Shown here in pieces: positions 1 to 64,000 of a DNA stretch of 64,000 nt. A program made the translations under genes and the position numbers. Positions within the stretch are counted from its first letter, which is position 1, and every line of letters begins with the position of its first letter. A model generated the notes under the pieces. The model saw nothing but the letters and a program-made list of their open reading frames with translations. It did no database searches and had not been told where the DNA came from. The DNA lies in NCBI GenBank assembly GCA_963718565.1, contig OY970364.1, positions 1,632,001 to 1,696,000 on the forward strand. Reading direction: 5' to 3'. This DNA comes from an uncultured Verrucomicrobiae bacterium. GTDB lineage: Bacteria > Chlamydiota > Chlamydiia > Chlamydiales > Rhabdochlamydiaceae.

Positions 1-172
1 TCTAATTCTAGGGCCTGCTCTAAAACTAGTGTCATAACTTTCCTCACCGTAAAGGGCCTCACCGTAAAGGGTTGGCATTTCAAAAAACTCTTGGAAACGA
101 AAACTAAGAATCGTATCAATTTCAGATATCTAAATCAACTCCAATTCCGGAGCCTTGAGTTTCGATTAACGC

Positions 173-201
173 TTGAATATTAAACTAATCTGAGATACTC
201 T
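173..201 (+). promoter_or_regulatory. Putative sigma66/sigma70-type promoter
   Basis: TTGAAT (173-178), 17-nt spacer, TACTCT (196-201), about 60 nt upstream of the ATG at 262. Confidence 0.4.
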
Positions 202-261
202 TGCCTCTTCACTTAAAAAGTCATCTCTATTGAATAACCAAACCCATCATTAAGGGGAAAA

Positions 262-1008
262 ATGGCAGCGATTGAAATCTCGGAAACGCTTAAAGATGAA
301 TTGCTTAAATTTTTAAAAAAAAGCAAAAAAGCAGATCTCATCACAACCTATCTCTTTTTTTTGGAAAAAAAATTTAATATCGACCCCGTCCTCTTCATTC
401 GTGATAAAATGATTTTTCAAAGCGAGGACGAGTTAGTAGACAAGTTAGAGTCTCAGGGAAAGCTTTGGCGCGAGACAGAGATTAAGATCCAATACGGACA
501 ACAAAGTGTCAATGAGCAAACAAAAAAAGTGTATATCTGTCCATTTACCGGCAAAGTTTTTGGCGACAATACTCACCCCAATCCGCAAGATGCCATTTAC
601 GATTGGGTGTCAAAATGTCCAGAAAACAAGGAGCGTGTCGGAGGACTGAAGGCCAAGCGTTTTTTTGTCTCTGAAGATCTTGAAGTGATCAAAAACTACA
701 TCGTCAAACGCAAAGAGCCAATCACAAAGATTGTTTATTCCTCTGCAGTTACAGGAAAACTATTCAACAGCAAGGAAGCCGTCCTCGACGATTTTGTCAA
801 AAATCAACTGAAGCCAATTCCTTTAGAAGAAGTTCCTAATCAAAATCGTTTCCAAATCGAAGAAACCTTTCTCGCCTTCATTCAAAAACAGCTTGAAGAA
901 GGTAAAATCAATTCATTTGTAGAATCTTTATCACAATACGATGAATTCTCATCCTACATCGATCAGTGGCTGGAGGAGGTCAAAGAAGAGTCTGAAGATG
1001 AAGGGTAA
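262..1008 (+). CDS. Conserved chlamydial hypothetical protein (DUF2709-like)
   Basis: 248-aa ORF with AAGGGGA RBS and YICPFTGKVFGDNTHPNPQDAIYDWVSKCPEN block; lies upstream of tsaE/dnaQ as in Chlamydia. Confidence 0.7.
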   Translation: MAAIEISETLKDELLKFLKKSKKADLITTYLFFLEKKFNIDPVLFIRDKMIFQSEDELVDKLESQGKLWRETEIKIQYGQQSVNEQTKKVYICPFTGKVFGDNTHPNPQDAIYDWVSKCPENKERVGGLKAKRFFVSEDLEVIKNYIVKRKEPITKIVYSSAVTGKLFNSKEAVLDDFVKNQLKPIPLEEVPNQNRFQIEETFLAFIQKQLEEGKINSFVESLSQYDEFSSYIDQWLEEVKEESEDEG

Positions 1009-1032
1009 ACCTTTGGCCGTCTTTTTCAAGAT

Positions 1033-1683
1033 ATGTTATACCGCGCGCAGGAAGGTTTTGTGAATTTGGACTCAGCGAGGCAAAGCACAATCGAAGCTTG
1101 CGGTCCGAATGACGAAGCCATAGTGAAAACTATGGCTGCGGAGACACGAGAAGGTCTAGTAGACCTTCGCAGTGCAGAGCAGGTGAACGAAGCGAACGGG
1201 GAGGATCGATTGGGCAAAGCCGCAGCCAGTCCAAATTCACAAAACCTGACGGAGCGCGGTATATTTGCTAAACATACCACACACTCCCCCGAAGAAACTC
1301 ATCGTTTAGGAAAAGCCTTTGGCCAATCCCTAACTTCCGGTTCCATCATTGCTTTCTTTGGAGACCTCGGTGCAGGTAAAACGACTTTTATTCGCGGTCT
1401 TGTCGATGGGATCGGCTCAGTCGATATGAGAAACGTGTGCAGCCCAACGTTCACTCTCTTGAATATCTACAATGGGGACAAAATGGTATTTCATTTCGAT
1501 CTTTATCGACTCCCTAGAGAAGAAGAATTTTTTGCCGCTGGATTTGATGAATATTTTAAAGCTGGGGGCATTTGTTGCTTGGAATGGGCTGAAAAAATTA
1601 CCTCCTCGCTCCCTACTCATACTTTCAAGGTCATTTTTTCTCACCTCGGAGAAAAAACAAGACAAATTGAGATTTTAAAATGA
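1033..1683 (+). CDS. tsaE: tRNA threonylcarbamoyladenosine biosynthesis ATPase TsaE carrying a 75-aa in-frame palindromic-element insertion
   Basis: GDLGAGKTTF Walker A, SPTF, HFDLYRL and EWA motifs; residues 3-77 are encoded by the inverted-repeat element at 1037-1263. Confidence 0.93.
   Translation: MLYRAQEGFVNLDSARQSTIEACGPNDEAIVKTMAAETREGLVDLRSAEQVNEANGEDRLGKAAASPNSQNLTERGIFAKHTTHSPEETHRLGKAFGQSLTSGSIIAFFGDLGAGKTTFIRGLVDGIGSVDMRNVCSPTFTLLNIYNGDKMVFHFDLYRLPREEEFFAAGFDEYFKAGGICCLEWAEKITSSLPTHTFKVIFSHLGEKTRQIEILK
1037..1263. mobile_element. Palindromic MITE/RPE-like element, family H, in-frame in tsaE
   Basis: 36-bp TIR tataccgcgc-N7-ggttttgtgaatttggact with TA at both ends; internal hairpins and shared module at 1135-1200. 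Confidence 0.9.
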
Positions 1684-2327
1684 AAAAAAAAGCTGCATTT
1701 ACCCAAGCGCAATTTATCGCCTCGGCATATTCACAGGATTGTTTTCCCAAAATAGTCACCCCCTCTGGCCATCTGATGCCGGAAATTGCCGTTGTAGGTC
1801 GCTCGAATGTCGGAAAATCTTCCTTAATTAATCATCTTCTTAAGAGCAAGCTAGCAAAAACTTCATCCGCTCCTGGCAAGACGCGATCGATTAATTTTTT
1901 CTCTGTCGATGAGCAGTTTGTCCTTGTCGACCTCCCTGGTTATGGTTACGCTAAGGCGCCCAAACAAGTCAAAGCCCAATGGGTGGATATCATTGATCAC
2001 TATTTGCAAAACCGCTCCACATTGCAATTGATCTTGTTCTTGCTCGATTCCCGACGCCAACCCTCAGAAGAGGACCTCGCTTTTGTCCAATGGGCATCGT
2101 TTCATCAAAAGTCTCAGCTCATCATTTTTACTAAAACAGACAAGACGAGCGAAATGGAAAAAAAGAAAAATACCTTGGCCGCATTGGATTCCCTAAAAAA
2201 AATTCAAAATTCAGCTTGCCCATGCTTTCTTCATTACTCAATTAAAGATCCGCACGCTAGAATAGAACTTATCCACAAAATTAATAATCTGTTATCTAAA
2301 GAGCGAGTTCAAAATGGGCCTAATTAA
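1680..2327 (+). CDS. engB: GTP-binding protein EngB/YihA
   Basis: GRSNVGKSS, PGKT, DLPGYGYA and TKTDK GTPase motifs. Confidence 0.95.
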   Translation: MKKKAAFTQAQFIASAYSQDCFPKIVTPSGHLMPEIAVVGRSNVGKSSLINHLLKSKLAKTSSAPGKTRSINFFSVDEQFVLVDLPGYGYAKAPKQVKAQWVDIIDHYLQNRSTLQLILFLLDSRRQPSEEDLAFVQWASFHQKSQLIIFTKTDKTSEMEKKKNTLAALDSLKKIQNSACPCFLHYSIKDPHARIELIHKINNLLSKERVQNGPN

Positions 2328-3063
2328 CAAAGATGTGTTCGTCTGTTTAGACTGCGAAACTACCGGGCTCGAAACCGATAAAGATCGCATTATCGAAATC
2401 GCGATGGTGCGATTTGACTTCGATCAAACAGTGGAATCGTTTGAAACGCTGATCGATCCTCAGATGCCTATTCCAGAAGTTTCCATTGCCATTCACCATA
2501 TCAATGATATCATGGTGAAAGGGAAACCGAAAATTCAGGAAATTCTTCCAAAGGTTTTTGAGTTTGTTGGGAAATCCATCCTTGTAGGGCATGGCATCCC
2601 TAACGATATCGCTTTTCTCTGCGCCGCTGCAAAACAACATCAGATCCCTTGCAAGCTCGCTTCGCATCCCTATTTGGACACTTTGCGGTTGGCCCGACTT
2701 TATGGCGAAAGCCCCATCAATTCTTTAGAAAAACTTCGCCAGCACTTCAACATTGCCGAAGAGGGAGCTCATCGCGCAATGAATGATGTGGTCGTGAACA
2801 TCGAAGTCTTCAAATATCTTGCCCGACGCTATAAAACGACAGAGCAAATCGTCAATCGACTTAAAAGCCCGATTCAGCTTAAAGCGATGCCTCTTGGAAA
2901 ACATAAGGGGCGTTTCTTTTCTGAAATTCCAGTGGAGTATTTACGCTGGGCTGTCAACCAGAACTTCGATCAAGATCTACTTTTCTCTTTGAAAACGGAA
3001 TTAAAAAAACGCAATAAAGGAATCCAATTCGGACAAGCAGCAAGTCCCTTTGCAAATCTTTAA
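2314..3063 (+). CDS. dnaQ: DEDDh 3'-5' exonuclease, DNA polymerase III epsilon-like, with C-terminal DUF3820-like domain
   Basis: LDCETTG, HGIPNDI and HRAMNDV motifs; C-terminal MPLGKHKG...YLRW. Confidence 0.88.
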   Translation: MGLINKDVFVCLDCETTGLETDKDRIIEIAMVRFDFDQTVESFETLIDPQMPIPEVSIAIHHINDIMVKGKPKIQEILPKVFEFVGKSILVGHGIPNDIAFLCAAAKQHQIPCKLASHPYLDTLRLARLYGESPINSLEKLRQHFNIAEEGAHRAMNDVVVNIEVFKYLARRYKTTEQIVNRLKSPIQLKAMPLGKHKGRFFSEIPVEYLRWAVNQNFDQDLLFSLKTELKKRNKGIQFGQAASPFANL

Positions 3064-4273
3064 GAGTGTGTTTGTGAAAAAATTGCAATTACAAGATTTA
3101 GATCCCCAAGGAAAAAAAGTCCTGGTTCGCGTTGATTTCAATGTTCCTTTAAGCAAGGATGGTTCGGTTGTTGACGATACTCGAATTAGAGAATCCCTAC
3201 CCACTATTCAATATATTTTAAAATCAGGCGGAAGCGCAATTTTGATGAGCCATTTGGGAAGGCCAAAGGGAACTCCTGATCCTCAATTTTCGCTAATTCC
3301 TTGCGCTAAAGCTCTTTCAAAATTGCTCGGAATACCCGTGCAAATGGCAGAAGATTGCATCGGCGAAAAAGTAGAAAAAATAGCGAGCGATTTGAAACCT
3401 GGGCAAGTTCTTCTCTTGGAAAATTTGCGTTTTCATCCCGCCGAAGAAAAACCTTCTATAGACCCCACTTTTGCAAAAAAGCTCGCACGTCTTGGCGATA
3501 TCTATGTCAACGACGCTTTTGGAACTGCGCATCGCATGCATGCTTCGACAGCGGCGATTGCACAGTATTTTCCAGGAAAATCCGCTGCAGGCTTTCTCAT
3601 GCTAAAAGAGATCCATTTTCTCAGCTCACTGCTAAATCCCAAGCGTCCTTTTTACGCCATTATTGGAGGAGCAAAAATTTCTACGAAAATGGGAGTGCTT
3701 AAGTCTCTCCTTTCAAAAACAGATGGTATTTTCATCGGCGGAGGTATGGCCTTTACATGCTACCTTGCCCAAGGGATCAAGATTGGAAACTCTATTCATG
3801 AAGACGACCAGATTCCAGTTGCCACTGAATTTCTAAAAGCATGCGATGAAAAAAAAATTCCTTGCTGGCTGCCTGAAGACTTGATCATTGCAGATGCCTT
3901 CCGCGATGATGCGCAAAGTCAGTGCATTACCGCCTCTCAGGGAATTCCTGATGGCTGGCAAGGGATGGACATTGGACCTGAAACAGTGGAAAAATGGAGC
4001 ACAATCTTAAAAAATGCGGAAACTATTTTTTGGAATGGCCCTCTTGGCGTGTTCGAATTCCCCCATTTTGCTAAAGGGACAGAGCAGATTGCTAAAGTAC
4101 TCTCATCTCTTAAGGCAATCACTGTGATTGGAGGCGGAGATTCTGTCGCTGCGGTTCATCAACTGGGGTTGATCTCATCATTTACCCATGTATCGACCGG
4201 TGGGGGAGCTTCATTAGAGTTTATTGAATACGGCCATCTTCCCGGCATCGAAGCTTTGACCGGAGTTAACTAG
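3050..4273 (+). CDS. pgk: Phosphoglycerate kinase (true start may be GTG 3074)
   Basis: RVDFNVP, SHLGRP, LLENLRF, NDAFGTAHR, GGGDS and STGGGASLE motifs. Confidence 0.98.
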   Translation: MQIFKSVFVKKLQLQDLDPQGKKVLVRVDFNVPLSKDGSVVDDTRIRESLPTIQYILKSGGSAILMSHLGRPKGTPDPQFSLIPCAKALSKLLGIPVQMAEDCIGEKVEKIASDLKPGQVLLLENLRFHPAEEKPSIDPTFAKKLARLGDIYVNDAFGTAHRMHASTAAIAQYFPGKSAAGFLMLKEIHFLSSLLNPKRPFYAIIGGAKISTKMGVLKSLLSKTDGIFIGGGMAFTCYLAQGIKIGNSIHEDDQIPVATEFLKACDEKKIPCWLPEDLIIADAFRDDAQSQCITASQGIPDGWQGMDIGPETVEKWSTILKNAETIFWNGPLGVFEFPHFAKGTEQIAKVLSSLKAITVIGGGDSVAAVHQLGLISSFTHVSTGGGASLEFIEYGHLPGIEALTGVN

Positions 4274-4357
4274 TTTTAGATTGACAGAGCAGGCAATAGA
4301 TGCTGCAATCGAGGCCCATCGAATTAGGATTGTTACTCAATTTTGGGCGGAAACTGC

Positions 4358-4632
4358 TTCGCGATGGTATAGAAAGGGTTGTTAATGGTACGTCCTTAAA
4401 AACTCATGGCAAAAGTTGAAGACCATTTGGATCCATGCCTGATTGAGATCGATAAATGCAAAGCCTGGCATGGATCCAAATGACATTCAGTGCTTGCCAT
4501 AGGTTTTTGAGGACGTACTGTTAATGATTTATAACCTCCGCGGCTCTGCGTCTTTGCGTTGATCCCCTGCCGACTGTGTTCGTACAGGCGTTACAGGGGG
4601 CTAAAAGAACCAATTTTTGAAGTTTCTTCAGT
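4358..4632 (+). repeat. Dispersed repeat family D, copy 1, interrupted by a family C MITE
   Basis: After removing 4388-4526 it is nearly identical to the reverse complement of 9126-9261. Confidence 0.88.
4388..4518. mobile_element. MITE family C (131 bp) with 8-bp TSD
   Basis: TIR gtacgtcct(t/c)aaaaac..atggcaa; TGTTAATG duplicated at 4380-4387 and 4519-4526; the empty site is visible in the second D copy. Confidence 0.9.
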
Positions 4633-4633
4633 G

Positions 4634-4661
4634 TATGCGGCGAGGAGTTTTGCAATTCCCT
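4634..4661. mobile_element. MITE family A, solo terminal fragment
   Basis: tatgcggcgaggagttttgcaattccct, matching the ends of 41771-41950 and 53421-53498. Confidence 0.8.
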
Positions 4662-4771
4662 CTTTAAATTAATTTAGAAAGTGTCTTCAAATTAAAATGA
4701 TTTGAACACACTCTCTTATCAATTTGAGAAAAATTTAATTTTTAGTTTCAAATACATCGGCTGGTTAATCG

Positions 4772-4799
4772 TTGTCAAATAAGGTAAAACCGCTATAAT
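4772..4799 (+). promoter_or_regulatory. Putative sigma66 promoter of the NTT gene
   Basis: TTGTCA, 16-nt spacer, perfect TATAAT, 43 nt upstream of the ATG at 4843. Confidence 0.6.
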
Positions 4800-4842
4800 G
4801 GCCCCATCTTTTAAGAACTGCTCCATATAACCTAGGCGAGAT

Positions 4843-6420
4843 ATGTCTTCTGCGACAGGTTTTGGTAGAATCCGGGCTTTCCTTTGGCCGATCTACCGTC
4901 ATGAGCTGAAAAGGTTCGTTCCTTTACTCTTGATCTTCTTTCTCGTCGGATTTAACTACAGCCTTTTGCGCGGAACAAAGGATGCTCTTGTCGTTACCGC
5001 TCCTTCGTCTGGAGCAGAAGCATTGCCCTACTTGAAGGTCTGGGCGATTGTTCCGATGGCATTTCTTTTTACATTTATTTTTACACGCGTTTCAAACCGC
5101 CTATCCAGGGAAAAAATATTTTACGCGATGATGAGCATTTTCATCGCCTTTTTCTTGTTCTTCATGTTTGCCCTTTATCCCTTTCGAGATGCGCTTCACC
5201 CGCACTCTGTTTGCGATGAGATTCAAAAACTACTTCCTCAAGGTCTGCAGGGATTTGTCGCCATCTTTAGAAACTGGACCTTTACCCTGTTTTACATTAT
5301 GGCTGAGATGTGGAGCACGATCATCATGACTGTGCTAGCCTGGGGGTTTGCAAATGATGTGACAAGCGTTAACGATGCCAAACGCTATTATGGGCTTTTA
5401 GGAATTGGAATCAACCTTTCCGGGGTTGTCGCTGGATCTGTCGCCACTTCGATGTCGCAAAACACATTCTACCCAGGCCTGCCCTTTGGAGCGACTGCTT
5501 GGGACCAGACAGTGTTCCTCTTATGTAGTATTTTTGTTCTCGCAGGTGGCTTATGCATGGCCCTCTTTCGCTATATCCATACCCAAGGTCATGGTTACAA
5601 CGCTCCCTCCTATCACGCTCAAAATAAGGGTATGGAAGAAGTAAAAATGGGATTGCGTAAAAATTTTGCTTATTTAGCCAAGTCCAAATATTTGATCTGC
5701 ATCGCGGTCATCGTCGTCATGTACAATATCGCGATTAATCTTGTTGAAGTTGTCTGGAAAGACCAGGTCAAACAACTTTACCCCAACCCTTCGGATTTCA
5801 ATGCCTATATGGGACAAGTTTTAACTTGGATCGGTATTGTAGCAACCATCATCAGCGTATTCATTTCCAGTACGATTATTCGTAAATTCAGCTGGACAAC
5901 AAACGCTCTCATCTCGCCGATGATCCTGCTGACAACCGGCATTGCCTTCTTTTTCTTCTTCTTTTTCAAAGACTCTAGTTTTGCCTCCTTTGCTTCCTGG
6001 TTTGGCACAACCCCACTTGCCCTATGCGTCTTTTTTGGGTCCTTGCAAAATTGTCTTGCCCGCGCCTCTAAATATACTCTTTTTGATGCCACCAAAGAAC
6101 TTGCCTTCATTCCTCTGAGTAAAGAATGCAAATTAAAAGGAAAAGCAGCGATCGATGGTGTCGGATCCCGCATTGGAAAATCAGGCGGATCGCTCATCCA
6201 TACCAGCTTGCTCATGGTTTTTGGCACAGTTTCGCTCAGCACTCCCTATGTCGGCTTTCTGCTTTTATTCGTGATCGCGGCATGGACGACGGCTGCTTTT
6301 TCGCTTGGAAAACGCTTTAACGATCTCGTCTCTCATCAAGAAACTCTTAAAGATCCCGACGAAGAGCAAGAACCTGTTCTTCAGCCAGTGATGGCCGACT
6401 CTTCCGCTATACCGAAATGA
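4843..6420 (+). CDS. Nucleotide transport protein (NTT/TLC ATP/ADP translocase family), Npt2-like by neighbourhood
   Basis: Multi-TM protein with FNYSLLRGTKD, WGFAN, KYTLFDATKELAFIPL and KGKAAIDGVGSRIGKSGGS; last codons and stop lie inside a family B element. Confidence 0.93.
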   Translation: MSSATGFGRIRAFLWPIYRHELKRFVPLLLIFFLVGFNYSLLRGTKDALVVTAPSSGAEALPYLKVWAIVPMAFLFTFIFTRVSNRLSREKIFYAMMSIFIAFFLFFMFALYPFRDALHPHSVCDEIQKLLPQGLQGFVAIFRNWTFTLFYIMAEMWSTIIMTVLAWGFANDVTSVNDAKRYYGLLGIGINLSGVVAGSVATSMSQNTFYPGLPFGATAWDQTVFLLCSIFVLAGGLCMALFRYIHTQGHGYNAPSYHAQNKGMEEVKMGLRKNFAYLAKSKYLICIAVIVVMYNIAINLVEVVWKDQVKQLYPNPSDFNAYMGQVLTWIGIVATIISVFISSTIIRKFSWTTNALISPMILLTTGIAFFFFFFFKDSSFASFASWFGTTPLALCVFFGSLQNCLARASKYTLFDATKELAFIPLSKECKLKGKAAIDGVGSRIGKSGGSLIHTSLLMVFGTVSLSTPYVGFLLLFVIAAWTTAAFSLGKRFNDLVSHQETLKDPDEEQEPVLQPVMADSSAIPK

Positions 6421-6698
6421 ATTCAAGATTTGGAAATTTGGCAAGGCTGCGGATACTTTGAAAATGTCCAGTGGATATTTTCAAAGAGGAGCAGGTGAGC
6501 AAAGCGAACCGGCCCGGAGGGCGCCCTGAATTTGAGCCAGCATATGCGGCGCTGCTGCGGACACTTATCAAAAGAGCACGATTGCTCTTTTGTAAGAGAA
6601 GCAGGCACAACTTGAATAAGTTGTGCGATGCAGGCGGGCTCAAATACAGCGGCTGCCCGACGTAGCCAGAAACCAAATCCTGAGTTCATTTCGGTATA
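6408..6698. mobile_element. Palindromic element family B, long form (291 bp) with two inserted modules
   Basis: TIR tataccgaaatgaa(t/c)tca(a/g)gatttgg with TA ends; colinear with 18118-18291 apart from inserts at about 6446-6516 and 6554-6597. Confidence 0.92.
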
Positions 6699-6739
6699 AG
6701 TAATCAGATTAAATACGATGATATGTTATAAATAATATT

Positions 6740-7366
6740 ATGGAATACCTGACAGAAATCATTACTCGTCACGCCCATCATGCTCATTGGTATCTATTTA
6801 TTGCGATCATTCTAGCCGGATTTAATATTCCTTTTAGCGCGGATCTTCTCATATTGCTTGCAGCGATTTTAGCTGCGACAGTTGTCCCAGAGCACACATG
6901 GCTCCTTTTTTATAGTATTTTATTTGGCTGTTATTTTTCTGCGATGTGCGCATATTGGCTCGGCAGGTTAATTGGAACCGCGCTGAGCAAGAGAAAGTTT
7001 TTTTCAAAACTCCTCAGCGCTCACCGCCTCTCCAGGATTAAACAATTTTATGAGAAATATGGCCTTTGGACACTTGTCATTGGCCGGTTTATTCCATTTG
7101 GTGTGCGTAATTGCATCTTTATGTCTTCGGGAATGAGTAAACTGCACTTTGGAAAATTTGTTCTCATGGATGCCTTTGCCTGCATTCTTTGGTGCAGTAC
7201 ATGCTTCTATTTGTTCTTCGCCCTCGGTCAAAACTATGAGGCCATTTGGCATTATCTTAAGACCTTTAATCTGTTAATTTTCGCTGCTTTCAGTGTGACG
7301 GTAATTGGCATTATTTGGTATAAAAGTAGGAAGAAGATACGGAAGAAAAACCTATCAACAAATTAG
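6740..7366 (+). CDS. DedA family membrane protein
   Basis: Hydrophobic 208 aa; YWLGR and FYEKYG...IGRFIPFGVRN..FMSSG motifs. Confidence 0.9.
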   Translation: MEYLTEIITRHAHHAHWYLFIAIILAGFNIPFSADLLILLAAILAATVVPEHTWLLFYSILFGCYFSAMCAYWLGRLIGTALSKRKFFSKLLSAHRLSRIKQFYEKYGLWTLVIGRFIPFGVRNCIFMSSGMSKLHFGKFVLMDAFACILWCSTCFYLFFALGQNYEAIWHYLKTFNLLIFAAFSVTVIGIIWYKSRKKIRKKNLSTN

Positions 7367-7396
7367 TTTGATCATCTCATACAAATCGTTAGCAGA

Positions 7397-7936
7397 ATGT
7401 TAAGCTTACATAACAGTTTATCTTTTCTTAGAGCTCCGTTAGCTTTTTTGTTTTTGGTAGAAAACACGACATTTCGCATCATTGCCATTCTTTTAGCAAT
7501 GCTTACTGATAGCATTGATGGATACTTAGCGCGTCGTTGTAAGGCTGTGACACGTTTTGGGGCGATCCTTGATCCCGCAATGGACAAATTCTTTGTCTTT
7601 TTTGCACTTGTCGTTTTGTTCCTAGAAGGGAAAATGGAGTTGTGGCAAGCACTCGCAATGATCTCTCGTGATTTTTTTCTTCTTCTGTTTGGACTCTATC
7701 TTAGCCTTACCGGACATTGGGAAAGCTACCGTTTTACCTCTATACGTTGGGGCAAAGTCACAACAGCGCTCCAATTTCTCGTCCTAATAGGGCTGACATT
7801 TGGTGTCTTTTTCCCAAGTTATCTCTATGGCATTTTCATTCTTTTTGGCATGCTTGCCTTTATTGAACTTTGGCAGATCAAGAGAAATTCTGCTCTCCCT
7901 CCGACCGCCAAAGCAGAAGATACCACTTCGAATTAA
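7397..7936 (+). CDS. pgsA: CDP-alcohol phosphatidyltransferase (PgsA-like)
   Basis: DSIDGYLARR...FGAILDPAMDK signature. Confidence 0.88.
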   Translation: MLSLHNSLSFLRAPLAFLFLVENTTFRIIAILLAMLTDSIDGYLARRCKAVTRFGAILDPAMDKFFVFFALVVLFLEGKMELWQALAMISRDFFLLLFGLYLSLTGHWESYRFTSIRWGKVTTALQFLVLIGLTFGVFFPSYLYGIFILFGMLAFIELWQIKRNSALPPTAKAEDTTSN

Positions 7937-9021
7937 AGCGGAGCCTTTGTGGCTAGTCTGCCTTGAATGGAAAGCATCGGTATCGGCATTTCTGCACCAG
8001 CCTCTATCAATTCTCTATAAATCAACATCAAAATCTCCTGTTTGACCGTCAGATATTTGTCGTATCGCGTCTGAAGCGTATAAATGTCGATGTATAAGTC
8101 TAGTGTGAATTGGTTGAGTCCGTTTAAAACAACAAGAACCGGCAAATGGGCATCGATGTCCGGGTGATTAGCAATGGCAATTTTGAGTTTGTCTACAAGT
8201 TCAGGAATGCGCAGAAAGTCCTCGTAACGTACACCGAACTTCTCTTCAATGCGGCGATGAGTCATCCGGGAGGCGTTTATCACTTGAGCATGTGAAAAAA
8301 TCGAATTAGGAAGATAAACAGACCTTTTTTCTTTGTCGCGCACCGTTGTCAAAGACCAACCAATCTCTTCAACACTCCCTTCAAGGTTCTGTTCAGGAAG
8401 AGAAATAGAATCCCCGATCATAAATGGTCGATTGATGTGCAGCATTAGACCGCTGCAAAAATTAGCAATGACATCTTTGCTTGCAAAACCAATTGCAGCT
8501 GCCCCGATGCCGCCAAATGCGATGAGCGGCCCAATGTTCAATCCCCAGATTTGAAGGACGATCATCAAAGAAATGACGACGATCATCATCGACAAAATTC
8601 TACCGGCAGCATACACAAAACCCGTATGGATTTTTTTGTGATGGTGCTCTTTGTTCAAAAAGTTTTTTTGAACGACACTTTTCCATCTTAGCAATACCCA
8701 AGCAAGGCAGAGGACAAATCCAGTACTGCGAAAGGCATTAATGTAATTCTCAAAAAAAGAAAAGTCAAATCGCCTTCCCAAAATTTCAATCACTAAGGTT
8801 CCCCCTAAAATCCATAATAAAATTTGAAAAGGCAGAAAGAGAACCTCATCGATCTTCTCTTTCCAATCATGCGACACCGAAAGAGAGCGATGCCGCACAT
8901 GCTTAACAATTTTTTTAAAGACAAAATTAACGGCAACTAAAACGAGAATACCAACGATAATTTCAAAAAACCAAAGCCTGTCACCCATGACAAGTTCAGA
9001 AGGAGAGCTGGAAGCATCCAT
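7933..9021 (-). CDS. Small-conductance mechanosensitive channel MscS family
   Basis: GGIGAAAIGFASKDVIANF, RPFMIGD and GSVEEIG motifs; start placed at ATG 9021 behind a GGAGG RBS. Confidence 0.9.
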   Translation of the reverse strand: MDASSSPSELVMGDRLWFFEIIVGILVLVAVNFVFKKIVKHVRHRSLSVSHDWKEKIDEVLFLPFQILLWILGGTLVIEILGRRFDFSFFENYINAFRSTGFVLCLAWVLLRWKSVVQKNFLNKEHHHKKIHTGFVYAAGRILSMMIVVISLMIVLQIWGLNIGPLIAFGGIGAAAIGFASKDVIANFCSGLMLHINRPFMIGDSISLPEQNLEGSVEEIGWSLTTVRDKEKRSVYLPNSIFSHAQVINASRMTHRRIEEKFGVRYEDFLRIPELVDKLKIAIANHPDIDAHLPVLVVLNGLNQFTLDLYIDIYTLQTRYDKYLTVKQEILMLIYRELIEAGAEMPIPMLSIQGRLATKAPL

Positions 9022-9125
9022 TTTTTTCCTCCGTTTTACCCCAAGGATAAGCCAAAACTTAAAAAAGAAAAAGGGTGAATCAAAGTGGGTGTAAATCAAA
9101 ATATTGAAGCTAGGCATTGAAATAT

Positions 9126-9261
9126 ACTGAAGAAACTTCAAAAATTGGTTTTTTTAGCCCCCTGTAGCGCCTGTACGAACACAGTCGGCAGGGGATCAAC
9201 GCAAAGACGCAGAGCCGCGGAGGTTATAAATCGTTAACAACCCTTTCTATACCATCGCGAA
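9126..9261 (-). repeat. Dispersed repeat family D, copy 2 (uninterrupted)
   Basis: Reverse complement of 4358-4632 minus the family C insertion; contains a cccctg...cagggg stem and aacgcaaagacgcagag. Confidence 0.88.
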
Positions 9262-9264
9262 ACA

Positions 9265-9437
9265 ATGGATAGGCTTCCTCGATCTTTTGAAAAAAACGGA
9301 TCGTAGATTCTGCATTTAAAGTTTGGTCTTCCTGGATTACCACATTGTGGGAGACAACATCGATGGCCCCTGAAAGGTTGAGTCTTGAACGGCCTGTGTT
9401 AGTTGGGATCTCTTTACGAACCCTTTTTGATCCATCC
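9265..9437 (-). pseudogene. IS630-family transposase fragment
   Basis: GWIKK(G)/VRKEIPTNTGRSRLNLSGAID...NAESTIRFFQKIEEAYP with a 1-nt frameshift; truncated at both ends. Confidence 0.75.
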
Positions 9438-9491
9438 AAAAGCATTAGTAGATCAAAATCCTCTTCTCTTTTAAGATTCTGTTTAAGACAG

Positions 9492-9542
9492 AGAGAATTG
9501 CAAAAGCGCGATTTTATGCGGCGAGGAGTTTTGCAGTTCCCT
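9492..9542. mobile_element. MITE family A, internally deleted copy
   Basis: agagaattgcaaaa...tatgcggcgaggagttttgcagttccct. Confidence 0.8.
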
Positions 9543-9583
9543 TGACATTCTAAAGTTTTTTCCGTCATTTTTGGAGCTAAATC

Positions 9584-10642
9584 ATGGAATACGCCAGAGA
9601 ATCGATTCTCATCTCAGCAATACGCATCTTGTGCAAAGCTTTTGCCGGAGTCATTGGTGTTTTGCTAGGCATACTATTAATTTTCCTTGCACTGATGATG
9701 TTTTCCTCGCCGGATATTTATCCTCCGAAAAGCTCTCTTGAAATTTCTCCTGATGCAAATGGCCAGCGCGAGCTTCTTCCTCATACCTCTCCAGTGCTTT
9801 TAAAAATGGATATCACAGGTGTGATTGGCCAAGGCGATTTGATAGCTAATAAATTTCAAAATTCTTTATTCGATTCCCACGAAGGCATGTTCTCGCCAGA
9901 TCGCGTTAAAGGCATTCTTCTGCATATCAATACACCTGGAGGAACCGTTGATGACGCGGACGGAATTTATCGCGCCCTTTTGAATTACAAGAAAAAATAT
10001 CAAGTGCCGATTTACGCTTATGTTGATGGCATGTGCGCATCAGGCGGCATGTACATCGCTTCCTCTTGTGATAAAATTTTTGCTTCGCCCTCGAGCGTCA
10101 TCGGCTCTATCGGTGTGATTTTGGGCCCCGCGTTCAATTTCTCGGGGCTGATGGACAGGTATGGAGTCCAAGCCTTGACAATCACTCAAGGTAAGGACAA
10201 AGACATGCTTAACCCGTTTAGGCCATGGCAACCTGGGGAAGATGCTTCTTTACGCAATATCACCGCTGATCTCTATCAGCGCTTTGTTTCCATTGTGATA
10301 GCAGCACGGCCTAACTTAGATCAGGATAAACTGGTCAACGAATACGGCGCGCAAGTTTTTGTCGCAGGCGATGCGCAAAAGCTCGGCTATGTCGATGACG
10401 GCAATGCGGATTATACAGTTGCAGTTTCAGAGCTTGCAAAAGCGGCAAAAATCTCCGATAACCAAAGATATCAAGTGATGACCATTTCCCCCATGCGCCC
10501 ATTCCTTGCGGACATTACTCAGGGAAAACTTTCGCTGCTCTCTGGAAAAGTGACCCATCATTTTCAAATCAATGCATTTATGAACTCTGAATTAAGCGGA
10601 CGATTTCTCTATATGTATCAACCCGGCCTCGAATTTCAGTAA
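9584..10642 (+). CDS. sohB: S49 family signal peptide peptidase (SohB/SppA)
   Basis: N-terminal TM; INTPGG, CASGGMYIA, IGSIGV and GKDKD motifs; upstream of polA. Confidence 0.88.
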   Translation: MEYARESILISAIRILCKAFAGVIGVLLGILLIFLALMMFSSPDIYPPKSSLEISPDANGQRELLPHTSPVLLKMDITGVIGQGDLIANKFQNSLFDSHEGMFSPDRVKGILLHINTPGGTVDDADGIYRALLNYKKKYQVPIYAYVDGMCASGGMYIASSCDKIFASPSSVIGSIGVILGPAFNFSGLMDRYGVQALTITQGKDKDMLNPFRPWQPGEDASLRNITADLYQRFVSIVIAARPNLDQDKLVNEYGAQVFVAGDAQKLGYVDDGNADYTVAVSELAKAAKISDNQRYQVMTISPMRPFLADITQGKLSLLSGKVTHHFQINAFMNSELSGRFLYMYQPGLEFQ

Positions 10643-10700
10643 ACACCTTGTTTGTCCAAAAACATCCAGTTTGTCCAGAAATTTTTCAATTGAAAAAATT

Positions 10701-10808
10701 TAACCACCCGTTCGCTTCGCTCACTAGAGGGCACAGAGAGCACAGAGAAAAAAAATCCTCCCTCTGTGCTCTCTGTGCCCTCTAGTGAACGAAGCGAACG
10801 GGTGGTTA
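10701..10808. repeat. Long hairpin (47-bp arms, one mismatch) upstream of polA
   Basis: taaccacccgttcgcttcgctcactagagggcacagagagcacagag and its reverse complement; each arm carries the GTGA(G/A)CGAAGCGAAC motif. Confidence 0.92.
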
Positions 10809-10838
10809 TAAAATTCAAAGAACGTCTCTTAACTTCTC

Positions 10839-13514
10839 ATGGAAAAAATTTACATCGTCGACGCTGTTAATTTCTTATTCCGATCCTACTATGCAATCGG
10901 GCCGATGACCAATGCAAAAGGGGAATCGACCAATGCCCTTTACGGATTCATCCGTTCCCTTTTCAAATTGATGAATGAATTCTCCCCGGATTATTTTGTG
11001 GCGGTCTTCGATGGTCCTGAAAACAAAAAGTCGCGGTCGGAGATTTATAGCGAATATAAGAGCCACCGCACAGGAATGCCCGAGGATCTTTTCCCCCAAT
11101 TAAACCAGGCTCTGCATTTTTGCGAGATTGCGGGAATACCCTACCTTTCCGTGACTGGAGTCGAAGCAGATGATACCATGGGAAGCATTGCCCGATGGAT
11201 GGAAAAAAAAGGCATTCAAGTTTTTCTCTGCACCAGCGATAAAGACCTTTGCCAACTCGTCTCGGATCATATTTTCATCATCAATCCTCATAAAGATAAT
11301 CTCCTCATCGATCGGGAAAAAGTGAAAGAGCTATTCGGGGTGACTCCCGAACAGATTGTCGATCTTTTAGCAATGGTCGGTGATGCCTCTGACAACATTC
11401 CTGGACTTGAAGGATTTGGTCCAAAAACTGCTGCATCTCTTCTGAGCGAATTCGGTACACTAGAATACATTCTCGCACATCCCGAAAAATTGAGCGGTAA
11501 AAAGAAAGAGGTGATCATCAATGACAAAGAGATTGCCTTGATGAGTAAAAAATTGGCGATCATCCATACGGATATTCCTTTTCCTCACGAAGAAAGATTC
11601 TTTCACTTAAAGACTCCCGATTTGGAAAGAGTCAAAGAATTTTATCATGAAATGCGTTTCATGTCCCTTTTACGCGAACTGGGTATTGAAGAAGAAACCC
11701 CTTCAAAAGGGCGACCTATCAAAGAGCCTATTGCTTTCCATTATCATCTTATCGACGATGAAGAAACTCTTGAAGAATTAGTCCATCGCCTTGAAAAAGA
11801 AAAAGAGATTTGCCTCGATACCGAGACAACAGATATTCGTCCTATGCAGGCAAAACTTGTCGGAATCGGCCTCGGTATCCGTCCTGGTGAAGCTTGGTAC
11901 ATCCCCCTTAATGGCAAACTCGGAAAAGAAAGGGGACTTAGCCTATTAAAGCCTTTACTGGAAAATGACCAGATTGGCTTTATCGGCCATAACATTAAGT
12001 ACGACCTTCATGTCCTGCGCAACGAAAACATCACCCTGCCGAACATTGCCTTCGACACCATCCTTGCTTCTTATTTAATCAGTCCACAAACTCAGCGGCA
12101 CAATCTCGATGGGCTTTCCTTGGAAAAATTTGGCGAGGTCAAAATTCCTATCGAAGATCTGATCGGCAAAGGGAAAAAACAGATCTCGATGAACGAGGTT
12201 CCCTTAGATAAAATCACCCATTATTGTTGCGAGGACGTCGATTTTACTCTAAGACTAAAGCAGCTCTTTGAAAAAGATTTAGAACTCATGGAATTGACCC
12301 CTCTTTTTGAGCAGATTGAGCTTCCTCTGATTCCCATCTTAGCACAAATGGAGAGAAATGGGATCTATGTCGATGTGAAAAAACTTGAGAAAATGTCCGA
12401 AGAACTCAAAAGAAAGATCAAAGAATTGGAGCATCAGATCTATGATCTTGCTGGAGAGCAATTCAATATCAATTCTCCAAGACAGCTAAGCGTGATTCTT
12501 TTTGAAAAAATGGGGATAAAAGCTCCAAAAAAAACAGCAACTGGCTATTCCACTGCGTTTGACGTCCTCGATTCTCTTAAAGAAGAGGCGCCGATCGTTA
12601 AAAAAATCATCGAATATAGAACTTTAGAGAAACTGCGCTCGACTTATGTCGATTCACTTCCTGAACAAATCAACCCTACTACTCATCGGATTCACTGCAC
12701 ATTTAATCAATCCGTTGCCGCTACAGGACGGCTTTCCTGCCAAGATCCCAATCTGCAGAATATTCCCGTACGCACTGAAGAAGGAATGAAAATTCGCGAA
12801 GCCTTCAGACCTCAAAAGCCGCACTACAGTTTTGTCGCTGCCGATTATTCCCAGATTGAACTGCGCCTGCTTGCGCACCTTTCTGGAGATCCCTCCCTCC
12901 TCAAAGCTTTCCAGGAAGGAGAAGATGTCCATACTTATACGGCTGCGCTCGTCTTTGGCATTCCCCTGCAAGAAGTGACTCCCCAGATGCGCTATCGAGC
13001 CAAAGCCGTCAACTTTGGCATTATCTACGGTCAGCAAGCTTTCGGGCTCTCGCAGCAATTGGGGATCAGTTACAACGAAGCAGAAGAGTTTATTCATACT
13101 TATTTTGAAAGATACGCAAAAGTAAAAGAATTTCTTAACTTCTGTAAAGAAAGCGTTCGCAAAACAGGACGAGCTGTCACTTTGACGGGCAGACAACGGC
13201 CGATTCCTGAGATCCATAGCAAAAACCCCACAATTCGCGCCGCTGCTGAAAGGCTGGCTATCAATACGCCATTACAAGGAACAGCTGCCGATTTGATTAA
13301 AATGGCTATGGTCCAAGTGGATGCACATCTTAAAAAACATCCCGATGAAGGTAACATGATCCTGCAAATCCATGATGAGCTTTTGTTTGAAACAGCCGAT
13401 GAACAAGCAAAAAAGCTCTCTAGTCAAGTAAAAAACATAATGGAAGGGATATTTGCCTTGAATATCCCCCTCATTGTTAATATTTCTATTGGAAAAAACT
13501 GGAGAGAATGTTAA
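10839..13514 (+). CDS. polA: DNA polymerase I
   Basis: 5'-3' exonuclease (EADD, SDKDL, GDASDNIPG), 3'-5' exonuclease (DTETT) and polymerase (DYSQIELR, KAVNFGIIYG, QIHDEL) motifs. Confidence 0.99.
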   Translation: MEKIYIVDAVNFLFRSYYAIGPMTNAKGESTNALYGFIRSLFKLMNEFSPDYFVAVFDGPENKKSRSEIYSEYKSHRTGMPEDLFPQLNQALHFCEIAGIPYLSVTGVEADDTMGSIARWMEKKGIQVFLCTSDKDLCQLVSDHIFIINPHKDNLLIDREKVKELFGVTPEQIVDLLAMVGDASDNIPGLEGFGPKTAASLLSEFGTLEYILAHPEKLSGKKKEVIINDKEIALMSKKLAIIHTDIPFPHEERFFHLKTPDLERVKEFYHEMRFMSLLRELGIEEETPSKGRPIKEPIAFHYHLIDDEETLEELVHRLEKEKEICLDTETTDIRPMQAKLVGIGLGIRPGEAWYIPLNGKLGKERGLSLLKPLLENDQIGFIGHNIKYDLHVLRNENITLPNIAFDTILASYLISPQTQRHNLDGLSLEKFGEVKIPIEDLIGKGKKQISMNEVPLDKITHYCCEDVDFTLRLKQLFEKDLELMELTPLFEQIELPLIPILAQMERNGIYVDVKKLEKMSEELKRKIKELEHQIYDLAGEQFNINSPRQLSVILFEKMGIKAPKKTATGYSTAFDVLDSLKEEAPIVKKIIEYRTLEKLRSTYVDSLPEQINPTTHRIHCTFNQSVAATGRLSCQDPNLQNIPVRTEEGMKIREAFRPQKPHYSFVAADYSQIELRLLAHLSGDPSLLKAFQEGEDVHTYTAALVFGIPLQEVTPQMRYRAKAVNFGIIYGQQAFGLSQQLGISYNEAEEFIHTYFERYAKVKEFLNFCKESVRKTGRAVTLTGRQRPIPEIHSKNPTIRAAAERLAINTPLQGTAADLIKMAMVQVDAHLKKHPDEGNMILQIHDELLFETADEQAKKLSSQVKNIMEGIFALNIPLIVNISIGKNWREC

Positions 13515-14113
13515 AACTAAGGAAAGTTGCTGTAACAGGTGGGTTAGCAGCCGGGAAAACTACCGTCTGCCAAATCTTTGAAGAACTCGGCGCCTATGTC
13601 GTAAGTGCCGATGAGATAGTCCACCAGTTGTTATCTCCAGGAACTACCGTTGGCCAGCAGGTCGTAAGATTACTAGGTTCAGATATTATCAGCGGTCAAG
13701 CGTTCGATCGAAAGAAGATCGGTGCTAAAGTGTTTTCTCAACCAGACCTCCTTCGTGCCCTGGAAGAAATTATTCATCCGGCTGTATTCGATGAAATTGA
13801 GCGAAAATATCAGCAGATCAATCGTGAAAAGAAATACTCTTTATTTGTTGCGGAAATTCCCCTTCTTTATGAGTCAGAAGGAGAAGGACGCTTTGATGCT
13901 GTCATCAGTATCTTTGCTGATCCCGAACTTTGCCGAAAAAGATTCGCGCAGCAAACCCATCAACCCGTTCAAGAATTCGACAAGCGAATGACACGACAGA
14001 TAGAACCGAAAGTAAAAGCCAATAAAGCGCATTATTCGATTGAAAACAATGGCGATGTTAAGCAGCTCAAACTCAAAGTCAAACCACTCTATTTCCAATT
14101 AACAGAAAAGTAA
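13508..14113 (+). CDS. coaE: Dephospho-CoA kinase
   Basis: VTGGLAAGKTT, ADEIVH, IIHPAV and EIPLLYE motifs. Confidence 0.95.
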   Translation: MLKLRKVAVTGGLAAGKTTVCQIFEELGAYVVSADEIVHQLLSPGTTVGQQVVRLLGSDIISGQAFDRKKIGAKVFSQPDLLRALEEIIHPAVFDEIERKYQQINREKKYSLFVAEIPLLYESEGEGRFDAVISIFADPELCRKRFAQQTHQPVQEFDKRMTRQIEPKVKANKAHYSIENNGDVKQLKLKVKPLYFQLTEK

Positions 14114-14148
14114 AAAATATCCTCGTTAACTAAGGAGTCTGATTTTCA

Positions 14149-15495
14149 ATGAATCAAGAAGACACCATTCAAGATGTCCAAGAACCTGGCAATGATAGAA
14201 CACCTAAAGGGCCGACCGACAGGCCCCCACCCCAGGAAAATGTCACAAAAATTGCTGATCTCCAACGCATGAACGTCGATCAGCTCAATCACTTTGCGCG
14301 CAACCTCGGCTTGAAAAATCTCGGTGCTTTGGCCAAATCGCAAATTGTCTTCGAAATTGTCAAATACCTTTCTGAAAGGCCTGACGAGGTTCTCGTAGGT
14401 GAAGGGGTGCTCGAAGTTCTTCCTGACGGTTTCGGGTTTTTACGCTCCCCTAACTACAATTATCTCCCATCCGCAGAAGACATTTATGTTTCTCCGGCTC
14501 AAATCCGACGTTTCGATCTGAAAAAAGGCGATACCGTATACGGAACCATCCGCTCGCCTAAAGAAAAAGAAAAATACTTTGCTCTTTTAAAAGTCGAAAA
14601 AATCAATAACAAACATCCTGATAAAGCACGAGACCGCGTCCTTTTCGAAAACCTTACCCCGCTTTATCCCAGCTCACGTCTTGTCATGGAAACGACGAAA
14701 GACCGGATGACCACCCGTGTGCTGGATTTGACAGCACCTATCGGCAAAGGTCAACGATCGCTCATCGTAGCCCCTCCCCGCTCAGGAAAAACAATTATTT
14801 TGCAAAACATCGCCAATGCGATCTCGACCAACCATCCTGAGGTTGTGTTGATTGTCCTGCTGATCGATGAGAGGCCCGAAGAAGTGACGGACATGATCCG
14901 CAGCGTCAAAGGGGAAGTCGTGTCATCGACATTCGACGAACCCCCAGAAAGACACTGTCAAGTGGCCGAGATGGCCATCGAAAAAGCGCGCCGTCTCGTC
15001 GAATACGGTCACGATGTCGTTATCCTCCTTGACAATTTAACGCGACTCGCACGTGCCTACAATACAGTTCAGCCGCACTCAGGCAAGATCTTGTCTGGAG
15101 GTGTCGATGCTGGCGCACTTCACAAACCCAAACGCTTCTTTGGCGCAGCCCGTAATGTTGAAGAAGGCGGTTCGCTCACGATTATCGCTACAGCCTTAAT
15201 TGACACAGGGTCGCGCATGGACGAGGTCATCTTCGAAGAGTTCAAGGGAACAGGAAATATGGAACTTGTTCTTGATCGACGTCTTGCTGATCGTAGAATC
15301 TTCCCAGCCATCGACATTATCAAGAGCGGTACGCGCAAAGAAGAGCTTCTTTATCATCCCGATGAACTTGAGAAAATCTATCTGATGCGGCAAGCTCTGG
15401 CCGATCTTTCTCCATTGGATGCGATGAATCTTTTGATCGGACGCCTTAAAAAGACAAATAGCAACGTCGAATTCCTTCTCACGATGAAAGAATAA
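14149..15495 (+). CDS. rho: Transcription termination factor Rho
   Basis: [32 protein letters not shown] and [12 protein letters not shown] motifs. Confidence 0.99.
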
Positions 15496-15528
15496 GCGAG
15501 AAGAAAAACAAAGACCGGACAGCAGAGT

Positions 15529-15548
15529 AGCGGAGGAATCCCTCCGCT
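15529..15548 (+). terminator. GC-rich hairpin downstream of rho (possible terminator stem, no U-tract)
   Basis: agcggagg-aatc-cctccgct. Confidence 0.4.
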
Positions 15549-15590
15549 CTCATAACCCGCTGGTCCTTGGTTCAAGTCCAAGTTGCCCCA
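15549..15590 (+). pseudogene. 3' half of a tRNA with CAT anticodon (Ile2/Met type); possible att-site relic
   Basis: CTCATAA anticodon loop, cttgg-TTCAAGT-ccaag T-arm and ttgcccc-a acceptor 3' strand; no complementary 5' acceptor strand upstream. Confidence 0.75.
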
Positions 15591-15786
15591 CATTCTCAAC
15601 CAGCGCATTCCATAGCACTTACGACACAACAAACTTGATCAAATATCAACTTCAAGTTTAAAAAGACACCCTTCTCAAGGTTTTTTAGACGGGCTCTGTG
15701 AGTCGACGCGAAAAGGAACCCGCCAATCGAGACGAAGTCCGGGCGGGAGTGAGCGCACGAACAGCCATACTAATTCAGTCTAACTA

Positions 15787-16317
15787 CTACCCGAGATGGT
15801 CGACGATAGCCTTGGCAAACACTGACAAATCTTCAGGATGGCGCGAGCTGATTAAATTTCCATCGATAACAACGTCCTTATCCTGCCAAATCGCCCCCGC
15901 ATTTTCTAAATCATCTTTGATCGCAATAAAGCTTGTGACTTTCTTTCCCTTGAGAATCTTTGCTGAAATCGGAACCCATCCTCCATGGCAAATAAAGGCA
16001 ATGACTTTTCCCTCATCGAACGACTTCTTCACGATCTGGAGAGCCTCTGGAGACCTGCGGATCCGATCCGGAGCATAACCACCGGGGATGACAACAGCAG
16101 CACTCGAAACTGCAAGAGCTTCTTTAAAACTCATTTCGGCTTTGCAGGGGTAGCCATGTTTGCCATTGTACGTATGGCCTGCAAGGGGACCTGCAACGAT
16201 CACTTGACCACCGGCTTCTTCTAATCGAATTTTTGGATACCATAGCTCTAAATCTTCATAGAGCTCTTCTACAAGAATGATTACTTTTTTCATTGCCTTT
16301 CTCTCCATGACAAACAA
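15787..16317 (-). CDS. PfpI/DJ-1 family protein (type 1 glutamine amidotransferase-like)
   Basis: YEDLEL, IPGGYAPD, ICHGG and VVIDGNLISSR motifs. Confidence 0.93.
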   Translation of the reverse strand: MFVMERKAMKKVIILVEELYEDLELWYPKIRLEEAGGQVIVAGPLAGHTYNGKHGYPCKAEMSFKEALAVSSAAVVIPGGYAPDRIRRSPEALQIVKKSFDEGKVIAFICHGGWVPISAKILKGKKVTSFIAIKDDLENAGAIWQDKDVVIDGNLISSRHPEDLSVFAKAIVDHLG

Positions 16318-16432
16318 CTGTGCAGTTTATACCAGAGATTTTGATTAAACCTAAATTCGATCTTTATGATTTACAAATATTCTCACCTTTGCCTATGTTG
16401 GCAAGCTAGCTTAATCATTTCGGAGGTGCATA

Positions 16433-18055
16433 ATGAGGTTCTGTTCTAGATTTGTCTTAGCGACCATGCTACTTTATTGTGCCTTCGGCCTTTTTGGAGC
16501 TTCCTGTCAAAAAAAAGAAGAAGCGATTCGAAAACAGATTCAATCTGTCCATCTCAATTTAAGAAACGAACCGCCCAGTCTCGATCCTCGCAAGGGCGGC
16601 GATGTAATCTCTTCTCATTTGCATTTTCTTTTGTTCGAAGGACTGGTCAAATTGAACAAAGATGATTCGATTACCCCGGCTTTGGCAAAATCTTTCGAAA
16701 TATCCCCGGACGGCACCGTTTACACCTTTTTTTTAAGAGATGCGGTCTGGTCTAATGGAACTCCGGTCACAGCTTTTGATTTCGAAAAATCCTGGAAAGA
16801 TATTCTCGATCCTTCCTTTCCCAGCGTTAATGCCCACCTGCTTTATCCCATTAAAAATGCGGAGGCGGCTAAACAGGGGAAAGTCCCTTTGTGCGAGGTT
16901 GGCATCGCCGCTAAAGACGCCAACACCTTCGTCATCACACTGGGAACACCCACTCCGTATTTTCTCGATTTGGTCTCCTTTTGCGTCTTTTTCCCTGTCA
17001 ATCAGCGCATCGACGAGGAATATCCCGACTGGGCCCTTAACGCCGGAAAATTTTTTATTTCCAATGGCCCTTTTATATTGAAAGAATGGAAACACAACAA
17101 TGAAATTGTCGTCGTGAAAAATCCGCTGTATTGGGATCAAAACCGCGTCCGGCCCAACATCATTCACTTCAGTATGGTCGATAACGAGATGACCACATTA
17201 CAGATGTTTGAAAATGGCGAGTTGGATATGTTAGGCGACCCGCTTTCTCCTCTGCCGATCGATGCTCTGGCTTCGCTAAAGAAAAAAACTAAGGTGCACA
17301 CAAATCCTGTCGGAGGAACGACGATGATCACATTCAATGTCGATGCACCTCCCTTTAACAATGTCAACATTCGCAAAGCTTTTGCCTATGCTATCAATCG
17401 AGAATTGATTGTGAAGAATATCACCCAGATGGATGAGATTGTTGCGACTGGTGCTATTCCTCCTGTACTGAAAAACAATCGCAATCGAGCCTTTTTCAAA
17501 GATGGGGATATTGCCCAAGCTAAGATCCTTTTAGAAGAAGGCATGAAAGAACTGGGAATCACAAGGGAAGCTTTCACTGATATCACCTACTATTATGCGA
17601 CATCCGAACTCAACTATAAAATTGCCCAGGCGATTCAACAGCAGTGGCGAAACGCCTTAGGAGTGCACATCAACATCGAGAATCTGGAACAGAAGATTCT
17701 GATGGACAAACTGATCAAGCGCAACTATCACTTCGCGCAGAGCCTTTGGCTAGCACAATACAACGATCAAATGAATATCCTCGAACGCTTTAAATCTAAA
17801 CGGAATGTTAAGAACTATCCTAACTGGGAGAACGCTGAATTCGCTTGCCTTCTGGAAGAATCTTTTCACGAAAATGGTTTTAAGCGTGCCGAGATTTTAG
17901 AAAAAGCAGAAGAAATCTTCCTCAGGGAGATGCCAATCTGCCCTATCTATCATTGGAACATGAAATACATTGTACAGCCCTATTTAAACAATGTGGGACT
18001 CACCTCAATCGGAGATATTGTTTTTGAAAATCTCACCCTTGAGAGGGTGTTGTAA
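16433..18055 (+). CDS. oppA: Oligopeptide ABC transporter substrate-binding lipoprotein
   Basis: Lipobox-like GASC; SLDP, LFEGL, YTFFLRDAVWSNG, NGPF and KNPLYWD motifs. Confidence 0.93.
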   Translation: MRFCSRFVLATMLLYCAFGLFGASCQKKEEAIRKQIQSVHLNLRNEPPSLDPRKGGDVISSHLHFLLFEGLVKLNKDDSITPALAKSFEISPDGTVYTFFLRDAVWSNGTPVTAFDFEKSWKDILDPSFPSVNAHLLYPIKNAEAAKQGKVPLCEVGIAAKDANTFVITLGTPTPYFLDLVSFCVFFPVNQRIDEEYPDWALNAGKFFISNGPFILKEWKHNNEIVVVKNPLYWDQNRVRPNIIHFSMVDNEMTTLQMFENGELDMLGDPLSPLPIDALASLKKKTKVHTNPVGGTTMITFNVDAPPFNNVNIRKAFAYAINRELIVKNITQMDEIVATGAIPPVLKNNRNRAFFKDGDIAQAKILLEEGMKELGITREAFTDITYYYATSELNYKIAQAIQQQWRNALGVHINIENLEQKILMDKLIKRNYHFAQSLWLAQYNDQMNILERFKSKRNVKNYPNWENAEFACLLEESFHENGFKRAEILEKAEEIFLREMPICPIYHWNMKYIVQPYLNNVGLTSIGDIVFENLTLERVL

Positions 18056-18117
18056 AATTGGGTTTTAGGGATTTTTGATGCATTTTTTTGTAGGTTTAAA
18101 AGTAAATCCGAGTGACA

Positions 18118-18291
18118 TATACCGAAATGAATTCAAGATTTGGGAATTTGGCAAGGAGGCGCCCTGAATTTGAGCCAGTGTATGCGGCGCCGAAGCAGCA
18201 CAACTTGAATAAGTTGTGCGATGCAGGCGGGCTCAAATACAGCGGCTGCCCGACGTAGCCAAAAACCAAATCTTGAGTTCATTTCGGTATA
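18118..18291. mobile_element. Palindromic element family B, core form (174 bp)
   Basis: TIR tataccgaaatgaa(t/c)tcaagatttgg with TA ends; apical hairpin gcacaactt-gaat-aagttgtgc. Confidence 0.92.
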
Positions 18292-18396
18292 CTTGAATAA
18301 AGTAGGCCGAGGATTTACTTTTAAACATACGAAAAAAGGCGCAAAAAGCCCAAAACGGAATTTTATAACACCCTCTGAAAACAGGAAAACATCGCG

Positions 18397-20553
18397 ATGA
18401 ATACCGCGCTTCGCAAAGACAGTTTTACGAGCAATATCATTTTTCCACGACATTCCTTGGAGATGGAAAAGACGACCCATTTGATTAAGCCCGTCTATTC
18501 TTCCCGCGGGATCAGTCATCTCGAATTCGAGTCCTATATTACTTTCATCGAGCAAATTCTACGCACTGTACTTCCACAAGATCTGGTGATCACGCTATCG
18601 ACTTGCAAAGATCCTGTGCTCATTGAAAAAAGAGTTCTTGCTTTATGCGAAAGCTTGCCCCTTCTCGCTTGGAATAATCCGGATAGAGCACCTTGCACAC
18701 TTTGTGTCAGTCTGCTTTGCCATTCCGAATTCACTCACGGCGTTGGGCGATACTTTTGCGACATTTTATCACGATGGCTTGTCCCGGGGAAATTTCTCAA
18801 CATTAGCTCTGTCCGTTCTCTGAAATTTAATTTCATTTCCTGCCCAGGGCAGAATCTCTTTTTTAATCAAGTGCTTGTGGACATTGATAATGACCAACAA
18901 CTTGACTTGGTAAAAAATAATCAAGAAAACATTGAAAAAGAAATGCGATTAAGTATTCTCGCCATTCGCCATGCACGTCATGTCGTTTCTCTCAAACAAT
19001 TATCTCCAGAACAAAAAAAGGCGCTGATCGAAGAAAATATTGCTTCCGTACTTTCTCGTCCAGCCAGAACTCTCGAAAATAATGTCTTTGATCATATCCA
19101 AAATTTTTGGTTGCATATTAGCGCTGAAGATAAAATCAAGCAGCTTCAAGAACAATTTTCACCCTATGTCGAACAACGTCCAAAAATTTTTGACCGCGAT
19201 ATTTTCCAAGAAATTAAACATTCCCTACTTCTTTTTAGCGACAGATTTACAGGGATGCGCGATTTACGCCACGTTAGTCGTCTCATTTCTTACCAATATC
19301 TCTTTCGCAAAACACTGATGCGTGTGTGCATGGAATCCCCGGAAGAGCGCCACCTCAGCCTTAAGTTTATCAAGCTGACGCTTCCCTCTCAGACAAGCCA
19401 AAAAAACAATGTCCTTGGGATTGTGGGAGCGATGAATGTTTTGAGAGAAAATGAACTGTTTGAAGAGCGTCATATCCTGGAAGCCATCTCCTGCTGTCTT
19501 CCCCATATTCGCAAGATCGAGAACTCTGTTGTCCTTGACCGCCGCAACCTTGACCCCATTCGCGTTTTTTACTTAGAAATTGAGAAAAAAGATGGGACAG
19601 GATTCAGCTTAGATGAAATGAGAGAACTGAGGAAAAACCTTCCCCGCGAGCTTAAAGAAAGTGTTGAAAATATCTTGCACCCTGTTTTAATGCCTCGAAA
19701 TGAAGAAGAGATCATGCGCAACATCTTCTTGCTCAGCCAACAGTTAAAATATTTGAACGATCTTCCTCAAGTCATTATCTCATTCAATGCGCAAACAGAA
19801 CAGCAATTACAGTTTACCATCATCTTATTGCGGATTTTGCGTGATGATGATCCATCTTTAATAGACATTTTTTCCAAAACATCTACAGATTTGAAAATCG
19901 AAGATCTAGAAGTCAAAAAGGTCGGCCTTTTGCGAAAACGCTATCCCAAGGAGGCTAACGTCTTCAAAGTCTCCTTAGACAAAAAGCAATTCTTGCGCAA
20001 AGATTACACCATCGATTTATTTAAGGCGCGGCATTCTGTCTCTTTGGAGTTGAATAACATTTTTAAGGGAATCCGCGATTTCAATGGGGGCATTTTGTCT
20101 AAACAGCAAGAAGTTTTCCAGGAACTGCGCAGCCTGGTTAAGGAAACATCTTCTGATAACGATTTTCTACTCGAAAACTTTTTTTACTCCATCACTCCGC
20201 CACTCAGGCAAACATTGATCATCCCCAGCTCTTTAAAAACCTTATTTTCGCTGATGCAAGAAGCCTTGGAAGCAGATTATAAAAAGGAATCCTTCTTCTT
20301 GAAGGCACAATTTGAGCCTGAACAATTATTTGTGATGGTCGCTTCGCCTCTCCACTCAATAAAAGATGAGCTTTTTTCTCTGATGATCAAGCTCAAAATT
20401 CCTACTCAGGACCTCTCTTACACCCACACCAATGCCTATGGAATCACATGCATTGGTTACATTTACCAAAACCGCGACTCCAATATTCGCAATTTGTTCC
20501 ATTTTACTCTTTTAAGTTATCTTCAGGAATGGCAAGTAAGATGTGATACATAA
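18397..20553 (+). CDS. Large soluble hypothetical protein
   Basis: 718-aa ORF without TM segments; no confidently recognised catalytic motif. Confidence 0.8.
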   Translation: MNTALRKDSFTSNIIFPRHSLEMEKTTHLIKPVYSSRGISHLEFESYITFIEQILRTVLPQDLVITLSTCKDPVLIEKRVLALCESLPLLAWNNPDRAPCTLCVSLLCHSEFTHGVGRYFCDILSRWLVPGKFLNISSVRSLKFNFISCPGQNLFFNQVLVDIDNDQQLDLVKNNQENIEKEMRLSILAIRHARHVVSLKQLSPEQKKALIEENIASVLSRPARTLENNVFDHIQNFWLHISAEDKIKQLQEQFSPYVEQRPKIFDRDIFQEIKHSLLLFSDRFTGMRDLRHVSRLISYQYLFRKTLMRVCMESPEERHLSLKFIKLTLPSQTSQKNNVLGIVGAMNVLRENELFEERHILEAISCCLPHIRKIENSVVLDRRNLDPIRVFYLEIEKKDGTGFSLDEMRELRKNLPRELKESVENILHPVLMPRNEEEIMRNIFLLSQQLKYLNDLPQVIISFNAQTEQQLQFTIILLRILRDDDPSLIDIFSKTSTDLKIEDLEVKKVGLLRKRYPKEANVFKVSLDKKQFLRKDYTIDLFKARHSVSLELNNIFKGIRDFNGGILSKQQEVFQELRSLVKETSSDNDFLLENFFYSITPPLRQTLIIPSSLKTLFSLMQEALEADYKKESFFLKAQFEPEQLFVMVASPLHSIKDELFSLMIKLKIPTQDLSYTHTNAYGITCIGYIYQNRDSNIRNLFHFTLLSYLQEWQVRCDT

Positions 20554-20556
20554 TGT

Positions 20557-22305
20557 ATGAAATCGCTCTTTTCCAAAGCATGGATGGAATTCCTTGAGGC
20601 TCGCACTTCCACTTCGGGGAAAAGCTCTCCCGCCGTCTTAGAAGATATCTTCTGTCATGCACTTGATCCTACAGATCTTGAATCTCTCGGCTTGCCACAA
20701 TATCTAGCCCCACCTTTAGGACGAGGCCTTCCCAAACGCTACTTGCAAACAGATCCATCGATCTGTGAGGTAAAAAACAGCTTTTCCGATGCTGCTTTAC
20801 TGCGCAAATTGCGGATAGCAAAAGCGATTTTTTTTCTTTACCAGCAACACAAGTTCCCCAAGAGATCACAAGTTGCCATCTTCACTTGGATCATTGCCGA
20901 TGGAGCAGGGGATTACTATGCAGAGCAGGAAGCTGCCCATGTTTTATTAGGTCCATTTCCAGACCTTTATCTCATTTCGATGCTGCACAAAGATGCAAAA
21001 GTTCCCCCGCTTCATCGAAAATGTCCCCATCATCTTCTTCGCTACAATGGAAAGCTCAATCACCCCATCATCTACGAGGCATTTTCCTCTGAACTTCTCG
21101 CTAAACTCTCTCACACAGATCTCATCCTTGAATTTCCTACCGCCTTTCCATGGATGGCGCAATTGTTGGAAACATTGCGTAAAAATCATCCCACTTTAAT
21201 TCACCAAAGAATCGGCGAGCACAGCTTGATCGACTCCCTTGACTTTGCTCCTTCCACAGGCGCTTATTGCATGGGACTCCATGCGCTTGAACTAGGAATT
21301 TTCAGTAAGAAAAATTCTTTTTGCAAAGATGCGATCCTTGGGCTGCAATATCAACCTCTTTTCCAACTTCTCTTCGCTGCGCGCACTCAAGAAGCGGTGG
21401 AAAACTATTTGCTTACGCATTCCTTTAACGTCAGCTATACAAAAACTTTTCGAGGAACCTATCTTTATCTCTACATGTTATGCAAAGGGTTGATCGACAA
21501 TCCCCAAGATATTGACATTTGCTTCTTTAATCTCGACCTTATGCTGAGAGTGCTCCGAGAACGCATCCAAAAAGAAGAACGTTATCCTTTATGGGAACAA
21601 TGCAAGATCGGAAAAGTGCTGATTTACACTCAAACTCATGTTGTACCTATCACCATTTCCAGCGCGCCAAAGACGCTTCGAATGATCCATTGTCCAGAAC
21701 TTGCTCAAGAGGATGTGCACAGGCTCTTTTGCTTTACTGAGCATCTCATCGGATGCACCGGCGACCAAACCCTGTGCGAAGCGATTTGTTCGGGAGTTCC
21801 TTTTTTTTACGATCCTCCCCCTTTCAAAAGAGCCATTCTCAAAGACCTTTTGTTTATAGCACAATCGCGCATGCCCCAATACCCTTTCCTGGAGAAACTG
21901 TTCACACTTCTTCTGAAAAATCCCCATGTCATGCTTGAAGAATCTGACGGAGAATGGGTTTCTGAAGATTATATCCAGTCGGAAAACGACCGCCTCTCCC
22001 TAGATGAAGGCAGCGATGAAAACATTGGAGACGCCCTTTCCTCTTTACTTACGGATCCCCGTTTCAAAGAAGGGTTCTTACAATTGCGCGAAATCATCCA
22101 GCACGAGCATTCTTTTGACCCCATGCTCGAAGGAATCATCAACCGCCTGCTTTTCCACAAGCACTTCCCTGCCTTGATGCACTGGGAGCAAGCTGCTTTA
22201 TCCGAGTGCGCACAGGGGAATCTTTCACCCCTCAATTTCTTAGCTCTTCTCAAGGAAAAATTACTCTATACTGGGCGCAGTATATTTTATGGGAGATTGT
22301 CGTAG
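20557..22305 (+). CDS. Hypothetical protein, possible GT-B glycosyltransferase
   Basis: 582-aa ORF starting 3 nt after the upstream stop; DGAGD and IGCTGDQTLCEAI..GVPFFY motifs. Confidence 0.6.
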   Translation: MKSLFSKAWMEFLEARTSTSGKSSPAVLEDIFCHALDPTDLESLGLPQYLAPPLGRGLPKRYLQTDPSICEVKNSFSDAALLRKLRIAKAIFFLYQQHKFPKRSQVAIFTWIIADGAGDYYAEQEAAHVLLGPFPDLYLISMLHKDAKVPPLHRKCPHHLLRYNGKLNHPIIYEAFSSELLAKLSHTDLILEFPTAFPWMAQLLETLRKNHPTLIHQRIGEHSLIDSLDFAPSTGAYCMGLHALELGIFSKKNSFCKDAILGLQYQPLFQLLFAARTQEAVENYLLTHSFNVSYTKTFRGTYLYLYMLCKGLIDNPQDIDICFFNLDLMLRVLRERIQKEERYPLWEQCKIGKVLIYTQTHVVPITISSAPKTLRMIHCPELAQEDVHRLFCFTEHLIGCTGDQTLCEAICSGVPFFYDPPPFKRAILKDLLFIAQSRMPQYPFLEKLFTLLLKNPHVMLEESDGEWVSEDYIQSENDRLSLDEGSDENIGDALSSLLTDPRFKEGFLQLREIIQHEHSFDPMLEGIINRLLFHKHFPALMHWEQAALSECAQGNLSPLNFLALLKEKLLYTGRSIFYGRLS

Positions 22306-23421
22306 AGACGACACTTCAAATAGTTCCTAATTGCCTGAGCTTTTTCAGCAAACGTAGAACTTTGCCCATATTGGTCGTAAAAAGCATGTTCTCCGCATCC
22401 CCAATAATCATTGGCGAAAGTTTTGATCTTATATAGTTCTCCGTAGATTGCATTTCTTTTCGCTTCTGGCATCTTTGAAAATAGCTCAAGAGCTTCCCGA
22501 GTGGTATCCAAAATCCCTCTTTCAAACAAACTCGCTCTTTCTAACAACCCAGCAATCCTTTCAAACATCGTGCTGTAAGGTACTGCAAAGTTAAAGACCC
22601 TGATGATACTATCATTAGTAGTACCAAAAAAAACTTCTCCACCAGCAACAGCAACGTAGGGAGTCGAGTTTGCACGCCCATAAAAATCGGCGATGCATTC
22701 ATACTCATAAAGAGCGATGCAGTCATTTGTTTGTGTATCCCGGACATTGATGAAGGCGTAAGAAGCCACCAAATAGCTTGAAAAGAGCTTCTCGCGAAAA
22801 AGAGCAAAGGAATGAAAGCCGTCTCCTCCCTCACAAATAGTGATGAGGCATTGATGTGTTTGCGTATTCCAGACCTTGACTGTGTTATCAAAAGAGCTAG
22901 AAAAGAGTTTCTTCTCCTTGTCAATAACAGCAAGGCAGGAAACCGAGTTTTGATGCCCATTAAGAGTGGCGAGGCATTGATGTTTTCGTATATCCCAGGG
23001 CCTGATTGTGTTATCCTCAGAATTTGAAAATTGATGTTTTTGTGTATCCCAGACATTGATTGTGTGATCCTCAGAGCCTGAATAGAGTGTCCATCCATCA
23101 GCAGTAGTAGCGAGGCAGAGAACTGAGCGTTGATGTCCAACAAGAATGGCGAAGCATTGATGTGTTCGTGTATTCCAGACCCTGATTGTTTTATGCTCAG
23201 AACCTGAATAGAGTGTCCCTCCATCAGCAGTAGTAGTGATGCAGCGAACTGCGAGTTGATGTCCATCGAGAGTGGTGATGTATTTATTTGTTCGCATATC
23301 CCAGACCTTGATTTCGCCATTCTGAGAACCTGAAAAGAGTTTCTTGCCCTTACCATCAGCAGCAAGGCAGCAAACTCCATGCGCATCAAGAGCGGCCATA
23401 CATTGATTTGTTTGTATGTCA
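22287..23421 (-). pseudogene. F-box/WD40 protein, 3' part (WD40 repeats plus C-terminal domain), cut off by an IS
   Basis: Repeated GH..V.CL....LYSGS.D.TI.VWD units; joins 25461-25924 in frame when the IS and one TCA are removed. Confidence 0.9.
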
Positions 23422-23442
23422 CAGTGGGGTGTAATCTTTCTT

Positions 23443-24861
23443 TCAGAAATTCACAACATTACCAGTAAAAAATCCAGTATGATCCAGTCCCCCATTATCT
23501 AGAGGCAGCTGCCCTCGTTTTTTCTTCCGTTTCCTAAAAGGATTAAAGAGCTGACGCCTTTGCGAATAAATTGTCTCGCCAATATTCATTGCGGCCCACG
23601 CTTTCACTTGTTTTTTGTTACAGGTTCCTAGTGCTGCTTGAACAGTTTCTAAGTCTAACTTTCCCAGACAGGCGGCCAATGACAGCACAAAAGGGGTAAA
23701 TCCGTCCTTTGAGTCTTCATCCATCAATTGCTTTAACTTACCAAAACTAGACTCAATAATTTCTGTGCTACCTAAAGCCACTTGATCGAGGTCTTTTGTC
23801 TGATCAATCACGAAATCAAGGATACTGCCTGCAAACTGATCAGCACGGACCCCTACTTGCAGGTTCTGTAGCTCTTTTTCCAACTCCTCTGCAGTTTTGT
23901 TGTGGAGGTGTTCTGTTCGAATTTTTTGTCTTACGATTCTCCCAATGAGCAACATCTCGGATATTTCCTTGATCATAGGCTCACTGGATCTGACCCATCC
24001 AAATTGCTCAAGCAATTCCCTCAAGTCCGCCTCGCTCTTTTCGACCTCACAATTCTTCTGTTCTATTTTTTTCTGATGTTCATTTTCCATTTTTTTGAGG
24101 TGATCTAGAATTTTATTTGCCCAGCCGGTTAGTTCGTCAAGATTCATATATCTAGCTTTACTCCTCTGACTCGGAGGGCATAGTGCTGCCCATTTCGTCC
24201 ATTGGAGTTTCTGCTTCATCTGAGAGGCTTTCGACGCAAATTCTGTCCATTCAAGTTCCGCAGCTTCCACCCCCAACAAGTTGGCTATTTTGTGAGCAAT
24301 ATCATTCATTACGGGAATTTTTCTGCCTTCGGCTTCTTGGACGCTCTGCGTATACAATCTGGTTGCAGATACAATATCCGATCCTTGATCATGACAAAAT
24401 TGTCTGTATTGACCTACTGTCTCTTCACTTTTCTTGAGAATCTCATAGATGATTGGGCCACTTGTTTTTTCCAAAACCTCCAGGTGCAGAACGTGTACGT
24501 CTTCAAATGTCAATGCCTTAGCTTTCAAAAAAGTCGTAGCCCGTACGCCCAGAATCAAAAGACATTTTTTTGAGCCAATCTGAATAGATAAATCGATCAT
24601 CCCAATCCAATCATTTGATTTCTGAATTGAGGTCAGCTTGTAATAACCCACCTGCAAGATCCAATCGCGAATCGCAGTATGAGAGGGCATTTTGCATTGT
24701 AGCCAAAAATAACAGCGAATGAACGCCTCTCTGGCTCCGCGAAGGCTTAGTCCTCCTGAAAGAATCAATAGGAGCGATATCAGGATAACAGTTGCCGAAT
24801 AGCGCCGACGAGGGATTTTTTTGTCTTGTTCCCCCGGGAGGCTTGTTGCTGCATCTGCCAT
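23443..24861 (-). CDS. Putative DDE transposase (OrfB) of the IS
   Basis: Fills the element; candidate catalytic D (IDLSIQIG), D (HDQGSD) and E (STEIIESSFGKLK), plus a DIAH motif. Confidence 0.8.
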   Translation of the reverse strand: MADAATSLPGEQDKKIPRRRYSATVILISLLLILSGGLSLRGAREAFIRCYFWLQCKMPSHTAIRDWILQVGYYKLTSIQKSNDWIGMIDLSIQIGSKKCLLILGVRATTFLKAKALTFEDVHVLHLEVLEKTSGPIIYEILKKSEETVGQYRQFCHDQGSDIVSATRLYTQSVQEAEGRKIPVMNDIAHKIANLLGVEAAELEWTEFASKASQMKQKLQWTKWAALCPPSQRSKARYMNLDELTGWANKILDHLKKMENEHQKKIEQKNCEVEKSEADLRELLEQFGWVRSSEPMIKEISEMLLIGRIVRQKIRTEHLHNKTAEELEKELQNLQVGVRADQFAGSILDFVIDQTKDLDQVALGSTEIIESSFGKLKQLMDEDSKDGFTPFVLSLAACLGKLDLETVQAALGTCNKKQVKAWAAMNIGETIYSQRRQLFNPFRKRKKKRGQLPLDNGGLDHTGFFTGNVVNF

Positions 24862-25157
24862 TTTTTTTTAAGTTCTTCGAACTCTTTAGCATGGGTAACA
24901 GCCTCTTGTTCGCGTAATTTTCTTTCTGCCTCGATCAAAGCCTCTTTTTCTGCGATTTCATTTTTTAAGGCTTTATTTTCTTGAGTTTTTTCTTCACACT
25001 TCTTTTTCCACTGGGCTCTACTGTGCTCAAGATCTAATGCTTTACCCTCTAGTGCCTTAATTTTTTCTGCTTTCTCGCGATTTCTCGCTTTGAATTCATC
25101 GCGACTCTCGCAAAGACGATGGCTTCGCTTACGCCAATCTCGTGATGGAACATTCAT
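24780..25157 (-). CDS. IS OrfA, coiled-coil protein, probably fused to OrfB by frameshift
   Basis: AGGAG RBS; K/E-rich helix; A9 run at 24861-24869 with OrfB in the -1 frame. Confidence 0.75.
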   Translation of the reverse strand: MNVPSRDWRKRSHRLCESRDEFKARNREKAEKIKALEGKALDLEHSRAQWKKKCEEKTQENKALKNEIAEKEALIEAERKLREQEAVTHAKEFEELKKKWQMQQQASRGNKTKKSLVGAIRQLLS

Positions 25158-25460
25158 AGAGCTGCTCTCCTAAAATTAAGACGAGCCATTTTGCATGATT
25201 GTTTTAACAGAGTCAAAAAAATTTCCTTAGAAGAGAATTTTCAATATCCCCCTACAAAGTATTGCATCAATAAAGCCCGATACATCGAGAGCGGCTCTTC
25301 CTGAGCCGATCTCGATGTATCGGAACAGCGCCGTAGGACGCTGGGAATATAACTGGGATGAGTCAGAGGGTTTAATATCAGAGGGGGGATGTTACCGTTT
25401 CTTGCCGGAATTGTTGCTCAGAGAAAATTTCAAATATGGATCAAAGTTTACACCCCAATG

Positions 25461-25924
25461 TCACAGACCTTGATTGTGTGATCTGAAAGGCCTAAAAAGA
25501 ATCTCTCGTCAGTAGCGGCAAAGCAGGTAATTGAGTTTTTATTAGTTGAGTTTTCACGCTCTTGAAGCATATAAAAATCATACACTCCATGTCTAAGATT
25601 TGAATCAAAACTTTGAAGGGCCTGATGAGCTTGGTAAGCCTCCTGAAAGTCTTTGTCTTTAATAGCATTTGGGTCCACATTTGAAAAATCCCTTTTAAAC
25701 AGTACGCACCAAAGATACTTATCGTTTAGCATCAGGTTCCACTGCCTGCAGACCAATTTACACGTTCCAATTTTCAGTGCAGAAAAGTCTTTAAAAAATT
25801 GAAAGAATATCTCGAAGGGCACCCTTAAGGCTGGATCTGAGGATGCCACTAGAGCTGGAGCAGCCTGCGATATCGCAACGATAAAGTTTGAATCATTTTT
25901 TGAACAATTTATAGATGGGGTCAT
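25461..25924 (-). pseudogene. F-box/WD40 protein, 5' part (F-box and first WD repeat)
   Basis: VPFEIFFQFFKDFSALKIGTCKLVCRQWNLMLNDKYLW F-box pattern; reads into the IS end. Confidence 0.88.
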
Positions 25925-26223
25925 AATTTAAATCTCTAATTAAAGTTTTTTATTTTAAATTTATAAATTACTGTTTTTTGAAAAAATCAAATTTTTCAAA
26001 CATAATTGTATTGTAAATAAAAATTAGATTCAATATCTATTTTAATATGTTAGTAGGAAATAATCAGGCAAAGTCTGCATGTTAAATAAAATATTTACTT
26101 AACAAAAAAAAGAGGAACCCCGCATTCTTCTTATTCATTCCTCTTTACACAACAAAATTAAACTGTTGTTGTCATTCGTTTTTATCTGTCAATACACTAT
26201 AATGGCTTGCTCAAACTACACGG

Positions 26224-27639
26224 ATGATTATGGATCTTAAAGTTCTCAATAACCCAACTCCAATCTCCTCTTCTCCGCAGAACAATCTCATTGAAGATCA
26301 TCCAAATGAGCCTCTCCACAAACAGCCTTTTGTATCAGCAATTCTTTATCTCAGAGAAATGCTTAAAGGATTATTCGTCACCCTTTATGAAACTCAAGAA
26401 AGTTCTGAGACAAGCAGTAATAGCAGTCTATTTAATTCGAGCGATCCCTCTTTGATTTCTACAAACACCTTTCGTTTCGGCGTTTTTTTAAAGGAGCTTG
26501 AGCGACTCAAAGAAGAAGGTCTCTTCTTGTCCACAATCAAAGAACGACGCGATGAAATTGAAAAGCAAAAAGAACATTGGCGCCCCTACATTGAAGAGCA
26601 AAAAAAAGGGGAAACCCAAGATTTTTATTCTGCAATCGACACCATGATCATCCAAGGGAAATTGATTCCTAATCCTTCCGGCTGCGGGAGCGCTTATTTC
26701 CTCGCCGATGGCGCTGGAATTCCTCGTTATGTGGTTAAACCTGTCGATGAAGATATTTTTTGTTTAAATAACCGCAAAGAGTTTGGTTCTATCTTTAATG
26801 ATTTCGAACATCGTGCGCGCGATGGGATTCCTTTATACCGATCGGCCCAGACGGATGCTTTCTGCTCAGAAATCGCCTCATTATCAGGCTTGGGGGGAAC
26901 AACCCCAAAAGCTGTGATGGGCATTGTCAAAGACGATGGGCTTTATGATTTCACCACTTGGATCGACGGGAAAAATAGAGAAAAATTTACCGAACAAACA
27001 GGCTTTCCCGATCGAGAAAAACTCGCATCGATCCAAGAATATATTCCTAATTCTCAAGATTTAATCGAACTGCTCCACGCGTTTTATAAAGAAGGTCTGT
27101 CCGACGAAGAAATCTCTTCGCGTTTTGATCAGAAAGACTTTGAAGAAGTCTGTATGTTCTTGTGGCTCTCTTACGATAACGATGGCCATGGAGGCAATTT
27201 CCTCACCTTTGTCAAAAGAACCGATGAGAATGGGAAAAAAATTTACGGGATCAAAAAAATCGATAATGGGCTTTCCTTTCCCGAAAAAAATACTCAATAT
27301 ACCAATATTTTAGCATGGATTCCCAACGCAATTCAGCCAATTTCACCAAAGCTCAAACAAAAAATCGCTCAGCTCCCCATGGAACCGATTTTAAACCGCA
27401 TGGACGATTATGAACTTTTCAGCTGTAAGGATGCTTTCAAAGAACGCGTGGAAATTATCAAAGAACTCGCTCAAAGGGAGGGGATAACGATTGGTGAAAT
27501 CGATCTTCGCTTGACTTTTCTATCCTACAATGGAGGAAAAACGCTCGCCTTAAGTCCCATGACGACCCAAGAAATCCTCGATTTGCTACTGACGAAAACT
27601 GCGACTGAATCGACGGCAGGACTAGATGAAGCAGTTTAA
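26224..27639 (+). CDS. Phosphatidylinositol 4-kinase type II-like kinase (PI3/PI4-kinase fold), candidate effector
   Basis: GCGSAYF, VVKPVDE, ASIQEYI, DNDGHGGN and KIDNGLSFP in the PI4K2 motif order. Confidence 0.8.
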   Translation: MIMDLKVLNNPTPISSSPQNNLIEDHPNEPLHKQPFVSAILYLREMLKGLFVTLYETQESSETSSNSSLFNSSDPSLISTNTFRFGVFLKELERLKEEGLFLSTIKERRDEIEKQKEHWRPYIEEQKKGETQDFYSAIDTMIIQGKLIPNPSGCGSAYFLADGAGIPRYVVKPVDEDIFCLNNRKEFGSIFNDFEHRARDGIPLYRSAQTDAFCSEIASLSGLGGTTPKAVMGIVKDDGLYDFTTWIDGKNREKFTEQTGFPDREKLASIQEYIPNSQDLIELLHAFYKEGLSDEEISSRFDQKDFEEVCMFLWLSYDNDGHGGNFLTFVKRTDENGKKIYGIKKIDNGLSFPEKNTQYTNILAWIPNAIQPISPKLKQKIAQLPMEPILNRMDDYELFSCKDAFKERVEIIKELAQREGITIGEIDLRLTFLSYNGGKTLALSPMTTQEILDLLLTKTATESTAGLDEAV

Positions 27640-27961
27640 AACAATGTTTTCTTTTTTGATCATCCTGAGCATTCTTGGGATGGTTTTTATTAATCTACCT
27701 TCTCATGAGGAACAAGGAATGAAATTAATCAACATAAAATCCGGATTTGTCGTTGCTGAATATAAAGGGGAAAAAACAATTATCCATGATCGCTCCCTCG
27801 AAAAAGAAATGACGATCAGAGGAGTGATCATTCCCCCTGCATTGCGATCTGAGTACGGAGGGAAAGCCTCTGTGCGATTGAGCGATAAAGAATTCCAAAA
27901 AGCCTTTAAGGAGCTCTATTCAGAACAAGCTCTGAATCCCAAAAGTTATCATTGGGAATAG
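27626..27961 (+). CDS. Small membrane-anchored hypothetical protein
   Basis: 111 aa with N-terminal hydrophobic segment; overlaps the kinase stop. Confidence 0.65.
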   Translation: MKQFKTMFSFLIILSILGMVFINLPSHEEQGMKLINIKSGFVVAEYKGEKTIIHDRSLEKEMTIRGVIIPPALRSEYGGKASVRLSDKEFQKAFKELYSEQALNPKSYHWE

Positions 27962-28603
27962 TTATATCCGCTTGCTACTGGCAAGAAGATGCATGACTTC
28001 TTCATCAGATGTTTGCTCGAATACTCTGTAAAATGCTCCAACAGCTTCAAAGAAGACAGGTGAGGAGAGGCAGACAACCTCATCAACCTCTTTTTGAATC
28101 TTGCGTAGAGAATCCGGTGCGGCTACGGGAACAGCTAAAACGATCTTTTTAGCCCCCGCATCGCGAACAGATTGAATAGCGACAAGCATACTCGCACCGG
28201 TAGCGATGCCATCATCGACCAAAATGATCGTTTTACCCTTTAAGCTAGGAGTTGGCGTATTTCCGCGATACCGATCCAGACGGATTTTAAGAATCTTCTT
28301 TTGGCGTTCGACTTCTTGTTTCAAATAGTCTGACGAGACATCGAAAATGCCGATGAGATGTTCGTTGAAAACTCCTTGGCCATGTTCAGCGATGGCTCCT
28401 ATGGCTAGCTCTTCATTGCCGGGCGCGCCAATCTTGCGAACAACAACGACGTTCAGTAGCACATTGAGGCCAGAGGCAACTTCATAAGCAGTGACTACCC
28501 CTCCTCTTGCAAGACCTAAAACAATGATATCTTTTTGATCTTTATATTTGTCCAAGTGCGGGACAAGTTGCTTTCCTGCATCACGTCGATCTTTAAAAAG
28601 CAT
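27962..28603 (-). CDS. Phosphoribosyltransferase family protein
   Basis: FKDRRDAG, LARGGV and ILVDDGIATG PRPP-binding loop. Confidence 0.92.
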   Translation of the reverse strand: MLFKDRRDAGKQLVPHLDKYKDQKDIIVLGLARGGVVTAYEVASGLNVLLNVVVVRKIGAPGNEELAIGAIAEHGQGVFNEHLIGIFDVSSDYLKQEVERQKKILKIRLDRYRGNTPTPSLKGKTIILVDDGIATGASMLVAIQSVRDAGAKKIVLAVPVAAPDSLRKIQKEVDEVVCLSSPVFFEAVGAFYRVFEQTSDEEVMHLLASSKRI

Positions 28604-28606
28604 GAA

Positions 28607-29059
28607 TCAGTTCCGCTCTTTATTTTGAATTCCTTCATTGCGAATTAAGGTGCGCTGATTGACGACTTTTGGTTTCAAGTAGGCACGCATCTCTGCGTCA
28701 AATTTTTCTGCAGAACATTCTTCTCCGCAAGTGAATAAATCGACAAAACAGGCACCGTGTTCTGGATAAGTGTGTATGCTGGCATGGCTTTCAGCAAGCA
28801 AAAAAACCATTGTCAACCCACTAGGAGGAAACACCTTGCTAGAAATTTCTACAATTATCGCGCCGCTTTTCTCAACTGCCTGATGCATTGCAATGGCAAG
28901 GTTTTCTAAATCACTCAAAGCCTGAGTATCGCATTCGCAATAACTGGCAAGAAAATGCACTCCTCTAAATTGATGAAGGGATTCCTCATGGCTTTCTAAC
29001 GCGAGTGTAAAAGAAAATAATAGACCAAAAAAAACAGATGTTTTATGAACCCAGCTCAT
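28607..29059 (-). CDS. speD: S-adenosylmethionine decarboxylase proenzyme family, with signal-peptide-like N-terminus
   Basis: LAE|SHASIHTYPE autocleavage motif and DLFTCG. Confidence 0.88.
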   Translation of the reverse strand: MSWVHKTSVFFGLLFSFTLALESHEESLHQFRGVHFLASYCECDTQALSDLENLAIAMHQAVEKSGAIIVEISSKVFPPSGLTMVFLLAESHASIHTYPEHGACFVDLFTCGEECSAEKFDAEMRAYLKPKVVNQRTLIRNEGIQNKERN

Positions 29060-29912
29060 GTGATTTCTTCCAATAAATAAAATAATCTCGATTGCTCAAT
29101 GTCCCTTGCAGTTCCCATTCGCTCAAACTCTTAAGTTTCTCAAAACGCTCTCTAATCTCGTTCAGATTCATAGCAATCACACCAAAATGCTTGGGGAATT
29201 CATGTCCTAAAATATAGCCAGAAAGAGATCGCGAAAGAATATTTTCAAAAAACAGATCCTGATAAGCACGATTAAATTCAGAAAAACTCATATCCGAAAT
29301 CACTAAATCATAAACGGCTTGCCTAGGAAGCTGTTCCGGTGTACAAAAGTTCACATTGTTTACACCCAATTTCTCTAAGCATTTTTTAGCTAAGGCGAGC
29401 TGCTCAGGAAGATCTACCAGCGTATAACTTTTGAAACCAAGTACATCATTCAGAATTTTACATAGATTTCCACATCCCGCTCCGATCTGAACAATGTGCG
29501 ATGGCTCAAAATTGCCAAGCTTAGAGCGCACTTCTCCTACCATAGCAATTAAACGCAATGTCGAAGGAGAAAAAAGACCGGCATCACCAAAATGATATGT
29601 TCTTGGAGAACCGATCTGATCAATGTTGCGGAATTGCTCAAATTGTGTTTTAAGAAAGACATATTCATGATCAATTTTTCTTAGGTAGAGTTCCCCTTCC
29701 TCAAAGGTAAGATTTTCCCAGATCAGATTGAAAAAAGGATTCTGTTTAAATTGGGAAAAATAGTGTTCATCAGTGGCCGCCTTTGCTGAAATTTCAGAGA
29801 AAACAGCATGGTCGTAGATACAGCGCTGAGAATGCTTGGCCTCATTTCTCTTGCAGCCAGACACTACAAAGCAACAAATAACCAAATAAATGATAAGCTG
29901 TAAGATTTTCAT
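29043..29912 (-). CDS. Putative sugar O-methyltransferase-family SAM-dependent protein, predicted lipoprotein
   Basis: QIGAGCG, YTLVDLPE and YDLVISDMSFSE motifs; N-terminal hydrophobic stretch ending VSGC. Confidence 0.7.
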   Translation of the reverse strand: MKILQLIIYLVICCFVVSGCKRNEAKHSQRCIYDHAVFSEISAKAATDEHYFSQFKQNPFFNLIWENLTFEEGELYLRKIDHEYVFLKTQFEQFRNIDQIGSPRTYHFGDAGLFSPSTLRLIAMVGEVRSKLGNFEPSHIVQIGAGCGNLCKILNDVLGFKSYTLVDLPEQLALAKKCLEKLGVNNVNFCTPEQLPRQAVYDLVISDMSFSEFNRAYQDLFFENILSRSLSGYILGHEFPKHFGVIAMNLNEIRERFEKLKSLSEWELQGTLSNRDYFIYWKKSHELGS

Positions 29913-29942
29913 GGAAAAATGCAATCAAAACGACTTTCATGT

Positions 29943-30186
29943 TATACTGCGCCCAGCCTAAAAATATGAATTTAGGGAGTCTTAGAACAGCCCAGGCTTG
30001 AGCGAAGCAAAGCGCTCGTGACGAGGAGGTACTAAATTAATACCTCCGAGGCTGCGGACACTTTGCAAATGTCCGGTGGACATTTGCGAAGGGAAGCAAG
30101 TGAGCGAAGCGAACCGGGAAGATCGTTCAAAAATGGGCTGTTATAATGGCCCCGTAAATTCACATTTTTAGGCTGGACGCAGTATA
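29943..30186. mobile_element. Palindromic element family F (244 bp) containing the shared module
   Basis: TIR tatactgcg(c/t)ccagcctaaaaat(a/g)tgaattta with TA ends; module at 30051-30118. Confidence 0.9.
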
Positions 30187-30281
30187 TCTCTAATGCTTTT
30201 TTCTTAAAAGTTAGAAAGTTGGCTTTCTTCCAAAAAAAGCTTGGAAATAGCACAATGAAAGTAAATTGAGGTCGTGTCCGT

Positions 30282-31115
30282 ATGCGCATTCTTTTTACTT
30301 TGCTCAGTTTAGGCGCTGCTTGTTACGGGATATGGTGGCTTACTTCCACAAACCCCGAAGTGAAGACCAAAGTCGAAGACATTCTCAATACAGGCTCTTT
30401 TAATACCCTCGAGATCCGCTATACAGCCAATCAAATCATGGACGCTCATCGCAAGCATCTTCTCAAAGACAACCGTCACCGATATCTTGAACCTTCGATG
30501 AAATTTTATCCCTATCTTCTACTCGAGGTAAAATATACTGTTTCGGACAAGAAAACGAGAGAAGGTGTCATCTTATGGGATTTAATCGATGGCGAGATGG
30601 TCATCGACACCAAGCAATGGGAAAAAACGCACGGGTTTAGCGATTGCATCAATGCAAATACAGATCCGCATGAATTCAAGGTCATCAATACTTTGGCCTA
30701 TAAAGGCGGATCGGCCGACCGAGAAGCTCTGATCAAAGCGCTGCACGTCGAAAACGATGTGTTAGATGCTTGGCTCGAAAGCTGTCGACGTAAAAAATTA
30801 ATTGTACAATCCGGCAATCGATACCGCCTTCATCTAGAAAATCCCCATCTTAAAATGCTTCCTGCCACCAAACTCGACGAACGTTTGGTGACTAAGCCCC
30901 ACCGCAATGCCGACCGCATTCCTAACCGCTATTCTCTTTCGCAAATTGAGAAAATCACTCGGGCCGCCTTCGGCAATGAATTTGCGATCCGCAAAACAAC
31001 GGATATCTATCTGCCTGTCCATTGCATCGTCGTGCAAAACCCTGATGGATCGATACATACTAGTCTCTGGAATGCCCTCAATGGCAAACGCTTGCAATCC
31101 CATTCCATTGAATGA
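30282..31115 (+). CDS. Membrane-anchored hypothetical protein
   Basis: 277-aa ORF with GAGG RBS and N-terminal TM. Confidence 0.8.
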   Translation: MRILFTLLSLGAACYGIWWLTSTNPEVKTKVEDILNTGSFNTLEIRYTANQIMDAHRKHLLKDNRHRYLEPSMKFYPYLLLEVKYTVSDKKTREGVILWDLIDGEMVIDTKQWEKTHGFSDCINANTDPHEFKVINTLAYKGGSADREALIKALHVENDVLDAWLESCRRKKLIVQSGNRYRLHLENPHLKMLPATKLDERLVTKPHRNADRIPNRYSLSQIEKITRAAFGNEFAIRKTTDIYLPVHCIVVQNPDGSIHTSLWNALNGKRLQSHSIE

Positions 31116-31158
31116 TCCTTGCCCGGAAAATCCTAAAGCGAGTAAACTTTTGCTCCTT

Positions 31159-31248
31159 GGAAAGATGGCTGAGTGGCCGAAGGCACGTCCCTGCTAAGGA
31201 CGCGTACCCGCTAAACGGGTACCGAGGGTTCAAATCCCTCTCTTTCCG
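31159..31248 (+). tRNA. tRNA-Ser(GCT)
   Basis: GGAAAGA/TCTTTCC acceptor, cgtcc-CTGCTAA-ggacg anticodon arm, long variable arm, GGTTCAAATCC; CCA not encoded. Confidence 0.97.
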
Positions 31249-31260
31249 AAACTTCCTGAG

Positions 31261-31285
31261 CCCTGAAATCTTTCAGGGTTTTTTT
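31261..31285 (+). terminator. Rho-independent terminator after tRNA-Ser
   Basis: ccctgaaa-tc-tttcaggg followed by T7. Confidence 0.8.
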
Positions 31286-31315
31286 ATCTTATAGAGCCTA
31301 TAAAAGGAGATTGCT

Positions 31316-31435
31316 ATGTTCTGCAAAGTCTTATTTATCATGCTTTTCTCGGTTTTCACCACTTTTTCCTATGCAAATTTTAGCGCATGCGATTTATCTC
31401 ACAAAGATGTTCCCTCAATTATACATTCTTCTTAG
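31316..31435 (+). CDS. 39-aa small ORF with signal-peptide-like sequence (possibly a truncated gene)
   Basis: AAAAGGAG RBS; MFCKVLFIMLFSVFTTFSYANFSACDLSHKDVPSIIHSS*. Confidence 0.4.
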   Translation: MFCKVLFIMLFSVFTTFSYANFSACDLSHKDVPSIIHSS

Positions 31436-31495
31436 AAGATTGCATAAATATCCCTAAGTCACAATACTTCAAAGATACTTCCCACCAGGTGCCCT

Positions 31496-32947
31496 ATGTC
31501 TGAAGAGCTCGCTTCAAAAGATAAAGTCAGAATCGCCCCCAATTCTAAAGAGTCAGAAATGATCGTGCTCGGCTCAATGCTTACAAGCATTAATAGTTTA
31601 AACATAGGAGCCGATGGACTTGATGAGGGAGATTTTTACTTCACCGAACATAGAATCATTTTTCAGGCTTTAAAGAATGCTTATCGCAATGACAAGCCTG
31701 CGGATGTGCACCTGATCGGTGAAGAGCTCAAAAGGCAGGACAAACTTAAAGCCATCGGTGGCTTAGGCTATCTGACGACGTTGGCACAATACGCCGGAAC
31801 TTCAGCCTATATTGAAGAATATATCGAACTTGTTCGAGATAAATCCATTCTTCGCAGAATGATCAATGTCGCACAAGAAGTAGAGCGAGAGGCCCTCAAT
31901 AATCCCGAAGATGTGCATGTTCTTCTCGACGACACTCAAGCCAAATTTTTCCTCATTAGCCAGGCTGCTAATTTCAATGCCGGTATTTTAATCAAAGATC
32001 TTCTCTCCGGGGTGAAGGCATCTTCTCAGTTGCCTTACCTCAAGGAACTCCAAGAGCGCCAAGAGCGCTTTCAGAAAAAGGGACCTGATGAATTAGGAAT
32101 CACGGGAATCCCCACACACTTTGTCGATTTGGATAAATTGACCAACGGCCTTGGCGCCTCCAACTTAATGATCCTCGCGGCGCGGCCCGCAATGGGAAAG
32201 ACCGCCCTTGCACTCAATGTTGTTGAAAATGTCGCTTTTAAAAATTCACTTCCCGTAGGTATCTTCTCTTTGGAAATGACCGCCGAGCAGCTTCTCCATC
32301 GCATGATCTGCAGTCAGGCAGAAGTCGAATCGGATAAAATTCGGACAGGTTCGGTCAACGGCATCGAATACCAACGCATCGTCGCTGCTGTCAATTCCAT
32401 GATGAAAGGAATTGTGATTATCGACGACCAGCCTGGATTGAAAATCACTGATTTACGCGCCCGTGCACGCCGTATGAAAGAAAGTCATAACATCCAACTT
32501 CTCGTCGTCGACTACCTGCAGCTGATCTCAGGTTCGGGACTTTCGCGTAGCGGGGAAAATCGTCAAAATGAAATTTCTGAAATTTCGCGTATGATGAAAA
32601 CTTTAGCACGCGAATTGAATTTGCCCATCCTCTGTTTATCCCAGCTCTCCCGTAAAGTCGAAGAAAGGCAAGGCCATCGTCCTATGATGAGTGATTTGAG
32701 AGAAAGCGGCGCGATCGAGCAGGATAGCGATATCGTGATGTTCTTATTGCGCCGGGAATACTATGATCCTTATGACAAACCGGGAATGGCAGAGTTGATT
32801 GTTGCTAAAAACCGTCATGGAGCTGTGGGAAGTGTGAACCTGACTTACCGAAAAGAACTTGCACAGTTTGCCAACTATTCGCCCATGCATGCAAGTGCTA
32901 GCCCTTCTGCAGATAACGATGAGGCTTTCGCTGCTTTTTCTCATTGA
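31496..32947 (+). CDS. dnaB: Replicative DNA helicase
   Basis: AARPAMGKT, FSLEM, VDYLQL, LSQLSR, DLRESGAIEQD and KNRHG motifs. Confidence 0.99.
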   Translation: MSEELASKDKVRIAPNSKESEMIVLGSMLTSINSLNIGADGLDEGDFYFTEHRIIFQALKNAYRNDKPADVHLIGEELKRQDKLKAIGGLGYLTTLAQYAGTSAYIEEYIELVRDKSILRRMINVAQEVEREALNNPEDVHVLLDDTQAKFFLISQAANFNAGILIKDLLSGVKASSQLPYLKELQERQERFQKKGPDELGITGIPTHFVDLDKLTNGLGASNLMILAARPAMGKTALALNVVENVAFKNSLPVGIFSLEMTAEQLLHRMICSQAEVESDKIRTGSVNGIEYQRIVAAVNSMMKGIVIIDDQPGLKITDLRARARRMKESHNIQLLVVDYLQLISGSGLSRSGENRQNEISEISRMMKTLARELNLPILCLSQLSRKVEERQGHRPMMSDLRESGAIEQDSDIVMFLLRREYYDPYDKPGMAELIVAKNRHGAVGSVNLTYRKELAQFANYSPMHASASPSADNDEAFAAFSH

Positions 32948-33008
32948 TTACCAATGGGTTACACGAAAAATCTCCCGAGCATTGGCCTCTGCTAATTTTT
33001 TATTTTAG

Positions 33009-33095
33009 AGGGAATTGCAAAACTCCTCGCTGCATAAAACGGCAAGCCAAGATTTGAACTGATTTCGCGAGCGAAGCGAGTGAAATTAGTCCAAA
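33009..33095. repeat. Family A solo end followed by a GCGAAGC-capped hairpin
   Basis: agggaattgcaaaactcctcgctgcataaaa (33009-33039); tttgaactgatttcgcga-gcgaagc-gagtgaaattagtccaaa (33053-33095). Confidence 0.75.
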
Positions 33096-33202
33096 CCCAA
33101 GTATAATCCCTTTACTTTTTCTTATTTTGCTTATAAACTCGCCATTTACTTTTTAATAGACCCTTTTTAAGTTGATATTTAGATCAGGGAGCATTATTCT
33201 CT

Positions 33203-33289
33203 ATGGCATCTGTAAAGAAAAAACGCCGTGCTAAGATCGCAAAGCACAAAAGAAAAAAAAGACGCCGCCGTGATCGGCACAAAAAATAA
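33203..33289 (+). CDS. AURKAIP1/COX24-domain small basic protein (bS22/mS38-like ribosomal protein)
   Basis: MASVKKKRRAKIAKHKRKKRRRRDRHKK*; below the ORF-track size cutoff. Confidence 0.88.
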   Translation: MASVKKKRRAKIAKHKRKKRRRRDRHKK

Positions 33290-33322
33290 CTCTAAAAATT
33301 AGAGTTGTTTCGAGAGGGCCTC

Positions 33323-33496
33323 TATACCGAAACAACATGAAGAATTGAAATTTTGGCAAAGCTGGCGCCCAAAGTTTGAACCAGCGAAGCGGCGACGAAG
33401 CAGCACAACTTGAACAAGTTGTGCGATGCAGGCGGGATCAAAATCTGGGATGTCCAGCGCAGCCAAAAAACCGATTCTTCATGTTGTTTCGGTATA
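33323..33496. mobile_element. Palindromic element family B, diverged subfamily (174 bp)
   Basis: TIR tataccgaaacaacatgaagaat; same length and apical hairpin as 18118-18291. Confidence 0.88.
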
Positions 33497-33559
33497 AACT
33501 TAAGCAATGAAAGTCTATTGCAGTAGGGGTTTTTGTCATTACTCAATCCGTTCTTTTTG

Positions 33560-33629
33560 ACCTGAGTTTTGGACTTTTTTTATAGTAAACTGGGCGCAGT
33601 ATGGTATGAAATGAACCCAAAACTCAGGT
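33560..33629. mobile_element. MITE family E, short form, containing a family F end
   Basis: acctgagttttgg...ccaaaactcaggt with internal ctgggcgcagtat. Confidence 0.75.
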
Positions 33630-33639
33630 TTTTTAAATC

Positions 33640-35472
33640 ATGTGGACATACCCAGAAGAATTTGATGTCATTGTCGTAGGTGCCGGACACTCGGGTTGTG
33701 AAGCTGCACATGCAGCTGCAAAAATGGGAGCCAAAACTCTCCTATTGACAATGAATCTGGACACGATCGCCAAGATGAGTTGCAATCCGGCTGTTGGGGG
33801 GACCGCGAAGGGACATATCGTCCGTGAAATCGATGCTCTTGGCGGGATCATGGGAAAAGTGACGGATCAAACAGGAATTCAGTTTCGGATGCTGAATGCC
33901 TCCAAAGGGCCAGCTGTCTGGTCTCCACGAGCGCAAACGGATAAGTTCGCTTACGCAGCCGCCATGAAACATCGCCTCGAGAAAGCCCCCAACTTGTTGA
34001 TTAAGCAAGGGACCACGGAATCTCTTGTTGTTGCAGGAAATAAGATCTGCGGACTCGCAACCCTGGAAGGGATTGGCTATCAAGGTAAAACCCTTATCAT
34101 TTCCTCTGGGACATTTATGCGAGGCTTGATCCATATTGGACAGGCCCAATTTCCAGGCGGAAGGGCGGGAGATAAGCCTTCCGTGGGTTTGTCTGCCCAT
34201 TTAGAATCGCTTGGGTTTAGATTAGGACGGTTAAAAACAGGCACACCACCGCGCATCAACCGACGCAGTATCGACTTTTCTCAAATGCAAGAGCAGCCTG
34301 GAGAAGAAGGCATCCGTTTTTCTTACGATGAAGCGGAAGGTCCAGGCCTTCCCCAAGTCCCATGCCACATCACTTATACTAACGAGGAGACCAAGAAAGT
34401 CATCCGCGAAAATCTCCATCTTTCTCCGATGTACTCCGGACAAATCAAAAGTATTGGTCCAAGATACTGTCCTTCCATTGAAGATAAAATCGTCCGATTT
34501 GCAGATAAAGAGCGGCATCAATTGTTCCTCGAACCCGAAGGTTTAAACACGGAAGAAATTTACGTTAACGGAATTTCATCCTCTCTTCCTTTCGATGTCC
34601 AGCTCCGCATGCTGCATACGATTCAAGGACTGGAAAAAGCAGAAGTCATGCGCCCCGCTTATGCGATCGAATACGACTACGTGAAAAGCGGACAGCTTTA
34701 TTCCACTTTAGAAACTCAACTTATCGAAGGTTTGTTCTTCGCGGGACAAATCAATGGGACAACAGGATATGAGGAGGCGGCGGGGCAAGGCCTCATTGCT
34801 GGAATCAATGCCGCATTGAAAGTTGCTAGCAAACCTCCTTTTGTCCTCAAGCGCTCTGAGGCATACATCGGCGTCATGATCGATGAGCTCATTTCTAAAG
34901 AACTCGATGAGCCTTATCGCATGTTCACAAGCCGTGCAGAGCATCGTCTGCTGCTTCGTCAAGATAATGCCGATCTGCGTTTGCGCGAATTTGGGTACCA
35001 TTTGGGATTGATTGACTCCGGACGTTATCAACGGCTCCAAGAAAAGAAAACATGCATAGAATCTGAAATTGCCCGACTGACCAAAACGTACTGTCAAGTT
35101 AATGGAAAATCGATATCTCTTGCACAGCTTCTCTGTCGTCCAGAATTTACCTGCCAAAAAATTTTGGAAGAATTCTCCGATCGTGTCACTGATTACGGCC
35201 CAGAGATCAACTTCCAAATTGAGCTGAACTTAAAGTATGCAGGATATATTGAAAGGCAGACGCAAGAAGCGGCCAAATTGGAAACGATCGAACGTTTTCT
35301 GATTCCCAAAAATTTTAATTTTTTAGAAGTCACAGGATTAAGCAATGAGGCACGTGAAAAACTCCATCGTATTCAACCTTCCAATCTCGGGCAAGCTTCC
35401 CGCGTTTCCGGTGTTTCCCCAGCAGATATCTCCGTTTTAATGGTTGCACTCAAACAAAATCAAAAAAGGTGA
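33640..35472 (+). CDS. mnmG: tRNA uridine-5-carboxymethylaminomethyl modification enzyme MnmG (GidA)
   Basis: [47 protein letters not shown] and YRMFTSRAE motifs. Confidence 0.99.
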
Positions 35473-35475
35473 TTC

Positions 35476-36417
35476 ATGACCAGCTCAGATTCACTCCCGA
35501 TCATTTTGGTCGTTTCTGCGGACAGCTACAAAAGCGCTTTTTTTAAACGCACGCTGCAAGGGTTATTTTATGTGATCGATGCCACTGATAGTTTTACAGC
35601 CGTTGATTGGCTGAAAGGCGTGCACGCTTCCCTCATTATTCTCGATGAAAAAACTCTCTCAAACACATGGCCCATTATCGCCGATCATATTAGAACCTTA
35701 AGCGGCTATCGCGAGGTTCCTCTTTTATTGATCACTAATAACCTTAAAAAAAATTTTCTCGTTAAAGCGCTAAATATGGGGATTACCGATTTTCTCAATG
35801 AGCCTTTCGATGCGGATGAAGTATTTCAGCGTATTCTTGTCGCTACTCAATCAAAGCCCGTGACAAAAAAAATCACTCTAATGGCTAAAAAATTCAAAAA
35901 AACGCCCTCCATATCCCCTGCTAAACTCTCTTCACCTCAACGTTTTGTCATTACTGAAGATGCCATCAAAGAAATTGCGACAGTGCAGCGAAAACATCAA
36001 TCGATGTGTTTGCTGCTCTTAGAAATGGATGGCTTTCAAAAAATCGCCCAGGAAGTTGGCGAGGGAGGGGCGCAGAAACTCCTCTCGCATATTCAACATC
36101 TGTTCAAAACTCATCAACGGCGCCTAGACGTCATCTTACCTCAAGGCAATGGCCGGTTTTTATGGATGTTGCCCAATACTTCTCATCGCGCCGCAATGAC
36201 AATAGCGGAGACTTTGCGCAAAGAGATTCAAGAAAAACCGTTTCCTATCAAATCGCATTCCATTCCGCTCTCTTTATCGATTGGAGTCGTCACTCTCGAT
36301 AAAAACTCTGTCTTGTCTCAAAGCGCCTATGACCAATTCGGCTCTTTACTAGGAAAAGTTGACCGTGCTCTTAATAAAGCCAAGCAAAAAGGCAATCAAA
36401 TTATTTCGGAGAAGTAA
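35476..36417 (+). CDS. Receiver-domain plus degenerate GGDEF-domain protein
   Basis: REC-like N-terminus (LIILD, GITDFLNEPF); GGDEF fold landmarks with the signature replaced by GNGRF. Confidence 0.8.
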   Translation: MTSSDSLPIILVVSADSYKSAFFKRTLQGLFYVIDATDSFTAVDWLKGVHASLIILDEKTLSNTWPIIADHIRTLSGYREVPLLLITNNLKKNFLVKALNMGITDFLNEPFDADEVFQRILVATQSKPVTKKITLMAKKFKKTPSISPAKLSSPQRFVITEDAIKEIATVQRKHQSMCLLLLEMDGFQKIAQEVGEGGAQKLLSHIQHLFKTHQRRLDVILPQGNGRFLWMLPNTSHRAAMTIAETLRKEIQEKPFPIKSHSIPLSLSIGVVTLDKNSVLSQSAYDQFGSLLGKVDRALNKAKQKGNQIISEK

Positions 36418-36430
36418 TACTTGGAAAAAT

Positions 36431-37132
36431 ATGTTTCAGGTGCTTCGATTAAAATCTTATCCCATTTTTGACCAACTTCTCCTCGAAGAGAAACTCTTGC
36501 GTTCTGATTCAGGCAATTGGTGTCTGATCAATGAAGGCTCAACACCTGCGATTGTGATGGGCATTTCTGGGAAAAAGGAGGAATGGGTCGATTGTGCAAG
36601 AGTTGCAGAAGATAAGATCCCTTTGATTAAACGATTCAGTGGTGGCGGGACCGTCTTTGTCGATGAGGACACTTTGTTCATTACTTTCATTTGTCAAAAG
36701 CAGCTTCACAATTTTCCTGCTTATCCCGAGCCAATCATGCGATGGACAGAACAGATTTATGCGCAAGCGTTCCAACACCCTGGATTTTGCCTAAAAGAAA
36801 ATGATTATGTCATCGAAGATCGAAAATTCGGCGGTAATGCACAATACATCAAAAAAGATAGGTGGCTGCATCACACTTCCCTTTTATGGAATTTCTCTTC
36901 CGAAAAGATGCAGTATCTGCTTCATCCTAAAAAAACGCCTTCCTACCGCTCTGGACGCCCGCATGAGGAATTCCTTTGCCGGCTCTCGGAATATTTTGCT
37001 GATAAGGAAGAATTCATTGAACGGGTTATCCATGAAATTGGGAAACGCTTCCCTATTCAGAAAATTTCTCTGGAAGAAGCGCAATCCATCCCTCAACATT
37101 CCACTCGTCAATCAACTAAAAGATATGGGTAA
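36431..37132 (+). CDS. lplA: Lipoate-protein ligase A family
   Basis: KRFSGGGTVF, KFGGNAQ and HHTSLL motifs; start placed at ATG 36431. Confidence 0.9.
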   Translation: MFQVLRLKSYPIFDQLLLEEKLLRSDSGNWCLINEGSTPAIVMGISGKKEEWVDCARVAEDKIPLIKRFSGGGTVFVDEDTLFITFICQKQLHNFPAYPEPIMRWTEQIYAQAFQHPGFCLKENDYVIEDRKFGGNAQYIKKDRWLHHTSLLWNFSSEKMQYLLHPKKTPSYRSGRPHEEFLCRLSEYFADKEEFIERVIHEIGKRFPIQKISLEEAQSIPQHSTRQSTKRYG

Positions 37133-37166
37133 TAACATGTGTCCGCGTTTCCGACATATGAAATGG

Positions 37167-37256
37167 AGGCATTACTTCAATGCCTAGCCTCAACACTTTG
37201 ATTTACACCCCCAAAATTTACAAAAATTGCCTCAAAATCTAAGACAATTTACTATA
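37167..37256. mobile_element. Family E internal fragment abutting a family A element
   Basis: aatgcctagcctcaacactt..tttacaccc and gacaat(t/c)tactata match 62903-63147. Confidence 0.8.
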
Positions 37257-37257
37257 G

Positions 37258-37485
37258 AGGGAATTGCAAAACTCCTCGCCAGCAGAAAATCGATGATTTT
37301 GGCACCTGTTGCCAGAACCCGCACAGCGGGTTCGGTTGGCGGCGGCGAAAGCATACTTGGATAAGTTGGCTGCGAAGACACGAAAAGGTCCGGGGAACCT
37401 TCGTAAGTAGCAAAGCAGGTGAGCGAAGAGCGAACCGGGGCCGAAGGCAGCCGCCGCCAAGGCAACAGGTGCCAAAAGCGCGATT
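37258..37485. mobile_element. MITE family A, long form with the shared module, right TIR missing
   Basis: Colinear with the reverse complement of 41771-41950 plus an ~80-nt insert at 37369-37448. Confidence 0.88.
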
Positions 37486-37510
37486 AGAGAACCCAAACTT
37501 TGAGGCTTTT

Positions 37511-37960
37511 ATGTCATCACTTGATGTCCGTCTTCATGACTGTATTGAAAAATACAACGTTCTACAGAAACCAACAGAGCAAATTAACGCATATTTCCAA
37601 GAACACCCTAATTTCTATAAGGTCGCTCTACTTGTAAATCACGTTTGTCGCGCCCTTGCCATGGCCGCTTTCTGTTCAATGCTCCCCTTTTCAGGTGCGA
37701 TCAACGTCGCTATTTGTTTTGCAGGATCGCTCTTTTACCGCCTCACTGTGGAAACGAATTGCGCCTATAAATTTGCTCTTCCAGCTTTTGCTGGATCGAT
37801 CGCAATCCCGATGGCAATGACGGCACTAAATCCTATCATCACTGGCGTGGCTCTTGCTTCATTAACCGGCCTTGGCCCCGCCTTTGTTTCCCTCATTCCA
37901 CTCGCTGCTTATATCACTTACATTGTCTTGACGGTGAACTATGACGTGGACAATCGCTAG
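37511..37960 (+). CDS. Hypothetical membrane protein
   Basis: ATG 37511 after GAGG; several hydrophobic segments; TAG directly followed by a family A end (37961-37982). Confidence 0.7.
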   Translation: MSSLDVRLHDCIEKYNVLQKPTEQINAYFQEHPNFYKVALLVNHVCRALAMAAFCSMLPFSGAINVAICFAGSLFYRLTVETNCAYKFALPAFAGSIAIPMAMTALNPIITGVALASLTGLGPAFVSLIPLAAYITYIVLTVNYDVDNR

Positions 37961-37981
37961 AGGGAGTTGCAAAACTCCTCG

Positions 37982-38758
37982 CTAACTATCTGGAAGGCTA
38001 ATCATTTCCTTGAGGGCTTGTTTAACAACAGAGCGTCCCATCAGCGCAATTGATTCGGTCAAAGGGATCTTTTTGGGGCAGACCGCAGCACAATTTTGCG
38101 CATTACCGCAATCTGTGACTCCCCCTTCTTCCATCAAAGGACGAAGACGCTCACCTTCCATCAACTTACCGACCGGATGCGAGTTGAAAAGACGCACTTG
38201 AGAAATAGGCGCAGGACCGATGAATTTGGAGCGCGCATTCACTTGAGGGCAAGCTTCGGTGCAGCAGCCACAAGTCATGCAGGTAGAGAGGACGTACATC
38301 GCTTCTTGAACTTTGGGACTGATTTTAGGTCCAAACCCGCGATCAAGCGCATCGTCCACTTCAACCCAGGCTCTGATTCGCTTAAGACTCTCGAACATGA
38401 GATCGCGATTGATGACAAGATCTTTGACAAGAGGAAATTTTGTCAACGGGGCAATGGCTACGGTATTGCTTGCAGTGGATTCAAGCAATTGATGGATCAA
38501 GGCCGTACAACCCTGTCTTGGGCGGCCATTGATCAACATGGAACACGATCCGCAAACCTCTTCCAAGCACCCTTGTTCCCAAGCAACGGGAGTGACTTTT
38601 TCTCCTTTGTGATTGATGGGATTTTTTTGAACCTCCATCAACGCTGCGGTGATATTAAAATAAGGCTTGAGTTCCAGTTCAAATTCTTCCCAATATTGCT
38701 TTCCAGAAACGCCGCGATACACTTTAAGAATAAATGTTCTTTTTGGCTTGTTTTCCAT
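37982..38758 (-). CDS. sdhB: Succinate dehydrogenase iron-sulfur subunit
   Basis: CLEEVCGSC, CMTCGCCTEACP and CGNAQNCAAVCP clusters. Confidence 0.97.
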   Translation of the reverse strand: MENKPKRTFILKVYRGVSGKQYWEEFELELKPYFNITAALMEVQKNPINHKGEKVTPVAWEQGCLEEVCGSCSMLINGRPRQGCTALIHQLLESTASNTVAIAPLTKFPLVKDLVINRDLMFESLKRIRAWVEVDDALDRGFGPKISPKVQEAMYVLSTCMTCGCCTEACPQVNARSKFIGPAPISQVRLFNSHPVGKLMEGERLRPLMEEGGVTDCGNAQNCAAVCPKKIPLTESIALMGRSVVKQALKEMISLPDS

Positions 38759-38770
38759 GCTTTCTTCTAC

Positions 38771-40654
38771 TCAGATAGGCAATTTGATGTTGGCTGGCAC
38801 ATTTTCAAAATGGGGAACGACTTTCTTCGCTTTGCTATAATCGCGAGCCACCGGTTTCAAGTAACGCAGGTCAACAGGGAGGTAACTGATCACAGGCTCG
38901 TCTTGATTCGGATCATATGTTGCCAGGGTGGTTTTCAACCAGTTTTGATCTTCGCGCTGAGAAAATTCAGGTTTATAATGCGAACCTCGGAACTCATCGC
39001 GCAACAATGCGCCTTTTGTGATCACGAGCGCAATTTCTAGCATGGGACCAAATTGACTCGCAAAAGCATACGTTTGATTGACAGTAGAGCCGCGGTCATC
39101 GAGACTGATCTGCTTGTAGCGTTCTCGAATTTCTTTAATTAGATTCACTGTTTTTTTCAGATCGGCATTATTGCGCTTCACCGTGACGTTCTTGATCATC
39201 ACATCTGCAAGCTCATCGTGCAATCGGTGGACGTTTTCCTTTCCTTCTCGTGTCATCAAATCCTGTTTCAAAGTCTCTTCACTAGTCAGTGCGTCCGCAA
39301 ATAGGCGCGAAGGTAAGTTGCCGTAACTCGCGCTCAACGTTTCGAGATAACGAGGAACTTCCATTCCTGCGACAAGCCCGCCAAAAATGCAAGAAAGCAA
39401 AGAGTTGGCGCCAAGACGATTAGCCCCATGATACTGAAATTCTGATTCGCCAACGTTAAAACAGCCTGGAATATTGGTCATTTGTCGAAAACGCTGCATG
39501 CGATCAGGATCATCTGCCGCCGGCCAGTCGACCCAAGCGCCTCCCATCGAATAATGGACAGCAGGAAAGATCTTCATCGGAACTCGGTGGGGATCGTCAC
39601 CTGTAAACTTCCGATAGATATCGAGGACCGATTCAATCTTATGTTGAATTTTAGCAGAAAGATGAGAGACGTCGAGATAGACCTGCATGCTGCCATCGAT
39701 GCCAAGGCCGAGCTCGCAAATGCGCAAGACCTCGCGAGCGCCAATGTCGCGTGGCACAAGGTTGCCAAAGGCAGGGTACATCTCTTCGAGGAAATACCAC
39801 GGCTGTCCAGTAAGACCGCAAGGAATCGTTCTCCCATCTGGGGCCATGATCGATTTTGAGGAGTCGCCATAGACCCAAACTCTTCCCCCCTCGCCGCGTG
39901 CTGACTCCGAGATTAAACGCAATTTATCTTCGCCAGGGATCGCCGTCGGATGGATCTGGATGAATTCCCCATTGGCGTATTTCATCCCTTGCATATAAAG
40001 ACGACCATTGGCAGCCCCGGTGCAAAAAGTCGAGTTAGTCGATTTTTTAAAAATAAGACCTGGACCGCCGGTCCCAAAAACAACAGCATCCGCTTTCAAT
40101 ACATCGAGCTTTAAATTGTTGAGGTCCATGATCACGATGCCGCGCGCGCACCCTTCTTCATCGAGAACAAGTCGCATAAATTCGTGATGTTCAAATTTTT
40201 CGACTTGCCCGTGTGCTTCATAGCGGCGGACTTGTTCATCTAAGGAATAAAGCAGCTGTTGCCCCGTGGAAGCACCACAAAAAGCTGTACGGTGATAGAG
40301 AGTTCCTCCAAATCGACGAAAATCAACATTACCTTCGGGAGTTCGGTTGAAAGTGCAACCAAATCGATCCAGCATTCGAATGATCCCCGGAGCAGCAAGA
40401 CACATCTCGAGCACAGGGGGTTGATCGGCGAGGAAATCACCTCCCTTAATTGTATCGTAAGCATGAATGAGCGGTGAGTCTTCCTCATTTTTTAAATTCA
40501 TCGCGGCATTGATTCCGCCTTGAGCACATACAGAATGGGATCGTTTGACTTTCGTTACGGAGACGATCTTGACATGACATCCATTTTCAGCCAGTTTCAT
40601 TGCACAGCTTAAGCCCGCAAGGCCTCCGCCAACTACGATGACTTCTTTTCCCAT
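38771..40654 (-). CDS. sdhA: Succinate dehydrogenase flavoprotein subunit
   Basis: GGGLAG, RSHSVCAQGG, QIHPT, SESARGEGG, HYSMGG and HGANRLGANSL motifs. Confidence 0.98.
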   Translation of the reverse strand: MGKEVIVVGGGLAGLSCAMKLAENGCHVKIVSVTKVKRSHSVCAQGGINAAMNLKNEEDSPLIHAYDTIKGGDFLADQPPVLEMCLAAPGIIRMLDRFGCTFNRTPEGNVDFRRFGGTLYHRTAFCGASTGQQLLYSLDEQVRRYEAHGQVEKFEHHEFMRLVLDEEGCARGIVIMDLNNLKLDVLKADAVVFGTGGPGLIFKKSTNSTFCTGAANGRLYMQGMKYANGEFIQIHPTAIPGEDKLRLISESARGEGGRVWVYGDSSKSIMAPDGRTIPCGLTGQPWYFLEEMYPAFGNLVPRDIGAREVLRICELGLGIDGSMQVYLDVSHLSAKIQHKIESVLDIYRKFTGDDPHRVPMKIFPAVHYSMGGAWVDWPAADDPDRMQRFRQMTNIPGCFNVGESEFQYHGANRLGANSLLSCIFGGLVAGMEVPRYLETLSASYGNLPSRLFADALTSEETLKQDLMTREGKENVHRLHDELADVMIKNVTVKRNNADLKKTVNLIKEIRERYKQISLDDRGSTVNQTYAFASQFGPMLEIALVITKGALLRDEFRGSHYKPEFSQREDQNWLKTTLATYDPNQDEPVISYLPVDLRYLKPVARDYSKAKKVVPHFENVPANIKLPI

Positions 40655-40663
40655 CTTAAGTCC

Positions 40664-41692
40664 TTAGAGACGTTCTCTTAAATTAATCCAATAAGTTCCC
40701 CATACAGCAATCAATCCGAGGAAGAGAAGAACTGCCATAAAAACAATGGAGACCATCACCCATGCTCTTTGTGCGGCCATTTTTAGCACCCATCCCCAAG
40801 TGATGAGAAATGTCCAAAACCCATTGCAGGCATGAAAACAAGCTGCAATGACAAAAATTGTGTACAGCGCAATGTAAATAGGATTTTTAAAAGTATTGCG
40901 CACCGCTAACAGTGACGCTGTGCCAAATTCTTTAGCGCAAGCAATGACATGTCCTGGAGACAACTTTTCTGTTTCTAGCGCTTGTACAAAATTGAGATGC
41001 GCTTGGTAGTTTTGTGCGGATCCTAATACGAGTGCTTTTTGCGAGTTATACTCTTGTGCTACAGGCCCTGTCCAAGGGTTAAACTTTTCTCCTTCTATCC
41101 TCTTTGCAACTTCTAACAAAGTTCGCTCTTTGCCACGCGCATCCAGAGCGACTCTTTCCTTTGCGACTGCATTCGCGTCAAAGAGAACAATATTCAGGCG
41201 ATCTGCCAATGTGTAAAGCCCATTGTCCATCGAAATGTCCACGAGATACACTGTCTGATCACCTACATGAACCTTATTCGGATATTCTAAAAATCGAAAT
41301 TTTGCGACGTGTAAAACGATCCCAATCAGCAAAATCCATGACGTGATGCGCTGCCAAGTATAGGCTTGATTGCGTCCTAAAGGTAAATGAGGCGCGCTCC
41401 CATCGCTGCGGTTGCTATTAAATCTCGCAGTCAACAAATACTTCACTCCCCAACAGGCATGAATGAAAATCGGTACTCCAATCAACATGATTTCAATCAC
41501 TTCGAGATAAGGCAGATTGTGAATGGCGTTGACCATTTCGACAAAACCTTTCCCATCATCCCCAAGCCAAAGGGCAGCCTGCGAATTGGTAAGCAAGTGT
41601 TCCATTAAAAACAGCACAATCCAAAGGCCCATCAAGGAATGGATTCTTCGCCAGATAAATGCCTTGGGTATTGCAGCAGACGCTACAGTCAT
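40664..41692 (-). CDS. sdhC: Succinate dehydrogenase cytochrome b558 subunit
   Basis: RRIHSLMG, EHLLTNS, WQRITS and FHACNGFWTF; first gene of sdhCAB; start placed at ATG 41692. Confidence 0.93.
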   Translation of the reverse strand: MTVASAAIPKAFIWRRIHSLMGLWIVLFLMEHLLTNSQAALWLGDDGKGFVEMVNAIHNLPYLEVIEIMLIGVPIFIHACWGVKYLLTARFNSNRSDGSAPHLPLGRNQAYTWQRITSWILLIGIVLHVAKFRFLEYPNKVHVGDQTVYLVDISMDNGLYTLADRLNIVLFDANAVAKERVALDARGKERTLLEVAKRIEGEKFNPWTGPVAQEYNSQKALVLGSAQNYQAHLNFVQALETEKLSPGHVIACAKEFGTASLLAVRNTFKNPIYIALYTIFVIAACFHACNGFWTFLITWGWVLKMAAQRAWVMVSIVFMAVLLFLGLIAVWGTYWINLRERL

Positions 41693-41770
41693 GAAAAAAT
41701 CCTTAAGATAAAACGGCTTTATACCCAAGTTGTCTCAAAATTTGGGTATACATTCGATGATTAACACTTG

Positions 41771-41950
41771 AGGGAATTGCAAAACTCCTCGCCGCATAAA
41801 ATCGCGCTTTTGGCACCTGTCGCCTTGGCGGCGGCTCTCCTACTTATCCAAGTATGCTTTCGCCGCCGCCAACCGAACCCGCTGTGCGTGTTCTGGCAAC
41901 AGGTGCCAAAATCATCGATTTTCTGCTGGCGAGGGATTTTGCAATTTCCT
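41771..41950. mobile_element. MITE family A, core form (180 bp) with 6-bp direct repeat
   Basis: TIR agg(g/a)aattgcaaaa..cctcgcc; CACTTG at 41765-41770 and 41951-41956. Confidence 0.9.
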
Positions 41951-41965
41951 CACTTGTTTTACAAG

Positions 41966-42745
41966 TTATATCACTTTAGAAAAAGAAAAAAACGCTTCCG
42001 CATTTTTCACAGTGGCCAATGCGAGTTTTTCAAGTGAAATTCTCTTAGCGTGAGCAATGATCTGCGCTGTTTCTTGAAGATAAGAGGGTTCATTCCTTTT
42101 GCCACGATGACTTTGTGGAGCAAGATAAGGAGAATCTGTTTCGATGAGCAATCGATCCAATGGAACATATTGCGCGACTTCCCTCAATCCTTCCGATTTT
42201 TTAAATGTCACAATGCCGCTAAGAGAGAGATACCATCCGCGATCTAAAACAGCTTTTGCTTCTTCAAGAGTTCCCGTGAAACAATGTAGAACTGCAGGAA
42301 AGCCGTGATATTCTTGATCTGCCATTGAAAAAAGGTCCGTAAAGGCATCTCGGCAATGAAAGATGAGTGGAAGTTTCACCTGTGTTGCGAGCGAAAAGTA
42401 CAACGATAGGTATTTCTGTTGTTCTTCACGGTTGGAATGCTCATAAAAATAATCCAATCCTGTTTCTCCAATCGCAATTAATTTTCCTTCCACAGCACAG
42501 CGCTCGACAAGAGGAAAAAAGGATGCCCCTTCGAGTTCCACATCATGCGGTGTCGTCGCGGCAGCATTAAAGACCCAGGGGTAATTGCCCCGCAGCAACA
42601 GCCCTTCTTTTAAGCTATTTTCATCCGTGCAAATATTGACGATTGTGCAGATCCCTTTTTCTTGTGCGCGACCCAACACGCCCTCGATAAGAGGAAGAAT
42701 CTGTTCCGATGTGAGATGGGCATGCGTGTCAATAAACTGCATCAA
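41966..42745 (-). CDS. tatD: TatD family hydrolase
   Basis: IDTHAH, IGETGLDY, FHCR, LHCF and ETDSPYLAP motifs. Confidence 0.95.
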   Translation of the reverse strand: MMQFIDTHAHLTSEQILPLIEGVLGRAQEKGICTIVNICTDENSLKEGLLLRGNYPWVFNAAATTPHDVELEGASFFPLVERCAVEGKLIAIGETGLDYFYEHSNREEQQKYLSLYFSLATQVKLPLIFHCRDAFTDLFSMADQEYHGFPAVLHCFTGTLEEAKAVLDRGWYLSLSGIVTFKKSEGLREVAQYVPLDRLLIETDSPYLAPQSHRGKRNEPSYLQETAQIIAHAKRISLEKLALATVKNAEAFFSFSKVI

Positions 42746-42763
42746 AACCCAGGTTGTAAATAT

Positions 42764-42928
42764 TAGACCTCTTGCATAACCTTATTTACCTGCTAAAATC
42801 GCCCTTTTTCCGGCCTTTTGATCCTCTGCTGCATCGCCTACTTCCTTAAGTATGTCTCGCAGCAGAGGATCAAAAGGCCGGGAAAATCATCGATTTTTTC
42901 AAGTAAAGCAGGTTATGCAAGAGGTCTA
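42764..42928. mobile_element. Palindromic element family G (165 bp), RPE-1-like termini
   Basis: Perfect 19-bp TIR tagacctcttgcataacct with TA ends; inner perfect stem ccggccttttgatcctctgctgc. Confidence 0.9.
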
Positions 42929-43100
42929 TTTAAGCGGGCTTATACCGTTCAGCATACACTTCACCACAGTTTTTATGCACCCTTCCATTCGCAGAGCTAT
43001 GGCTTTGTTGCATAAATGTTTGAATTTTACCACAGGGAATTGCAAAACTCCTAGTCACTAAGGGTGATATATTTATGTTGAAATAATGGGGCAAGCTAAA

Positions 43101-43146
43101 TTTTACTCATTGCATTGAGTGAAATTACTCAGTATATTGAGTAAAA
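43101..43146 (+). promoter_or_regulatory. Promoter with tandem palindromic operators
   Basis: TTGCAT-17nt-TATATT; each hexamer lies at the centre of a TTACTCA-N6-TGAGT(G/A)A palindrome. Confidence 0.7.
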
Positions 43147-43163
43147 AAGATATTAAGAGCCTT

Positions 43164-44360
43164 ATGCAAAAGCGACCCATCTTCTCCGAACTTATCAAGC
43201 GCCTTCAAGAGCCGCGTGGGTTTATTCAAGTTTTACTCGGACCGAGACAGGTAGGAAAAACTACGTTGGCATTGCAGGTCTCAGAAGTCATTAAAAGGCC
43301 TACACACTATATTTCGGCAGATTTAGCCACATTGCAAAATTTGGCATGGATTCAGCAACAGTGGGAAGTCGCAAGGAGTAAAGTTGCCTCATCTGAGGGT
43401 GCATTGTTAATTATCGACGAGGTGCAAAAGATTCCACATTGGTCAGATGCGATTAAGGCGCTTTGGGATTATGACACACGAAATCAAATCAATTTATCGG
43501 TGATGATTCTTGGCTCTTCTCCTTGGTTGATGCAAAAAGGATTGTTCGAAAGCCTAGCGGGCCGTTTTGAGATTATTCCAATCACACATTGGTCGTTTGG
43601 AGAAATGCATGAGCTTTTTGGGTGGACTTTAGATAAATACCTTTATTTTGGAGGATATCCAGGCGCTGCTTTATTAGCTGATGAAGATGATCCCTCGCGT
43701 TGGGGATATTACATCAATGAATCACTGATTGAAACAACGATTTCACGGGATATTCTTTTAATGACTCAGGTTAATAAGCCAGCTTTGCTGCGACGGCTAT
43801 TTCAATTAGGCTGTAACTATTCTGGGCAGATTCTTTCGTATTCTAAAATGTTAGGTGAACTGCAAGAAGCCGGAAACACAACTACTTTGGCCCACTATCT
43901 CGATTTATTGTCAGGCGCAGGATTACTCAGTGGCATACAAAAATTTGCAAAACAGCAAATAAGGCAAAAAGCATCTAGCCCAAAATTTTCTGTACTTAAT
44001 ACAGCCCTAATGTCGGCCCTATCGGGAAAAACTTTTAAACAGGCTCGCGAAGATCATGTTTTTTGGGGAAGACTTGTCGAATCTGCTATAGGAGCTTATC
44101 TTTTGAATGCTACTCGAGGCACACAAATAGAAGTTTTTTATTGGCGAGAAGGGGACAAGGAAGTTGATTTTGTTCTTAGCCGTGGAAATTCCATTACGGC
44201 AATTGAAGTCAAAAGCGGAAAAGAATCCATAAATAATTCAGGAATTGATCTTTTTGTCAGCAAATTCAAGCCAGAGCGTATTTTGTTGATTGGGAATCAG
44301 GGCATATCTATTGAACAATTCTTATTAACCCCTCTTTCAAATTTTATATCCAAGATCTAA
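43164..44360 (+). CDS. AAA+ ATPase with DUF4143 / PD-(D/E)XK-like C-terminus
   Basis: GPRQVGKTT, IIDEVQK, LGSS, SLAGR, GGYPG and EVDFV...AIEVKS motifs; start placed at ATG 43164. Confidence 0.9.
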   Translation: MQKRPIFSELIKRLQEPRGFIQVLLGPRQVGKTTLALQVSEVIKRPTHYISADLATLQNLAWIQQQWEVARSKVASSEGALLIIDEVQKIPHWSDAIKALWDYDTRNQINLSVMILGSSPWLMQKGLFESLAGRFEIIPITHWSFGEMHELFGWTLDKYLYFGGYPGAALLADEDDPSRWGYYINESLIETTISRDILLMTQVNKPALLRRLFQLGCNYSGQILSYSKMLGELQEAGNTTTLAHYLDLLSGAGLLSGIQKFAKQQIRQKASSPKFSVLNTALMSALSGKTFKQAREDHVFWGRLVESAIGAYLLNATRGTQIEVFYWREGDKEVDFVLSRGNSITAIEVKSGKESINNSGIDLFVSKFKPERILLIGNQGISIEQFLLTPLSNFISKI

Positions 44361-45248
44361 AGGAATCTGATAGGTCAGAGAAACATCGATTTTGACGACT
44401 TCTTCATGAGACAATTTGCGCACATGCGAAAAATCGCAGCGTGAAAAAGCTTTGGGCTTTTTGAGAATATCAATCAAAATATAAGGGGCAACTGTGATAA
44501 ATTCATATCCATGGACAAAATCAGTCCCGTTGAAATCATGAGAAAATTCTTCTTCGATTTGTGCTGTCCAATCCCGCTCCCAATTATGACTCCAGCTCAC
44601 GACCTTTCGAATGAGCTGTTCTTTAGTCCTTACCCAACTATAATGATGAAACATCGGATTGCCATCATTGCCAAGCATTCTCTTCGTCTTATTTCCGGGA
44701 ATCTCATCGTAGATTCCAGACCTTTCCAGCTCCGTCATTAAAAGGGTGCCATCCAAGATCTCTTTTTTCACTAAGAGCGGAGAATTTTCCCAAGTTTTAG
44801 CCTGCAACCGGCTTTCGCGAAAATACCAATAATTGCAAAACCGAATTGCCTCATAATCAGGATATGGAAATATCTTTAGCCACTCGGAAAAGCGCGGAAT
44901 GTCTGCGATCTCATCGCAATCCAGGAAAAAAGCATAACGGATATCACTTTTAAGAAAAAATCTTCCAATCATTCGCGCTAAATTATGCCAATACACTGAA
45001 GAATGGGATCCATATAAACTTTTGTCTGGATCGAAAGGGAACTCAATAAACTGAACATCAGGATGTTCAGCATAAATCCGATCCAGCGTTTCACGGTCTT
45101 CTTTCTTGCCATCAAAAAAATGGTCGCAAACAGGAATAATCACTTGTGCCGAAACGGGTTTTATGGAATCGATGCAATGACGCAAAAAAGGGTAATCGTT
45201 GCTGCAGAAGTTAATGACTGTGCCGAGAGGCGCCAAGCATGAGTTCAT
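44337..45248 (-). CDS. GT-A glycosyltransferase-like protein
   Basis: FLRHCIDSI, FFLDCDEI (DxD) and HHYSWVRT motifs. Confidence 0.75.
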   Translation of the reverse strand: MNSCLAPLGTVINFCSNDYPFLRHCIDSIKPVSAQVIIPVCDHFFDGKKEDRETLDRIYAEHPDVQFIEFPFDPDKSLYGSHSSVYWHNLARMIGRFFLKSDIRYAFFLDCDEIADIPRFSEWLKIFPYPDYEAIRFCNYWYFRESRLQAKTWENSPLLVKKEILDGTLLMTELERSGIYDEIPGNKTKRMLGNDGNPMFHHYSWVRTKEQLIRKVVSWSHNWERDWTAQIEEEFSHDFNGTDFVHGYEFITVAPYILIDILKKPKAFSRCDFSHVRKLSHEEVVKIDVSLTYQIPLDLGYKI

Positions 45249-46164
45249 ATTCGATCTGTCTTTTAAAAGCTTCTTTTTTGCTCACCATAATGACATTGGG
45301 AAAGCGATGCAAGCCCTTTAAATGCTCTTGATAAGACAGATCCGCGACATGAGGAACAGGCTCGATTAGGGGGTCAAAACTAGGCTCTACTTCGCGATAG
45401 CGATAGCAGCGGATAAAATCTTTACCATTAAAAGGGCGAGAAAATTCTTCCCGAATGAGACGTTTCCAATCCCGTTCCCAATAATGTCCCCATGAAGTAA
45501 ATTTTTTAATCAATTCTTCTTCCGTCCGTACTCCGCTGTAATGGCGAACCATCGGAGCGCCATCGCAACCGTGCACGCCAGGATCTTTTTTACCGGGAAG
45601 AGATTGAAAGACTCCCATCCTTTCGTCTTCATCCCACAAAACATGGGGTTCCATTGCCGTTTTTTTGACAAGTAAACTCAAGTCAGCGCACGTCAGCGCT
45701 TCATATTTGGCTTCGCGGAAATGCCAGAGTCCTGCAAACCGATAGGCAGAATGACCTTTAAAATCTGCTTTTGTGAGCCAATCCTTGAAACGCTCACTAT
45801 CGACAATTTCATCACAGTCTAGAAAAAAAAGAAATTCCGTGTCTGGAAAAGAATAGAAATAACTCAACCAGCGGCCTGTGTTATGCCATTCGTGCCGCCA
45901 ATGGATATGTTCAGGATAAAGAGGAGAAAAAGGGCGATAGCTTTGTTCCGCATCAAAATTAAACTCGAGAAATGCGCAATGGGGAAAAGAGCGAAAAGCT
46001 TCTTCTAGAAGGCCATAGTTTTCCTGGGAACCGTCAAAAAAATGATCACAGACAGTGATGATCACCTGCTCAGAAAAAGTTGAAACAGCATCGATACACT
46101 GTTTTAAAAAACGCCAATCATTTGAGCAAAAACTGATAACTGCACTAATTCTTGGAATTTGCAT
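45211..46164 (-). CDS. GT-A glycosyltransferase-like protein, paralog of the downstream gene
   Basis: FCSND, CDHFFDG, FFLDCDEI and HYSGVRT shared with 44337-45248. Confidence 0.75.
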   Translation of the reverse strand: MQIPRISAVISFCSNDWRFLKQCIDAVSTFSEQVIITVCDHFFDGSQENYGLLEEAFRSFPHCAFLEFNFDAEQSYRPFSPLYPEHIHWRHEWHNTGRWLSYFYSFPDTEFLFFLDCDEIVDSERFKDWLTKADFKGHSAYRFAGLWHFREAKYEALTCADLSLLVKKTAMEPHVLWDEDERMGVFQSLPGKKDPGVHGCDGAPMVRHYSGVRTEEELIKKFTSWGHYWERDWKRLIREEFSRPFNGKDFIRCYRYREVEPSFDPLIEPVPHVADLSYQEHLKGLHRFPNVIMVSKKEAFKRQIEYELMLGASRHSH

Positions 46165-46173
46165 TGACTCTGC

Positions 46174-46782
46174 TTATCTCCAGAAGCGATAACGGCGTGA
46201 GGCCTGATAATGTTCAATGACGACCTCCTCAGGATCAATCTCCTGAGCATCGATGTCAAAAACCTTCGCGTAGGCAATAGGAAGAGAGAAAACCCGCACT
46301 TGCTCTCCGCATTCAATCAAATCCACAAGGGAAATTTGATCTAAAAATTGCAAATCTTCTTTGTTGTCGATTCGAAGCTGACAATACTGACACCACTTAT
46401 CGGCAAATTCCAATCCGCGCTGCGTATAATTTAAGAAGAGAGAACCGGAGAAATATTTAAAACGCTTATCGTCTGAAAATCTCTTCATTTCGCGAAAAGC
46501 GAGGTCGCTATGGAACATCGAAGAAAAATCGGGCTTTTTCTTGAAAACAGCATCCGCATCGACCCAAAAAATCGAACGTTTTTTTTCCAAAAGTTTTCTG
46601 CGAATGAAAAAAGGTTTGATCGTACAGTTGCGCTCCCATGATCCTTCGGAAGGAATTCCATCGATCTCAGCTTCAATACCATGCGAATGGCAGGAGGCGA
46701 TCAATGACATCGCTTCGAATTGATAAGGAGAATTTTCTGTATAAAAACTGATGACCAAAGGATCTTGTGACATTCTTGACAA
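46174..46782 (-). CDS. Nucleotide-diphospho-sugar transferase-like protein
   Basis: IKPFFI, FWVDADAVF, DQISL and IEHYQASR motifs. Confidence 0.75.
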   Translation of the reverse strand: MSRMSQDPLVISFYTENSPYQFEAMSLIASCHSHGIEAEIDGIPSEGSWERNCTIKPFFIRRKLLEKKRSIFWVDADAVFKKKPDFSSMFHSDLAFREMKRFSDDKRFKYFSGSLFLNYTQRGLEFADKWCQYCQLRIDNKEDLQFLDQISLVDLIECGEQVRVFSLPIAYAKVFDIDAQEIDPEEVVIEHYQASRRYRFWR

Positions 46783-46854
46783 TTGCTCCTCGTTCAGGTA
46801 TTCTTAAAGAGATTTCGGTCACAATTGACCGAAAAAATTCATCACAGCAGATTC

Positions 46855-47616
46855 ATGAGCATTACTATCCCACTTTCCAACATCGGCGCCTTCGTTACAG
46901 CCTATGCCCAATCTGACCTTCTTGGTAAACTTATTATCTTAGGATTAATTTCTTTGTCCATCCTTTGCTGGATCCTCTTAGTCCAAAAAGTGTGGATCAC
47001 GCGCCAAGTAGGGCAGATTTCCAAAGCCTTCTACAAGGCTTATCAGTTAAATAAAGACCGCCTTTTACATCTCGAACTCGAAGAGCTCCCAAAGCCAAAA
47101 AATAAATTAATTCCCCATCCTTATGCAGAAATTTTTCGTGAACTAAAGACAAAAACCGTTGAAATCCTTAATAAGAACCATTTTTTTTCCTCAAAACATT
47201 CGGGCAAGGAAATCGGACAGGTTTACCTTTCTCCAAGCGATCTCGAAATTGTCGAGACGCATGTTTTAACGACAATTTCCTCTCAGATCAAGATCCTCGA
47301 GAAGAATCTTTTTATTCTCTCGACAATTATTACACTTGCTCCTTTTCTTGGACTTCTGGGAACTGTTTGGGGGATTTTGATCACTTTCTCTGAATTGCAC
47401 TCTGGGGGAACAGCTGGATCGAACAGCGCAGTTCTCGGCGGTTTATCGACCGCCCTCTCGACAACAGTTCTCGGATTGATCATTGCTATTCCTGCATTGA
47501 TCTCCTATAATTATCTTAAAAACGCGGTCAAGAATTATGCTTCGGATATGGAAGAGTTTCTCTATCAACTTCTTTCTTCCGTAGAGCTGCAATATCGCAA
47601 AGCAGATATCACATAA
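46855..47616 (+). CDS. tolQ: TolQ/ExbB proton channel
   Basis: APFLGLLGTVWGI and ALSTTVLGLIIAIPA; start placed at ATG 46855. Confidence 0.92.
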   Translation: MSITIPLSNIGAFVTAYAQSDLLGKLIILGLISLSILCWILLVQKVWITRQVGQISKAFYKAYQLNKDRLLHLELEELPKPKNKLIPHPYAEIFRELKTKTVEILNKNHFFSSKHSGKEIGQVYLSPSDLEIVETHVLTTISSQIKILEKNLFILSTIITLAPFLGLLGTVWGILITFSELHSGGTAGSNSAVLGGLSTALSTTVLGLIIAIPALISYNYLKNAVKNYASDMEEFLYQLLSSVELQYRKADIT

Positions 47617-47632
47617 GGTTATAAAGGCAACT

Positions 47633-48061
47633 ATGCGTAAGTTGCGCCTACCAGGCCTCAAAGAAGGATCATCCGAGGAAACTCATATCAATCTGACGCC
47701 TCTTATCGACGTTGTCTTCGTCGTTTTAATCATGTTTATCATCATCGCGCCTATGCTCGAGCTCGACCGCATTCAACTAGCCTCGGCAGCACAGCGCGAT
47801 AGCAAAGAGATAGCTGTCGTCCAAGAAAATAGCCCTGTAGCAATCCACGTCCACGAAGACAATTCGATTTGGATCAACAATCGAGTGGTGACAGAAAAGG
47901 AGTTGATTCACATTTTAAAACAAGCAAAACACGCTTATCCACAAAAGATTCCGCAACTCTTTCACGATAAAAAAGCTCAATTTGGCACGTACCAAACGGT
48001 GAAAAACGCCGTAGAAATCGCAGGGTTCGAACAGCTCGACGTCATCCTCCAACCAGGGTGA
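47633..48061 (+). CDS. tolR: TolR/ExbD
   Basis: INLTPLIDVVFVVLIMF. Confidence 0.92.
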   Translation: MRKLRLPGLKEGSSEETHINLTPLIDVVFVVLIMFIIIAPMLELDRIQLASAAQRDSKEIAVVQENSPVAIHVHEDNSIWINNRVVTEKELIHILKQAKHAYPQKIPQLFHDKKAQFGTYQTVKNAVEIAGFEQLDVILQPG

Positions 48062-48065
48062 GTTT

Positions 48066-48914
48066 ATGAACTATTTTCGTTCCAATCCGTTGCTCCATGC
48101 ATTTTTGTGCACCATCGTCGTTCTCCATGTTCTGTTTCTCCTTATTCTTTTTATTTCTCCGACTTTCGTCTTCCAAAAAAAACAACATAAACCTTTGATC
48201 GTTAAAACAATTGTTTCCAGGCCTTTAGCAAAAACGGCAGCCTTCGACAAAAAAAGTCCTCGCCAAAATAGCACAGCCGCATCTTCTTCTTCCCCCAAGC
48301 CTGCGCAATCCCCATCCCCATCTAAACAACAGCAATTGCCAAAAGCACAAGCGCAGCCAAAAAAAGAGCCCGTTCCACAACCTGCAATACAAAAGCCCAT
48401 CCTTTCGGCAAAAAAAGAGCCAGCCATCGCAGACAAACAACTCAGCAAAACCAAACAGTCCGCCGCAAAAAAAAGTCCTCCTCCTCAAAATCGGGCAAAA
48501 ATTTCCGATTCCCTTGTGAAAGAACTCGAAGAAAGCATTGCTAAAATTGAGAATAAAAGCGATAAAGGGGGAAGCAAAAAAGCAGCTCTTGGCTCCAAAG
48601 CTCTTGGCCCTATCGTCTTGCAAATCGATGCCCCCTCTTATGAACTGGGAGCGGAAGGAGCAAGCGACTATACAGATGTTTTAATTTGCCATCTTCACCA
48701 GTGTTTAAGTCTTCCCGACTACGGAGAAGTTAAAATTCAATTGAGCTTGCGTCAAGACGGCACAGTCTGTAAAGTAATTGTCCTTAAAGCTCAAAGTGAG
48801 AAAAATAAGCAGTATTTGGAAAGTCACCTGCAACGATTAAAGTTTCCACGTTTTGAGGGTGCTTATGCGAACAAAAAAGAATATACTTTCATTGTGACTT
48901 TTTGCAATGAATGA
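48066..48914 (+). CDS. tolA: TolA/TonB-like protein
   Basis: N-terminal TM with His, P/K/Q-rich linker and TonB-C-like tail; lies between tolR and tolB. Confidence 0.75.
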   Translation: MNYFRSNPLLHAFLCTIVVLHVLFLLILFISPTFVFQKKQHKPLIVKTIVSRPLAKTAAFDKKSPRQNSTAASSSSPKPAQSPSPSKQQQLPKAQAQPKKEPVPQPAIQKPILSAKKEPAIADKQLSKTKQSAAKKSPPPQNRAKISDSLVKELEESIAKIENKSDKGGSKKAALGSKALGPIVLQIDAPSYELGAEGASDYTDVLICHLHQCLSLPDYGEVKIQLSLRQDGTVCKVIVLKAQSEKNKQYLESHLQRLKFPRFEGAYANKKEYTFIVTFCNE

Positions 48915-48923
48915 GGTATTGCT

Positions 48924-50291
48924 ATGAATTGGATTTTATTACTCTTCATCTGCGCGTTTCCTGTGCTTACTTTTACTGCTGAAACGGATCCAAGCCAAGA
49001 AATTCGCGTCCAACTCCCTACTTCCAGTCCGCTGCTACCCATTTATATGGGAAAAATCCAGGCGCAAAATACTCCATTCGATTCCTCCTACCTTAACCAA
49101 CTCGAATCCATTTTGGCCTACGACCTCAATTACAATGGTTCCACAAAAATCTCTCCGAAAAGTCCAGAAAAGGAACAACTTCTGTTTTCTAAAGACAATG
49201 CAATTGCCTTTAGCTTATCTGTCTGGAAAAACTTTGGGATCTCCTATGCTATTCGCTGTCAAGTTACAGACCGCATCTTGTCGCTTGCAGTTTTCAATTC
49301 TCAAAGTGGATCGCTTAAAACTTTCCCGACTGTTACTCTATCGGGCGACTTAAGCCAGGATAGGCGTCTCATTCACAAGCTCGCTGATGGGATACATAAA
49401 GTTTTGTTCGACACCGAGGGGGTTGCAAATACTCGAGTCCTATTCTCTTATCAAACAAAAAATCCTCGTTCTGATGGGTCTGAATGGATCTCGGAAATTT
49501 GGGAGTGTGATTGGGATGGGGCAAACGTTAGGCAAGTCACACATGATGGAAGCTACAGCGTGACCCCAGTGATTGTTCCTCATAACAGCCGCTATAACAA
49601 TGACCATTTCCTTTATGTTTCTTACAAAATAGGACAGCCAAAAATTTATCTCGGCTCTTTAAAAGGAGGCGAAGGTAAAAGGTTGATTGATTTGCGCGGC
49701 AATCAACTTCTGCCGACGATCTCTCCCAAGCGCGACAAAATCGCTTTCATATGCGATGCGGGTGGCCGCACCGATCTTTTCATGCAACCCTTCAATCCAG
49801 AAAGTGGAGAGGTTGGCAAACCTGTACAACTTTTTTCTTACCCTCGCTCCACTCAAGCATCCCCGACATTTAGCCCAGATGGTTCAAAGATTGCATTTGT
49901 CTCAGACAAAGATGGAGGAATGCGGATATATGTCATCCCTGCTGTCGCAAGTGATAAGCGCGCCAATGCCGTGATGATCAGCAAACAAAATCGGGAGAAT
50001 TCCTGCCCTTGTTGGTCCCCTGATGGAACAAAATTAGCTTATAGTGCTAAAACAAATGGAATACGGCAGATATGGATATATGACTTCGGGTCAGGGGAGG
50101 AATGGCAATTGACCTCCGGCCCTGGCAATAAGGAAAATCCTTATTGGGCTCCGAACAACAAACATATGGTCTTCAATTCAACAGATGCTTCAGGTTCAGA
50201 GCTTTATATTGTTAACTTAAATCAACCTGAGGCGACAAAAATCAGCAGAGGCCCTGGAAAAAAACATTATCCGACATGGGGCGCTCGCTAA
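48924..50291 (+). CDS. tolB: Tol-Pal beta-propeller protein TolB
   Basis: Signal peptide; repeated P.(F/W)SPDG.K.A(F/Y) units. Confidence 0.93.
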   Translation: MNWILLLFICAFPVLTFTAETDPSQEIRVQLPTSSPLLPIYMGKIQAQNTPFDSSYLNQLESILAYDLNYNGSTKISPKSPEKEQLLFSKDNAIAFSLSVWKNFGISYAIRCQVTDRILSLAVFNSQSGSLKTFPTVTLSGDLSQDRRLIHKLADGIHKVLFDTEGVANTRVLFSYQTKNPRSDGSEWISEIWECDWDGANVRQVTHDGSYSVTPVIVPHNSRYNNDHFLYVSYKIGQPKIYLGSLKGGEGKRLIDLRGNQLLPTISPKRDKIAFICDAGGRTDLFMQPFNPESGEVGKPVQLFSYPRSTQASPTFSPDGSKIAFVSDKDGGMRIYVIPAVASDKRANAVMISKQNRENSCPCWSPDGTKLAYSAKTNGIRQIWIYDFGSGEEWQLTSGPGNKENPYWAPNNKHMVFNSTDASGSELYIVNLNQPEATKISRGPGKKHYPTWGAR

Positions 50292-50293
50292 CA

Positions 50294-50319
50294 ACCTGAA
50301 TATTCATGTTGTTTCGGTA
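50294..50319. repeat. Chimeric relic of family E left end and family B right end between tolB and pal
   Basis: acctgaa...ttcatgttgtttcggta (compare 33478-33494). Confidence 0.55.
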
Positions 50320-50331
50320 CAACATTATTTT

Positions 50332-51012
50332 ATGGAGAAAACAATGAAACATACTCGAATCCTCGTCGCTCTAATCTGTGCAACAGCATGCAGCCTTGTC
50401 ACAGGATGCAAAAAAAATAATGGCGGAGGCGTCTGGGACGATAATTCAACTGCCGGAAACTACAAAGGCAGCGCGCATTCCTTATGGGGCGAAGACAATT
50501 CCGGAGATGACTTCTTCGGTCCGAGCAACGAAGATTTTGTCAGCCTTAAAGATGAAGATTTGCGTTCTCAATTTGCGGATGGCGCCATCCCTCAGCCTAA
50601 GACTTCTCCCGGAGAACCTGGAAGCAGTATCCCTGGCCTCGACAGTTTCCGCACTCCAACGGGTGCCGAAGCTGCGATTTTCAAGAATGTTTACTTCAGT
50701 ACCGATGACCATATTTTACGCGGTAAAGATTACATCAATATCGTCGATCGCATCGCAACTCATTTGAAATCCCACGAAAATGTGTACCTTTTCGTCTCAG
50801 GACATTGCGATGAACGTGGACCTGAAGCTTACAATCTCTCTTTGGGAGCAAGACGCGCGAATTATATTCGCTCTCTTCTCGTTCAAAAAGGAGTCGATCC
50901 TGAAAGGATCCACACTGTATCCTATGGGAAAGAACGGCCTATAGATCTTGGGCATCATCAAGAAGCATGGTCGAAAAACCGTCGCGGTGAATTCCGCATT
51001 TATCAAAAATAA
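50332..51012 (+). CDS. pal: Peptidoglycan-associated lipoprotein
   Basis: VTGC lipobox; GHCDERG...YNLSLGARRA, SYGKERP and NRR; stop overlaps a family E end (51012-51027). Confidence 0.95.
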   Translation: MEKTMKHTRILVALICATACSLVTGCKKNNGGGVWDDNSTAGNYKGSAHSLWGEDNSGDDFFGPSNEDFVSLKDEDLRSQFADGAIPQPKTSPGEPGSSIPGLDSFRTPTGAEAAIFKNVYFSTDDHILRGKDYINIVDRIATHLKSHENVYLFVSGHCDERGPEAYNLSLGARRANYIRSLLVQKGVDPERIHTVSYGKERPIDLGHHQEAWSKNRRGEFRIYQK

Positions 51013-51032
51013 CCTGAGTTTTGGACTGGCCA

Positions 51033-51680
51033 ATGCAACGAATCCTCTTTCTCTTTGCCCTCCTTTTTTGCGCACTTTCGCTTGATGCAAAACCTCAGTC
51101 GGCATTTTATACAAATCCCGAGCTAGATGAGCTCCGCATCGAGCTCGACGATCTCAAACACGCGCTTAAAACCGTCCAAATTGACTTTGGACTTCTCGAT
51201 GAGCGTTTAAAAAAACAGGACAACTCCTTGAGTCAAGTCAAAGGCCAAGCCCAAGGAAAAGATGCGAGCTCATTGAGTCTGCTCACGGCACAAATCAGCG
51301 CTTTAGAAAAAAAAGTTTCTGGACTAGAAAAGACTTTAGAAAAAGCCGCAAATGATTTAAGGACTTTGAGCACTGCATCGACTCAGGTCCTAAACAAAAT
51401 TCAAGAAGTGGAACAACATCTTTTGTCTCACGAAAACCGCCTTGATGAGGTCGCTAAACTCAAAGGCACGCTGACGAGAATTTCTAAGGCAATCCACCAA
51501 CGGCCTTCAAACGAAGCGTCATCTTCAACAAAAACCTATCGCGTCAAGGCGGGGGATACTTTAGAAAAGATTGCGCGCATCCATTCCACTTCTGTCGAAG
51601 TCATCCAAAAACTCAATCACCTTACCCATGATAAAATTGTGACCGGACAAGAACTAAGGCTCCCCGATGACTCCACTTGA
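51033..51680 (+). CDS. Secreted coiled-coil LysM protein
   Basis: Signal peptide and long coiled coil; YRVKAGDTLEKIAR...LN...GQELRLP. Confidence 0.9.
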   Translation: MQRILFLFALLFCALSLDAKPQSAFYTNPELDELRIELDDLKHALKTVQIDFGLLDERLKKQDNSLSQVKGQAQGKDASSLSLLTAQISALEKKVSGLEKTLEKAANDLRTLSTASTQVLNKIQEVEQHLLSHENRLDEVAKLKGTLTRISKAIHQRPSNEASSSTKTYRVKAGDTLEKIARIHSTSVEVIQKLNHLTHDKIVTGQELRLPDDST

Positions 51681-52500
51681 TCCGCGCCTTGGCAGCATTG
51701 GCATATTCGACTCCGGATTCGGAGGCTTGACAGTGATGCGAGCGATCCGCGAGCTCATGCCTTATGAAAATATTGTTTACTTCGGCGATACAGCTCGGCT
51801 TCCTTATGGGAGCAAAAGTTCAGAAACCATCTTAAGGTATTCTTTAGAAAATGCTTCTTTTCTGAAGACACAAGGGATCAAAGTCCTTGTTATCGCTTGC
51901 AATACTTCCTGCTCTGCGGCGCTGGAGCAAGTCCGCAACTCCTCGGACATTCCTGTCATCGGCATTACTGAGCAAGGCGTAGAAGAAGTGATGCGCTTAT
52001 TCAACCAAGGTAAAATCGCTATCCTTGGCACTCGGGCCACAATTACTTCTGGCATTTATCAACAGCAAATCCTGTCCCGCTGTAGCAATCTCGAATTGTA
52101 TTCGATCTCATGTCCTCTGTTTGTTCCGTTGGTCGAGGAAGGTTATGTCGAACATCCGATGAGCGCATTTGTTGTCCAAGAATACTTACGCCCCTTAAAA
52201 AATCGCGGGATCAGTGGTGTGCTGTTGGGCTGTACTCATTATCCCCTCCTACAGTCAACGATCCAACATGAGTTGGGATCAGAAGTTCTTCTGGTCGATC
52301 CTGCGGTCGCCTGTGCGGAAAAAAGCCGAATGGTGCTTGCGGAAAAAAATCTTCTCAATCCTTCTACTTGTCTTCCGCACTACCAATTTTTCGTCTCGGA
52401 TGACCCTGAAAAATTCCGTCTGCTCGGGAAAACCTTTCTCAACTATCCCATCGAACACGTTCAGCAAAAACTCGCTGAGCAGTACAAATCCAGTGTCTAG
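51667..52500 (+). CDS. murI: Glutamate racemase
   Basis: FDSGFGGLTV, PYGSKS, IACNT and LGCTHYP motifs. Confidence 0.96.
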   Translation: MTPLDPRLGSIGIFDSGFGGLTVMRAIRELMPYENIVYFGDTARLPYGSKSSETILRYSLENASFLKTQGIKVLVIACNTSCSAALEQVRNSSDIPVIGITEQGVEEVMRLFNQGKIAILGTRATITSGIYQQQILSRCSNLELYSISCPLFVPLVEEGYVEHPMSAFVVQEYLRPLKNRGISGVLLGCTHYPLLQSTIQHELGSEVLLVDPAVACAEKSRMVLAEKNLLNPSTCLPHYQFFVSDDPEKFRLLGKTFLNYPIEHVQQKLAEQYKSSV

Positions 52501-52565
52501 AGGGAATTGCAAAACTCCTCGCCAGCAGAAAGTCGATGATTTTGGCACCTGTTGCCAGAACCCGC
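52501..52565. mobile_element. MITE family A, truncated left part
   Basis: agggaattgcaaaactcctcgccagcagaa...ggcacctgttgccagaacccgc immediately after the murI TAG. Confidence 0.85.
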
Positions 52566-52635
52566 TCTGAAATAATGCCCTTTGCGTTTATTACGTAGAG
52601 AATTTATGATTTTTTTGTGATCTCAAGGAGGTTCT

Positions 52636-53418
52636 ATGGAAAATCAACCCAAAGAGCAGCTTCCGATCGGTCGCGCTGCCTTGGCCAAAGTCATCTGCGC
52701 AGATTGGATTACAGAACATAGCAAGAAAATTCTTCTTTCCTGCGTTAGTCTCATTGTATTGGCTTTTTTTCTTTTTCAATTGCTCAGCAAAGTTTCTATC
52801 GGAAAGAAATCCGATTATCTCGAAGTGAAGCGGGCATTCAGCGAATGGATCTCTCAAGAAGCGCAAGATCATAAATTACTTAAAAATTTAGAAAAGCCTT
52901 TAAACCGCCATCCAGAATTACAAGCAAAATTTGGAAATCAGATTGCTCAAAGATTGTTAAGTCTTGGCGATGCCAGCAAAGCGGATATTTATGCAAAAGC
53001 TGCTCTCGTCAGATCCCAAGACCTTACTTCTCCTTACTATTCACGCTTTGCACGAAATACGTTGATCATCTCTCAGGGCAAATATTTGGAAGCCCTTAAA
53101 GAAGCCAAAAGCCTCAAACAGGACCTCGAAAAAAACGACGCCTTTTGGGAAAATCGAAACCCATTCGCTCTTTCAGGAACAGTTCTTTACGCTTATAACT
53201 TAGTCAGAATCGCTTCCCTGGAAAGACAGTTGGGTTCCAAAGAAGGGGAGCTTAAGGCTTGGGAAGAGTTAGTGAGGAATGCAGGATGGAAAGATCAGCC
53301 TGTAAATCTGAAAGCCTATGATCCAGAAGCCTATGCTCTTTTAGCACAGAATTTTACGCAAGGAGATATCTCGTTGCTCGATTATATCGAACAGCGAAAA
53401 AAAGAGCTTTCAGACTAG
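52636..53418 (+). CDS. Membrane-anchored helical hypothetical protein
   Basis: GGAGG RBS; single TM; 260 aa. Confidence 0.8.
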   Translation: MENQPKEQLPIGRAALAKVICADWITEHSKKILLSCVSLIVLAFFLFQLLSKVSIGKKSDYLEVKRAFSEWISQEAQDHKLLKNLEKPLNRHPELQAKFGNQIAQRLLSLGDASKADIYAKAALVRSQDLTSPYYSRFARNTLIISQGKYLEALKEAKSLKQDLEKNDAFWENRNPFALSGTVLYAYNLVRIASLERQLGSKEGELKAWEELVRNAGWKDQPVNLKAYDPEAYALLAQNFTQGDISLLDYIEQRKKELSD

Positions 53419-53420
53419 AG

Positions 53421-53498
53421 AGGGAATTGCAAAACTCCTCGCCAGCAGAAAATCGATGATTTTGGGATTTTATGCGGCGCGGAGTTTTGCAATTCCCT
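53421..53498. mobile_element. MITE family A, internally deleted (78 bp), between convergent genes
   Basis: Both TIRs present; flanks CTAGAG / CTAGAT. Confidence 0.88.
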
Positions 53499-53509
53499 CT
53501 AGATAATCC

Positions 53510-53899
53510 CTATCGAGACTTAGTTTGGTTATAGACTTCTGTTGCCCAATGCTGCATATCTTTTCCGCCATGGAGTCCAAGCAGAAGGAAATACAGAGGA
53601 GGGATGAAAATCGCCAAAATGAGTCCGACTATCCCTAAGACGAGCTGAATGGTATGTTCTTGCTTAAAGACGAAAGAGAAAACCATCTTTGAAAACTGCA
53701 TGATTTTTCCAGCAAGCAGCACTCCAATGATTGCCCCGATTGCAGCTGCAATGATTGACCAACCCGGCCCCCATAATACAAATGTGAAGAAACAAGCTAA
53801 GATAAAAACAAGACAGAAAAAGACTTCAAAACGATGTTTTTTAGCAAAAGCTTCAATTTCTTTCACAGATACCCCTTCTTTAGGTTTGTCCCCACTCAT
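53510..53899 (-). CDS. Small hypothetical membrane protein
   Basis: 129 aa with 3-4 hydrophobic segments; GAGG RBS. Confidence 0.75.
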   Translation of the reverse strand: MSGDKPKEGVSVKEIEAFAKKHRFEVFFCLVFILACFFTFVLWGPGWSIIAAAIGAIIGVLLAGKIMQFSKMVFSFVFKQEHTIQLVLGIVGLILAIFIPPLYFLLLGLHGGKDMQHWATEVYNQTKSR

Positions 53900-54110
53900 A
53901 AACCCTCAATATATTCTCTCTTCTTAATTGTGATTTAAATATTAGTTTTGTTTTTTTTGCAACTAACAACTTTTTTCAGGGTGTAAATCGTACGTCCTTA
54001 AAAACTCATGGCAAAAGTTGAAGACCATTTTGATCCATGCCAAACTTACCACTTATCGATCTTGATTGGGCACGGATCGAAATGGTCTTGACATTCAGTG
54101 CTTGCCATAG

Positions 54111-56177
54111 CCCAAGTTCGCCCGAGAGAGCTGACCTAAGTCCCTCATAATCAACAACATTAAAATCAACCTTTGCTTTCGTAAGTCCCTTATTTTTAGT
54201 GCTTTGCTGTTTTTGCGAATTTGTAGTGACTGAAAATCTGTAAAATAATTATTTCATGTTTAAATAAATTCGATCCATCGGTAAGATCTGAGGGCATGTA
54301 TATAAGAAAAACCCTCAAGACAGACCGTAAGAGCGGAAAAACCTACTCTGCTTTTCACTTGGTTGAATCCGTGAGGACTGATAGAGGCCCGCGCCAACGC
54401 GCGCTTCTATACATGGGAGCCGAAATCAACCTCCCAGAAGAACAGCATGCACTTCTCGCTCAATGCATTGAAGATATTCTTACAAGTGCGCAATCGTTAT
54501 TCGCTTATCCAGAAGAGATTCAAAAGCTAGCCCAATCTTACACCTCGCAGATTGTGCGTCGTTTGTCCGACCCAGGAGACAACGCGGAACAACTAAAACA
54601 AGATCTACTACCTGAATTTGTCAATATCGACGTTCATTCAATTGAACAGACTGAACCACGGTCTGTTGGTGCGGAACATCTCTTACTTCAGATGGGAAAT
54701 CAACTCAAACTGCCGGAACAGCTGCAAAAACTAGGCCTTTCAAAAACAGATGCCGCAATTGCCTTGGGATCGATCGTTGCCAGGGCTGTACACCCAAGCA
54801 GCGAAAGGGAAGCTTATCGGTGGCTATGCACTAGCAGTGGTCTTGGCGAATTGCTTGATTTCGACTTTACAAAAACTACTTTGCACAAGCTCTATAAAAT
54901 CAGCGATACGTTGCTGTCTCATAAAGACGGGTTGGAAACAGCTTTAGAAACCATCGAACAGCAATTTCATGGATACAAAAGTACAATAGCTCTCTACGAT
55001 TTAACCAATACCTATACAGAAGGGCGGGCTGAGGCAAATCCAAAAGCTGCCTATGGTCTTTCGAAAGAAAAACGAAATGATTGCCCTCTCATTACTATAG
55101 GGCTAGTCATGAATGAGCACGGATTTCTCATCAAAACCTCATTACTTGCAGGAAATGCTTCAGAGCCCCAAACCCTACAAACAATGATCGCGAGCCTAAG
55201 TATTCACTCGTCTCTAATCAAGCCAACTATTGTATTGGATGCAGGGATTGCTACCGAAGAGAATCTGACCTGGTTACGCAAGAATAGATATACGTATGTT
55301 GTCTCAGCAAGACAAGATCCTCCCGTTGTTGAATTTGAAGGACAATTAGTCTCAGTAGGTGATCAGCATGACCTAGTAAAAGCTGCCTTGATCAGTCAGG
55401 ATGGTAATGAGGAAAATTGGCTCTATTGCGAATCTGAAGCAAAAGCAGCGGTCGCCTCAGGGATGAAGAAAAAATTTAGAAAACGATTTGAAGATGATCT
55501 ACAAAAACTTGCGAATGGTCTTTCCAAACCTAAAGGGCGCAAGAAGCATAACAAAGTGCTTGAACGGGTAGGTCGGCTCAAGGAAAAGCATAAGAGAATT
55601 TCAGGATGCTATGAAGTCAATGCAATTCCTTCAGAAGATGGGCTCACCACAATTGCTGTGGAATGGAAGGTGATCGAAGAAAAAATGCAAGAAAAGCTCA
55701 CTGGCTCCTATTTTCTGAGAACAAATCGAACCGATTTGGAAGCAAAAGAGTTATGGCAATTGTATAATGTTCTCAGAAGCGTTGAGGATGCGTTTCGATT
55801 TATGAAATCCTCATTAGGATTGCGTCCAGTCTATCACCAGAAGGAACATCGAGTGGACGGGCATTTATGGATCACCATACTTGCCTACCATCTAATCCAA
55901 CACTGCAGGCACCAATTAATTCGAAAAGGGATAAACTATTTGTGGCAGACAATACGTAATATCATGATTACTCGAGTCCGAGTAACTGTGCGGGCCAAGA
56001 CAACAGAAGGCAGGGTGCTCTACCACCGCAGCACTACAAAGGCAGAAGGCGAGCAAATAGAGATTTACAGGGCGCTGGGATTATCGTCTTCAATTCTCAG
56101 AGGTCATAAAACACTCGTTTAATTCAAGATGTAGTGACGAATTTGCATAGCTCCTCTGGGAAAGCCGCGAACTTGGG
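54111..56177 (+). mobile_element. IS1634-family insertion sequence (2067 bp)
   Basis: Perfect 11-bp TIR cccaagttcgc; ATAG duplicated at 54107-54110 and 56178-56181. Confidence 0.92.
54296..56122 (+). CDS. IS1634-family transposase
   Basis: MYIRKT..LVES.R...GPRQR, YDLTNTY, GLSKEKRND, VLDAG and VEDAFRFMKSSLGLRPVYHQ motifs. Confidence 0.93.
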   Translation: MYIRKTLKTDRKSGKTYSAFHLVESVRTDRGPRQRALLYMGAEINLPEEQHALLAQCIEDILTSAQSLFAYPEEIQKLAQSYTSQIVRRLSDPGDNAEQLKQDLLPEFVNIDVHSIEQTEPRSVGAEHLLLQMGNQLKLPEQLQKLGLSKTDAAIALGSIVARAVHPSSEREAYRWLCTSSGLGELLDFDFTKTTLHKLYKISDTLLSHKDGLETALETIEQQFHGYKSTIALYDLTNTYTEGRAEANPKAAYGLSKEKRNDCPLITIGLVMNEHGFLIKTSLLAGNASEPQTLQTMIASLSIHSSLIKPTIVLDAGIATEENLTWLRKNRYTYVVSARQDPPVVEFEGQLVSVGDQHDLVKAALISQDGNEENWLYCESEAKAAVASGMKKKFRKRFEDDLQKLANGLSKPKGRKKHNKVLERVGRLKEKHKRISGCYEVNAIPSEDGLTTIAVEWKVIEEKMQEKLTGSYFLRTNRTDLEAKELWQLYNVLRSVEDAFRFMKSSLGLRPVYHQKEHRVDGHLWITILAYHLIQHCRHQLIRKGINYLWQTIRNIMITRVRVTVRAKTTEGRVLYHRSTTKAEGEQIEIYRALGLSSSILRGHKTLV

Positions 56178-56280
56178 ATAGGTTTTTGAGAACGTACCCT
56201 GCCAACCCTCACACTTCACCCTTTCGTTTATTTTTGAAATGCCCTAGACTTTCCCTACTCTATGAGGAGTAAATGAGTCC

Positions 56281-57576
56281 GTGTTAATCCTTCCTTCTAT
56301 CACAATTCCTGTCGATCGATGGCTAAAGCAAAGTACACACTTGGCTGCAGGTTTTTTCAGTATTTTAGGCGTCGCGTTAATTCTATTTTTCATTTTTGAT
56401 CCTTTGCATAAGAAGGAGACCTCCCTTTCCGGAGGAACTTCCCAAAAAGCAGGACGATTTATTTTCCCTTACGAGGCAATCGGTTCCGGAGGCCTTGCCC
56501 TTCATCCGCGCCATGCATTGGGATGGATCTCGCGCCTTGCCGATGAAGTGGTTTTGATCGCTTACAATAGCCGCCCCGACGTCGAATCCAAAGATGCAAA
56601 GATCCTGATCTCTTTAAAAAATGGCAAAGAGCAGTTGACCCTTTCCAATGGGCGTACAATTTTTTTAAAAGAAAGCGAACAAGGTAAAGGATTACATTCT
56701 TCGGAAGAGGCGACAGGACTTTGGGCTAAACCAATCCTCCTCGACAATGGGGCTGTGCTTATAGAAGCCGGACGCAAATTCGTTTCACAGGATGGACATA
56801 CAGGTGAAGAAAAAGGGCAGTTCATGATTGCTGGGCAAAGAGGAGTCCCCTCCCGTCACAATTCTGCAAATCAATCCTTTGCAAAAGAATTAAAGTCTGG
56901 GCGTGGTTTTTCTCATGATTTATTGATGCAGGAGTATGGGGGACGAGAATATGCTGCTTGGCGTGAAAAAGGAGTCATCGAACTGTCTCACAGTCATTCC
57001 ACGTATGCGTGCTTTGTCTCCCCCGGAGACTACCTCCTTTATGATCAAGGAGAATGGCGTGTCTGTTCCTTTGAAGAATTGAAAATGGATCATCCTATTG
57101 CTCAAGTCAAAGCGATTTCTGGAAAAACAATTGAAATTGAAGCTTGGGATGAAACAGGTCTTTGCCCCTTCCAGTTCAAGATTGAAATGGAAAAGCAGGG
57201 CCTCTCTCAACTTAAGGCCGAAATGATGCCCTCAGCGATCCGTTTACGCAGTGGAACACAAGTCAGCTGTGCCTTTGGAAAAAGACATATGATTCTTAAA
57301 CAAGGAGATTGGCTGCTTAAGACTTCCACGGGGTGGCGCAAATTGCGGCGCTCTGAAGAAATCGAGCACTATTTGCATCATCGTTTAAAAGGGGAACTGC
57401 TCATCTTCGATGGCATCGCAAAAGAGCAAGGCCGCATTGTCATGAAGGGTCATTTGTTTGATGAGACTCGAACTCACATGCAACCTTTGGCTTTGCCCAT
57501 CGAGGCCGATAAAGCTCAGGGCAAGGCGTCGCGTAAAAGAAAGCCTATCTTTTCAGCCGATCGGAGGGCAGCATGA
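56281..57576 (+). CDS. Hypothetical membrane-anchored protein heading the T2SS operon
   Basis: 431 aa with N-terminal TM; stop overlaps the gspD start (ATGA). Confidence 0.75.
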   Translation: MLILPSITIPVDRWLKQSTHLAAGFFSILGVALILFFIFDPLHKKETSLSGGTSQKAGRFIFPYEAIGSGGLALHPRHALGWISRLADEVVLIAYNSRPDVESKDAKILISLKNGKEQLTLSNGRTIFLKESEQGKGLHSSEEATGLWAKPILLDNGAVLIEAGRKFVSQDGHTGEEKGQFMIAGQRGVPSRHNSANQSFAKELKSGRGFSHDLLMQEYGGREYAAWREKGVIELSHSHSTYACFVSPGDYLLYDQGEWRVCSFEELKMDHPIAQVKAISGKTIEIEAWDETGLCPFQFKIEMEKQGLSQLKAEMMPSAIRLRSGTQVSCAFGKRHMILKQGDWLLKTSTGWRKLRRSEEIEHYLHHRLKGELLIFDGIAKEQGRIVMKGHLFDETRTHMQPLALPIEADKAQGKASRKRKPIFSADRRAA

Positions 57577-59930
57577 CGAGGGAATTGCAGTTCTCCCTGA
57601 CAAAAAAATGGGCGATTGCCGCTGCCGCATTCGCGTTTTGCCTTGCTGATCAATCTCTACTATCTTCTCAGACAATTGCTGAAAAATTGGCAAGCGGGTC
57701 TAAAGTAGGGGAAAATGCTGGGAATTTCGATGGGATGGTAAAGGATATCAATCACCAGCTTACCGCACTGCGCACTGATCTCGACAGTTGTTACACAAAA
57801 GCCCGTGAACTCTTCTCTAGTAGTGCTCCCGAAGAGGAGTTTCAACTGCTTTTAGAACGCGCCAACGCTCTCAAAGGACAAATTCATTCCTTGGAAATCC
57901 GATGGCATGGTGCTGCCGTCAGCGAAGCAAAACGCGAAGAAGAAGGATATGCCTTGTGGGATCAAGAGGAAACGACTTTAGCACAGCTCGTAATGGAATA
58001 TGGCGCTCTTGACTATCTCTTTATCGTCCCTCCAGAAATGGCTGCTTTAAAACTCAATATGCATTCCAATATTCCGATCCCCCGCGAATCTTGGAGTGAA
58101 ATGCTCGAAATTATCCTTGCCCACAACGGTATTGGTGTTAAAAAAGTCAATACTTATGTAAGGCAGCTTTACATCTTAAAGCAGGACCCATCGGCAATTC
58201 AAAGCATCGCTTCCTCTCCCCAACAATTACAATGGATCCCTGACCATACACGTCTTTTCTACGTCTTCAGCCCGCCTGTTGAGCAAGTGAAAAGCTCCTT
58301 TCAATTTTTTGAACGCTTTGCAGATGCCAAGCAGACTTTTATTTATCAAATCGGTCCAAAGATAGCGATCATTGCCAACAAAGAAGAGGTCGTCAAACTT
58401 TTAGACTTGTACAACACAGTGTGGCAGAACGCCCAAGGTAAAATTTCCCGTGTTGTCACCATCTCTAAAATGGCGGTCAAAGAGATGGAGAAAATTCTTC
58501 AATCTTTCTTTGGCGAGACCATTGAAAAAAATCGTCCTCCATTTGGTAAAACCGAACAAGAGGGTCTCAGTATCTTTTCGCTTACTCAGGGGAATGCTTT
58601 GATTCTGATCGGGCAGGAAGAAGTTGTCGATCGCGCAGAGAAGATCATTAAAGAGACAGAAGAACAGTTGCAAGATCCAGCGGAAATGACAGTTTATTTG
58701 TATCCCTGCCATCATTCTAATCCCGATGATCTCGCTAAAGTTCTGGAAAAGGTCTACAACTCGCTGTTGTTAGCTTCCACCGAGGCTAACAAAGAAGTCG
58801 ATGTTAACTTTGCCACCCAAGGCCCTCAATTTAAAACCCCTCCTGATGGCTATCCTCCAGTCTCTCCTCTTGTTGTTTCTCCTCCGCCGTTGAAATTAGG
58901 AAGTACAGCTTCTCTTGAGGTAGAGGAAGGTTCAGATCATTTTATTTCTGATCCTAAATCCGGAAATCTCTTGATGGTCGTCCGGCGCGATGCTCTCGCA
59001 AAAATTAAAGATCTACTCCGTAAGCTCGATGTTCCCAAAAAAATGGTCCAAATCGAAGTGATGTTGTTTGAAAAGCGCATTAAAAATGAGAACAGCTACG
59101 GCATGAACATGCTCAAATTAGGCTCAAAAAAGAATGGGATCAGATTCAGTTCTGAATTTGCGCCTCAGGGTCGTGGCGTACTGCAATATTTGCTGCACGG
59201 GCATCATTCCAAACATTTTCCTGCCTATGATCTCGCGATGAATTTCTTGATGTCGCAAGAAGATATTCAACTCAATGCAGCCCCTTCCATCATCACTGTC
59301 AATCAAACCCCTGCGACCATCTCGATTGTCGAAGAAATTTCAATCAATAATGGCGCTGCGCCTATGGACACAAATAAAGGGATCGCATTTGAAAAGTCAT
59401 TTTCTCGTGCCCAATATGGGATCACGATCATTTTAACGCCTACAGTCCATCTTCCCGATCATCAGGATGAACTTTCCAATGGCAAAGGATTTGTCACACT
59501 TCAAACCAATGTGACTTTTGATACGACAAAGCACCACAATCAGGACGATCGTCCACTCGTCGACCGTCGCCATATTGAAAATGAAGTGCGCGTTTCCGAT
59601 GGTCAAACAGTGATCTTAGGGGGCTTAAGACGTAAGTCTTCTCAAGATAACGAAGACAAAATTCCTTTTCTTGGTGATATTCCAGGCCTCGGCAAGTTAT
59701 TCGGCTCTATGAAGCTCACGAATCATAATACAGAAATGTTCATCTTCATTACTCCGACAATTGTCCTTGATGCTGAAGAGCAGCTGATCCAAATTCGCAA
59801 TGAAGAGGTCAAAAGGCGACCTGGCGACATTCCTGACTATCTCGAGCGCGTCGTGGAAGCACAAGAAAAAGAACGCAAGAAGTATTTTCAAAATAGCTTT
59901 AAAGCTTTGTTCGGTAATAGCAATGTCTAA
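57573..59930 (+). CDS. gspD: Type II secretion secretin GspD
   Basis: LDVPKKMVQIEV, GQTVILGGL, KIPFLGDIPGLGKLF and FITPTIV motifs. Confidence 0.93.
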   Translation: MTRELQFSLTKKWAIAAAAFAFCLADQSLLSSQTIAEKLASGSKVGENAGNFDGMVKDINHQLTALRTDLDSCYTKARELFSSSAPEEEFQLLLERANALKGQIHSLEIRWHGAAVSEAKREEEGYALWDQEETTLAQLVMEYGALDYLFIVPPEMAALKLNMHSNIPIPRESWSEMLEIILAHNGIGVKKVNTYVRQLYILKQDPSAIQSIASSPQQLQWIPDHTRLFYVFSPPVEQVKSSFQFFERFADAKQTFIYQIGPKIAIIANKEEVVKLLDLYNTVWQNAQGKISRVVTISKMAVKEMEKILQSFFGETIEKNRPPFGKTEQEGLSIFSLTQGNALILIGQEEVVDRAEKIIKETEEQLQDPAEMTVYLYPCHHSNPDDLAKVLEKVYNSLLLASTEANKEVDVNFATQGPQFKTPPDGYPPVSPLVVSPPPLKLGSTASLEVEEGSDHFISDPKSGNLLMVVRRDALAKIKDLLRKLDVPKKMVQIEVMLFEKRIKNENSYGMNMLKLGSKKNGIRFSSEFAPQGRGVLQYLLHGHHSKHFPAYDLAMNFLMSQEDIQLNAAPSIITVNQTPATISIVEEISINNGAAPMDTNKGIAFEKSFSRAQYGITIILTPTVHLPDHQDELSNGKGFVTLQTNVTFDTTKHHNQDDRPLVDRRHIENEVRVSDGQTVILGGLRRKSSQDNEDKIPFLGDIPGLGKLFGSMKLTNHNTEMFIFITPTIVLDAEEQLIQIRNEEVKRRPGDIPDYLERVVEAQEKERKKYFQNSFKALFGNSNV

Positions 59931-61617
59931 TTCGACAGCCTCTTCCAGAATCAAGGAATTGCTCGATGAATTGATCAAAGTCCTTAAACGAAAAAGCAGC
60001 TCGGAAGCCGTTCCTTCAAATGCGGGTATTTCCAGTCCTAAGTCGCAAAAAAACTTTGGCGATATTGAAGAGATCGCTAAACGATTCCATCTCGCCTATT
60101 TTACTAACCTTTCTGAATTTCCCTACGTTAAAGAGAAAATTACCCCTCTTCCCTATTCTTTTGCAAAGGCGCGTCTTCTTCTTCCCCTAGAAGAAAAGGA
60201 AGGCGTTCTTGTCATCGCAATGACCCATCCCTTTGATTTTGAGCTCCTTGAAGAAGTCCGTTATTTGGTCCATTGTGAGATCTGTCAAGTATTGGCTCCC
60301 AAAGCGGCCCTCGAAGAAGCGATCGAACTCTGTTATCACCAAAAAGAAAATGAAGCTTCAGAATATATCGCCAGCTTGCAACACGACAGATCCTCTGGGC
60401 AATCAGACGAAGAAGAGGGATATGATCTTCTAGAAAAGAACACGGAATCCCCCGTCATCCGCATGCTCAATGTCATGCTTGCTGAAGCTGTCCAACAAGG
60501 GGCTTCAGATATCCATTTCGAGCCGATGGAAAATGGTCTTGGCGTCCGTTACCGAATCGACGGCGTATTACAGCAAAGGCACGCTCCTCCGAAGGAATTC
60601 CAGTCGCAGCTGATTACACGTATTAAAGTCATGGCCCGTCTTGATATCGCTGAACGTCGCCTGCCTCAAGATGGACGGATCAAGTTAAACATGGGAGGTA
60701 GACAGATCGATTTCCGTGTCAGTACGGTCCCCGTTGTGTTTGGCGAACGGATTGTGCTGCGTATTCTCGATAAAGGAAACGTCTTGCTCGGGCTGAACAA
60801 CATCGGCATTCGCCCTCCTTTGCTCGCTGCTTTGACAAAACTGATTAATTTGAGCGAAGGAATTGTCCTTGTTACCGGCCCCACAGGCAGCGGTAAGACG
60901 ACCACGCTTTACAGTGCCCTTTCGGAGATCAATAATTCCGAAATGAATATCATGACCATCGAAGATCCTGTGGAATACAAGCTTCAAGGGATGGCTCAAA
61001 TCGGGGTCAATCCAAAAATCCATCTGACTTTTGCGACAGGGCTGCGCCATATTCTCCGTCAAGACCCTGATGTGATCATGATCGGTGAGATCCGAGATAA
61101 AGAAACGGCCGAAATTGCCATCCAAGCCTCTCTGACGGGGCATCTCGTTCTTAGCACGCTTCATACAAATGATGCCCCTTCTGCGCTTACCCGGCTCGTC
61201 GATATGGGAATTGAACCTTATCTTTTGACCTCTTCTGTTGTCGGTGTATTGGCCCAACGTCTTGTGCGTCTCATCTGCCCCGTTTGCCGCATTGATTATC
61301 ACCCTTCAGACCAAGAGCTTAAGGAATTGGGAATCCTACAGGAAACATTGACTGAAGGAAAATTGTTCAAGGGGCAAGGCTGTGCGCATTGTTTCGGCTC
61401 GGGTTTTAAAGGACGCCATGGCATTTATGAATTGATGGCAGTTTCCTCTGCGATCAAGCGTCAGCTTTTGATGAGTCCTGATGCCCTTGAGCTACAAAGA
61501 GCTGCTTTTTCAGGAGGGATGGCAAGTTTGCGTCAAGAAGGATCCCTTTTAGCAATCCAAGGATTGACAGCATCCAGTGAAGTCCTGCGCGTCACCCGCG
61601 GATGCGATGAACTCTAA
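59923..61617 (+). CDS. gspE: Type II secretion ATPase GspE
   Basis: ASDIHFEP, LDIAERRLPQDG, GPTGSGKTT, EDPVEY, LRQDPD and a CxxC pair; start placed at ATG 59923. Confidence 0.96.
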   Translation: MSNSTASSRIKELLDELIKVLKRKSSSEAVPSNAGISSPKSQKNFGDIEEIAKRFHLAYFTNLSEFPYVKEKITPLPYSFAKARLLLPLEEKEGVLVIAMTHPFDFELLEEVRYLVHCEICQVLAPKAALEEAIELCYHQKENEASEYIASLQHDRSSGQSDEEEGYDLLEKNTESPVIRMLNVMLAEAVQQGASDIHFEPMENGLGVRYRIDGVLQQRHAPPKEFQSQLITRIKVMARLDIAERRLPQDGRIKLNMGGRQIDFRVSTVPVVFGERIVLRILDKGNVLLGLNNIGIRPPLLAALTKLINLSEGIVLVTGPTGSGKTTTLYSALSEINNSEMNIMTIEDPVEYKLQGMAQIGVNPKIHLTFATGLRHILRQDPDVIMIGEIRDKETAEIAIQASLTGHLVLSTLHTNDAPSALTRLVDMGIEPYLLTSSVVGVLAQRLVRLICPVCRIDYHPSDQELKELGILQETLTEGKLFKGQGCAHCFGSGFKGRHGIYELMAVSSAIKRQLLMSPDALELQRAAFSGGMASLRQEGSLLAIQGLTASSEVLRVTRGCDEL

Positions 61618-61619
61618 TC

Positions 61620-61700
61620 ACCTGAGTTTTGAGTTCCTTTCATAGTACCTTGCCTCGAAACCTACGACAATCTACTATAAAATGGACTCAAAACTCAGGT
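61620..61700. mobile_element. MITE family E, short form, between gspE and gspF
   Basis: acctgagttttgagt...actcaaaactcaggt; equals 62903-63147 with the centre deleted. Confidence 0.88.
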
Positions 61701-61712
61701 TATGAGAAAGGT

Positions 61713-62900
61713 ATGCCACTTTATCGATATAATGCGATCAGCGCTGAAGGAAAAACAAGCAAAGGAGTCATCGACGCCGATTCGCTGACGGCCGCAAAAG
61801 ATCGCCTTCGAAAACAGCAAATTCTTGTCACAACGGTTGTTCCTCTTCCCAATAGACAAGATCAACTCTCATTTTCTCAAAATCTCTTACTTTCCTTCAC
61901 ACGAGAACTCGCTCAGCTTCTCAAGGCTGGGCTTCCCCTTTATGAGAGCCTGCTCACGATCGAAGAAAAATATCGACGGAACAAAGCTCACCCCTTGTTC
62001 CTCGATCTTTGCGACCATCTCAAAGAAGGGGCTTCACTTTCGAGCGCACTCAAACGCTATCCGGCGACGTTTAACAGGATCTACCTTTCGATGGTGCAAG
62101 TGGCAGAACAAAGTGGCAATTTGGCAGCAGTTTTTGATCAGCTCGCCCAATTGATTACCCGCCAGCAAAAGTTAAAAAAACAGCTTTCAGCAGCCCTGAC
62201 CTATCCTACATTTCTGGCTCTATTTTGTTGTTGTATCGTTTGTGGTTTATTGTTTTTCGTGATTCCCTCAATGAAAGAACTCTTTGAGGACCGGGAGCTT
62301 CATCCCATGACTGCAACTGTTCTTGCCATCAGCCGATATGCAAATGACAATGTCACTTTCCTTTGCGTCGCCCTTTTGACGCTTATCAGCGGATTCATCT
62401 TTGCCATCCGCAGCAATTGGGGAAAGCGGTTTATCTATGAACTTTCCTTAAAGCTCCCCTTTGTGAAAAGCTTGCTTCTGCATTCTGCCCTTGTCCGTTT
62501 TTGCCGCTCTTTCGCCATGTTGCTTGCCGGAGGAGTTCCTCTACTGGAATCGTTGAGCCTCTCACGCAATGTTGTGAAAAGCCCGCTGATTGAAGAAGCG
62601 ATCAGCGATGCGGAAAAACGTGTTGGGCAGGGCGAAAGGATCAGTGTGGCCTTTAAAGGGGCGTCAATCCTCCCCCCCCTTGTTCTGCGCATGCTAGCCC
62701 TTGCCGAAGAAACCGGAAAAATGGATGAAGCCTTTTTCAATCTCGCCGAAATTTATGACGAAGAAATGGAAAAGCATCTTTCCCAAATCTCAACATTTCT
62801 TCAGCCGGCTTTATTAATCACTTTAGGAGCGATCGTCGGCCTTGTTGTGCTCTCCATACTCCTTCCTCTCACCGATGTGAGTTCTTTCATATCCAATTAA
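61713..62900 (+). CDS. gspF: Type II secretion platform protein GspF
   Basis: MPLYRY, FTRELAQLLKAGLPL, EQSGNL, ALTYP and EETGKM motifs; start placed at ATG 61713. Confidence 0.94.
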   Translation: MPLYRYNAISAEGKTSKGVIDADSLTAAKDRLRKQQILVTTVVPLPNRQDQLSFSQNLLLSFTRELAQLLKAGLPLYESLLTIEEKYRRNKAHPLFLDLCDHLKEGASLSSALKRYPATFNRIYLSMVQVAEQSGNLAAVFDQLAQLITRQQKLKKQLSAALTYPTFLALFCCCIVCGLLFFVIPSMKELFEDRELHPMTATVLAISRYANDNVTFLCVALLTLISGFIFAIRSNWGKRFIYELSLKLPFVKSLLLHSALVRFCRSFAMLLAGGVPLLESLSLSRNVVKSPLIEEAISDAEKRVGQGERISVAFKGASILPPLVLRMLALAEETGKMDEAFFNLAEIYDEEMEKHLSQISTFLQPALLITLGAIVGLVVLSILLPLTDVSSFISN

Positions 62901-62902
62901 CA

Positions 62903-63147
62903 ACCTGAGTTTTGGGTTCCTTTCATAGTATCTTGCCGTATCTTTTAAGGCACTTTTTGCAAATTTTGGGGGTGTAAATAAAAGTGTTGAGGCTAGGCAT
63001 TGAAATAATGCCTAGCCTCAACACTTTTATTTACACCCAAATTTTGGCACGTCCATAGGTGCCTCCAGCTATTGAACGCGCCAAAATTTGCAAAAATTGC
63101 CTCGAAACCTACGACAATCTACTATAAAATGAACCCAAAACTCAGGT
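62903..63147. mobile_element. MITE family E, long form (245 bp) with 5-bp TSD and inner perfect 32-bp palindrome
   Basis: TIR acctgagttttgggttc; TAACA at 62898-62902 and 63148-63152; arms at 62970-63001 and 63007-63038. Confidence 0.9.
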
Positions 63148-63163
63148 TAACAGGAGAACCTTA

Positions 63164-63586
63164 ATGAAAACCCGTAGAAAAAAGAGAACGTTGACCCTTC
63201 TTGAAATCATGATCGTCATCGTGCTGATCGGCTTGATCGGCAGCGTGCTTGGTTATAACATGAAGGGCAGTCTTGACGAAGGGCGCGCCTTCAAAACAAG
63301 ACAAGCCCGAGAACAAATTCACGATATTCTCATGCTCGAAGTGGCTCGGGGAGCATCCATTGAAGATGTCGTCAAGGACCGGCAGATTTACCTTAAAAAT
63401 TCAGGGTTGGTGAAGAATCCCAATGCCTTGTTAAAGGATGGCTGGGGACAGGAATTTGAAGTCAAAGTTGACGGAAGATCCAATGGTGAAATTATCGTTC
63501 ATTCCGCAAGACTCAAAAGCCATGAAGATAAGAAAAATGTAAAATTAGGGAAGACAGTTGTTGAAACTCAAGAAGAAGAAGATTAA
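63164..63586 (+). CDS. gspG: T2SS major pseudopilin GspG-like
   Basis: Basic leader followed by LTLLEIMIVIVLIG; DGWGQEF. Confidence 0.8.
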   Translation: MKTRRKKRTLTLLEIMIVIVLIGLIGSVLGYNMKGSLDEGRAFKTRQAREQIHDILMLEVARGASIEDVVKDRQIYLKNSGLVKNPNALLKDGWGQEFEVKVDGRSNGEIIVHSARLKSHEDKKNVKLGKTVVETQEEED

Positions 63587-64000
63587 ATCTTCTCGTACAT
63601 TTACGCTTATGGAGATGATGATCGCACTAGTCATTTTAAGTGTGGTCGGCGTCTTATCTACAGTCCAGATTAAAAAACTCACCGATGCCCATCGATTCGA
63701 AAAAGAAATTTCTCATCTATTTATTGCTTTGCAAGAAGCGCAGGTCCTAGCTGCAACTTACCAAACGGACATTTCTTTAGATTTCTATCGAGATAAAGGA
63801 AATCTCCGTTATCGATTTTCAACCTACGAGCCATTTACAGCGCAGCAATTCCATCGGGAACCTCGCTCTTTAAAGCGCGCTTCTGTCATGCAATTCCAAG
63901 GAAAAAAGGTCAACGAGCTCCACCTGGACATTTTCTCTGGACGCGTTGAGCCTCGGGGGATCCTCGCATTCTTTCAAACACCTGCAAAGGATAGCAAAGC
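63561..64000 (+). CDS. T2SS minor pseudopilin (partial, runs off the window)
   Basis: TTG 63561: LKLKKKKIKSSRTFTLMEMMIALVILSVVG...; open to the window end. Confidence 0.75.
   Translation, partial: MKLKKKKIKSSRTFTLMEMMIALVILSVVGVLSTVQIKKLTDAHRFEKEISHLFIALQEAQVLAATYQTDISLDFYRDKGNLRYRFSTYEPFTAQQFHREPRSLKRASVMQFQGKKVNELHLDIFSGRVEPRGILAFFQTPAKDSK

Follow-up and report, generated by a model that had tools for sequence, protein, structure and literature searches.

A multi-hairpin module within fold-back elements of different families in a chlamydial genome

Small fold-back repeats of several families in a chlamydial genome carry one and the same hairpin module, about 70 bases long, in their interior. 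The module may well be a conserved cassette of two or three hairpins that lacks machinery of its own and is one of the parts from which the mosaic fold-back MITEs of this chlamydial family are assembled, and we regard the case for this reading as evenly poised. Compensatory changes that keep the pairs of the module amount to strong covariation, the genome and its relatives are full of small fold-back repeats, and there was no sign of autonomous mobility of the module. In the literature we found no description of small fold-back repeats in environmental chlamydiae, only work on transposases.

Module copies and their host elements

The window, i.e., the whole stretch of 64 kb that was analyzed, lies in a 2.28-Mb genome (one contig, 95% complete), which was scanned with R1, a covariance model of the module. 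The elements and module copies in the window are:

1039–1261, + strand: H-type palindromic element, long form; TA at 1037–1038 and 1262–1263; a single long fold-back hairpin (−64 kcal/mol, z −9.9)
1134–1200, + strand: module in H; HP1 1136–1182, HP2 1183–1197; R1 88.9 bits, E 7.8e-20
6410–6696, + strand: B-type palindromic element, long form; TA at 6408–6409 and 6697–6698; fold −79.8 kcal/mol, z −11.5
6445–6524, + strand: module in B, site 1; HP1 and HP2 6445–6512, HP3 (GCCC-GGA-GGGC) to 6524; R1 81.3 bits
6553–6604, + strand: partial module in B, site 2; HP1 unit only (CTGC-GGACAC-stem-GCAG); −21.2 kcal/mol, z −4.9
18120–18289, + strand: B-type short form, without module at sites 1 and 2
29945–30184, + strand: F-type palindromic element, long form; TA-flanked
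30050–30117, + strand: module in F; R1 79.2 bits
33325–33494, + strand: second B subfamily, short form; identity to B about 78%
37257–37486, + strand: A-type palindromic element, long form; right outer repeat absent in this copy; inner part folds at −55.4 kcal/mol, z −8.0
37368–37450, + strand: module in A; HP1 and HP2 37368–37438, HP3 half and linker to 37450; R1 75.4 bits
41770–41949, − strand: A-type short form; both outer repeats; AGGAGA in place of the long-form module

A preliminary description of this DNA had placed the module in H, F and A and twice in B, the second time in a shorter version. All five places were confirmed, with full copies at 1134–1200, 6445–6512, 30050–30117 and 37368–37438 and the shorter version at 6553–6604, and the sister copies named as free of the module (18120–18289, 33325–33494 and 41770–41949) indeed lack it. 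The 3′ motif of the module is matched exactly in all four full copies in the window; when up to two mismatches were allowed, shuffles of the window contained a mean of 0.95 matches, and four were reached in 1 of 100 shuffles. In the H module, HP1 is made up of the CTGC/GCAG base and the stem gaaggtct/agaccttc. The B module at site 1 is missing in the short copy 18120–18289. The 3′ half of the base of the partial module at site 2 comes from the host's own 'gaagcag', and in a relative the presence of this partial module is not tied to that of the module at site 1 (locus L021 versus L037). Direct reading of the H and B elements led us to reject a coding insert, because the reading frame differs between module copies.

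The module had been described as optional, and this is borne out across the whole genome, where every family has long and short forms: 25 long and 32 short for full-length A-type copies, 8 and 9 for H, 5 and 11 for B (at ≥97% identity), and 3 long forms with 1 full short form for F. The consensus sequences of the 25 long and 32 short A-type copies are identical except at the junction. The R1 scan gave 44 strong full-length matches (E 2.6e-20 to 1.8e-10) and a further 8, weak or partial, at E ≤ 1; the strong copies are hosted by A (26), H (8), B (5), F (3) and other repeats (2). The preliminary description had considered that the module might prove to occur mostly outside the elements. This is not so, because all 44 strong copies in the genome lie within repeats and none outside them.

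The host families had also been credited with unrelated termini, a claim that survives for A only, the terminus of which is different (GGGAATTGCAAAAC...); H, F and B all begin TA/TAC(C/T)G and end in the mirror image. H and F have internal blocks in common, with a 'gaRgatcgWt' block 3′ of the module present in both, and elements intermediate between the two occur in relatives. TA is found on both sides of the H, B and F copies in the window, and also of three long and two short F copies with both ends displayed. Terminal inverted repeats and a fold-back are present in H, B and F elements, as in MITEs of the IS630/Tc1-mariner type. The genome contains a resident IS630-family transposase (DDE_3, HTH_33) in 12 full and 2 truncated copies; the full copies have a 2-bp flanking repeat (TA in 11 copies, CA in the remaining one) and ends that begin with TACT. 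Thus H, F and B are TA-flanked elements with ends that start like those of the resident IS630, and A differs, although the similarity is confined to TA/TAC, plus a loose resemblance in B. The fold-backs of the host elements have z scores of −8 to −11.5, and in folds of H, B and A elements the module sits in the unpaired interior of the long fold-back, forming its own branch. Its proposed position just 3′ of the apical hairpin of the host was upheld in H and F, but not in A, where the preceding block is not a hairpin.

Fold and covariation

The first hairpin, HP1, combines a base of CTGC paired with GCAG, an internal loop rich in purines and a long stem of variable sequence; HP2 has the form GGTGA-stem-GAACC, with a conserved tandem G·A, and HP3 is optional. 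The preliminary description held that the inner hairpin varies in sequence yet stays paired and, in agreement with this, of the 14 pairs in the long stem, 12 had changed on both sides (56 sequences). In the module as a whole, both sides had changed at 17 of 25 pairs, in 122 cells versus 49 ± 5 in shuffles, and 82.3% of cells were paired versus 75.1 ± 0.5% in shuffles and 30–44% with partners slid; the sequences are related, so that the shuffle control overstates the signal, and the slid-partner control separates clearly too. The inner pair of HP2 is G-C in 30 sequences and A-T in 16, while in some genomes the GCGAAGC mini-hairpin is swapped for stems of 5–7 bp with unrelated sequence. Across genera, HP2 keeps both of its G·A oppositions and the internal loop stays rich in purines, which is more than a self-complementary duplex would need. 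Mismatches in the stems gave no strand signal (10 G·T versus 28 A·C, the latter inflated by misaligned long HP2 variants).

At the gathering score, Rfam 15 yielded only a tRNA in the window. When the threshold was relaxed to E ≤ 10, the A element gave no match and the B element gave three weak ones (E 0.71–3.9; 14–18 bits versus gathering scores of 72–85), which were to eukaryote families, i.e., a microRNA precursor (on both strands) and a Tetrahymena snoRNA. Known Rfam families were therefore rejected as the identity of the module, since none explains it. An intrinsic terminator was also rejected on direct reading, because the hairpins have no following T-run on either strand.

Edges, positions and exchange between families

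R1 matched 29 of 129 genomes of the same family, representing 11 of its 40 genera, and none of the 24 other families of the order. A pattern scan of genome contigs returned, among the matches listed, mostly chance matches in unrelated phyla, with the whole module, again among those listed, found only in chlamydial or Verrucomicrobia-labelled records. Within the genome, module copies cluster by host family at 93–99% identity and each host family has its own module variant, so that recent multiplication is by transposition of the host elements.

In two or more element superfamilies that are unrelated to each other, the module has G/GCTGCG (the slash marking the edge) as its left edge and GAACYGG, to which a short HP3 may be added, as its right edge. 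These boundaries recur in 40 flanked module copies from relatives, in named public records and in three H subtypes; every one of these subtypes has a long and a short form, with edges that are almost identical. The module can occupy several positions: in A-type elements it lies before or after the 'gaaagcatacttggataagt' central block, with the 'short-form' junction AGAAAA intact when it lies upstream, and in B-type elements there are three module sites. Immediately 3′ of the module, the sequence of H, F, A and B hosts opens with GARG, a pattern suggestive of a preferred target, and GARG is present at the filled or empty site in H, F and A and at B sites 1 and 2. Tandem full copies occur, as do a full copy joined to a 3′ half and a second full copy, an inverted pair, a duplicated 5′ half, and an array of 8.8 copies with a period of 83; the ORFs around the tandem array in one genome (G113) provided no lead.

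The HP1 stem of B-type hosts is of the 'ACGAGAAGGTCC' type in some genomes and of the 'CTTWGAAAATGTCC' type in others. Both types are found within one A-type element in G001, and F-type elements have one type here and the other in G003. That the two stem types are spread without regard to host family suggests that the module has been exchanged between families.

Short forms in H and A have 6–10 other bases at the module site, so that the junctions are not seamless. One H-type short form retains seven of the first nine bases of the module (GCTGAGGAA), which fits deletion better than insertion, and 'GAAGAGGATCG' resembles the 3′ half of HP3 in a related long form. A B-type element in the genome under study reads GCTGC-CCGACG-TAGCCA at a place where, in another genome, GCTGC and TAGCCA enclose a full module. 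Long B-type elements with both modules are 80–82% identical between this genome and G013, similar to the divergence of the genes, suggesting that the long form is old. Relatives have no element at the H site, and at the B site there was a small gene or a different element instead, the genes of the species compared being 67–88% identical, which is too distant for orthologous element copies. Metagenome contigs (window positions 600–7200) that skip 1143–1200, 6447–6519 or 6553–6604 provided no evidence on this locus; they are 150–170 nt long, fall wholly within repeats and derive from other, short-form copies.

Mobility, alternative explanations and known systems

The preliminary description had proposed a second-tier mobile or recombining unit. 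The part of that proposal that finds support is a discrete cassette with recurrent edges that is exchanged; mobility of its own, with the elements as a landing site, is not supported. We consider it very doubtful that the module is a minimal non-autonomous hairpin unit, inserted site-specifically by a trans-acting enzyme into single-stranded loops of fold-back elements, just 5′ of GARG and without target duplication. Identical left and right edges in unrelated hosts and at several positions are what such a unit would leave, as are the GARG that follows the module or marks its empty place in H, F and A and in B (sites 1 and 2), the hairpins near both ends, a location that is always in interior loops of the host fold, and the absence of target duplication, none having been seen at the module. 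However, 0 of 44 copies lie outside repeats, the junctions in H and A short forms are not seamless, and the presence of a separate module variant in each host family argues against recent hopping. Nor did an enzyme of its own come to light: the complete genome has 44 modules but no match to the Y1/HUH transposase (PF01797), the control being positive in 6 of 14 known genomes. In the family, PF01797 is found in 23 of 61 genomes with no link to presence of the module, and G030 has 34–37 module matches and no Y1 match. A co-occurring transposase flanked by the motif, as suggested in the preliminary description, did not emerge, since R1 (filters off) found nothing beside 8 Y1 loci of relatives (best E 0.18) and R1 was also negative on 9 sequences representing the resident IS families (best E 0.56). 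We therefore rejected an IS200/IS605 or RAYT system, as well as IS607/TnpB and the other resident IS families. Reverse transcription was also rejected, the sole reverse transcriptase being one frameshifted group II intron maturase. There was no replication-strand bias, the top strand being the leading strand in 19 copies versus 25.

That the module was present in a common ancestor, with short forms arising by internal deletion as in other MITEs and with no lateral movement, is unlikely, although H, F and B are related (in their TA/TACYG ends, the H/F 'gaRgatcgWt' block and the intermediates in relatives), and although the H short form with GCTGAGGAA, the likeness of 'GAAGAGGATCG' to the 3′ half of HP3, the age of the long B form and the B-type sequence at another genome's module place are all consistent with it. 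A-type elements carry the module at two positions despite their different ends, with the AGAAAA junction intact beside an upstream module, and the HP1 stem type does not track the host family. Tandem copies and inverted pairs require gains as well as losses, and the nearly identical edges in the H subtypes would demand repeated, near-identical deletions or recombination between copies. We think it improbable that the module is a putative structured RNA, cis-regulatory or protein-binding, that is used by the cell with the elements as mere distributors. Covariation in two stems, the conserved unpaired purines and tandem G·A, conservation in 11 of 40 genera and the location of copies within one element all on the same strand would be expected of such an RNA; yet no Rfam family explains the module, its orientation to flanking genes is random (22 same, 22 opposite, i.e., no transcription bias), the hairpins have no T-run, short forms are as numerous as long ones, and the top strand has no excess of G·U. 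We would also be surprised if the module were an entity in itself, whether as the smallest kind of hairpin 'hyperparasite', set directly 5′ of GARG in single-stranded loops of fold-back MITEs by a putative trans-acting enzyme, or as a new protein-binding RNA or ssDNA motif, carried by chlamydial MITEs, in which a long stem with its purine-rich internal loop is stacked on a tandem-G·A hairpin.

The explanation that we prefer, and to which we give an even chance, is that the module is a hitch-hiking cassette exchanged among MITEs via recombination or template switching. Because copies cluster by host family, it multiplies within a genome through multiplication of its host elements. Occasionally it would pass from one element family to another, reach new positions, and give rise to tandem or half copies. 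The probable routes are recombination, either illegitimate or guided by microhomology, and a switch of template from one repeat copy to another, e.g., during repair of the gap after excision of a cut-and-paste element, when hairpins would favor switches. The module may persist through selection on its fold on one strand, and the simplest putative benefit would be to the carrier element, in synapsis of its ends or in stabilizing either the fold-back itself or read-through transcripts. A function in read-through transcripts is not favored by the random orientation relative to neighboring genes. Against the hitch-hiking cassette, no recombination event was directly observed, and the edges of the module are more regular than random template switching predicts.

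BOX elements of pneumococcus and the BIME/REP mosaics of enterobacteria are modular repeats in which an internal module may be absent or repeated and units may be in tandem or inverted, and REPs accompany a RAYT (Y1) gene. The repeats described here resemble both in their modular build and in their tandem and inverted units; to our knowledge, no BOX module is common to families of elements whose ends differ. A GTAG or CGTC tag is reported for REPs (PMC3733652); the module has no such tag and is found in a genome with no Y1 gene. H, B and F are like MITEs of the IS630/Tc1-mariner type in their inverted ends, TA flanks, size of 170–290 bp, many copies and lack of coding capacity; the resident IS630 has TA flanks and TACT ends, of which the H, B and F ends match the first three bases, and loosely more in B. 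Compared with PATEs derived from IS200/IS605, the module is alike in its hairpins near the ends, absence of target duplication and short conserved motif beside one end, but differs in the absence of a Y1 transposase and of strand bias, in that the module is missing next to the 8 Y1 genes of relatives, and in its length of only about 67 nt. Correia repeat-enclosed elements of Neisseria are small, with inverted ends, and their length classes differ by an internal segment, the longest class alone having an extra functional IHF site that is proposed to aid synapsis of the ends in transposition (PMC2649163). The likeness lies in length classes set by an internal segment, as with the long and short forms here; the Correia segment, however, is confined to one element family, while the module is common to at least two unrelated superfamilies and has several positions, tandem copies and a multi-hairpin fold with covariation.

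A practical use of the R1 model is to flag repeat families at which assemblies of these genomes break. A block that keeps its fold in element families with different ends provides a handle on how MITE interiors are put together and exchanged in bacteria, and on whether these interiors contain parts of use to the element or to the cell. If site-specific insertion or protein binding were true, the module would be a minimal mobile or regulatory unit of a new kind, found in an obligate intracellular lineage for which genetic tools are scarce.

Copies and distribution of the module

Read in order, the full module comprises G-GCTGCG(G/A)A-N-AC, a hairpin that varies, AGCAGGTGA, GCGAAGC (or one of its variants) and GAAC(C/T)GG. 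In the window (G000:C1:1632001-1696000, from the single 2,284,058-base contig of this genome, G+C 43.6%), exact matches to its 3' motif start at positions 1178, 6490, 30095 and 37414, and with up to two mismatches a shuffled window contained a mean of 0.95 matches. The module is present at the five stretches where the preliminary description had placed it, and the sister copies without it lie at 18120-18289 and 33325-33494 (B-type) and 41770-41949 (A-type). The observation is genuine and far above chance expectation.

With one mismatch allowed, a regular-expression search for the 3' motif gave 44 matches in G000; 43 of these have the upstream hairpin and GCTGCG, and the remaining one is due to chance. 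A covariance model of the module (R1), trained on 24 copies, found 44 full-length matches in the genome (E = 2.6e-20 to 1.8e-10) and 8 additional partial or weak matches (E <= 1). None of the 44 full-length matches lies outside a repeat, and forms with the module (long) and without it (short) exist in every family of host elements, i.e., A, H, B and F.

Hosts of the 44 full-length R1 matches in G000, assigned by flanks, and numbers of long and short host copies
A family: 26 matches; 25 long, 32 short (full-length copies)
H family: 8 matches; 8 long, 9 short
B family: 5 matches; 5 long, 11 short at >=97% identity, with diverged subfamilies besides
F family: 3 matches; 3 long, 1 full short copy, plus fragments
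H-like host: 1 match, genome position 1290401
Further repeat, found also in another genome: 1 match, position 1719822

By a crude longest-ORF rule, 12 of the 44 module copies in G000 lie inside ORFs of at least 100 aa, which may be spurious or may represent in-frame insertions into genes. In-frame gene insertions are known for Rickettsia palindromic elements. The window also contains another short multi-copy repeat (4384-4632; about 133 bases at 99-100% identity at at least four other genome places) and a 90-nt tRNA (31159-31248), its sole Rfam match at gathering score.

In a first sample, R1 was positive in 16 of 61 genomes including G000, i.e., in 11 of 18 other genomes of its genus and 4 of 18 from other genera of the family, and in none of 24 other families of the order (one genome each). 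A wider family sample gave 29 positive genomes of 129, representing 11 of 40 genera; 40 candidates were scored, and some genomes fill all 40, so that counts there are lower bounds. Among the matches listed from a pattern scan of public contigs, chance matches dominate, and the records with a whole module are titled Rhabdochlamydiaceae, Candidatus Rhabdochlamydia, Chlamydiae, or Verrucomicrobia(e) MAGs.

Fold of the module

In HP1, the first hairpin, the base consists of four pairs (CTGC with GCAG); above it come an internal loop rich in purines (G-R-A-N-A opposite N-N-N-A) and a long stem of 8 to 14 pairs with variable sequence. HP2 (GGTGA...GAACC) follows immediately 3', with pairs in the order G-C, T-A, two G.A oppositions, G-C and C-G, and a GAA loop; the DNA mini-hairpin GCGAAGC is known for its high stability. 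In many copies a third hairpin follows, HP3 (GCCC-GRA-GGGC).

Among 56 different module sequences from G000 and other genomes, standard pairs occupied 82.3% of cells versus 75.1 +/- 0.5% after shuffling, and dropped to 30-44% when partners were slid by 1-3 columns. Both sides had changed in 17 of the 25 pairs, and cells changed on both sides numbered 122 versus 49 +/- 5 in shuffles, a control that overstates covariation because the sequences are related; covariation is nevertheless convincing from the slid control and from how many pair types occur. The earlier statement that the inner hairpin varies yet keeps pairing is borne out by both-side changes in 12 of 14 long-stem pairs. At the inner HP2 pair, 30 sequences have G-C and 16 have A-T; several genomes have the GCGAAGC hairpin swapped for unrelated stems of 5-7 pairs with loops such as TTG or TTTA, and in one genome the whole of HP1 is a perfect 23-pair hairpin.

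The G.A oppositions and loop purines are kept across genera, which points to a fold on the module's own strand, as RNA or single-stranded DNA, rather than a mere duplex palindrome. Counts of G.T versus A.C oppositions gave no strand signal (10 versus 28, the latter inflated by misaligned long HP2 variants). Over the 44 copies, module strand was unrelated to replication (19 versus 25) or to the upstream gene (22 same, 22 opposite, by crude ORF calls). Each of the three elements that were folded gave a single long hairpin (z -8 to -11.5), from whose interior the module branches separately.

Host elements and mobility

The host families had been described as having unrelated termini. This holds for A alone (GGGAATTGCAAAAC...): H, F and B share the left end TA|TAC(C/T)G and have its mirror image on the right. 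In both H and F the module is followed by the block 'ga(a/g)gatcg(a/t)t', and relatives carry H/F intermediates and one element that combines an F/H-like end with a B-like interior. An IS630-family insertion sequence (DDE_3 + HTH_33) is present in G000 as 12 full and 2 truncated copies; the full copies have ends starting TACT and a two-base flanking repeat (TA in 11, CA in 1). Because of their TA|TAC(C/T)G ends and this resident TA-flanked IS630, H, B and F are best read, from sequence, as TA-targeting MITEs of the IS630 superfamily; their ends match those of the resident IS630 weakly.

Other features of G000 and its relatives are:
Window 23419-25465 and 54096-56185: two IS copies, a 2040-bp IS (472-aa ORF without Pfam match; 6 copies in G000) and an IS4-like element (2085 bp, 608-aa DDE_Tnp_1 protein; 19 copies)
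G000:C1 ~2023774-2023945, outside the window: B-type module copy split in its HP1 stem by a ~65-bp palindromic element with ends resembling those of the 2040-bp IS, i.e., insertions nested three levels deep
G013:C4:447415-447585 (L240), plus four other places in this relative's genome: H-type short element
Window 6403-6708: B-type element between two conserved genes
G013:C7:147341-147825 and G003:C2:40280-40974: the same site in relatives, with 480-700 bases and seemingly a small gene on the opposite strand; in the latter there is additionally an A-like element whose module is reversed

The G013 H-type short elements are 96-99% identical to those of G000, with genes at ~75-80%, reflecting either a recent horizontal spread of the element across species or mixed binning; completeness of G013 is 64%.

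That the module is mobile in its own right is not supported: there were no solo copies, no flanking duplication around module copies, and no Y1 transposase in G000 (positive controls worked). Y1 genes occur in 23 of 61 family genomes, and the relative G030 has 34-37 module matches and no Y1. A search for a co-occurring transposase (HUH/Y1 or IS630) flanked by the motif had been suggested; R1 was negative beside eight Y1 genes of relatives and in nine representatives of resident IS families, including IS607 with TnpB. Reverse transcription was rejected as a route, the sole reverse transcriptase of G000 being this:
G000:C1:489438-490924 (L210:1165-2651): group II intron reverse transcriptase/maturase, frameshifted into 240-aa and 283-aa ORFs

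Each host family in G000 has its own module variant, and copies within a family are 93-99% alike; the recent increase of the module is therefore due to transposition of the carrier element.

Exchange and origin of the module

Across genomes, there was no correspondence between HP1 stem type and host type. In G000, A and H carry the 'ACGAGAAGGTCC' stem type, and B and F the 'CTTTG(A/C)AAATGTCC' type; in other genomes, the 'ACGAGAAGGTCC' type is found in B-type hosts and an F-like host, and both types occur within one A-type element. Position varies too. In A-type elements of G000 and two G001 copies the module is 3' of the central block, and in two other G001 copies it is 5' of this block, with the short-form junction intact. 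B-type elements can carry it at three sites. The full module occupies site 1. Site 2 lies just 5' of a host 'gaagcag' by which the base is completed, and has the HP1 unit alone, which can be present or absent independently of site 1 (L021 versus L037). Site 3 has a full module in another genome and just GCTGC-CCGACG-TAGCCA in G000. Long and short forms with almost the same edges exist in each of three H subtypes, which differ in their apical hairpins.

Within a single element, the module was found as two complete copies separated by 11 bases, as a complete copy together with a 3' half and a second complete copy of the other stem type, as an inverted pair, or with its 5' half duplicated. One palindromic element (L230:546-1273; G113:C2:201245-201972) holds a tandem array of 8.8 copies (period 83, 99% identity) with identical 17-nt linkers; the ORFs beside it provided no lead. 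With stem types crossing hosts, several positions per host and multiple or part copies, the proposed recombining structured unit stands, and exchange of the module among hosts, not just inheritance, is supported.

Several features favor insertion, or recombination into a site. In H, F and A, and at B sites 1 and 2, host sequence begins with GARG both where it follows the module and where the site is empty; the junctions are clean in B and two H subtypes; and the two-sided placement in A, the three B sites and the multiple or part copies point the same way. A true second-tier mobile element with GARG as target nevertheless seems quite improbable, the module lacking the signs of mobility of its own. 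Deletion is favored by one H short form in which the site reads GCTGAGGAA, matching the module start at 7 of 9 bases, and then GAAGAGGATCG, similar to the 3' half of HP3 in a related long form, and by B site 3 of G000, which resembles a module that has lost its interior. Also on the side of deletion, the long B form is 80-82% identical between two species, a divergence close to that of their genes, so that long forms are old. A purely ancestral part lost by deletion is unlikely all the same, given the exchange between hosts. The states with and without the module are both old and coexisting, and either can be moved by recombination between copies. We also rate a cellular functional RNA as quite doubtful.

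We give about even chances to our leading account, in which the module is a structured cassette that lacks its own machinery. Its carriers would amplify it, and recombination or template switching would transfer it between them, the switches probably occurring at the hairpins; it may be retained because the fold benefits the carrier or, with lower probability, the cell.

BOX and BIME mosaics have a modular build, as do the module-bearing elements; we know of no block in them that is common to element families with different ends and has a conserved multi-hairpin fold. The nearest parallel is the Correia element, which has three length classes, the longest alone with a possible IHF site proposed to aid end synapsis (PMC2649163); it is likewise not known to have such a block. 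For chlamydiae, the portion consulted of one paper covers transposases only, with 'palindrom' and 'MITE' occurring 0 times (PMC9723776). In agreement with the preliminary description, the literature searched (listings and main-text passages) yielded no description of such repeats in chlamydiae. As far as these sources extend, one block with a conserved multi-hairpin fold, common to families with different ends, is without a match in Correia, BOX or BIME elements.

Follow-up and report, generated by a model that had tools for sequence, protein, structure and literature searches.

Bacterial MITEs derived from IS630/Tc1-mariner elements, such as the cyanobacterial and neisserial MITEs, carry a TA duplication, and typical MITEs are overwhelmingly intergenic or gene-disrupting. 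Inteins represent selfish DNA that survives in essential genes without destroying the protein product. Rickettsia palindromic elements (RPEs) lie in frame and free of stop codons within conserved housekeeping genes, the orthologues of which lack RPEs. To our knowledge, in-frame coding palindromes have been considered peculiar to Rickettsia; these elements (RPE-1 and its relatives) were reportedly described by Ogata et al. in 2000 and 2002 and by Claverie and Ogata in 2003.

RPEs are mentioned in three further papers (PMC1779305, PMC1458961 and PMC1166351); the Rhabdochlamydia IS paper (PMC9723776) contains no occurrence of 'MITE' or 'palindrom'. The Cardinium endosymbiont carries MITECca01 (about 240 bp), which has multiplied in the repeat-rich genome of this intracellular symbiont. 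It is reported to be mostly intergenic or to disrupt other mobile elements and only rarely to inactivate genes, and the term 'in-frame' does not occur in the main text of that paper (PMC9769881). A literature search covering journals accessible without a subscription found no description of in-frame palindromic or MITE insertions in Chlamydiae.

A palindromic element within the tsaE gene of a member of the Rhabdochlamydiaceae was analysed here in its window, the 64,000-nt stretch of DNA under study, together with its relatives elsewhere. The element system is an RPE-like system in Chlamydiota. Its resemblance to RPEs lies in short, hairpin-forming dispersed repeats of an obligate intracellular bacterium that are placed in frame and without stop codons in conserved housekeeping genes and are absent from orthologues, in the hydrophilic nature of the encoded peptide, in the preference for protein termini and surface loops, and in the presence of several unrelated palindromic families per clade. 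In contrast to RPEs, the chlamydial element belongs to another phylum; a sequence relationship is not expected, and the element is grouped with RPEs by functional class and not placed in the RPE-1 to RPE-8 families. Further differences are the clearly recognisable terminal inverted repeats with TA on either side and the presence, in the genome that carries the chlamydial elements, of a candidate mobiliser of the IS630 family. The chlamydial elements also vary in length in a modular way (about 93, 170 and 227 nt), have a central module in common with a second family, and are 93-99% identical among copies.

With the IS630/Tc1-mariner MITEs the element shares its small size, terminal inverted repeats, TA at both ends, many copies and no transposase gene of its own, and an IS630-family transposase with TA-flanked ends is present in the same genome. 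Unlike typical MITEs, members of one chlamydial subfamily are divisible by three in length, have an open hydrophilic frame and occur by preference within intact genes, and agreement between the chlamydial terminal repeats and the resident IS is confined to the terminal TATAC(T). MITECca01 is similar in size and likewise expanded in an intracellular symbiont, but its reported, mostly intergenic location sets it apart. As with an intein, the protein product of an essential gene would be spared; in contrast to inteins, the element has neither a splicing domain nor a homing endonuclease, and its peptide is presumably tolerated in the mature protein.

The tsaE locus and the inserted element

The tsaE open reading frame (1033..1683, plus strand) encodes 216 amino acids, comprising M-L, a 75-aa insert and a 139-aa TsaE core. 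The features of the locus are listed below.

262..1008, plus strand: DUF2709 family gene, 248 aa (PF10915, E = 3e-121)
1026..1280, minus strand: 84-aa antisense ORF, the stop-free antisense frame of the palindrome
1033..1038, plus strand: ancestral start ATG (1033-1035) and codon 2, TTA (1036-1038); the MLF/MLV starts of two congeners fit the excised reading
1037-1038, plus strand: insertion target TA, left copy of the TA duplication, inside the TTA of codon 2
1037..1107, no strand: left arm of the inverted repeat, paired in the minimum-free-energy fold
1039..1261, plus strand: element proper, type A227, 223 nt, with TA at 1037-1038 and 1262-1263
1133..1201, plus strand: central module, element positions about 97-165, missing from the 170-nt form
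1193..1263, no strand: right arm of the inverted repeat, paired in the minimum-free-energy fold
1198..1212, plus strand: candidate internal start read from the sequence, SD-like GGGGAGGA at 1198-1205, then 4 nt and the in-frame TTG at 1210-1212
1264..1680, plus strand: TsaE core with Walker A GDLGAGKT, SPTF and HFDLYRL motifs, 80% identical to the closest congener
1680..2327, plus strand: GTPase gene (MMR_HSR1, EngB/YsxC-like) downstream of tsaE, assigned by profile match

The DUF2709 gene, which stops 24 nt 5' of the tsaE ATG, precedes tsaE in relatives too, where the same C-terminal ...EEVKEE... tail is found upstream. Since the ATG of the GTPase gene overlaps the tsaE stop codon (ATGA), the two genes are probably co-transcribed. 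The 84-aa antisense ORF is only the open frame of the palindrome and not a gene. The TsaE domain is located wholly downstream of the insert, since PF02367 (E = 7e-37) spans residues 84-212 and profile positions 2-128 of 128. The GDLGAGKT, SPTF and HFDLYRL columns were invariant among 20 aligned TsaE sequences. In the AlphaFold model the TsaE core had pLDDT values of 81-95 per 10-residue block, and insert residues 1-28 and 39-75 had values below 50. The nine best Foldseek matches of the TsaE model were solved TsaE/YjeE/YdiB chains (6n9a_E, 5np9, 1htw_A and others), with E values of 2.9e-13 to 1.4e-10, 138-147 aligned columns and an rmsd of 1.6-2.9 A.

Only a single tsaE match was present in the genome; within the order, 29 of the 31 genomes searched had the gene, as did all of the high-quality ones (23/23). 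Matches to the t6A pathway partners consisted of two to PF00814 (288 bits and 45.5 bits) and one to PF01300 (TsaC/Sua5; 199 bits). By profile score, the stronger PF00814 match is taken to be TsaD and the weaker one (45.5 bits) was read as TsaB-like.

With both TA dinucleotides the element is 227 nt long (1037-1263), has terminal inverted repeats and reads TATACCGCGC...GCGCGGTATA. In net terms, 225 nt (75 stop-free codons) were inserted after tsaE codon 2, and the sense frame of the element encodes YRAQEGFVNLDSARQSTIEACGPNDEAIVKTMAAETREGLVDLRSAEQVNEANGEDRLGKAAASPNSQNLTERGI. Excision of 225 nt (the element plus one TA) gave ATG TTA TTT GCT AAA..., which corresponds to MLFAKHTTHSPEE and fits the MLF/MLV starts of two congeners, with a single TA restored. 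The inverted-repeat arms are 71 nt each and 73% complementary. As RNA, the element folded at -110.7 kcal/mol, compared to -66.9 +/- 4.8 for shuffled sequences (z = -9.12), and none of 200 shuffles folded as well. Just two of its six frames are stop-free, namely the tsaE frame and one antisense frame; these two 75-codon palindrome frames are the only open frames at 227 nt, and no transposase ORF is present. The sense peptide has a GRAVY of -0.70 and a pI of 4.6; the corresponding values for the antisense peptide, which contains 4 Cys, are +0.24 and 10.8. At 53%, the GC content of the element exceeds that of the tsaE core (42%) and of the genome (44%).

No Rfam family matched positions 900-1400 at E <= 1, although Rfam may not hold RPEs, and a terminator scan found no terminator-like site at the element. 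A promoter-like pair over the 3' end of the element (1236-1265) was given no weight, with 3 such sites in the window and 3.9 expected by chance. Short contigs from another soil metagenome run bridged both junctions (985-1135 and 1231-1424) with 0 differences; since these independent contigs match both junctions exactly, the insertion is no artefact of this assembly. The sample from which they came is the only other one shown to carry the filled tsaE allele and belongs to the same study. An empty-site allele was not seen in three DNA runs, in which coverage was thin.

TsaE orthologues from 19 loci, 15 of the same genus and 4 from other families, were aligned without the insert peptides; a mixed MAFFT alignment had paired EDRLGKA of the insert with TsaE's own ETHRLGKA. 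All 19 orthologues started at alignment columns 78-84, and none (0/19) had the N-terminal extension. The TsaE match was preceded by 0-27 in-frame residues at 16 of the 19 loci. At the remaining three loci, with 33, 59 and 125 such residues, the open frame simply extends backwards into the DUF2709 gene. By eye, none of the stretches upstream of the matches showed a likeness to the insert peptide. The preliminary description of this DNA had placed a TA-bounded inverted-repeat element without a stop codon at 1037-1263, after codon 2, had predicted that deletion of 225 nt would leave a 141-aa TsaE, and had expected orthologues to show a clean gap. These claims were borne out: the arms and the fold are as given above, the tsaE frame is one of the two stop-free frames, excision restores ATG TTA TTT and leaves PF02367 complete, and the extension is absent from the orthologues.

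Element copies in the genome and the genus

A blastn search of the 2.28-Mb genome with the element returned 175 HSPs, which resolved into 96 places, a repetition well beyond what chance would give, and near-identical copies were found in unrelated flanks. The element is one copy of a dispersed MITE-like superfamily, with matches in 16 of 18 congeners. There were 37 full-length copies in the genome, 31 of which begin TATAC and end GTATA. Since the copies are 93-99% identical, the family is apparently active now or was so until recently; copies with 98-99% identity were also found in two species that share only 78% identity in TsaE. One copy, which is located in another gene, differs from the tsaE copy at 3 of 227 positions. 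Judged by its sequence, the tsaE insertion is very young, and for this reason the intact tsaE ORF says little about selection since the insertion. The central module is common to a second MITE family with unrelated ends (terminal repeats GAGGGAATTGCAAAACTCCTC; about 26 copies).

A DDE_3 search gave 16 matches, 15 of them with an identical score of 99.4 bits. Eight aligned copies of the IS that carries the DDE_3 transposase had the same ends, beginning TATACTATTCATG... and ending ...TCTAGAGTATATA, and were TA-flanked. The MITE and IS630-family ends have in common only the terminal TATAC(T), about 5-6 nt, and a weak TTYTGTRAAWTT-like subterminal motif. The element is probably mobilised by an IS630-family (DDE_3) transposase.

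Genic counts were based on stop-to-stop ORFs and Pfam, with no trained gene caller. Six coding-compatible A-type copies were found in spanning ORFs of 224-772 codons, and in each of them an NTA codon is followed by the reading YRAQEGF...TERGI. A tyrosine-phosphatase domain contains, in the same frame, a more divergent relative of the element. Pfam domains were detected in 5 of the 8 spanning ORFs scanned (FtsX, OEP, TPS, DUF455 and Y_phosphatase+NADAR). The element follows the signal peptide in the TolC-like gene and is located mid-protein in the FtsX permease, DUF455 and phosphatase genes. Its absence from orthologues was clean for the phosphatase (9 species), and the insert was likewise absent from all four FtsX permease orthologues with both flanks and from 5/5 TolC-like orthologues. 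The divergent phosphatase copy was considered as an old shared insertion and rejected; it is specific to this genome and belongs to another subfamily, and thus offers no pair of orthologous inserts for a dN/dS comparison.

The preliminary description had also called for a search of the genome for copies and a comparison of the in-frame fraction with chance. After in-silico excision, 5 of 11 frame-compatible full-length copies were deep inside the restored ORFs, compared to 1 of 26 incompatible ones (Fisher p = 0.005); for one copy counted as deep and compatible (genome position 906956), the host ORF in fact stops 8 codons inside the element, and without that copy the figures are 4/11 and 1/26. 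Roughly 17 B/C copies of about 172 nt were examined, 15 of which had no spanning frame, and the two others, both of 173 nt, had frames of 107 and 110 codons. The spanning frames of B/C copies are short, and of chance length at best. The frame-breaking subfamilies stay outside genes.

In a comparison of 19 genomes of the genus, distinct stop-free ORFs of 250 aa or more that contain the sense peptide numbered 17 (46 matches), and those that contain the antisense peptide numbered 1 (72 matches; binomial p = 1.4e-4). This 17-to-1 bias argues for selection on a translated element peptide and indirectly supports retention of the insert in mRNA and protein. In other species, 33 of 78 loci were flanked by 120 or more open codons, and Pfam domains were present in 26 of these 33; the Pfam-supported hosts include PriA, DnaX, RecD2, a P-type ATPase, LpxK, a Mur ligase, pyruvate dehydrogenase E1 and a secretin. 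Some copies in other species lie directly behind an in-frame native ATG, as in M-I-[el] of a Mur ligase, M-I-E-T-[el] of an ABC ATPase and M-T-D-L-N-L-[el] of a glycosyltransferase. The analogy with RPEs drawn at the outset from the tsaE copy was upheld by these copies, which occur in the same orientation and phase, in frame, in Pfam-verified genes genome-wide and genus-wide.

The tsaE gene of one congener (G010) contains a different, perfect palindrome of 166 nt at another site, in frame, which adds about 56 codons. This palindrome constitutes its own family, with 57 matches in G010 and none in G000, and its position in tsaE falls between two predicted beta strands.

Translation start and competing explanations

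The explanation that we favour, with a probability of about 0.6, is a recent insertion of a TA-targeting MITE into tsaE in which the frame was kept, expression continues from the ancestral ATG, TsaE remains active with an appendage, and a filter operates on the whole family. A non-autonomous MITE (223 bp plus the duplicated TA) would have inserted very recently into the TA of tsaE codon 2, resulting in the ORF M-L-[75 aa]-FAKH.... The ORF would have been preserved because the net length is a multiple of three and the sense frame has no stop. Expression would most likely still start at ATG 1033, and the product would then be an active TsaE with a hydrophilic, acidic, poorly structured 75-residue N-terminal appendage outside the P-loop fold. 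Under the proposed filter, copies would persist in genes only if they have a frame-keeping length, the sense orientation and a TA at codon positions 2-3, and all others would be confined to intergenic DNA; the survival of the tsaE copy is proposed to result from this family-wide selection.

The hairpin begins 2 nt 3' of ATG 1033, and the computed cost of opening the region from -15 to +15 at this ATG rises from 7.0 to 14.4 kcal/mol with the insertion; at equilibrium, such a hairpin would be predicted to depress initiation. No Shine-Dalgarno sequence is present upstream of ATG 1033. In the one RNA run searched the tsaE junctions were not found; the run has the 170-nt element form in other flanks. 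The in-frame position of the element is compatible with a native or an internal start alike. The preliminary description would have been contradicted by a start downstream of the element; no in-frame ATG, GTG or TTG was found between 1213 and 1290, nor before the Walker A motif, and therefore a TsaE with the conserved N-terminal residues includes at least the last 18 element-derived codons.

The native ATG, without an SD and at the foot of a very stable hairpin, lends weight to the alternative that translation of TsaE begins within the element, most likely at TTG 1210, or else at GTG 1183 or ATG 1132. The element would then contribute 18-44 residues, the first part of the insert would be an untranslated leader, and the role of the element would be that of a portable ribosome-binding site. 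The SD-like GGGGAGGA is suitably placed 4 nt 5' of the in-frame TTG, from which 18 aa instead of 77 would be added; GTG 1183 has the lowest opening cost among the candidates (11.3 kcal/mol); the 170-nt form carries a similar GAGGAAGAGGA-TCGA-TTG; and at one locus in another species (L126) a 3' element remnant precedes a glycosyltransferase with no ATG, GTG or TTG upstream in the open frame. However, TTG is a weak start codon, and TTG 1210 is located in the paired right arm, where opening costs 19.3 kcal/mol compared to 14.4 at the native ATG. In the TolC-like gene the element follows the signal peptide, and in the FtsX permease, DUF455 and phosphatase genes it sits mid-protein; in these genes the entire element is evidently traversed by ribosomes. 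N-proximal copies in five other species retain an in-frame ATG a few codons upstream. Internal initiation was judged unlikely. A recent deleterious hit, mild or strong, was considered a still more improbable explanation; here, the hairpin would largely silence tsaE or the extension would disable the protein, with decay yet to come. The organism would tolerate reduced TsaE, as some bacteria are reported to do. In favour of such a hit, the copy is young by its 3/227 differences, the opening cost at the start is roughly doubled, and the allele is known from only one other sample, of the same study. Against this, tsaE is single-copy here, the remaining t6A pathway is intact, and the gene is retained in every high-quality genome searched in the order. 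Furthermore, the orientation, phase and length match the family pattern in essential genes, a coincidence of about 1 in 6 under no selection, and the downstream essential-type GTPase gene, which overlaps the tsaE stop, probably depends on the same transcript. The lack of an empty-site allele in the three DNA runs points the same way, a weak point given the thin coverage.

That there is no mobile element at all, and that the stretch is an artefact of assembly or a native N-terminal domain specific to the lineage, with incidental palindromy, was refuted and retains next to no probability. The genome does appear to be a metagenome assembly, being present in soil metagenome runs and having relatives labelled as MAGs, but related sequence at 96 places, near-identical copies in unrelated flanks, the exact bridging of both junctions by independent short contigs, orthologues without the stretch, and a GC content that departs from those of the tsaE core and the genome all stand against such an origin. 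Insertion of a MITE with translation from ancestral ATG 1033 remains the preferred reading.

Implications for coding palindromes in Chlamydiota

The chlamydial elements provide an independent case of coding palindromes in another phylum of obligate intracellular bacteria, one that is more tractable than RPEs by virtue of its young copies, clear transposon anatomy and candidate transposase in the same genome. An internal control is available in the sister subfamilies, frame-compatible and frame-breaking, that occur side by side, and the hosts include tsaE, priA, dnaX, lpxK and a secretin. The system makes testable how selfish DNA gives rise to new protein segments, which positions in essential proteins are tolerant, and whether there is selection for translatability. 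It also has a practical side: gene callers and orthology pipelines applied to environmental chlamydial MAGs will meet, in many proteins, real inserts of 56-75 residues that look spurious.

A broader proposal, which we advance tentatively and at somewhat less than even odds, is that the A-type elements are MITEs shaped by element-level selection to be protein-compatible, that they spread horizontally between co-resident species, and that they form a second, independent and active coding-palindrome system convergent with that of Rickettsia. If this is true, a length that is a multiple of three, an acidic disordered sense frame and a TA on NTA codons would allow such elements to colonise even the essential genes of gene-dense chlamydial genomes. 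Horizontal spread is suggested by the 98-99% identity of copies in two species with far more divergent TsaE proteins. The two hits on tsaE, by unrelated palindromic families in two species, would mark an active coding-palindrome system, in which new peptide segments would be continuously added to housekeeping proteins.

Insertion of a palindromic element at the start of tsaE

The tsaE gene, whose product acts in t6A tRNA modification, was found to carry a TA-flanked inverted repeat after its second codon.

1033-1683, + strand, tsaE open reading frame with insert (216 aa)
1037-1263, inserted element, type A227 (227 nt)
1037-1107 and 1193-1263, inverted-repeat arms (71 nt each, 73% complementary in a repeat search)

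The reading frame opens with ATG TTA and passes directly into the left end of the element (TATACCGCGCGCAGGAAGG...); the right end (...CCTGACGGAGCGCGGTATA) has its last base at 1263 and is followed by TTT GCT AAA CAT... The RNA fold of the element was -110.7 kcal/mol, compared to -66.9 ± 4.8 kcal/mol in 200 shuffles (z = -9.1), none of which folded as well (0/200), and two of its six frames were stop-free, namely that of tsaE and one on the antisense strand. The frames, arms and fold confirmed the stop-free, in-frame 75-codon palindromic insert of the preliminary description. The Pfam TsaE domain (E = 7e-37) matched residues 84-212 over profile positions 2-128 of 128; since the profile was covered from residue 84, the 75 extra codons lie wholly N-terminal to a TsaE that is, as had been proposed, complete. 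Contigs from another soil-metagenome run matched 985-1135 and 1231-1424 with no differences, and both element junctions are therefore real. The runs that contained this stretch were soil metagenomes.

Removal of the element and one TA leaves ATG TTA TTT with a single TA and recovers the MLF... start of a congener. The single TA is the mark of TA target duplication, and in mechanism the element has the anatomy of a TA-targeting MITE (small non-autonomous inverted-repeat transposon). There was no Rfam match at 900-1400 (E ≤ 1). A promoter-like hexamer pair (TTCACA-18-TATATT, 10/12 matches, 1236-1265, + strand) spans the 3' end of the element and its flank, but is probably meaningless, with 3 such sites in the region and 3.9 expected by chance. 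The element sequence ATCGATTGGGCAAAGCC (peptide DRLGKA, 1205-1221) resembles ATCGTTTAGGAAAAGCC of tsaE itself (HRLGKA, 1301-1317); this likeness, which was taken for chance, misled MAFFT when orthologues and insert peptides were aligned together.

The TsaE core was present in 29 of the 31 genomes searched, in 23/23 high-quality genomes, and once in the genome containing the window, where tsaE is single-copy. Orthologues were compared at 19 loci (15 congeners and four from other families), and the 75-aa extension was absent from all 19, as anticipated for the alignment first suggested. The in-frame residues between the preceding stop and the TsaE match numbered 0-27 at 16 loci; three loci had longer stretches, of 33, 59 and 125 residues, in which the frame stays open back into the upstream DUF2709 gene. 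The alignment had a clean gap over columns 1-77, which mirrors the core search and upstream-frame reading because orthologues were entered from their match starts. The nearest relative (80% identical in the TsaE core) lacked the insert.

The tsaE gene of one congener, G010 (locus L079, G010:C81), carried a different, perfect palindrome of 166 nt in frame (L079:1049-1214, - strand, -145.9 kcal/mol), which lengthens the gene by about 56 codons at a turn between two predicted beta strands, with NIYQGNQ on one side and VVYHFDLYR on the other. Its family had 57 matches in G010, nine in genome G005 and two in G001, with none in the genome containing the window or in G013.

The element superfamily and a candidate mobiliser

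The 227-nt element matched 98 places or strands in its own 2.28-Mb genome, and a more sensitive blastn gave 175 HSPs at 96 places. In an alignment of representatives the superfamily had conserved ends (TATAC-GCGC...GGTTTTGYGAATTTKGAC and its complement at the opposite end) and variable middles; 31 of 37 full-length copies started with TATAC and ended with GTATA.

Types of the element superfamily
A227: 227 nt, the type at tsaE
A170: 170 nt, A227 without a central module of ~57 nt
A93-95: 93-95 nt, short forms
B and C: ~172 nt, core differs

The module at the centre of A227 (element positions ~97-165) recurs at the centre of a second family of palindromic MITEs (~270 nt, unrelated terminal repeats GAGGGAATTGCAAAACTCCTC, ~26 copies genome-wide), and the elements are therefore modular. 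A copy of this second family lies in the window at ~37258-37485 and looks truncated on its right side; the module shared with the tsaE element, the central 72 nt of the second family, is at 37367-37439 in this copy. A 31-nt fragment at 30095-30125, with a twin at genome position 872847, resembles the right part of the module.

The copy in a permease gene differed from the tsaE copy at 3/227 positions; the tsaE insertion is therefore young, and its intact reading frame alone is no proof of function. The family was found in 16/18 congeners. Its labelled carriers were MAGs named Rhabdochlamydia, Chlamydiae or Verrucomicrobiae, the last apparently a mislabelling. A170 copies in G013 (e.g. G013:C4:447479-447584) were 98-99% identical in DNA to those of the genome containing the window, whereas the TsaE proteins were only 78% identical, which suggests recent horizontal spread between the two species. 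Rhizosphere metatranscriptome contigs contained the 170-nt form in flanks other than the tsaE locus, which is no proof of transcription.

A search of the genome for DDE_3 (IS630-family) transposases gave 16 matches, 15 with an identical score of 99.4 bits, in ORFs of ~360 aa outside the window (G000:C1:46837-47259 and 14 others). Eight aligned IS copies had common ends, starting TATACTATTC... (TATACT) and ending ...AGAGTATATA. Only the terminal TATAC(T) is common to IS and MITE ends, and the IS630-family element is therefore a candidate, not a demonstrated, mobiliser. Some DDE_3 copies adjoin MITE copies, e.g. at genome 352779 and 2257281/2261083.

In-frame copies in other genes and species

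Six A-type copies whose net length (168 or 225 nt) is divisible by three lay inside spanning ORFs of 224-772 codons, with constant orientation and phase: a host codon NTA (Leu/Ile), then YRAQEGFVNLDSARQ...NLTERGI. A more divergent relative, in the same frame, splits a tyrosine-phosphatase domain into two halves. Pfam domains were found in five of the eight host ORFs scanned; the other three, short or unknown, gave none.

Host proteins with Pfam domains and position of the insert
FtsX-type permease: mid-protein
TolC-like OEP: directly behind the signal peptide
TPS-domain protein: near the C-terminus
DUF455: mid-protein
Phosphatase and NADAR protein: within the phosphatase domain

The insert was cleanly absent from phosphatase orthologues in nine species, from permease orthologues with both flanks in 4/4 species and from 5/5 TolC-like orthologues. 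The sister subfamilies act as an internal control for a frame filter. None of the ~17 B/C copies (~172 nt) was in a gene: 15 were frame-breaking with no open frame, and the two of 173 nt had short spanning frames (107 and 110 codons). Likewise, none of three 171-nt A variants with a one-base insertion was in a long ORF.

Among the 37 full-length copies, excised in silico with a restored ORF of at least 100 codons required, 5/11 frame-compatible copies lay at least 10 codons inside the ORF, compared to 1/26 incompatible ones (Fisher p = 0.005); in one of the five (genome 906956) the host ORF stops after eight element codons, so the cleaner figure is 4/11. This copy, a 5'-truncated A170 at genome 906956-907125 (outside the window), lies out of phase at a gene's 3' end and provides the gene with a new C-terminus and stop codon. 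The search for copies genome-wide (96 places) and the comparison of their frames, both raised in the preliminary description, bear out its analogy with Rickettsia palindromic elements.

Across the genus, 46 matches to the sense peptide (the tsaE-frame translation) gave 17 different stop-free ORFs of 250 aa or more with the peptide inside, whereas 72 matches to the equally stop-free antisense peptide gave one (binomial p = 1.4e-4). With a GRAVY of -0.70 the sense peptide is hydrophilic, and it is acidic; its antisense counterpart (GRAVY +0.24) is hydrophobic, basic and Cys-rich. Since a near-symmetric hairpin should act alike in both orientations as DNA or RNA, the sense bias is the best, though indirect, sign that the inserts are translated and screened as protein.

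In other species' genomes 78 loci encoded the peptide, 66 of them without a stop in the match; the frame stayed open for 60 codons or more on one side at 38 loci, and for 40 or more on both at 14. Pfam domains (E ≤ 1e-5) were found at 26 of the 33 loci with at least 120 flanking codons, the hosts including PriA, DnaX, RecD2, P-type ATPase, LpxK, Mur ligase, pyruvate dehydrogenase E1, a MiaB-like radical-SAM enzyme, ABC ATPases, TilS-like and SpoU enzymes and a secretin. Some 10 of the 33 matched nothing but the central module and could be members of the second family.

Translation start and function of the extended TsaE

TsaD, TsaC/Sua5 and a weaker second PF00814 match, read as TsaB-like, were found in the genome, and by gene content the t6A pathway is otherwise complete. 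In the AlphaFold model the TsaE core was predicted with confidence (10-residue block means of pLDDT 81-95), and insert residues 1-28 and 39-75 (pLDDT < 50) formed loose helices outside the fold. The nine best Foldseek matches were solved TsaE/YjeE/YdiB chains of 148-165 residues. TsaE is probably still functional.

Translation could begin at the native ATG 1033 or at a start inside the element, such as TTG 1210. A start downstream of the element, on which the preliminary description would have given way, was not found: past 1210, no ATG, GTG or TTG lies in frame ahead of the conserved TsaE N-terminal residues, and therefore at least 18 element-derived residues are translated, if TsaE is made at all.

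In-frame start codons, residues added before FAKH, and cost of opening -15 to +15 around the codon
ATG 1033: +77, 14.4 kcal/mol (7.0 in the element-free leader)
GTG 1060 and TTG 1066: deep in the left arm, ~40 kcal/mol each
ATG 1132: +44, 19.2 kcal/mol
GTG 1183: +27, 11.3 kcal/mol
TTG 1210: +18, 19.3 kcal/mol, GGGGAGGA in front

By equilibrium folding, initiation should have become weaker with the insertion, and no winner emerges among these starts. The native ATG is favoured because ribosomes must read whole elements in other hosts, because in five other species an in-frame ATG is retained 1-10 codons ahead of N-proximal copies, and because transcription passes the 5' arm well ahead of its partner and may so leave a kinetic window for initiation. 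We put the probability that the full 75-residue peptide is translated from the native ATG at about 0.6; the insertion itself and the behaviour of its family are close to certain.

Functionally, the family represents the same phenomenon as the Rickettsia palindromic elements (RPEs) described by Ogata and Claverie; the comparison is one of function and does not extend to a place in the RPE sequence families. The Cardinium MITE, by contrast with the in-frame copies here, is described as mostly intergenic (PMC9769881). The terms 'MITE' and 'palindrom' had no occurrences in the main text of the Rhabdochlamydia transposon paper (PMC9723776), and no literature description of such in-frame palindromic or MITE elements in Chlamydiae was found. 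Coding palindromic elements are a known phenomenon that now extends to a new phylum, and in the chlamydial system the internal control is unusually clean and the copies look active.
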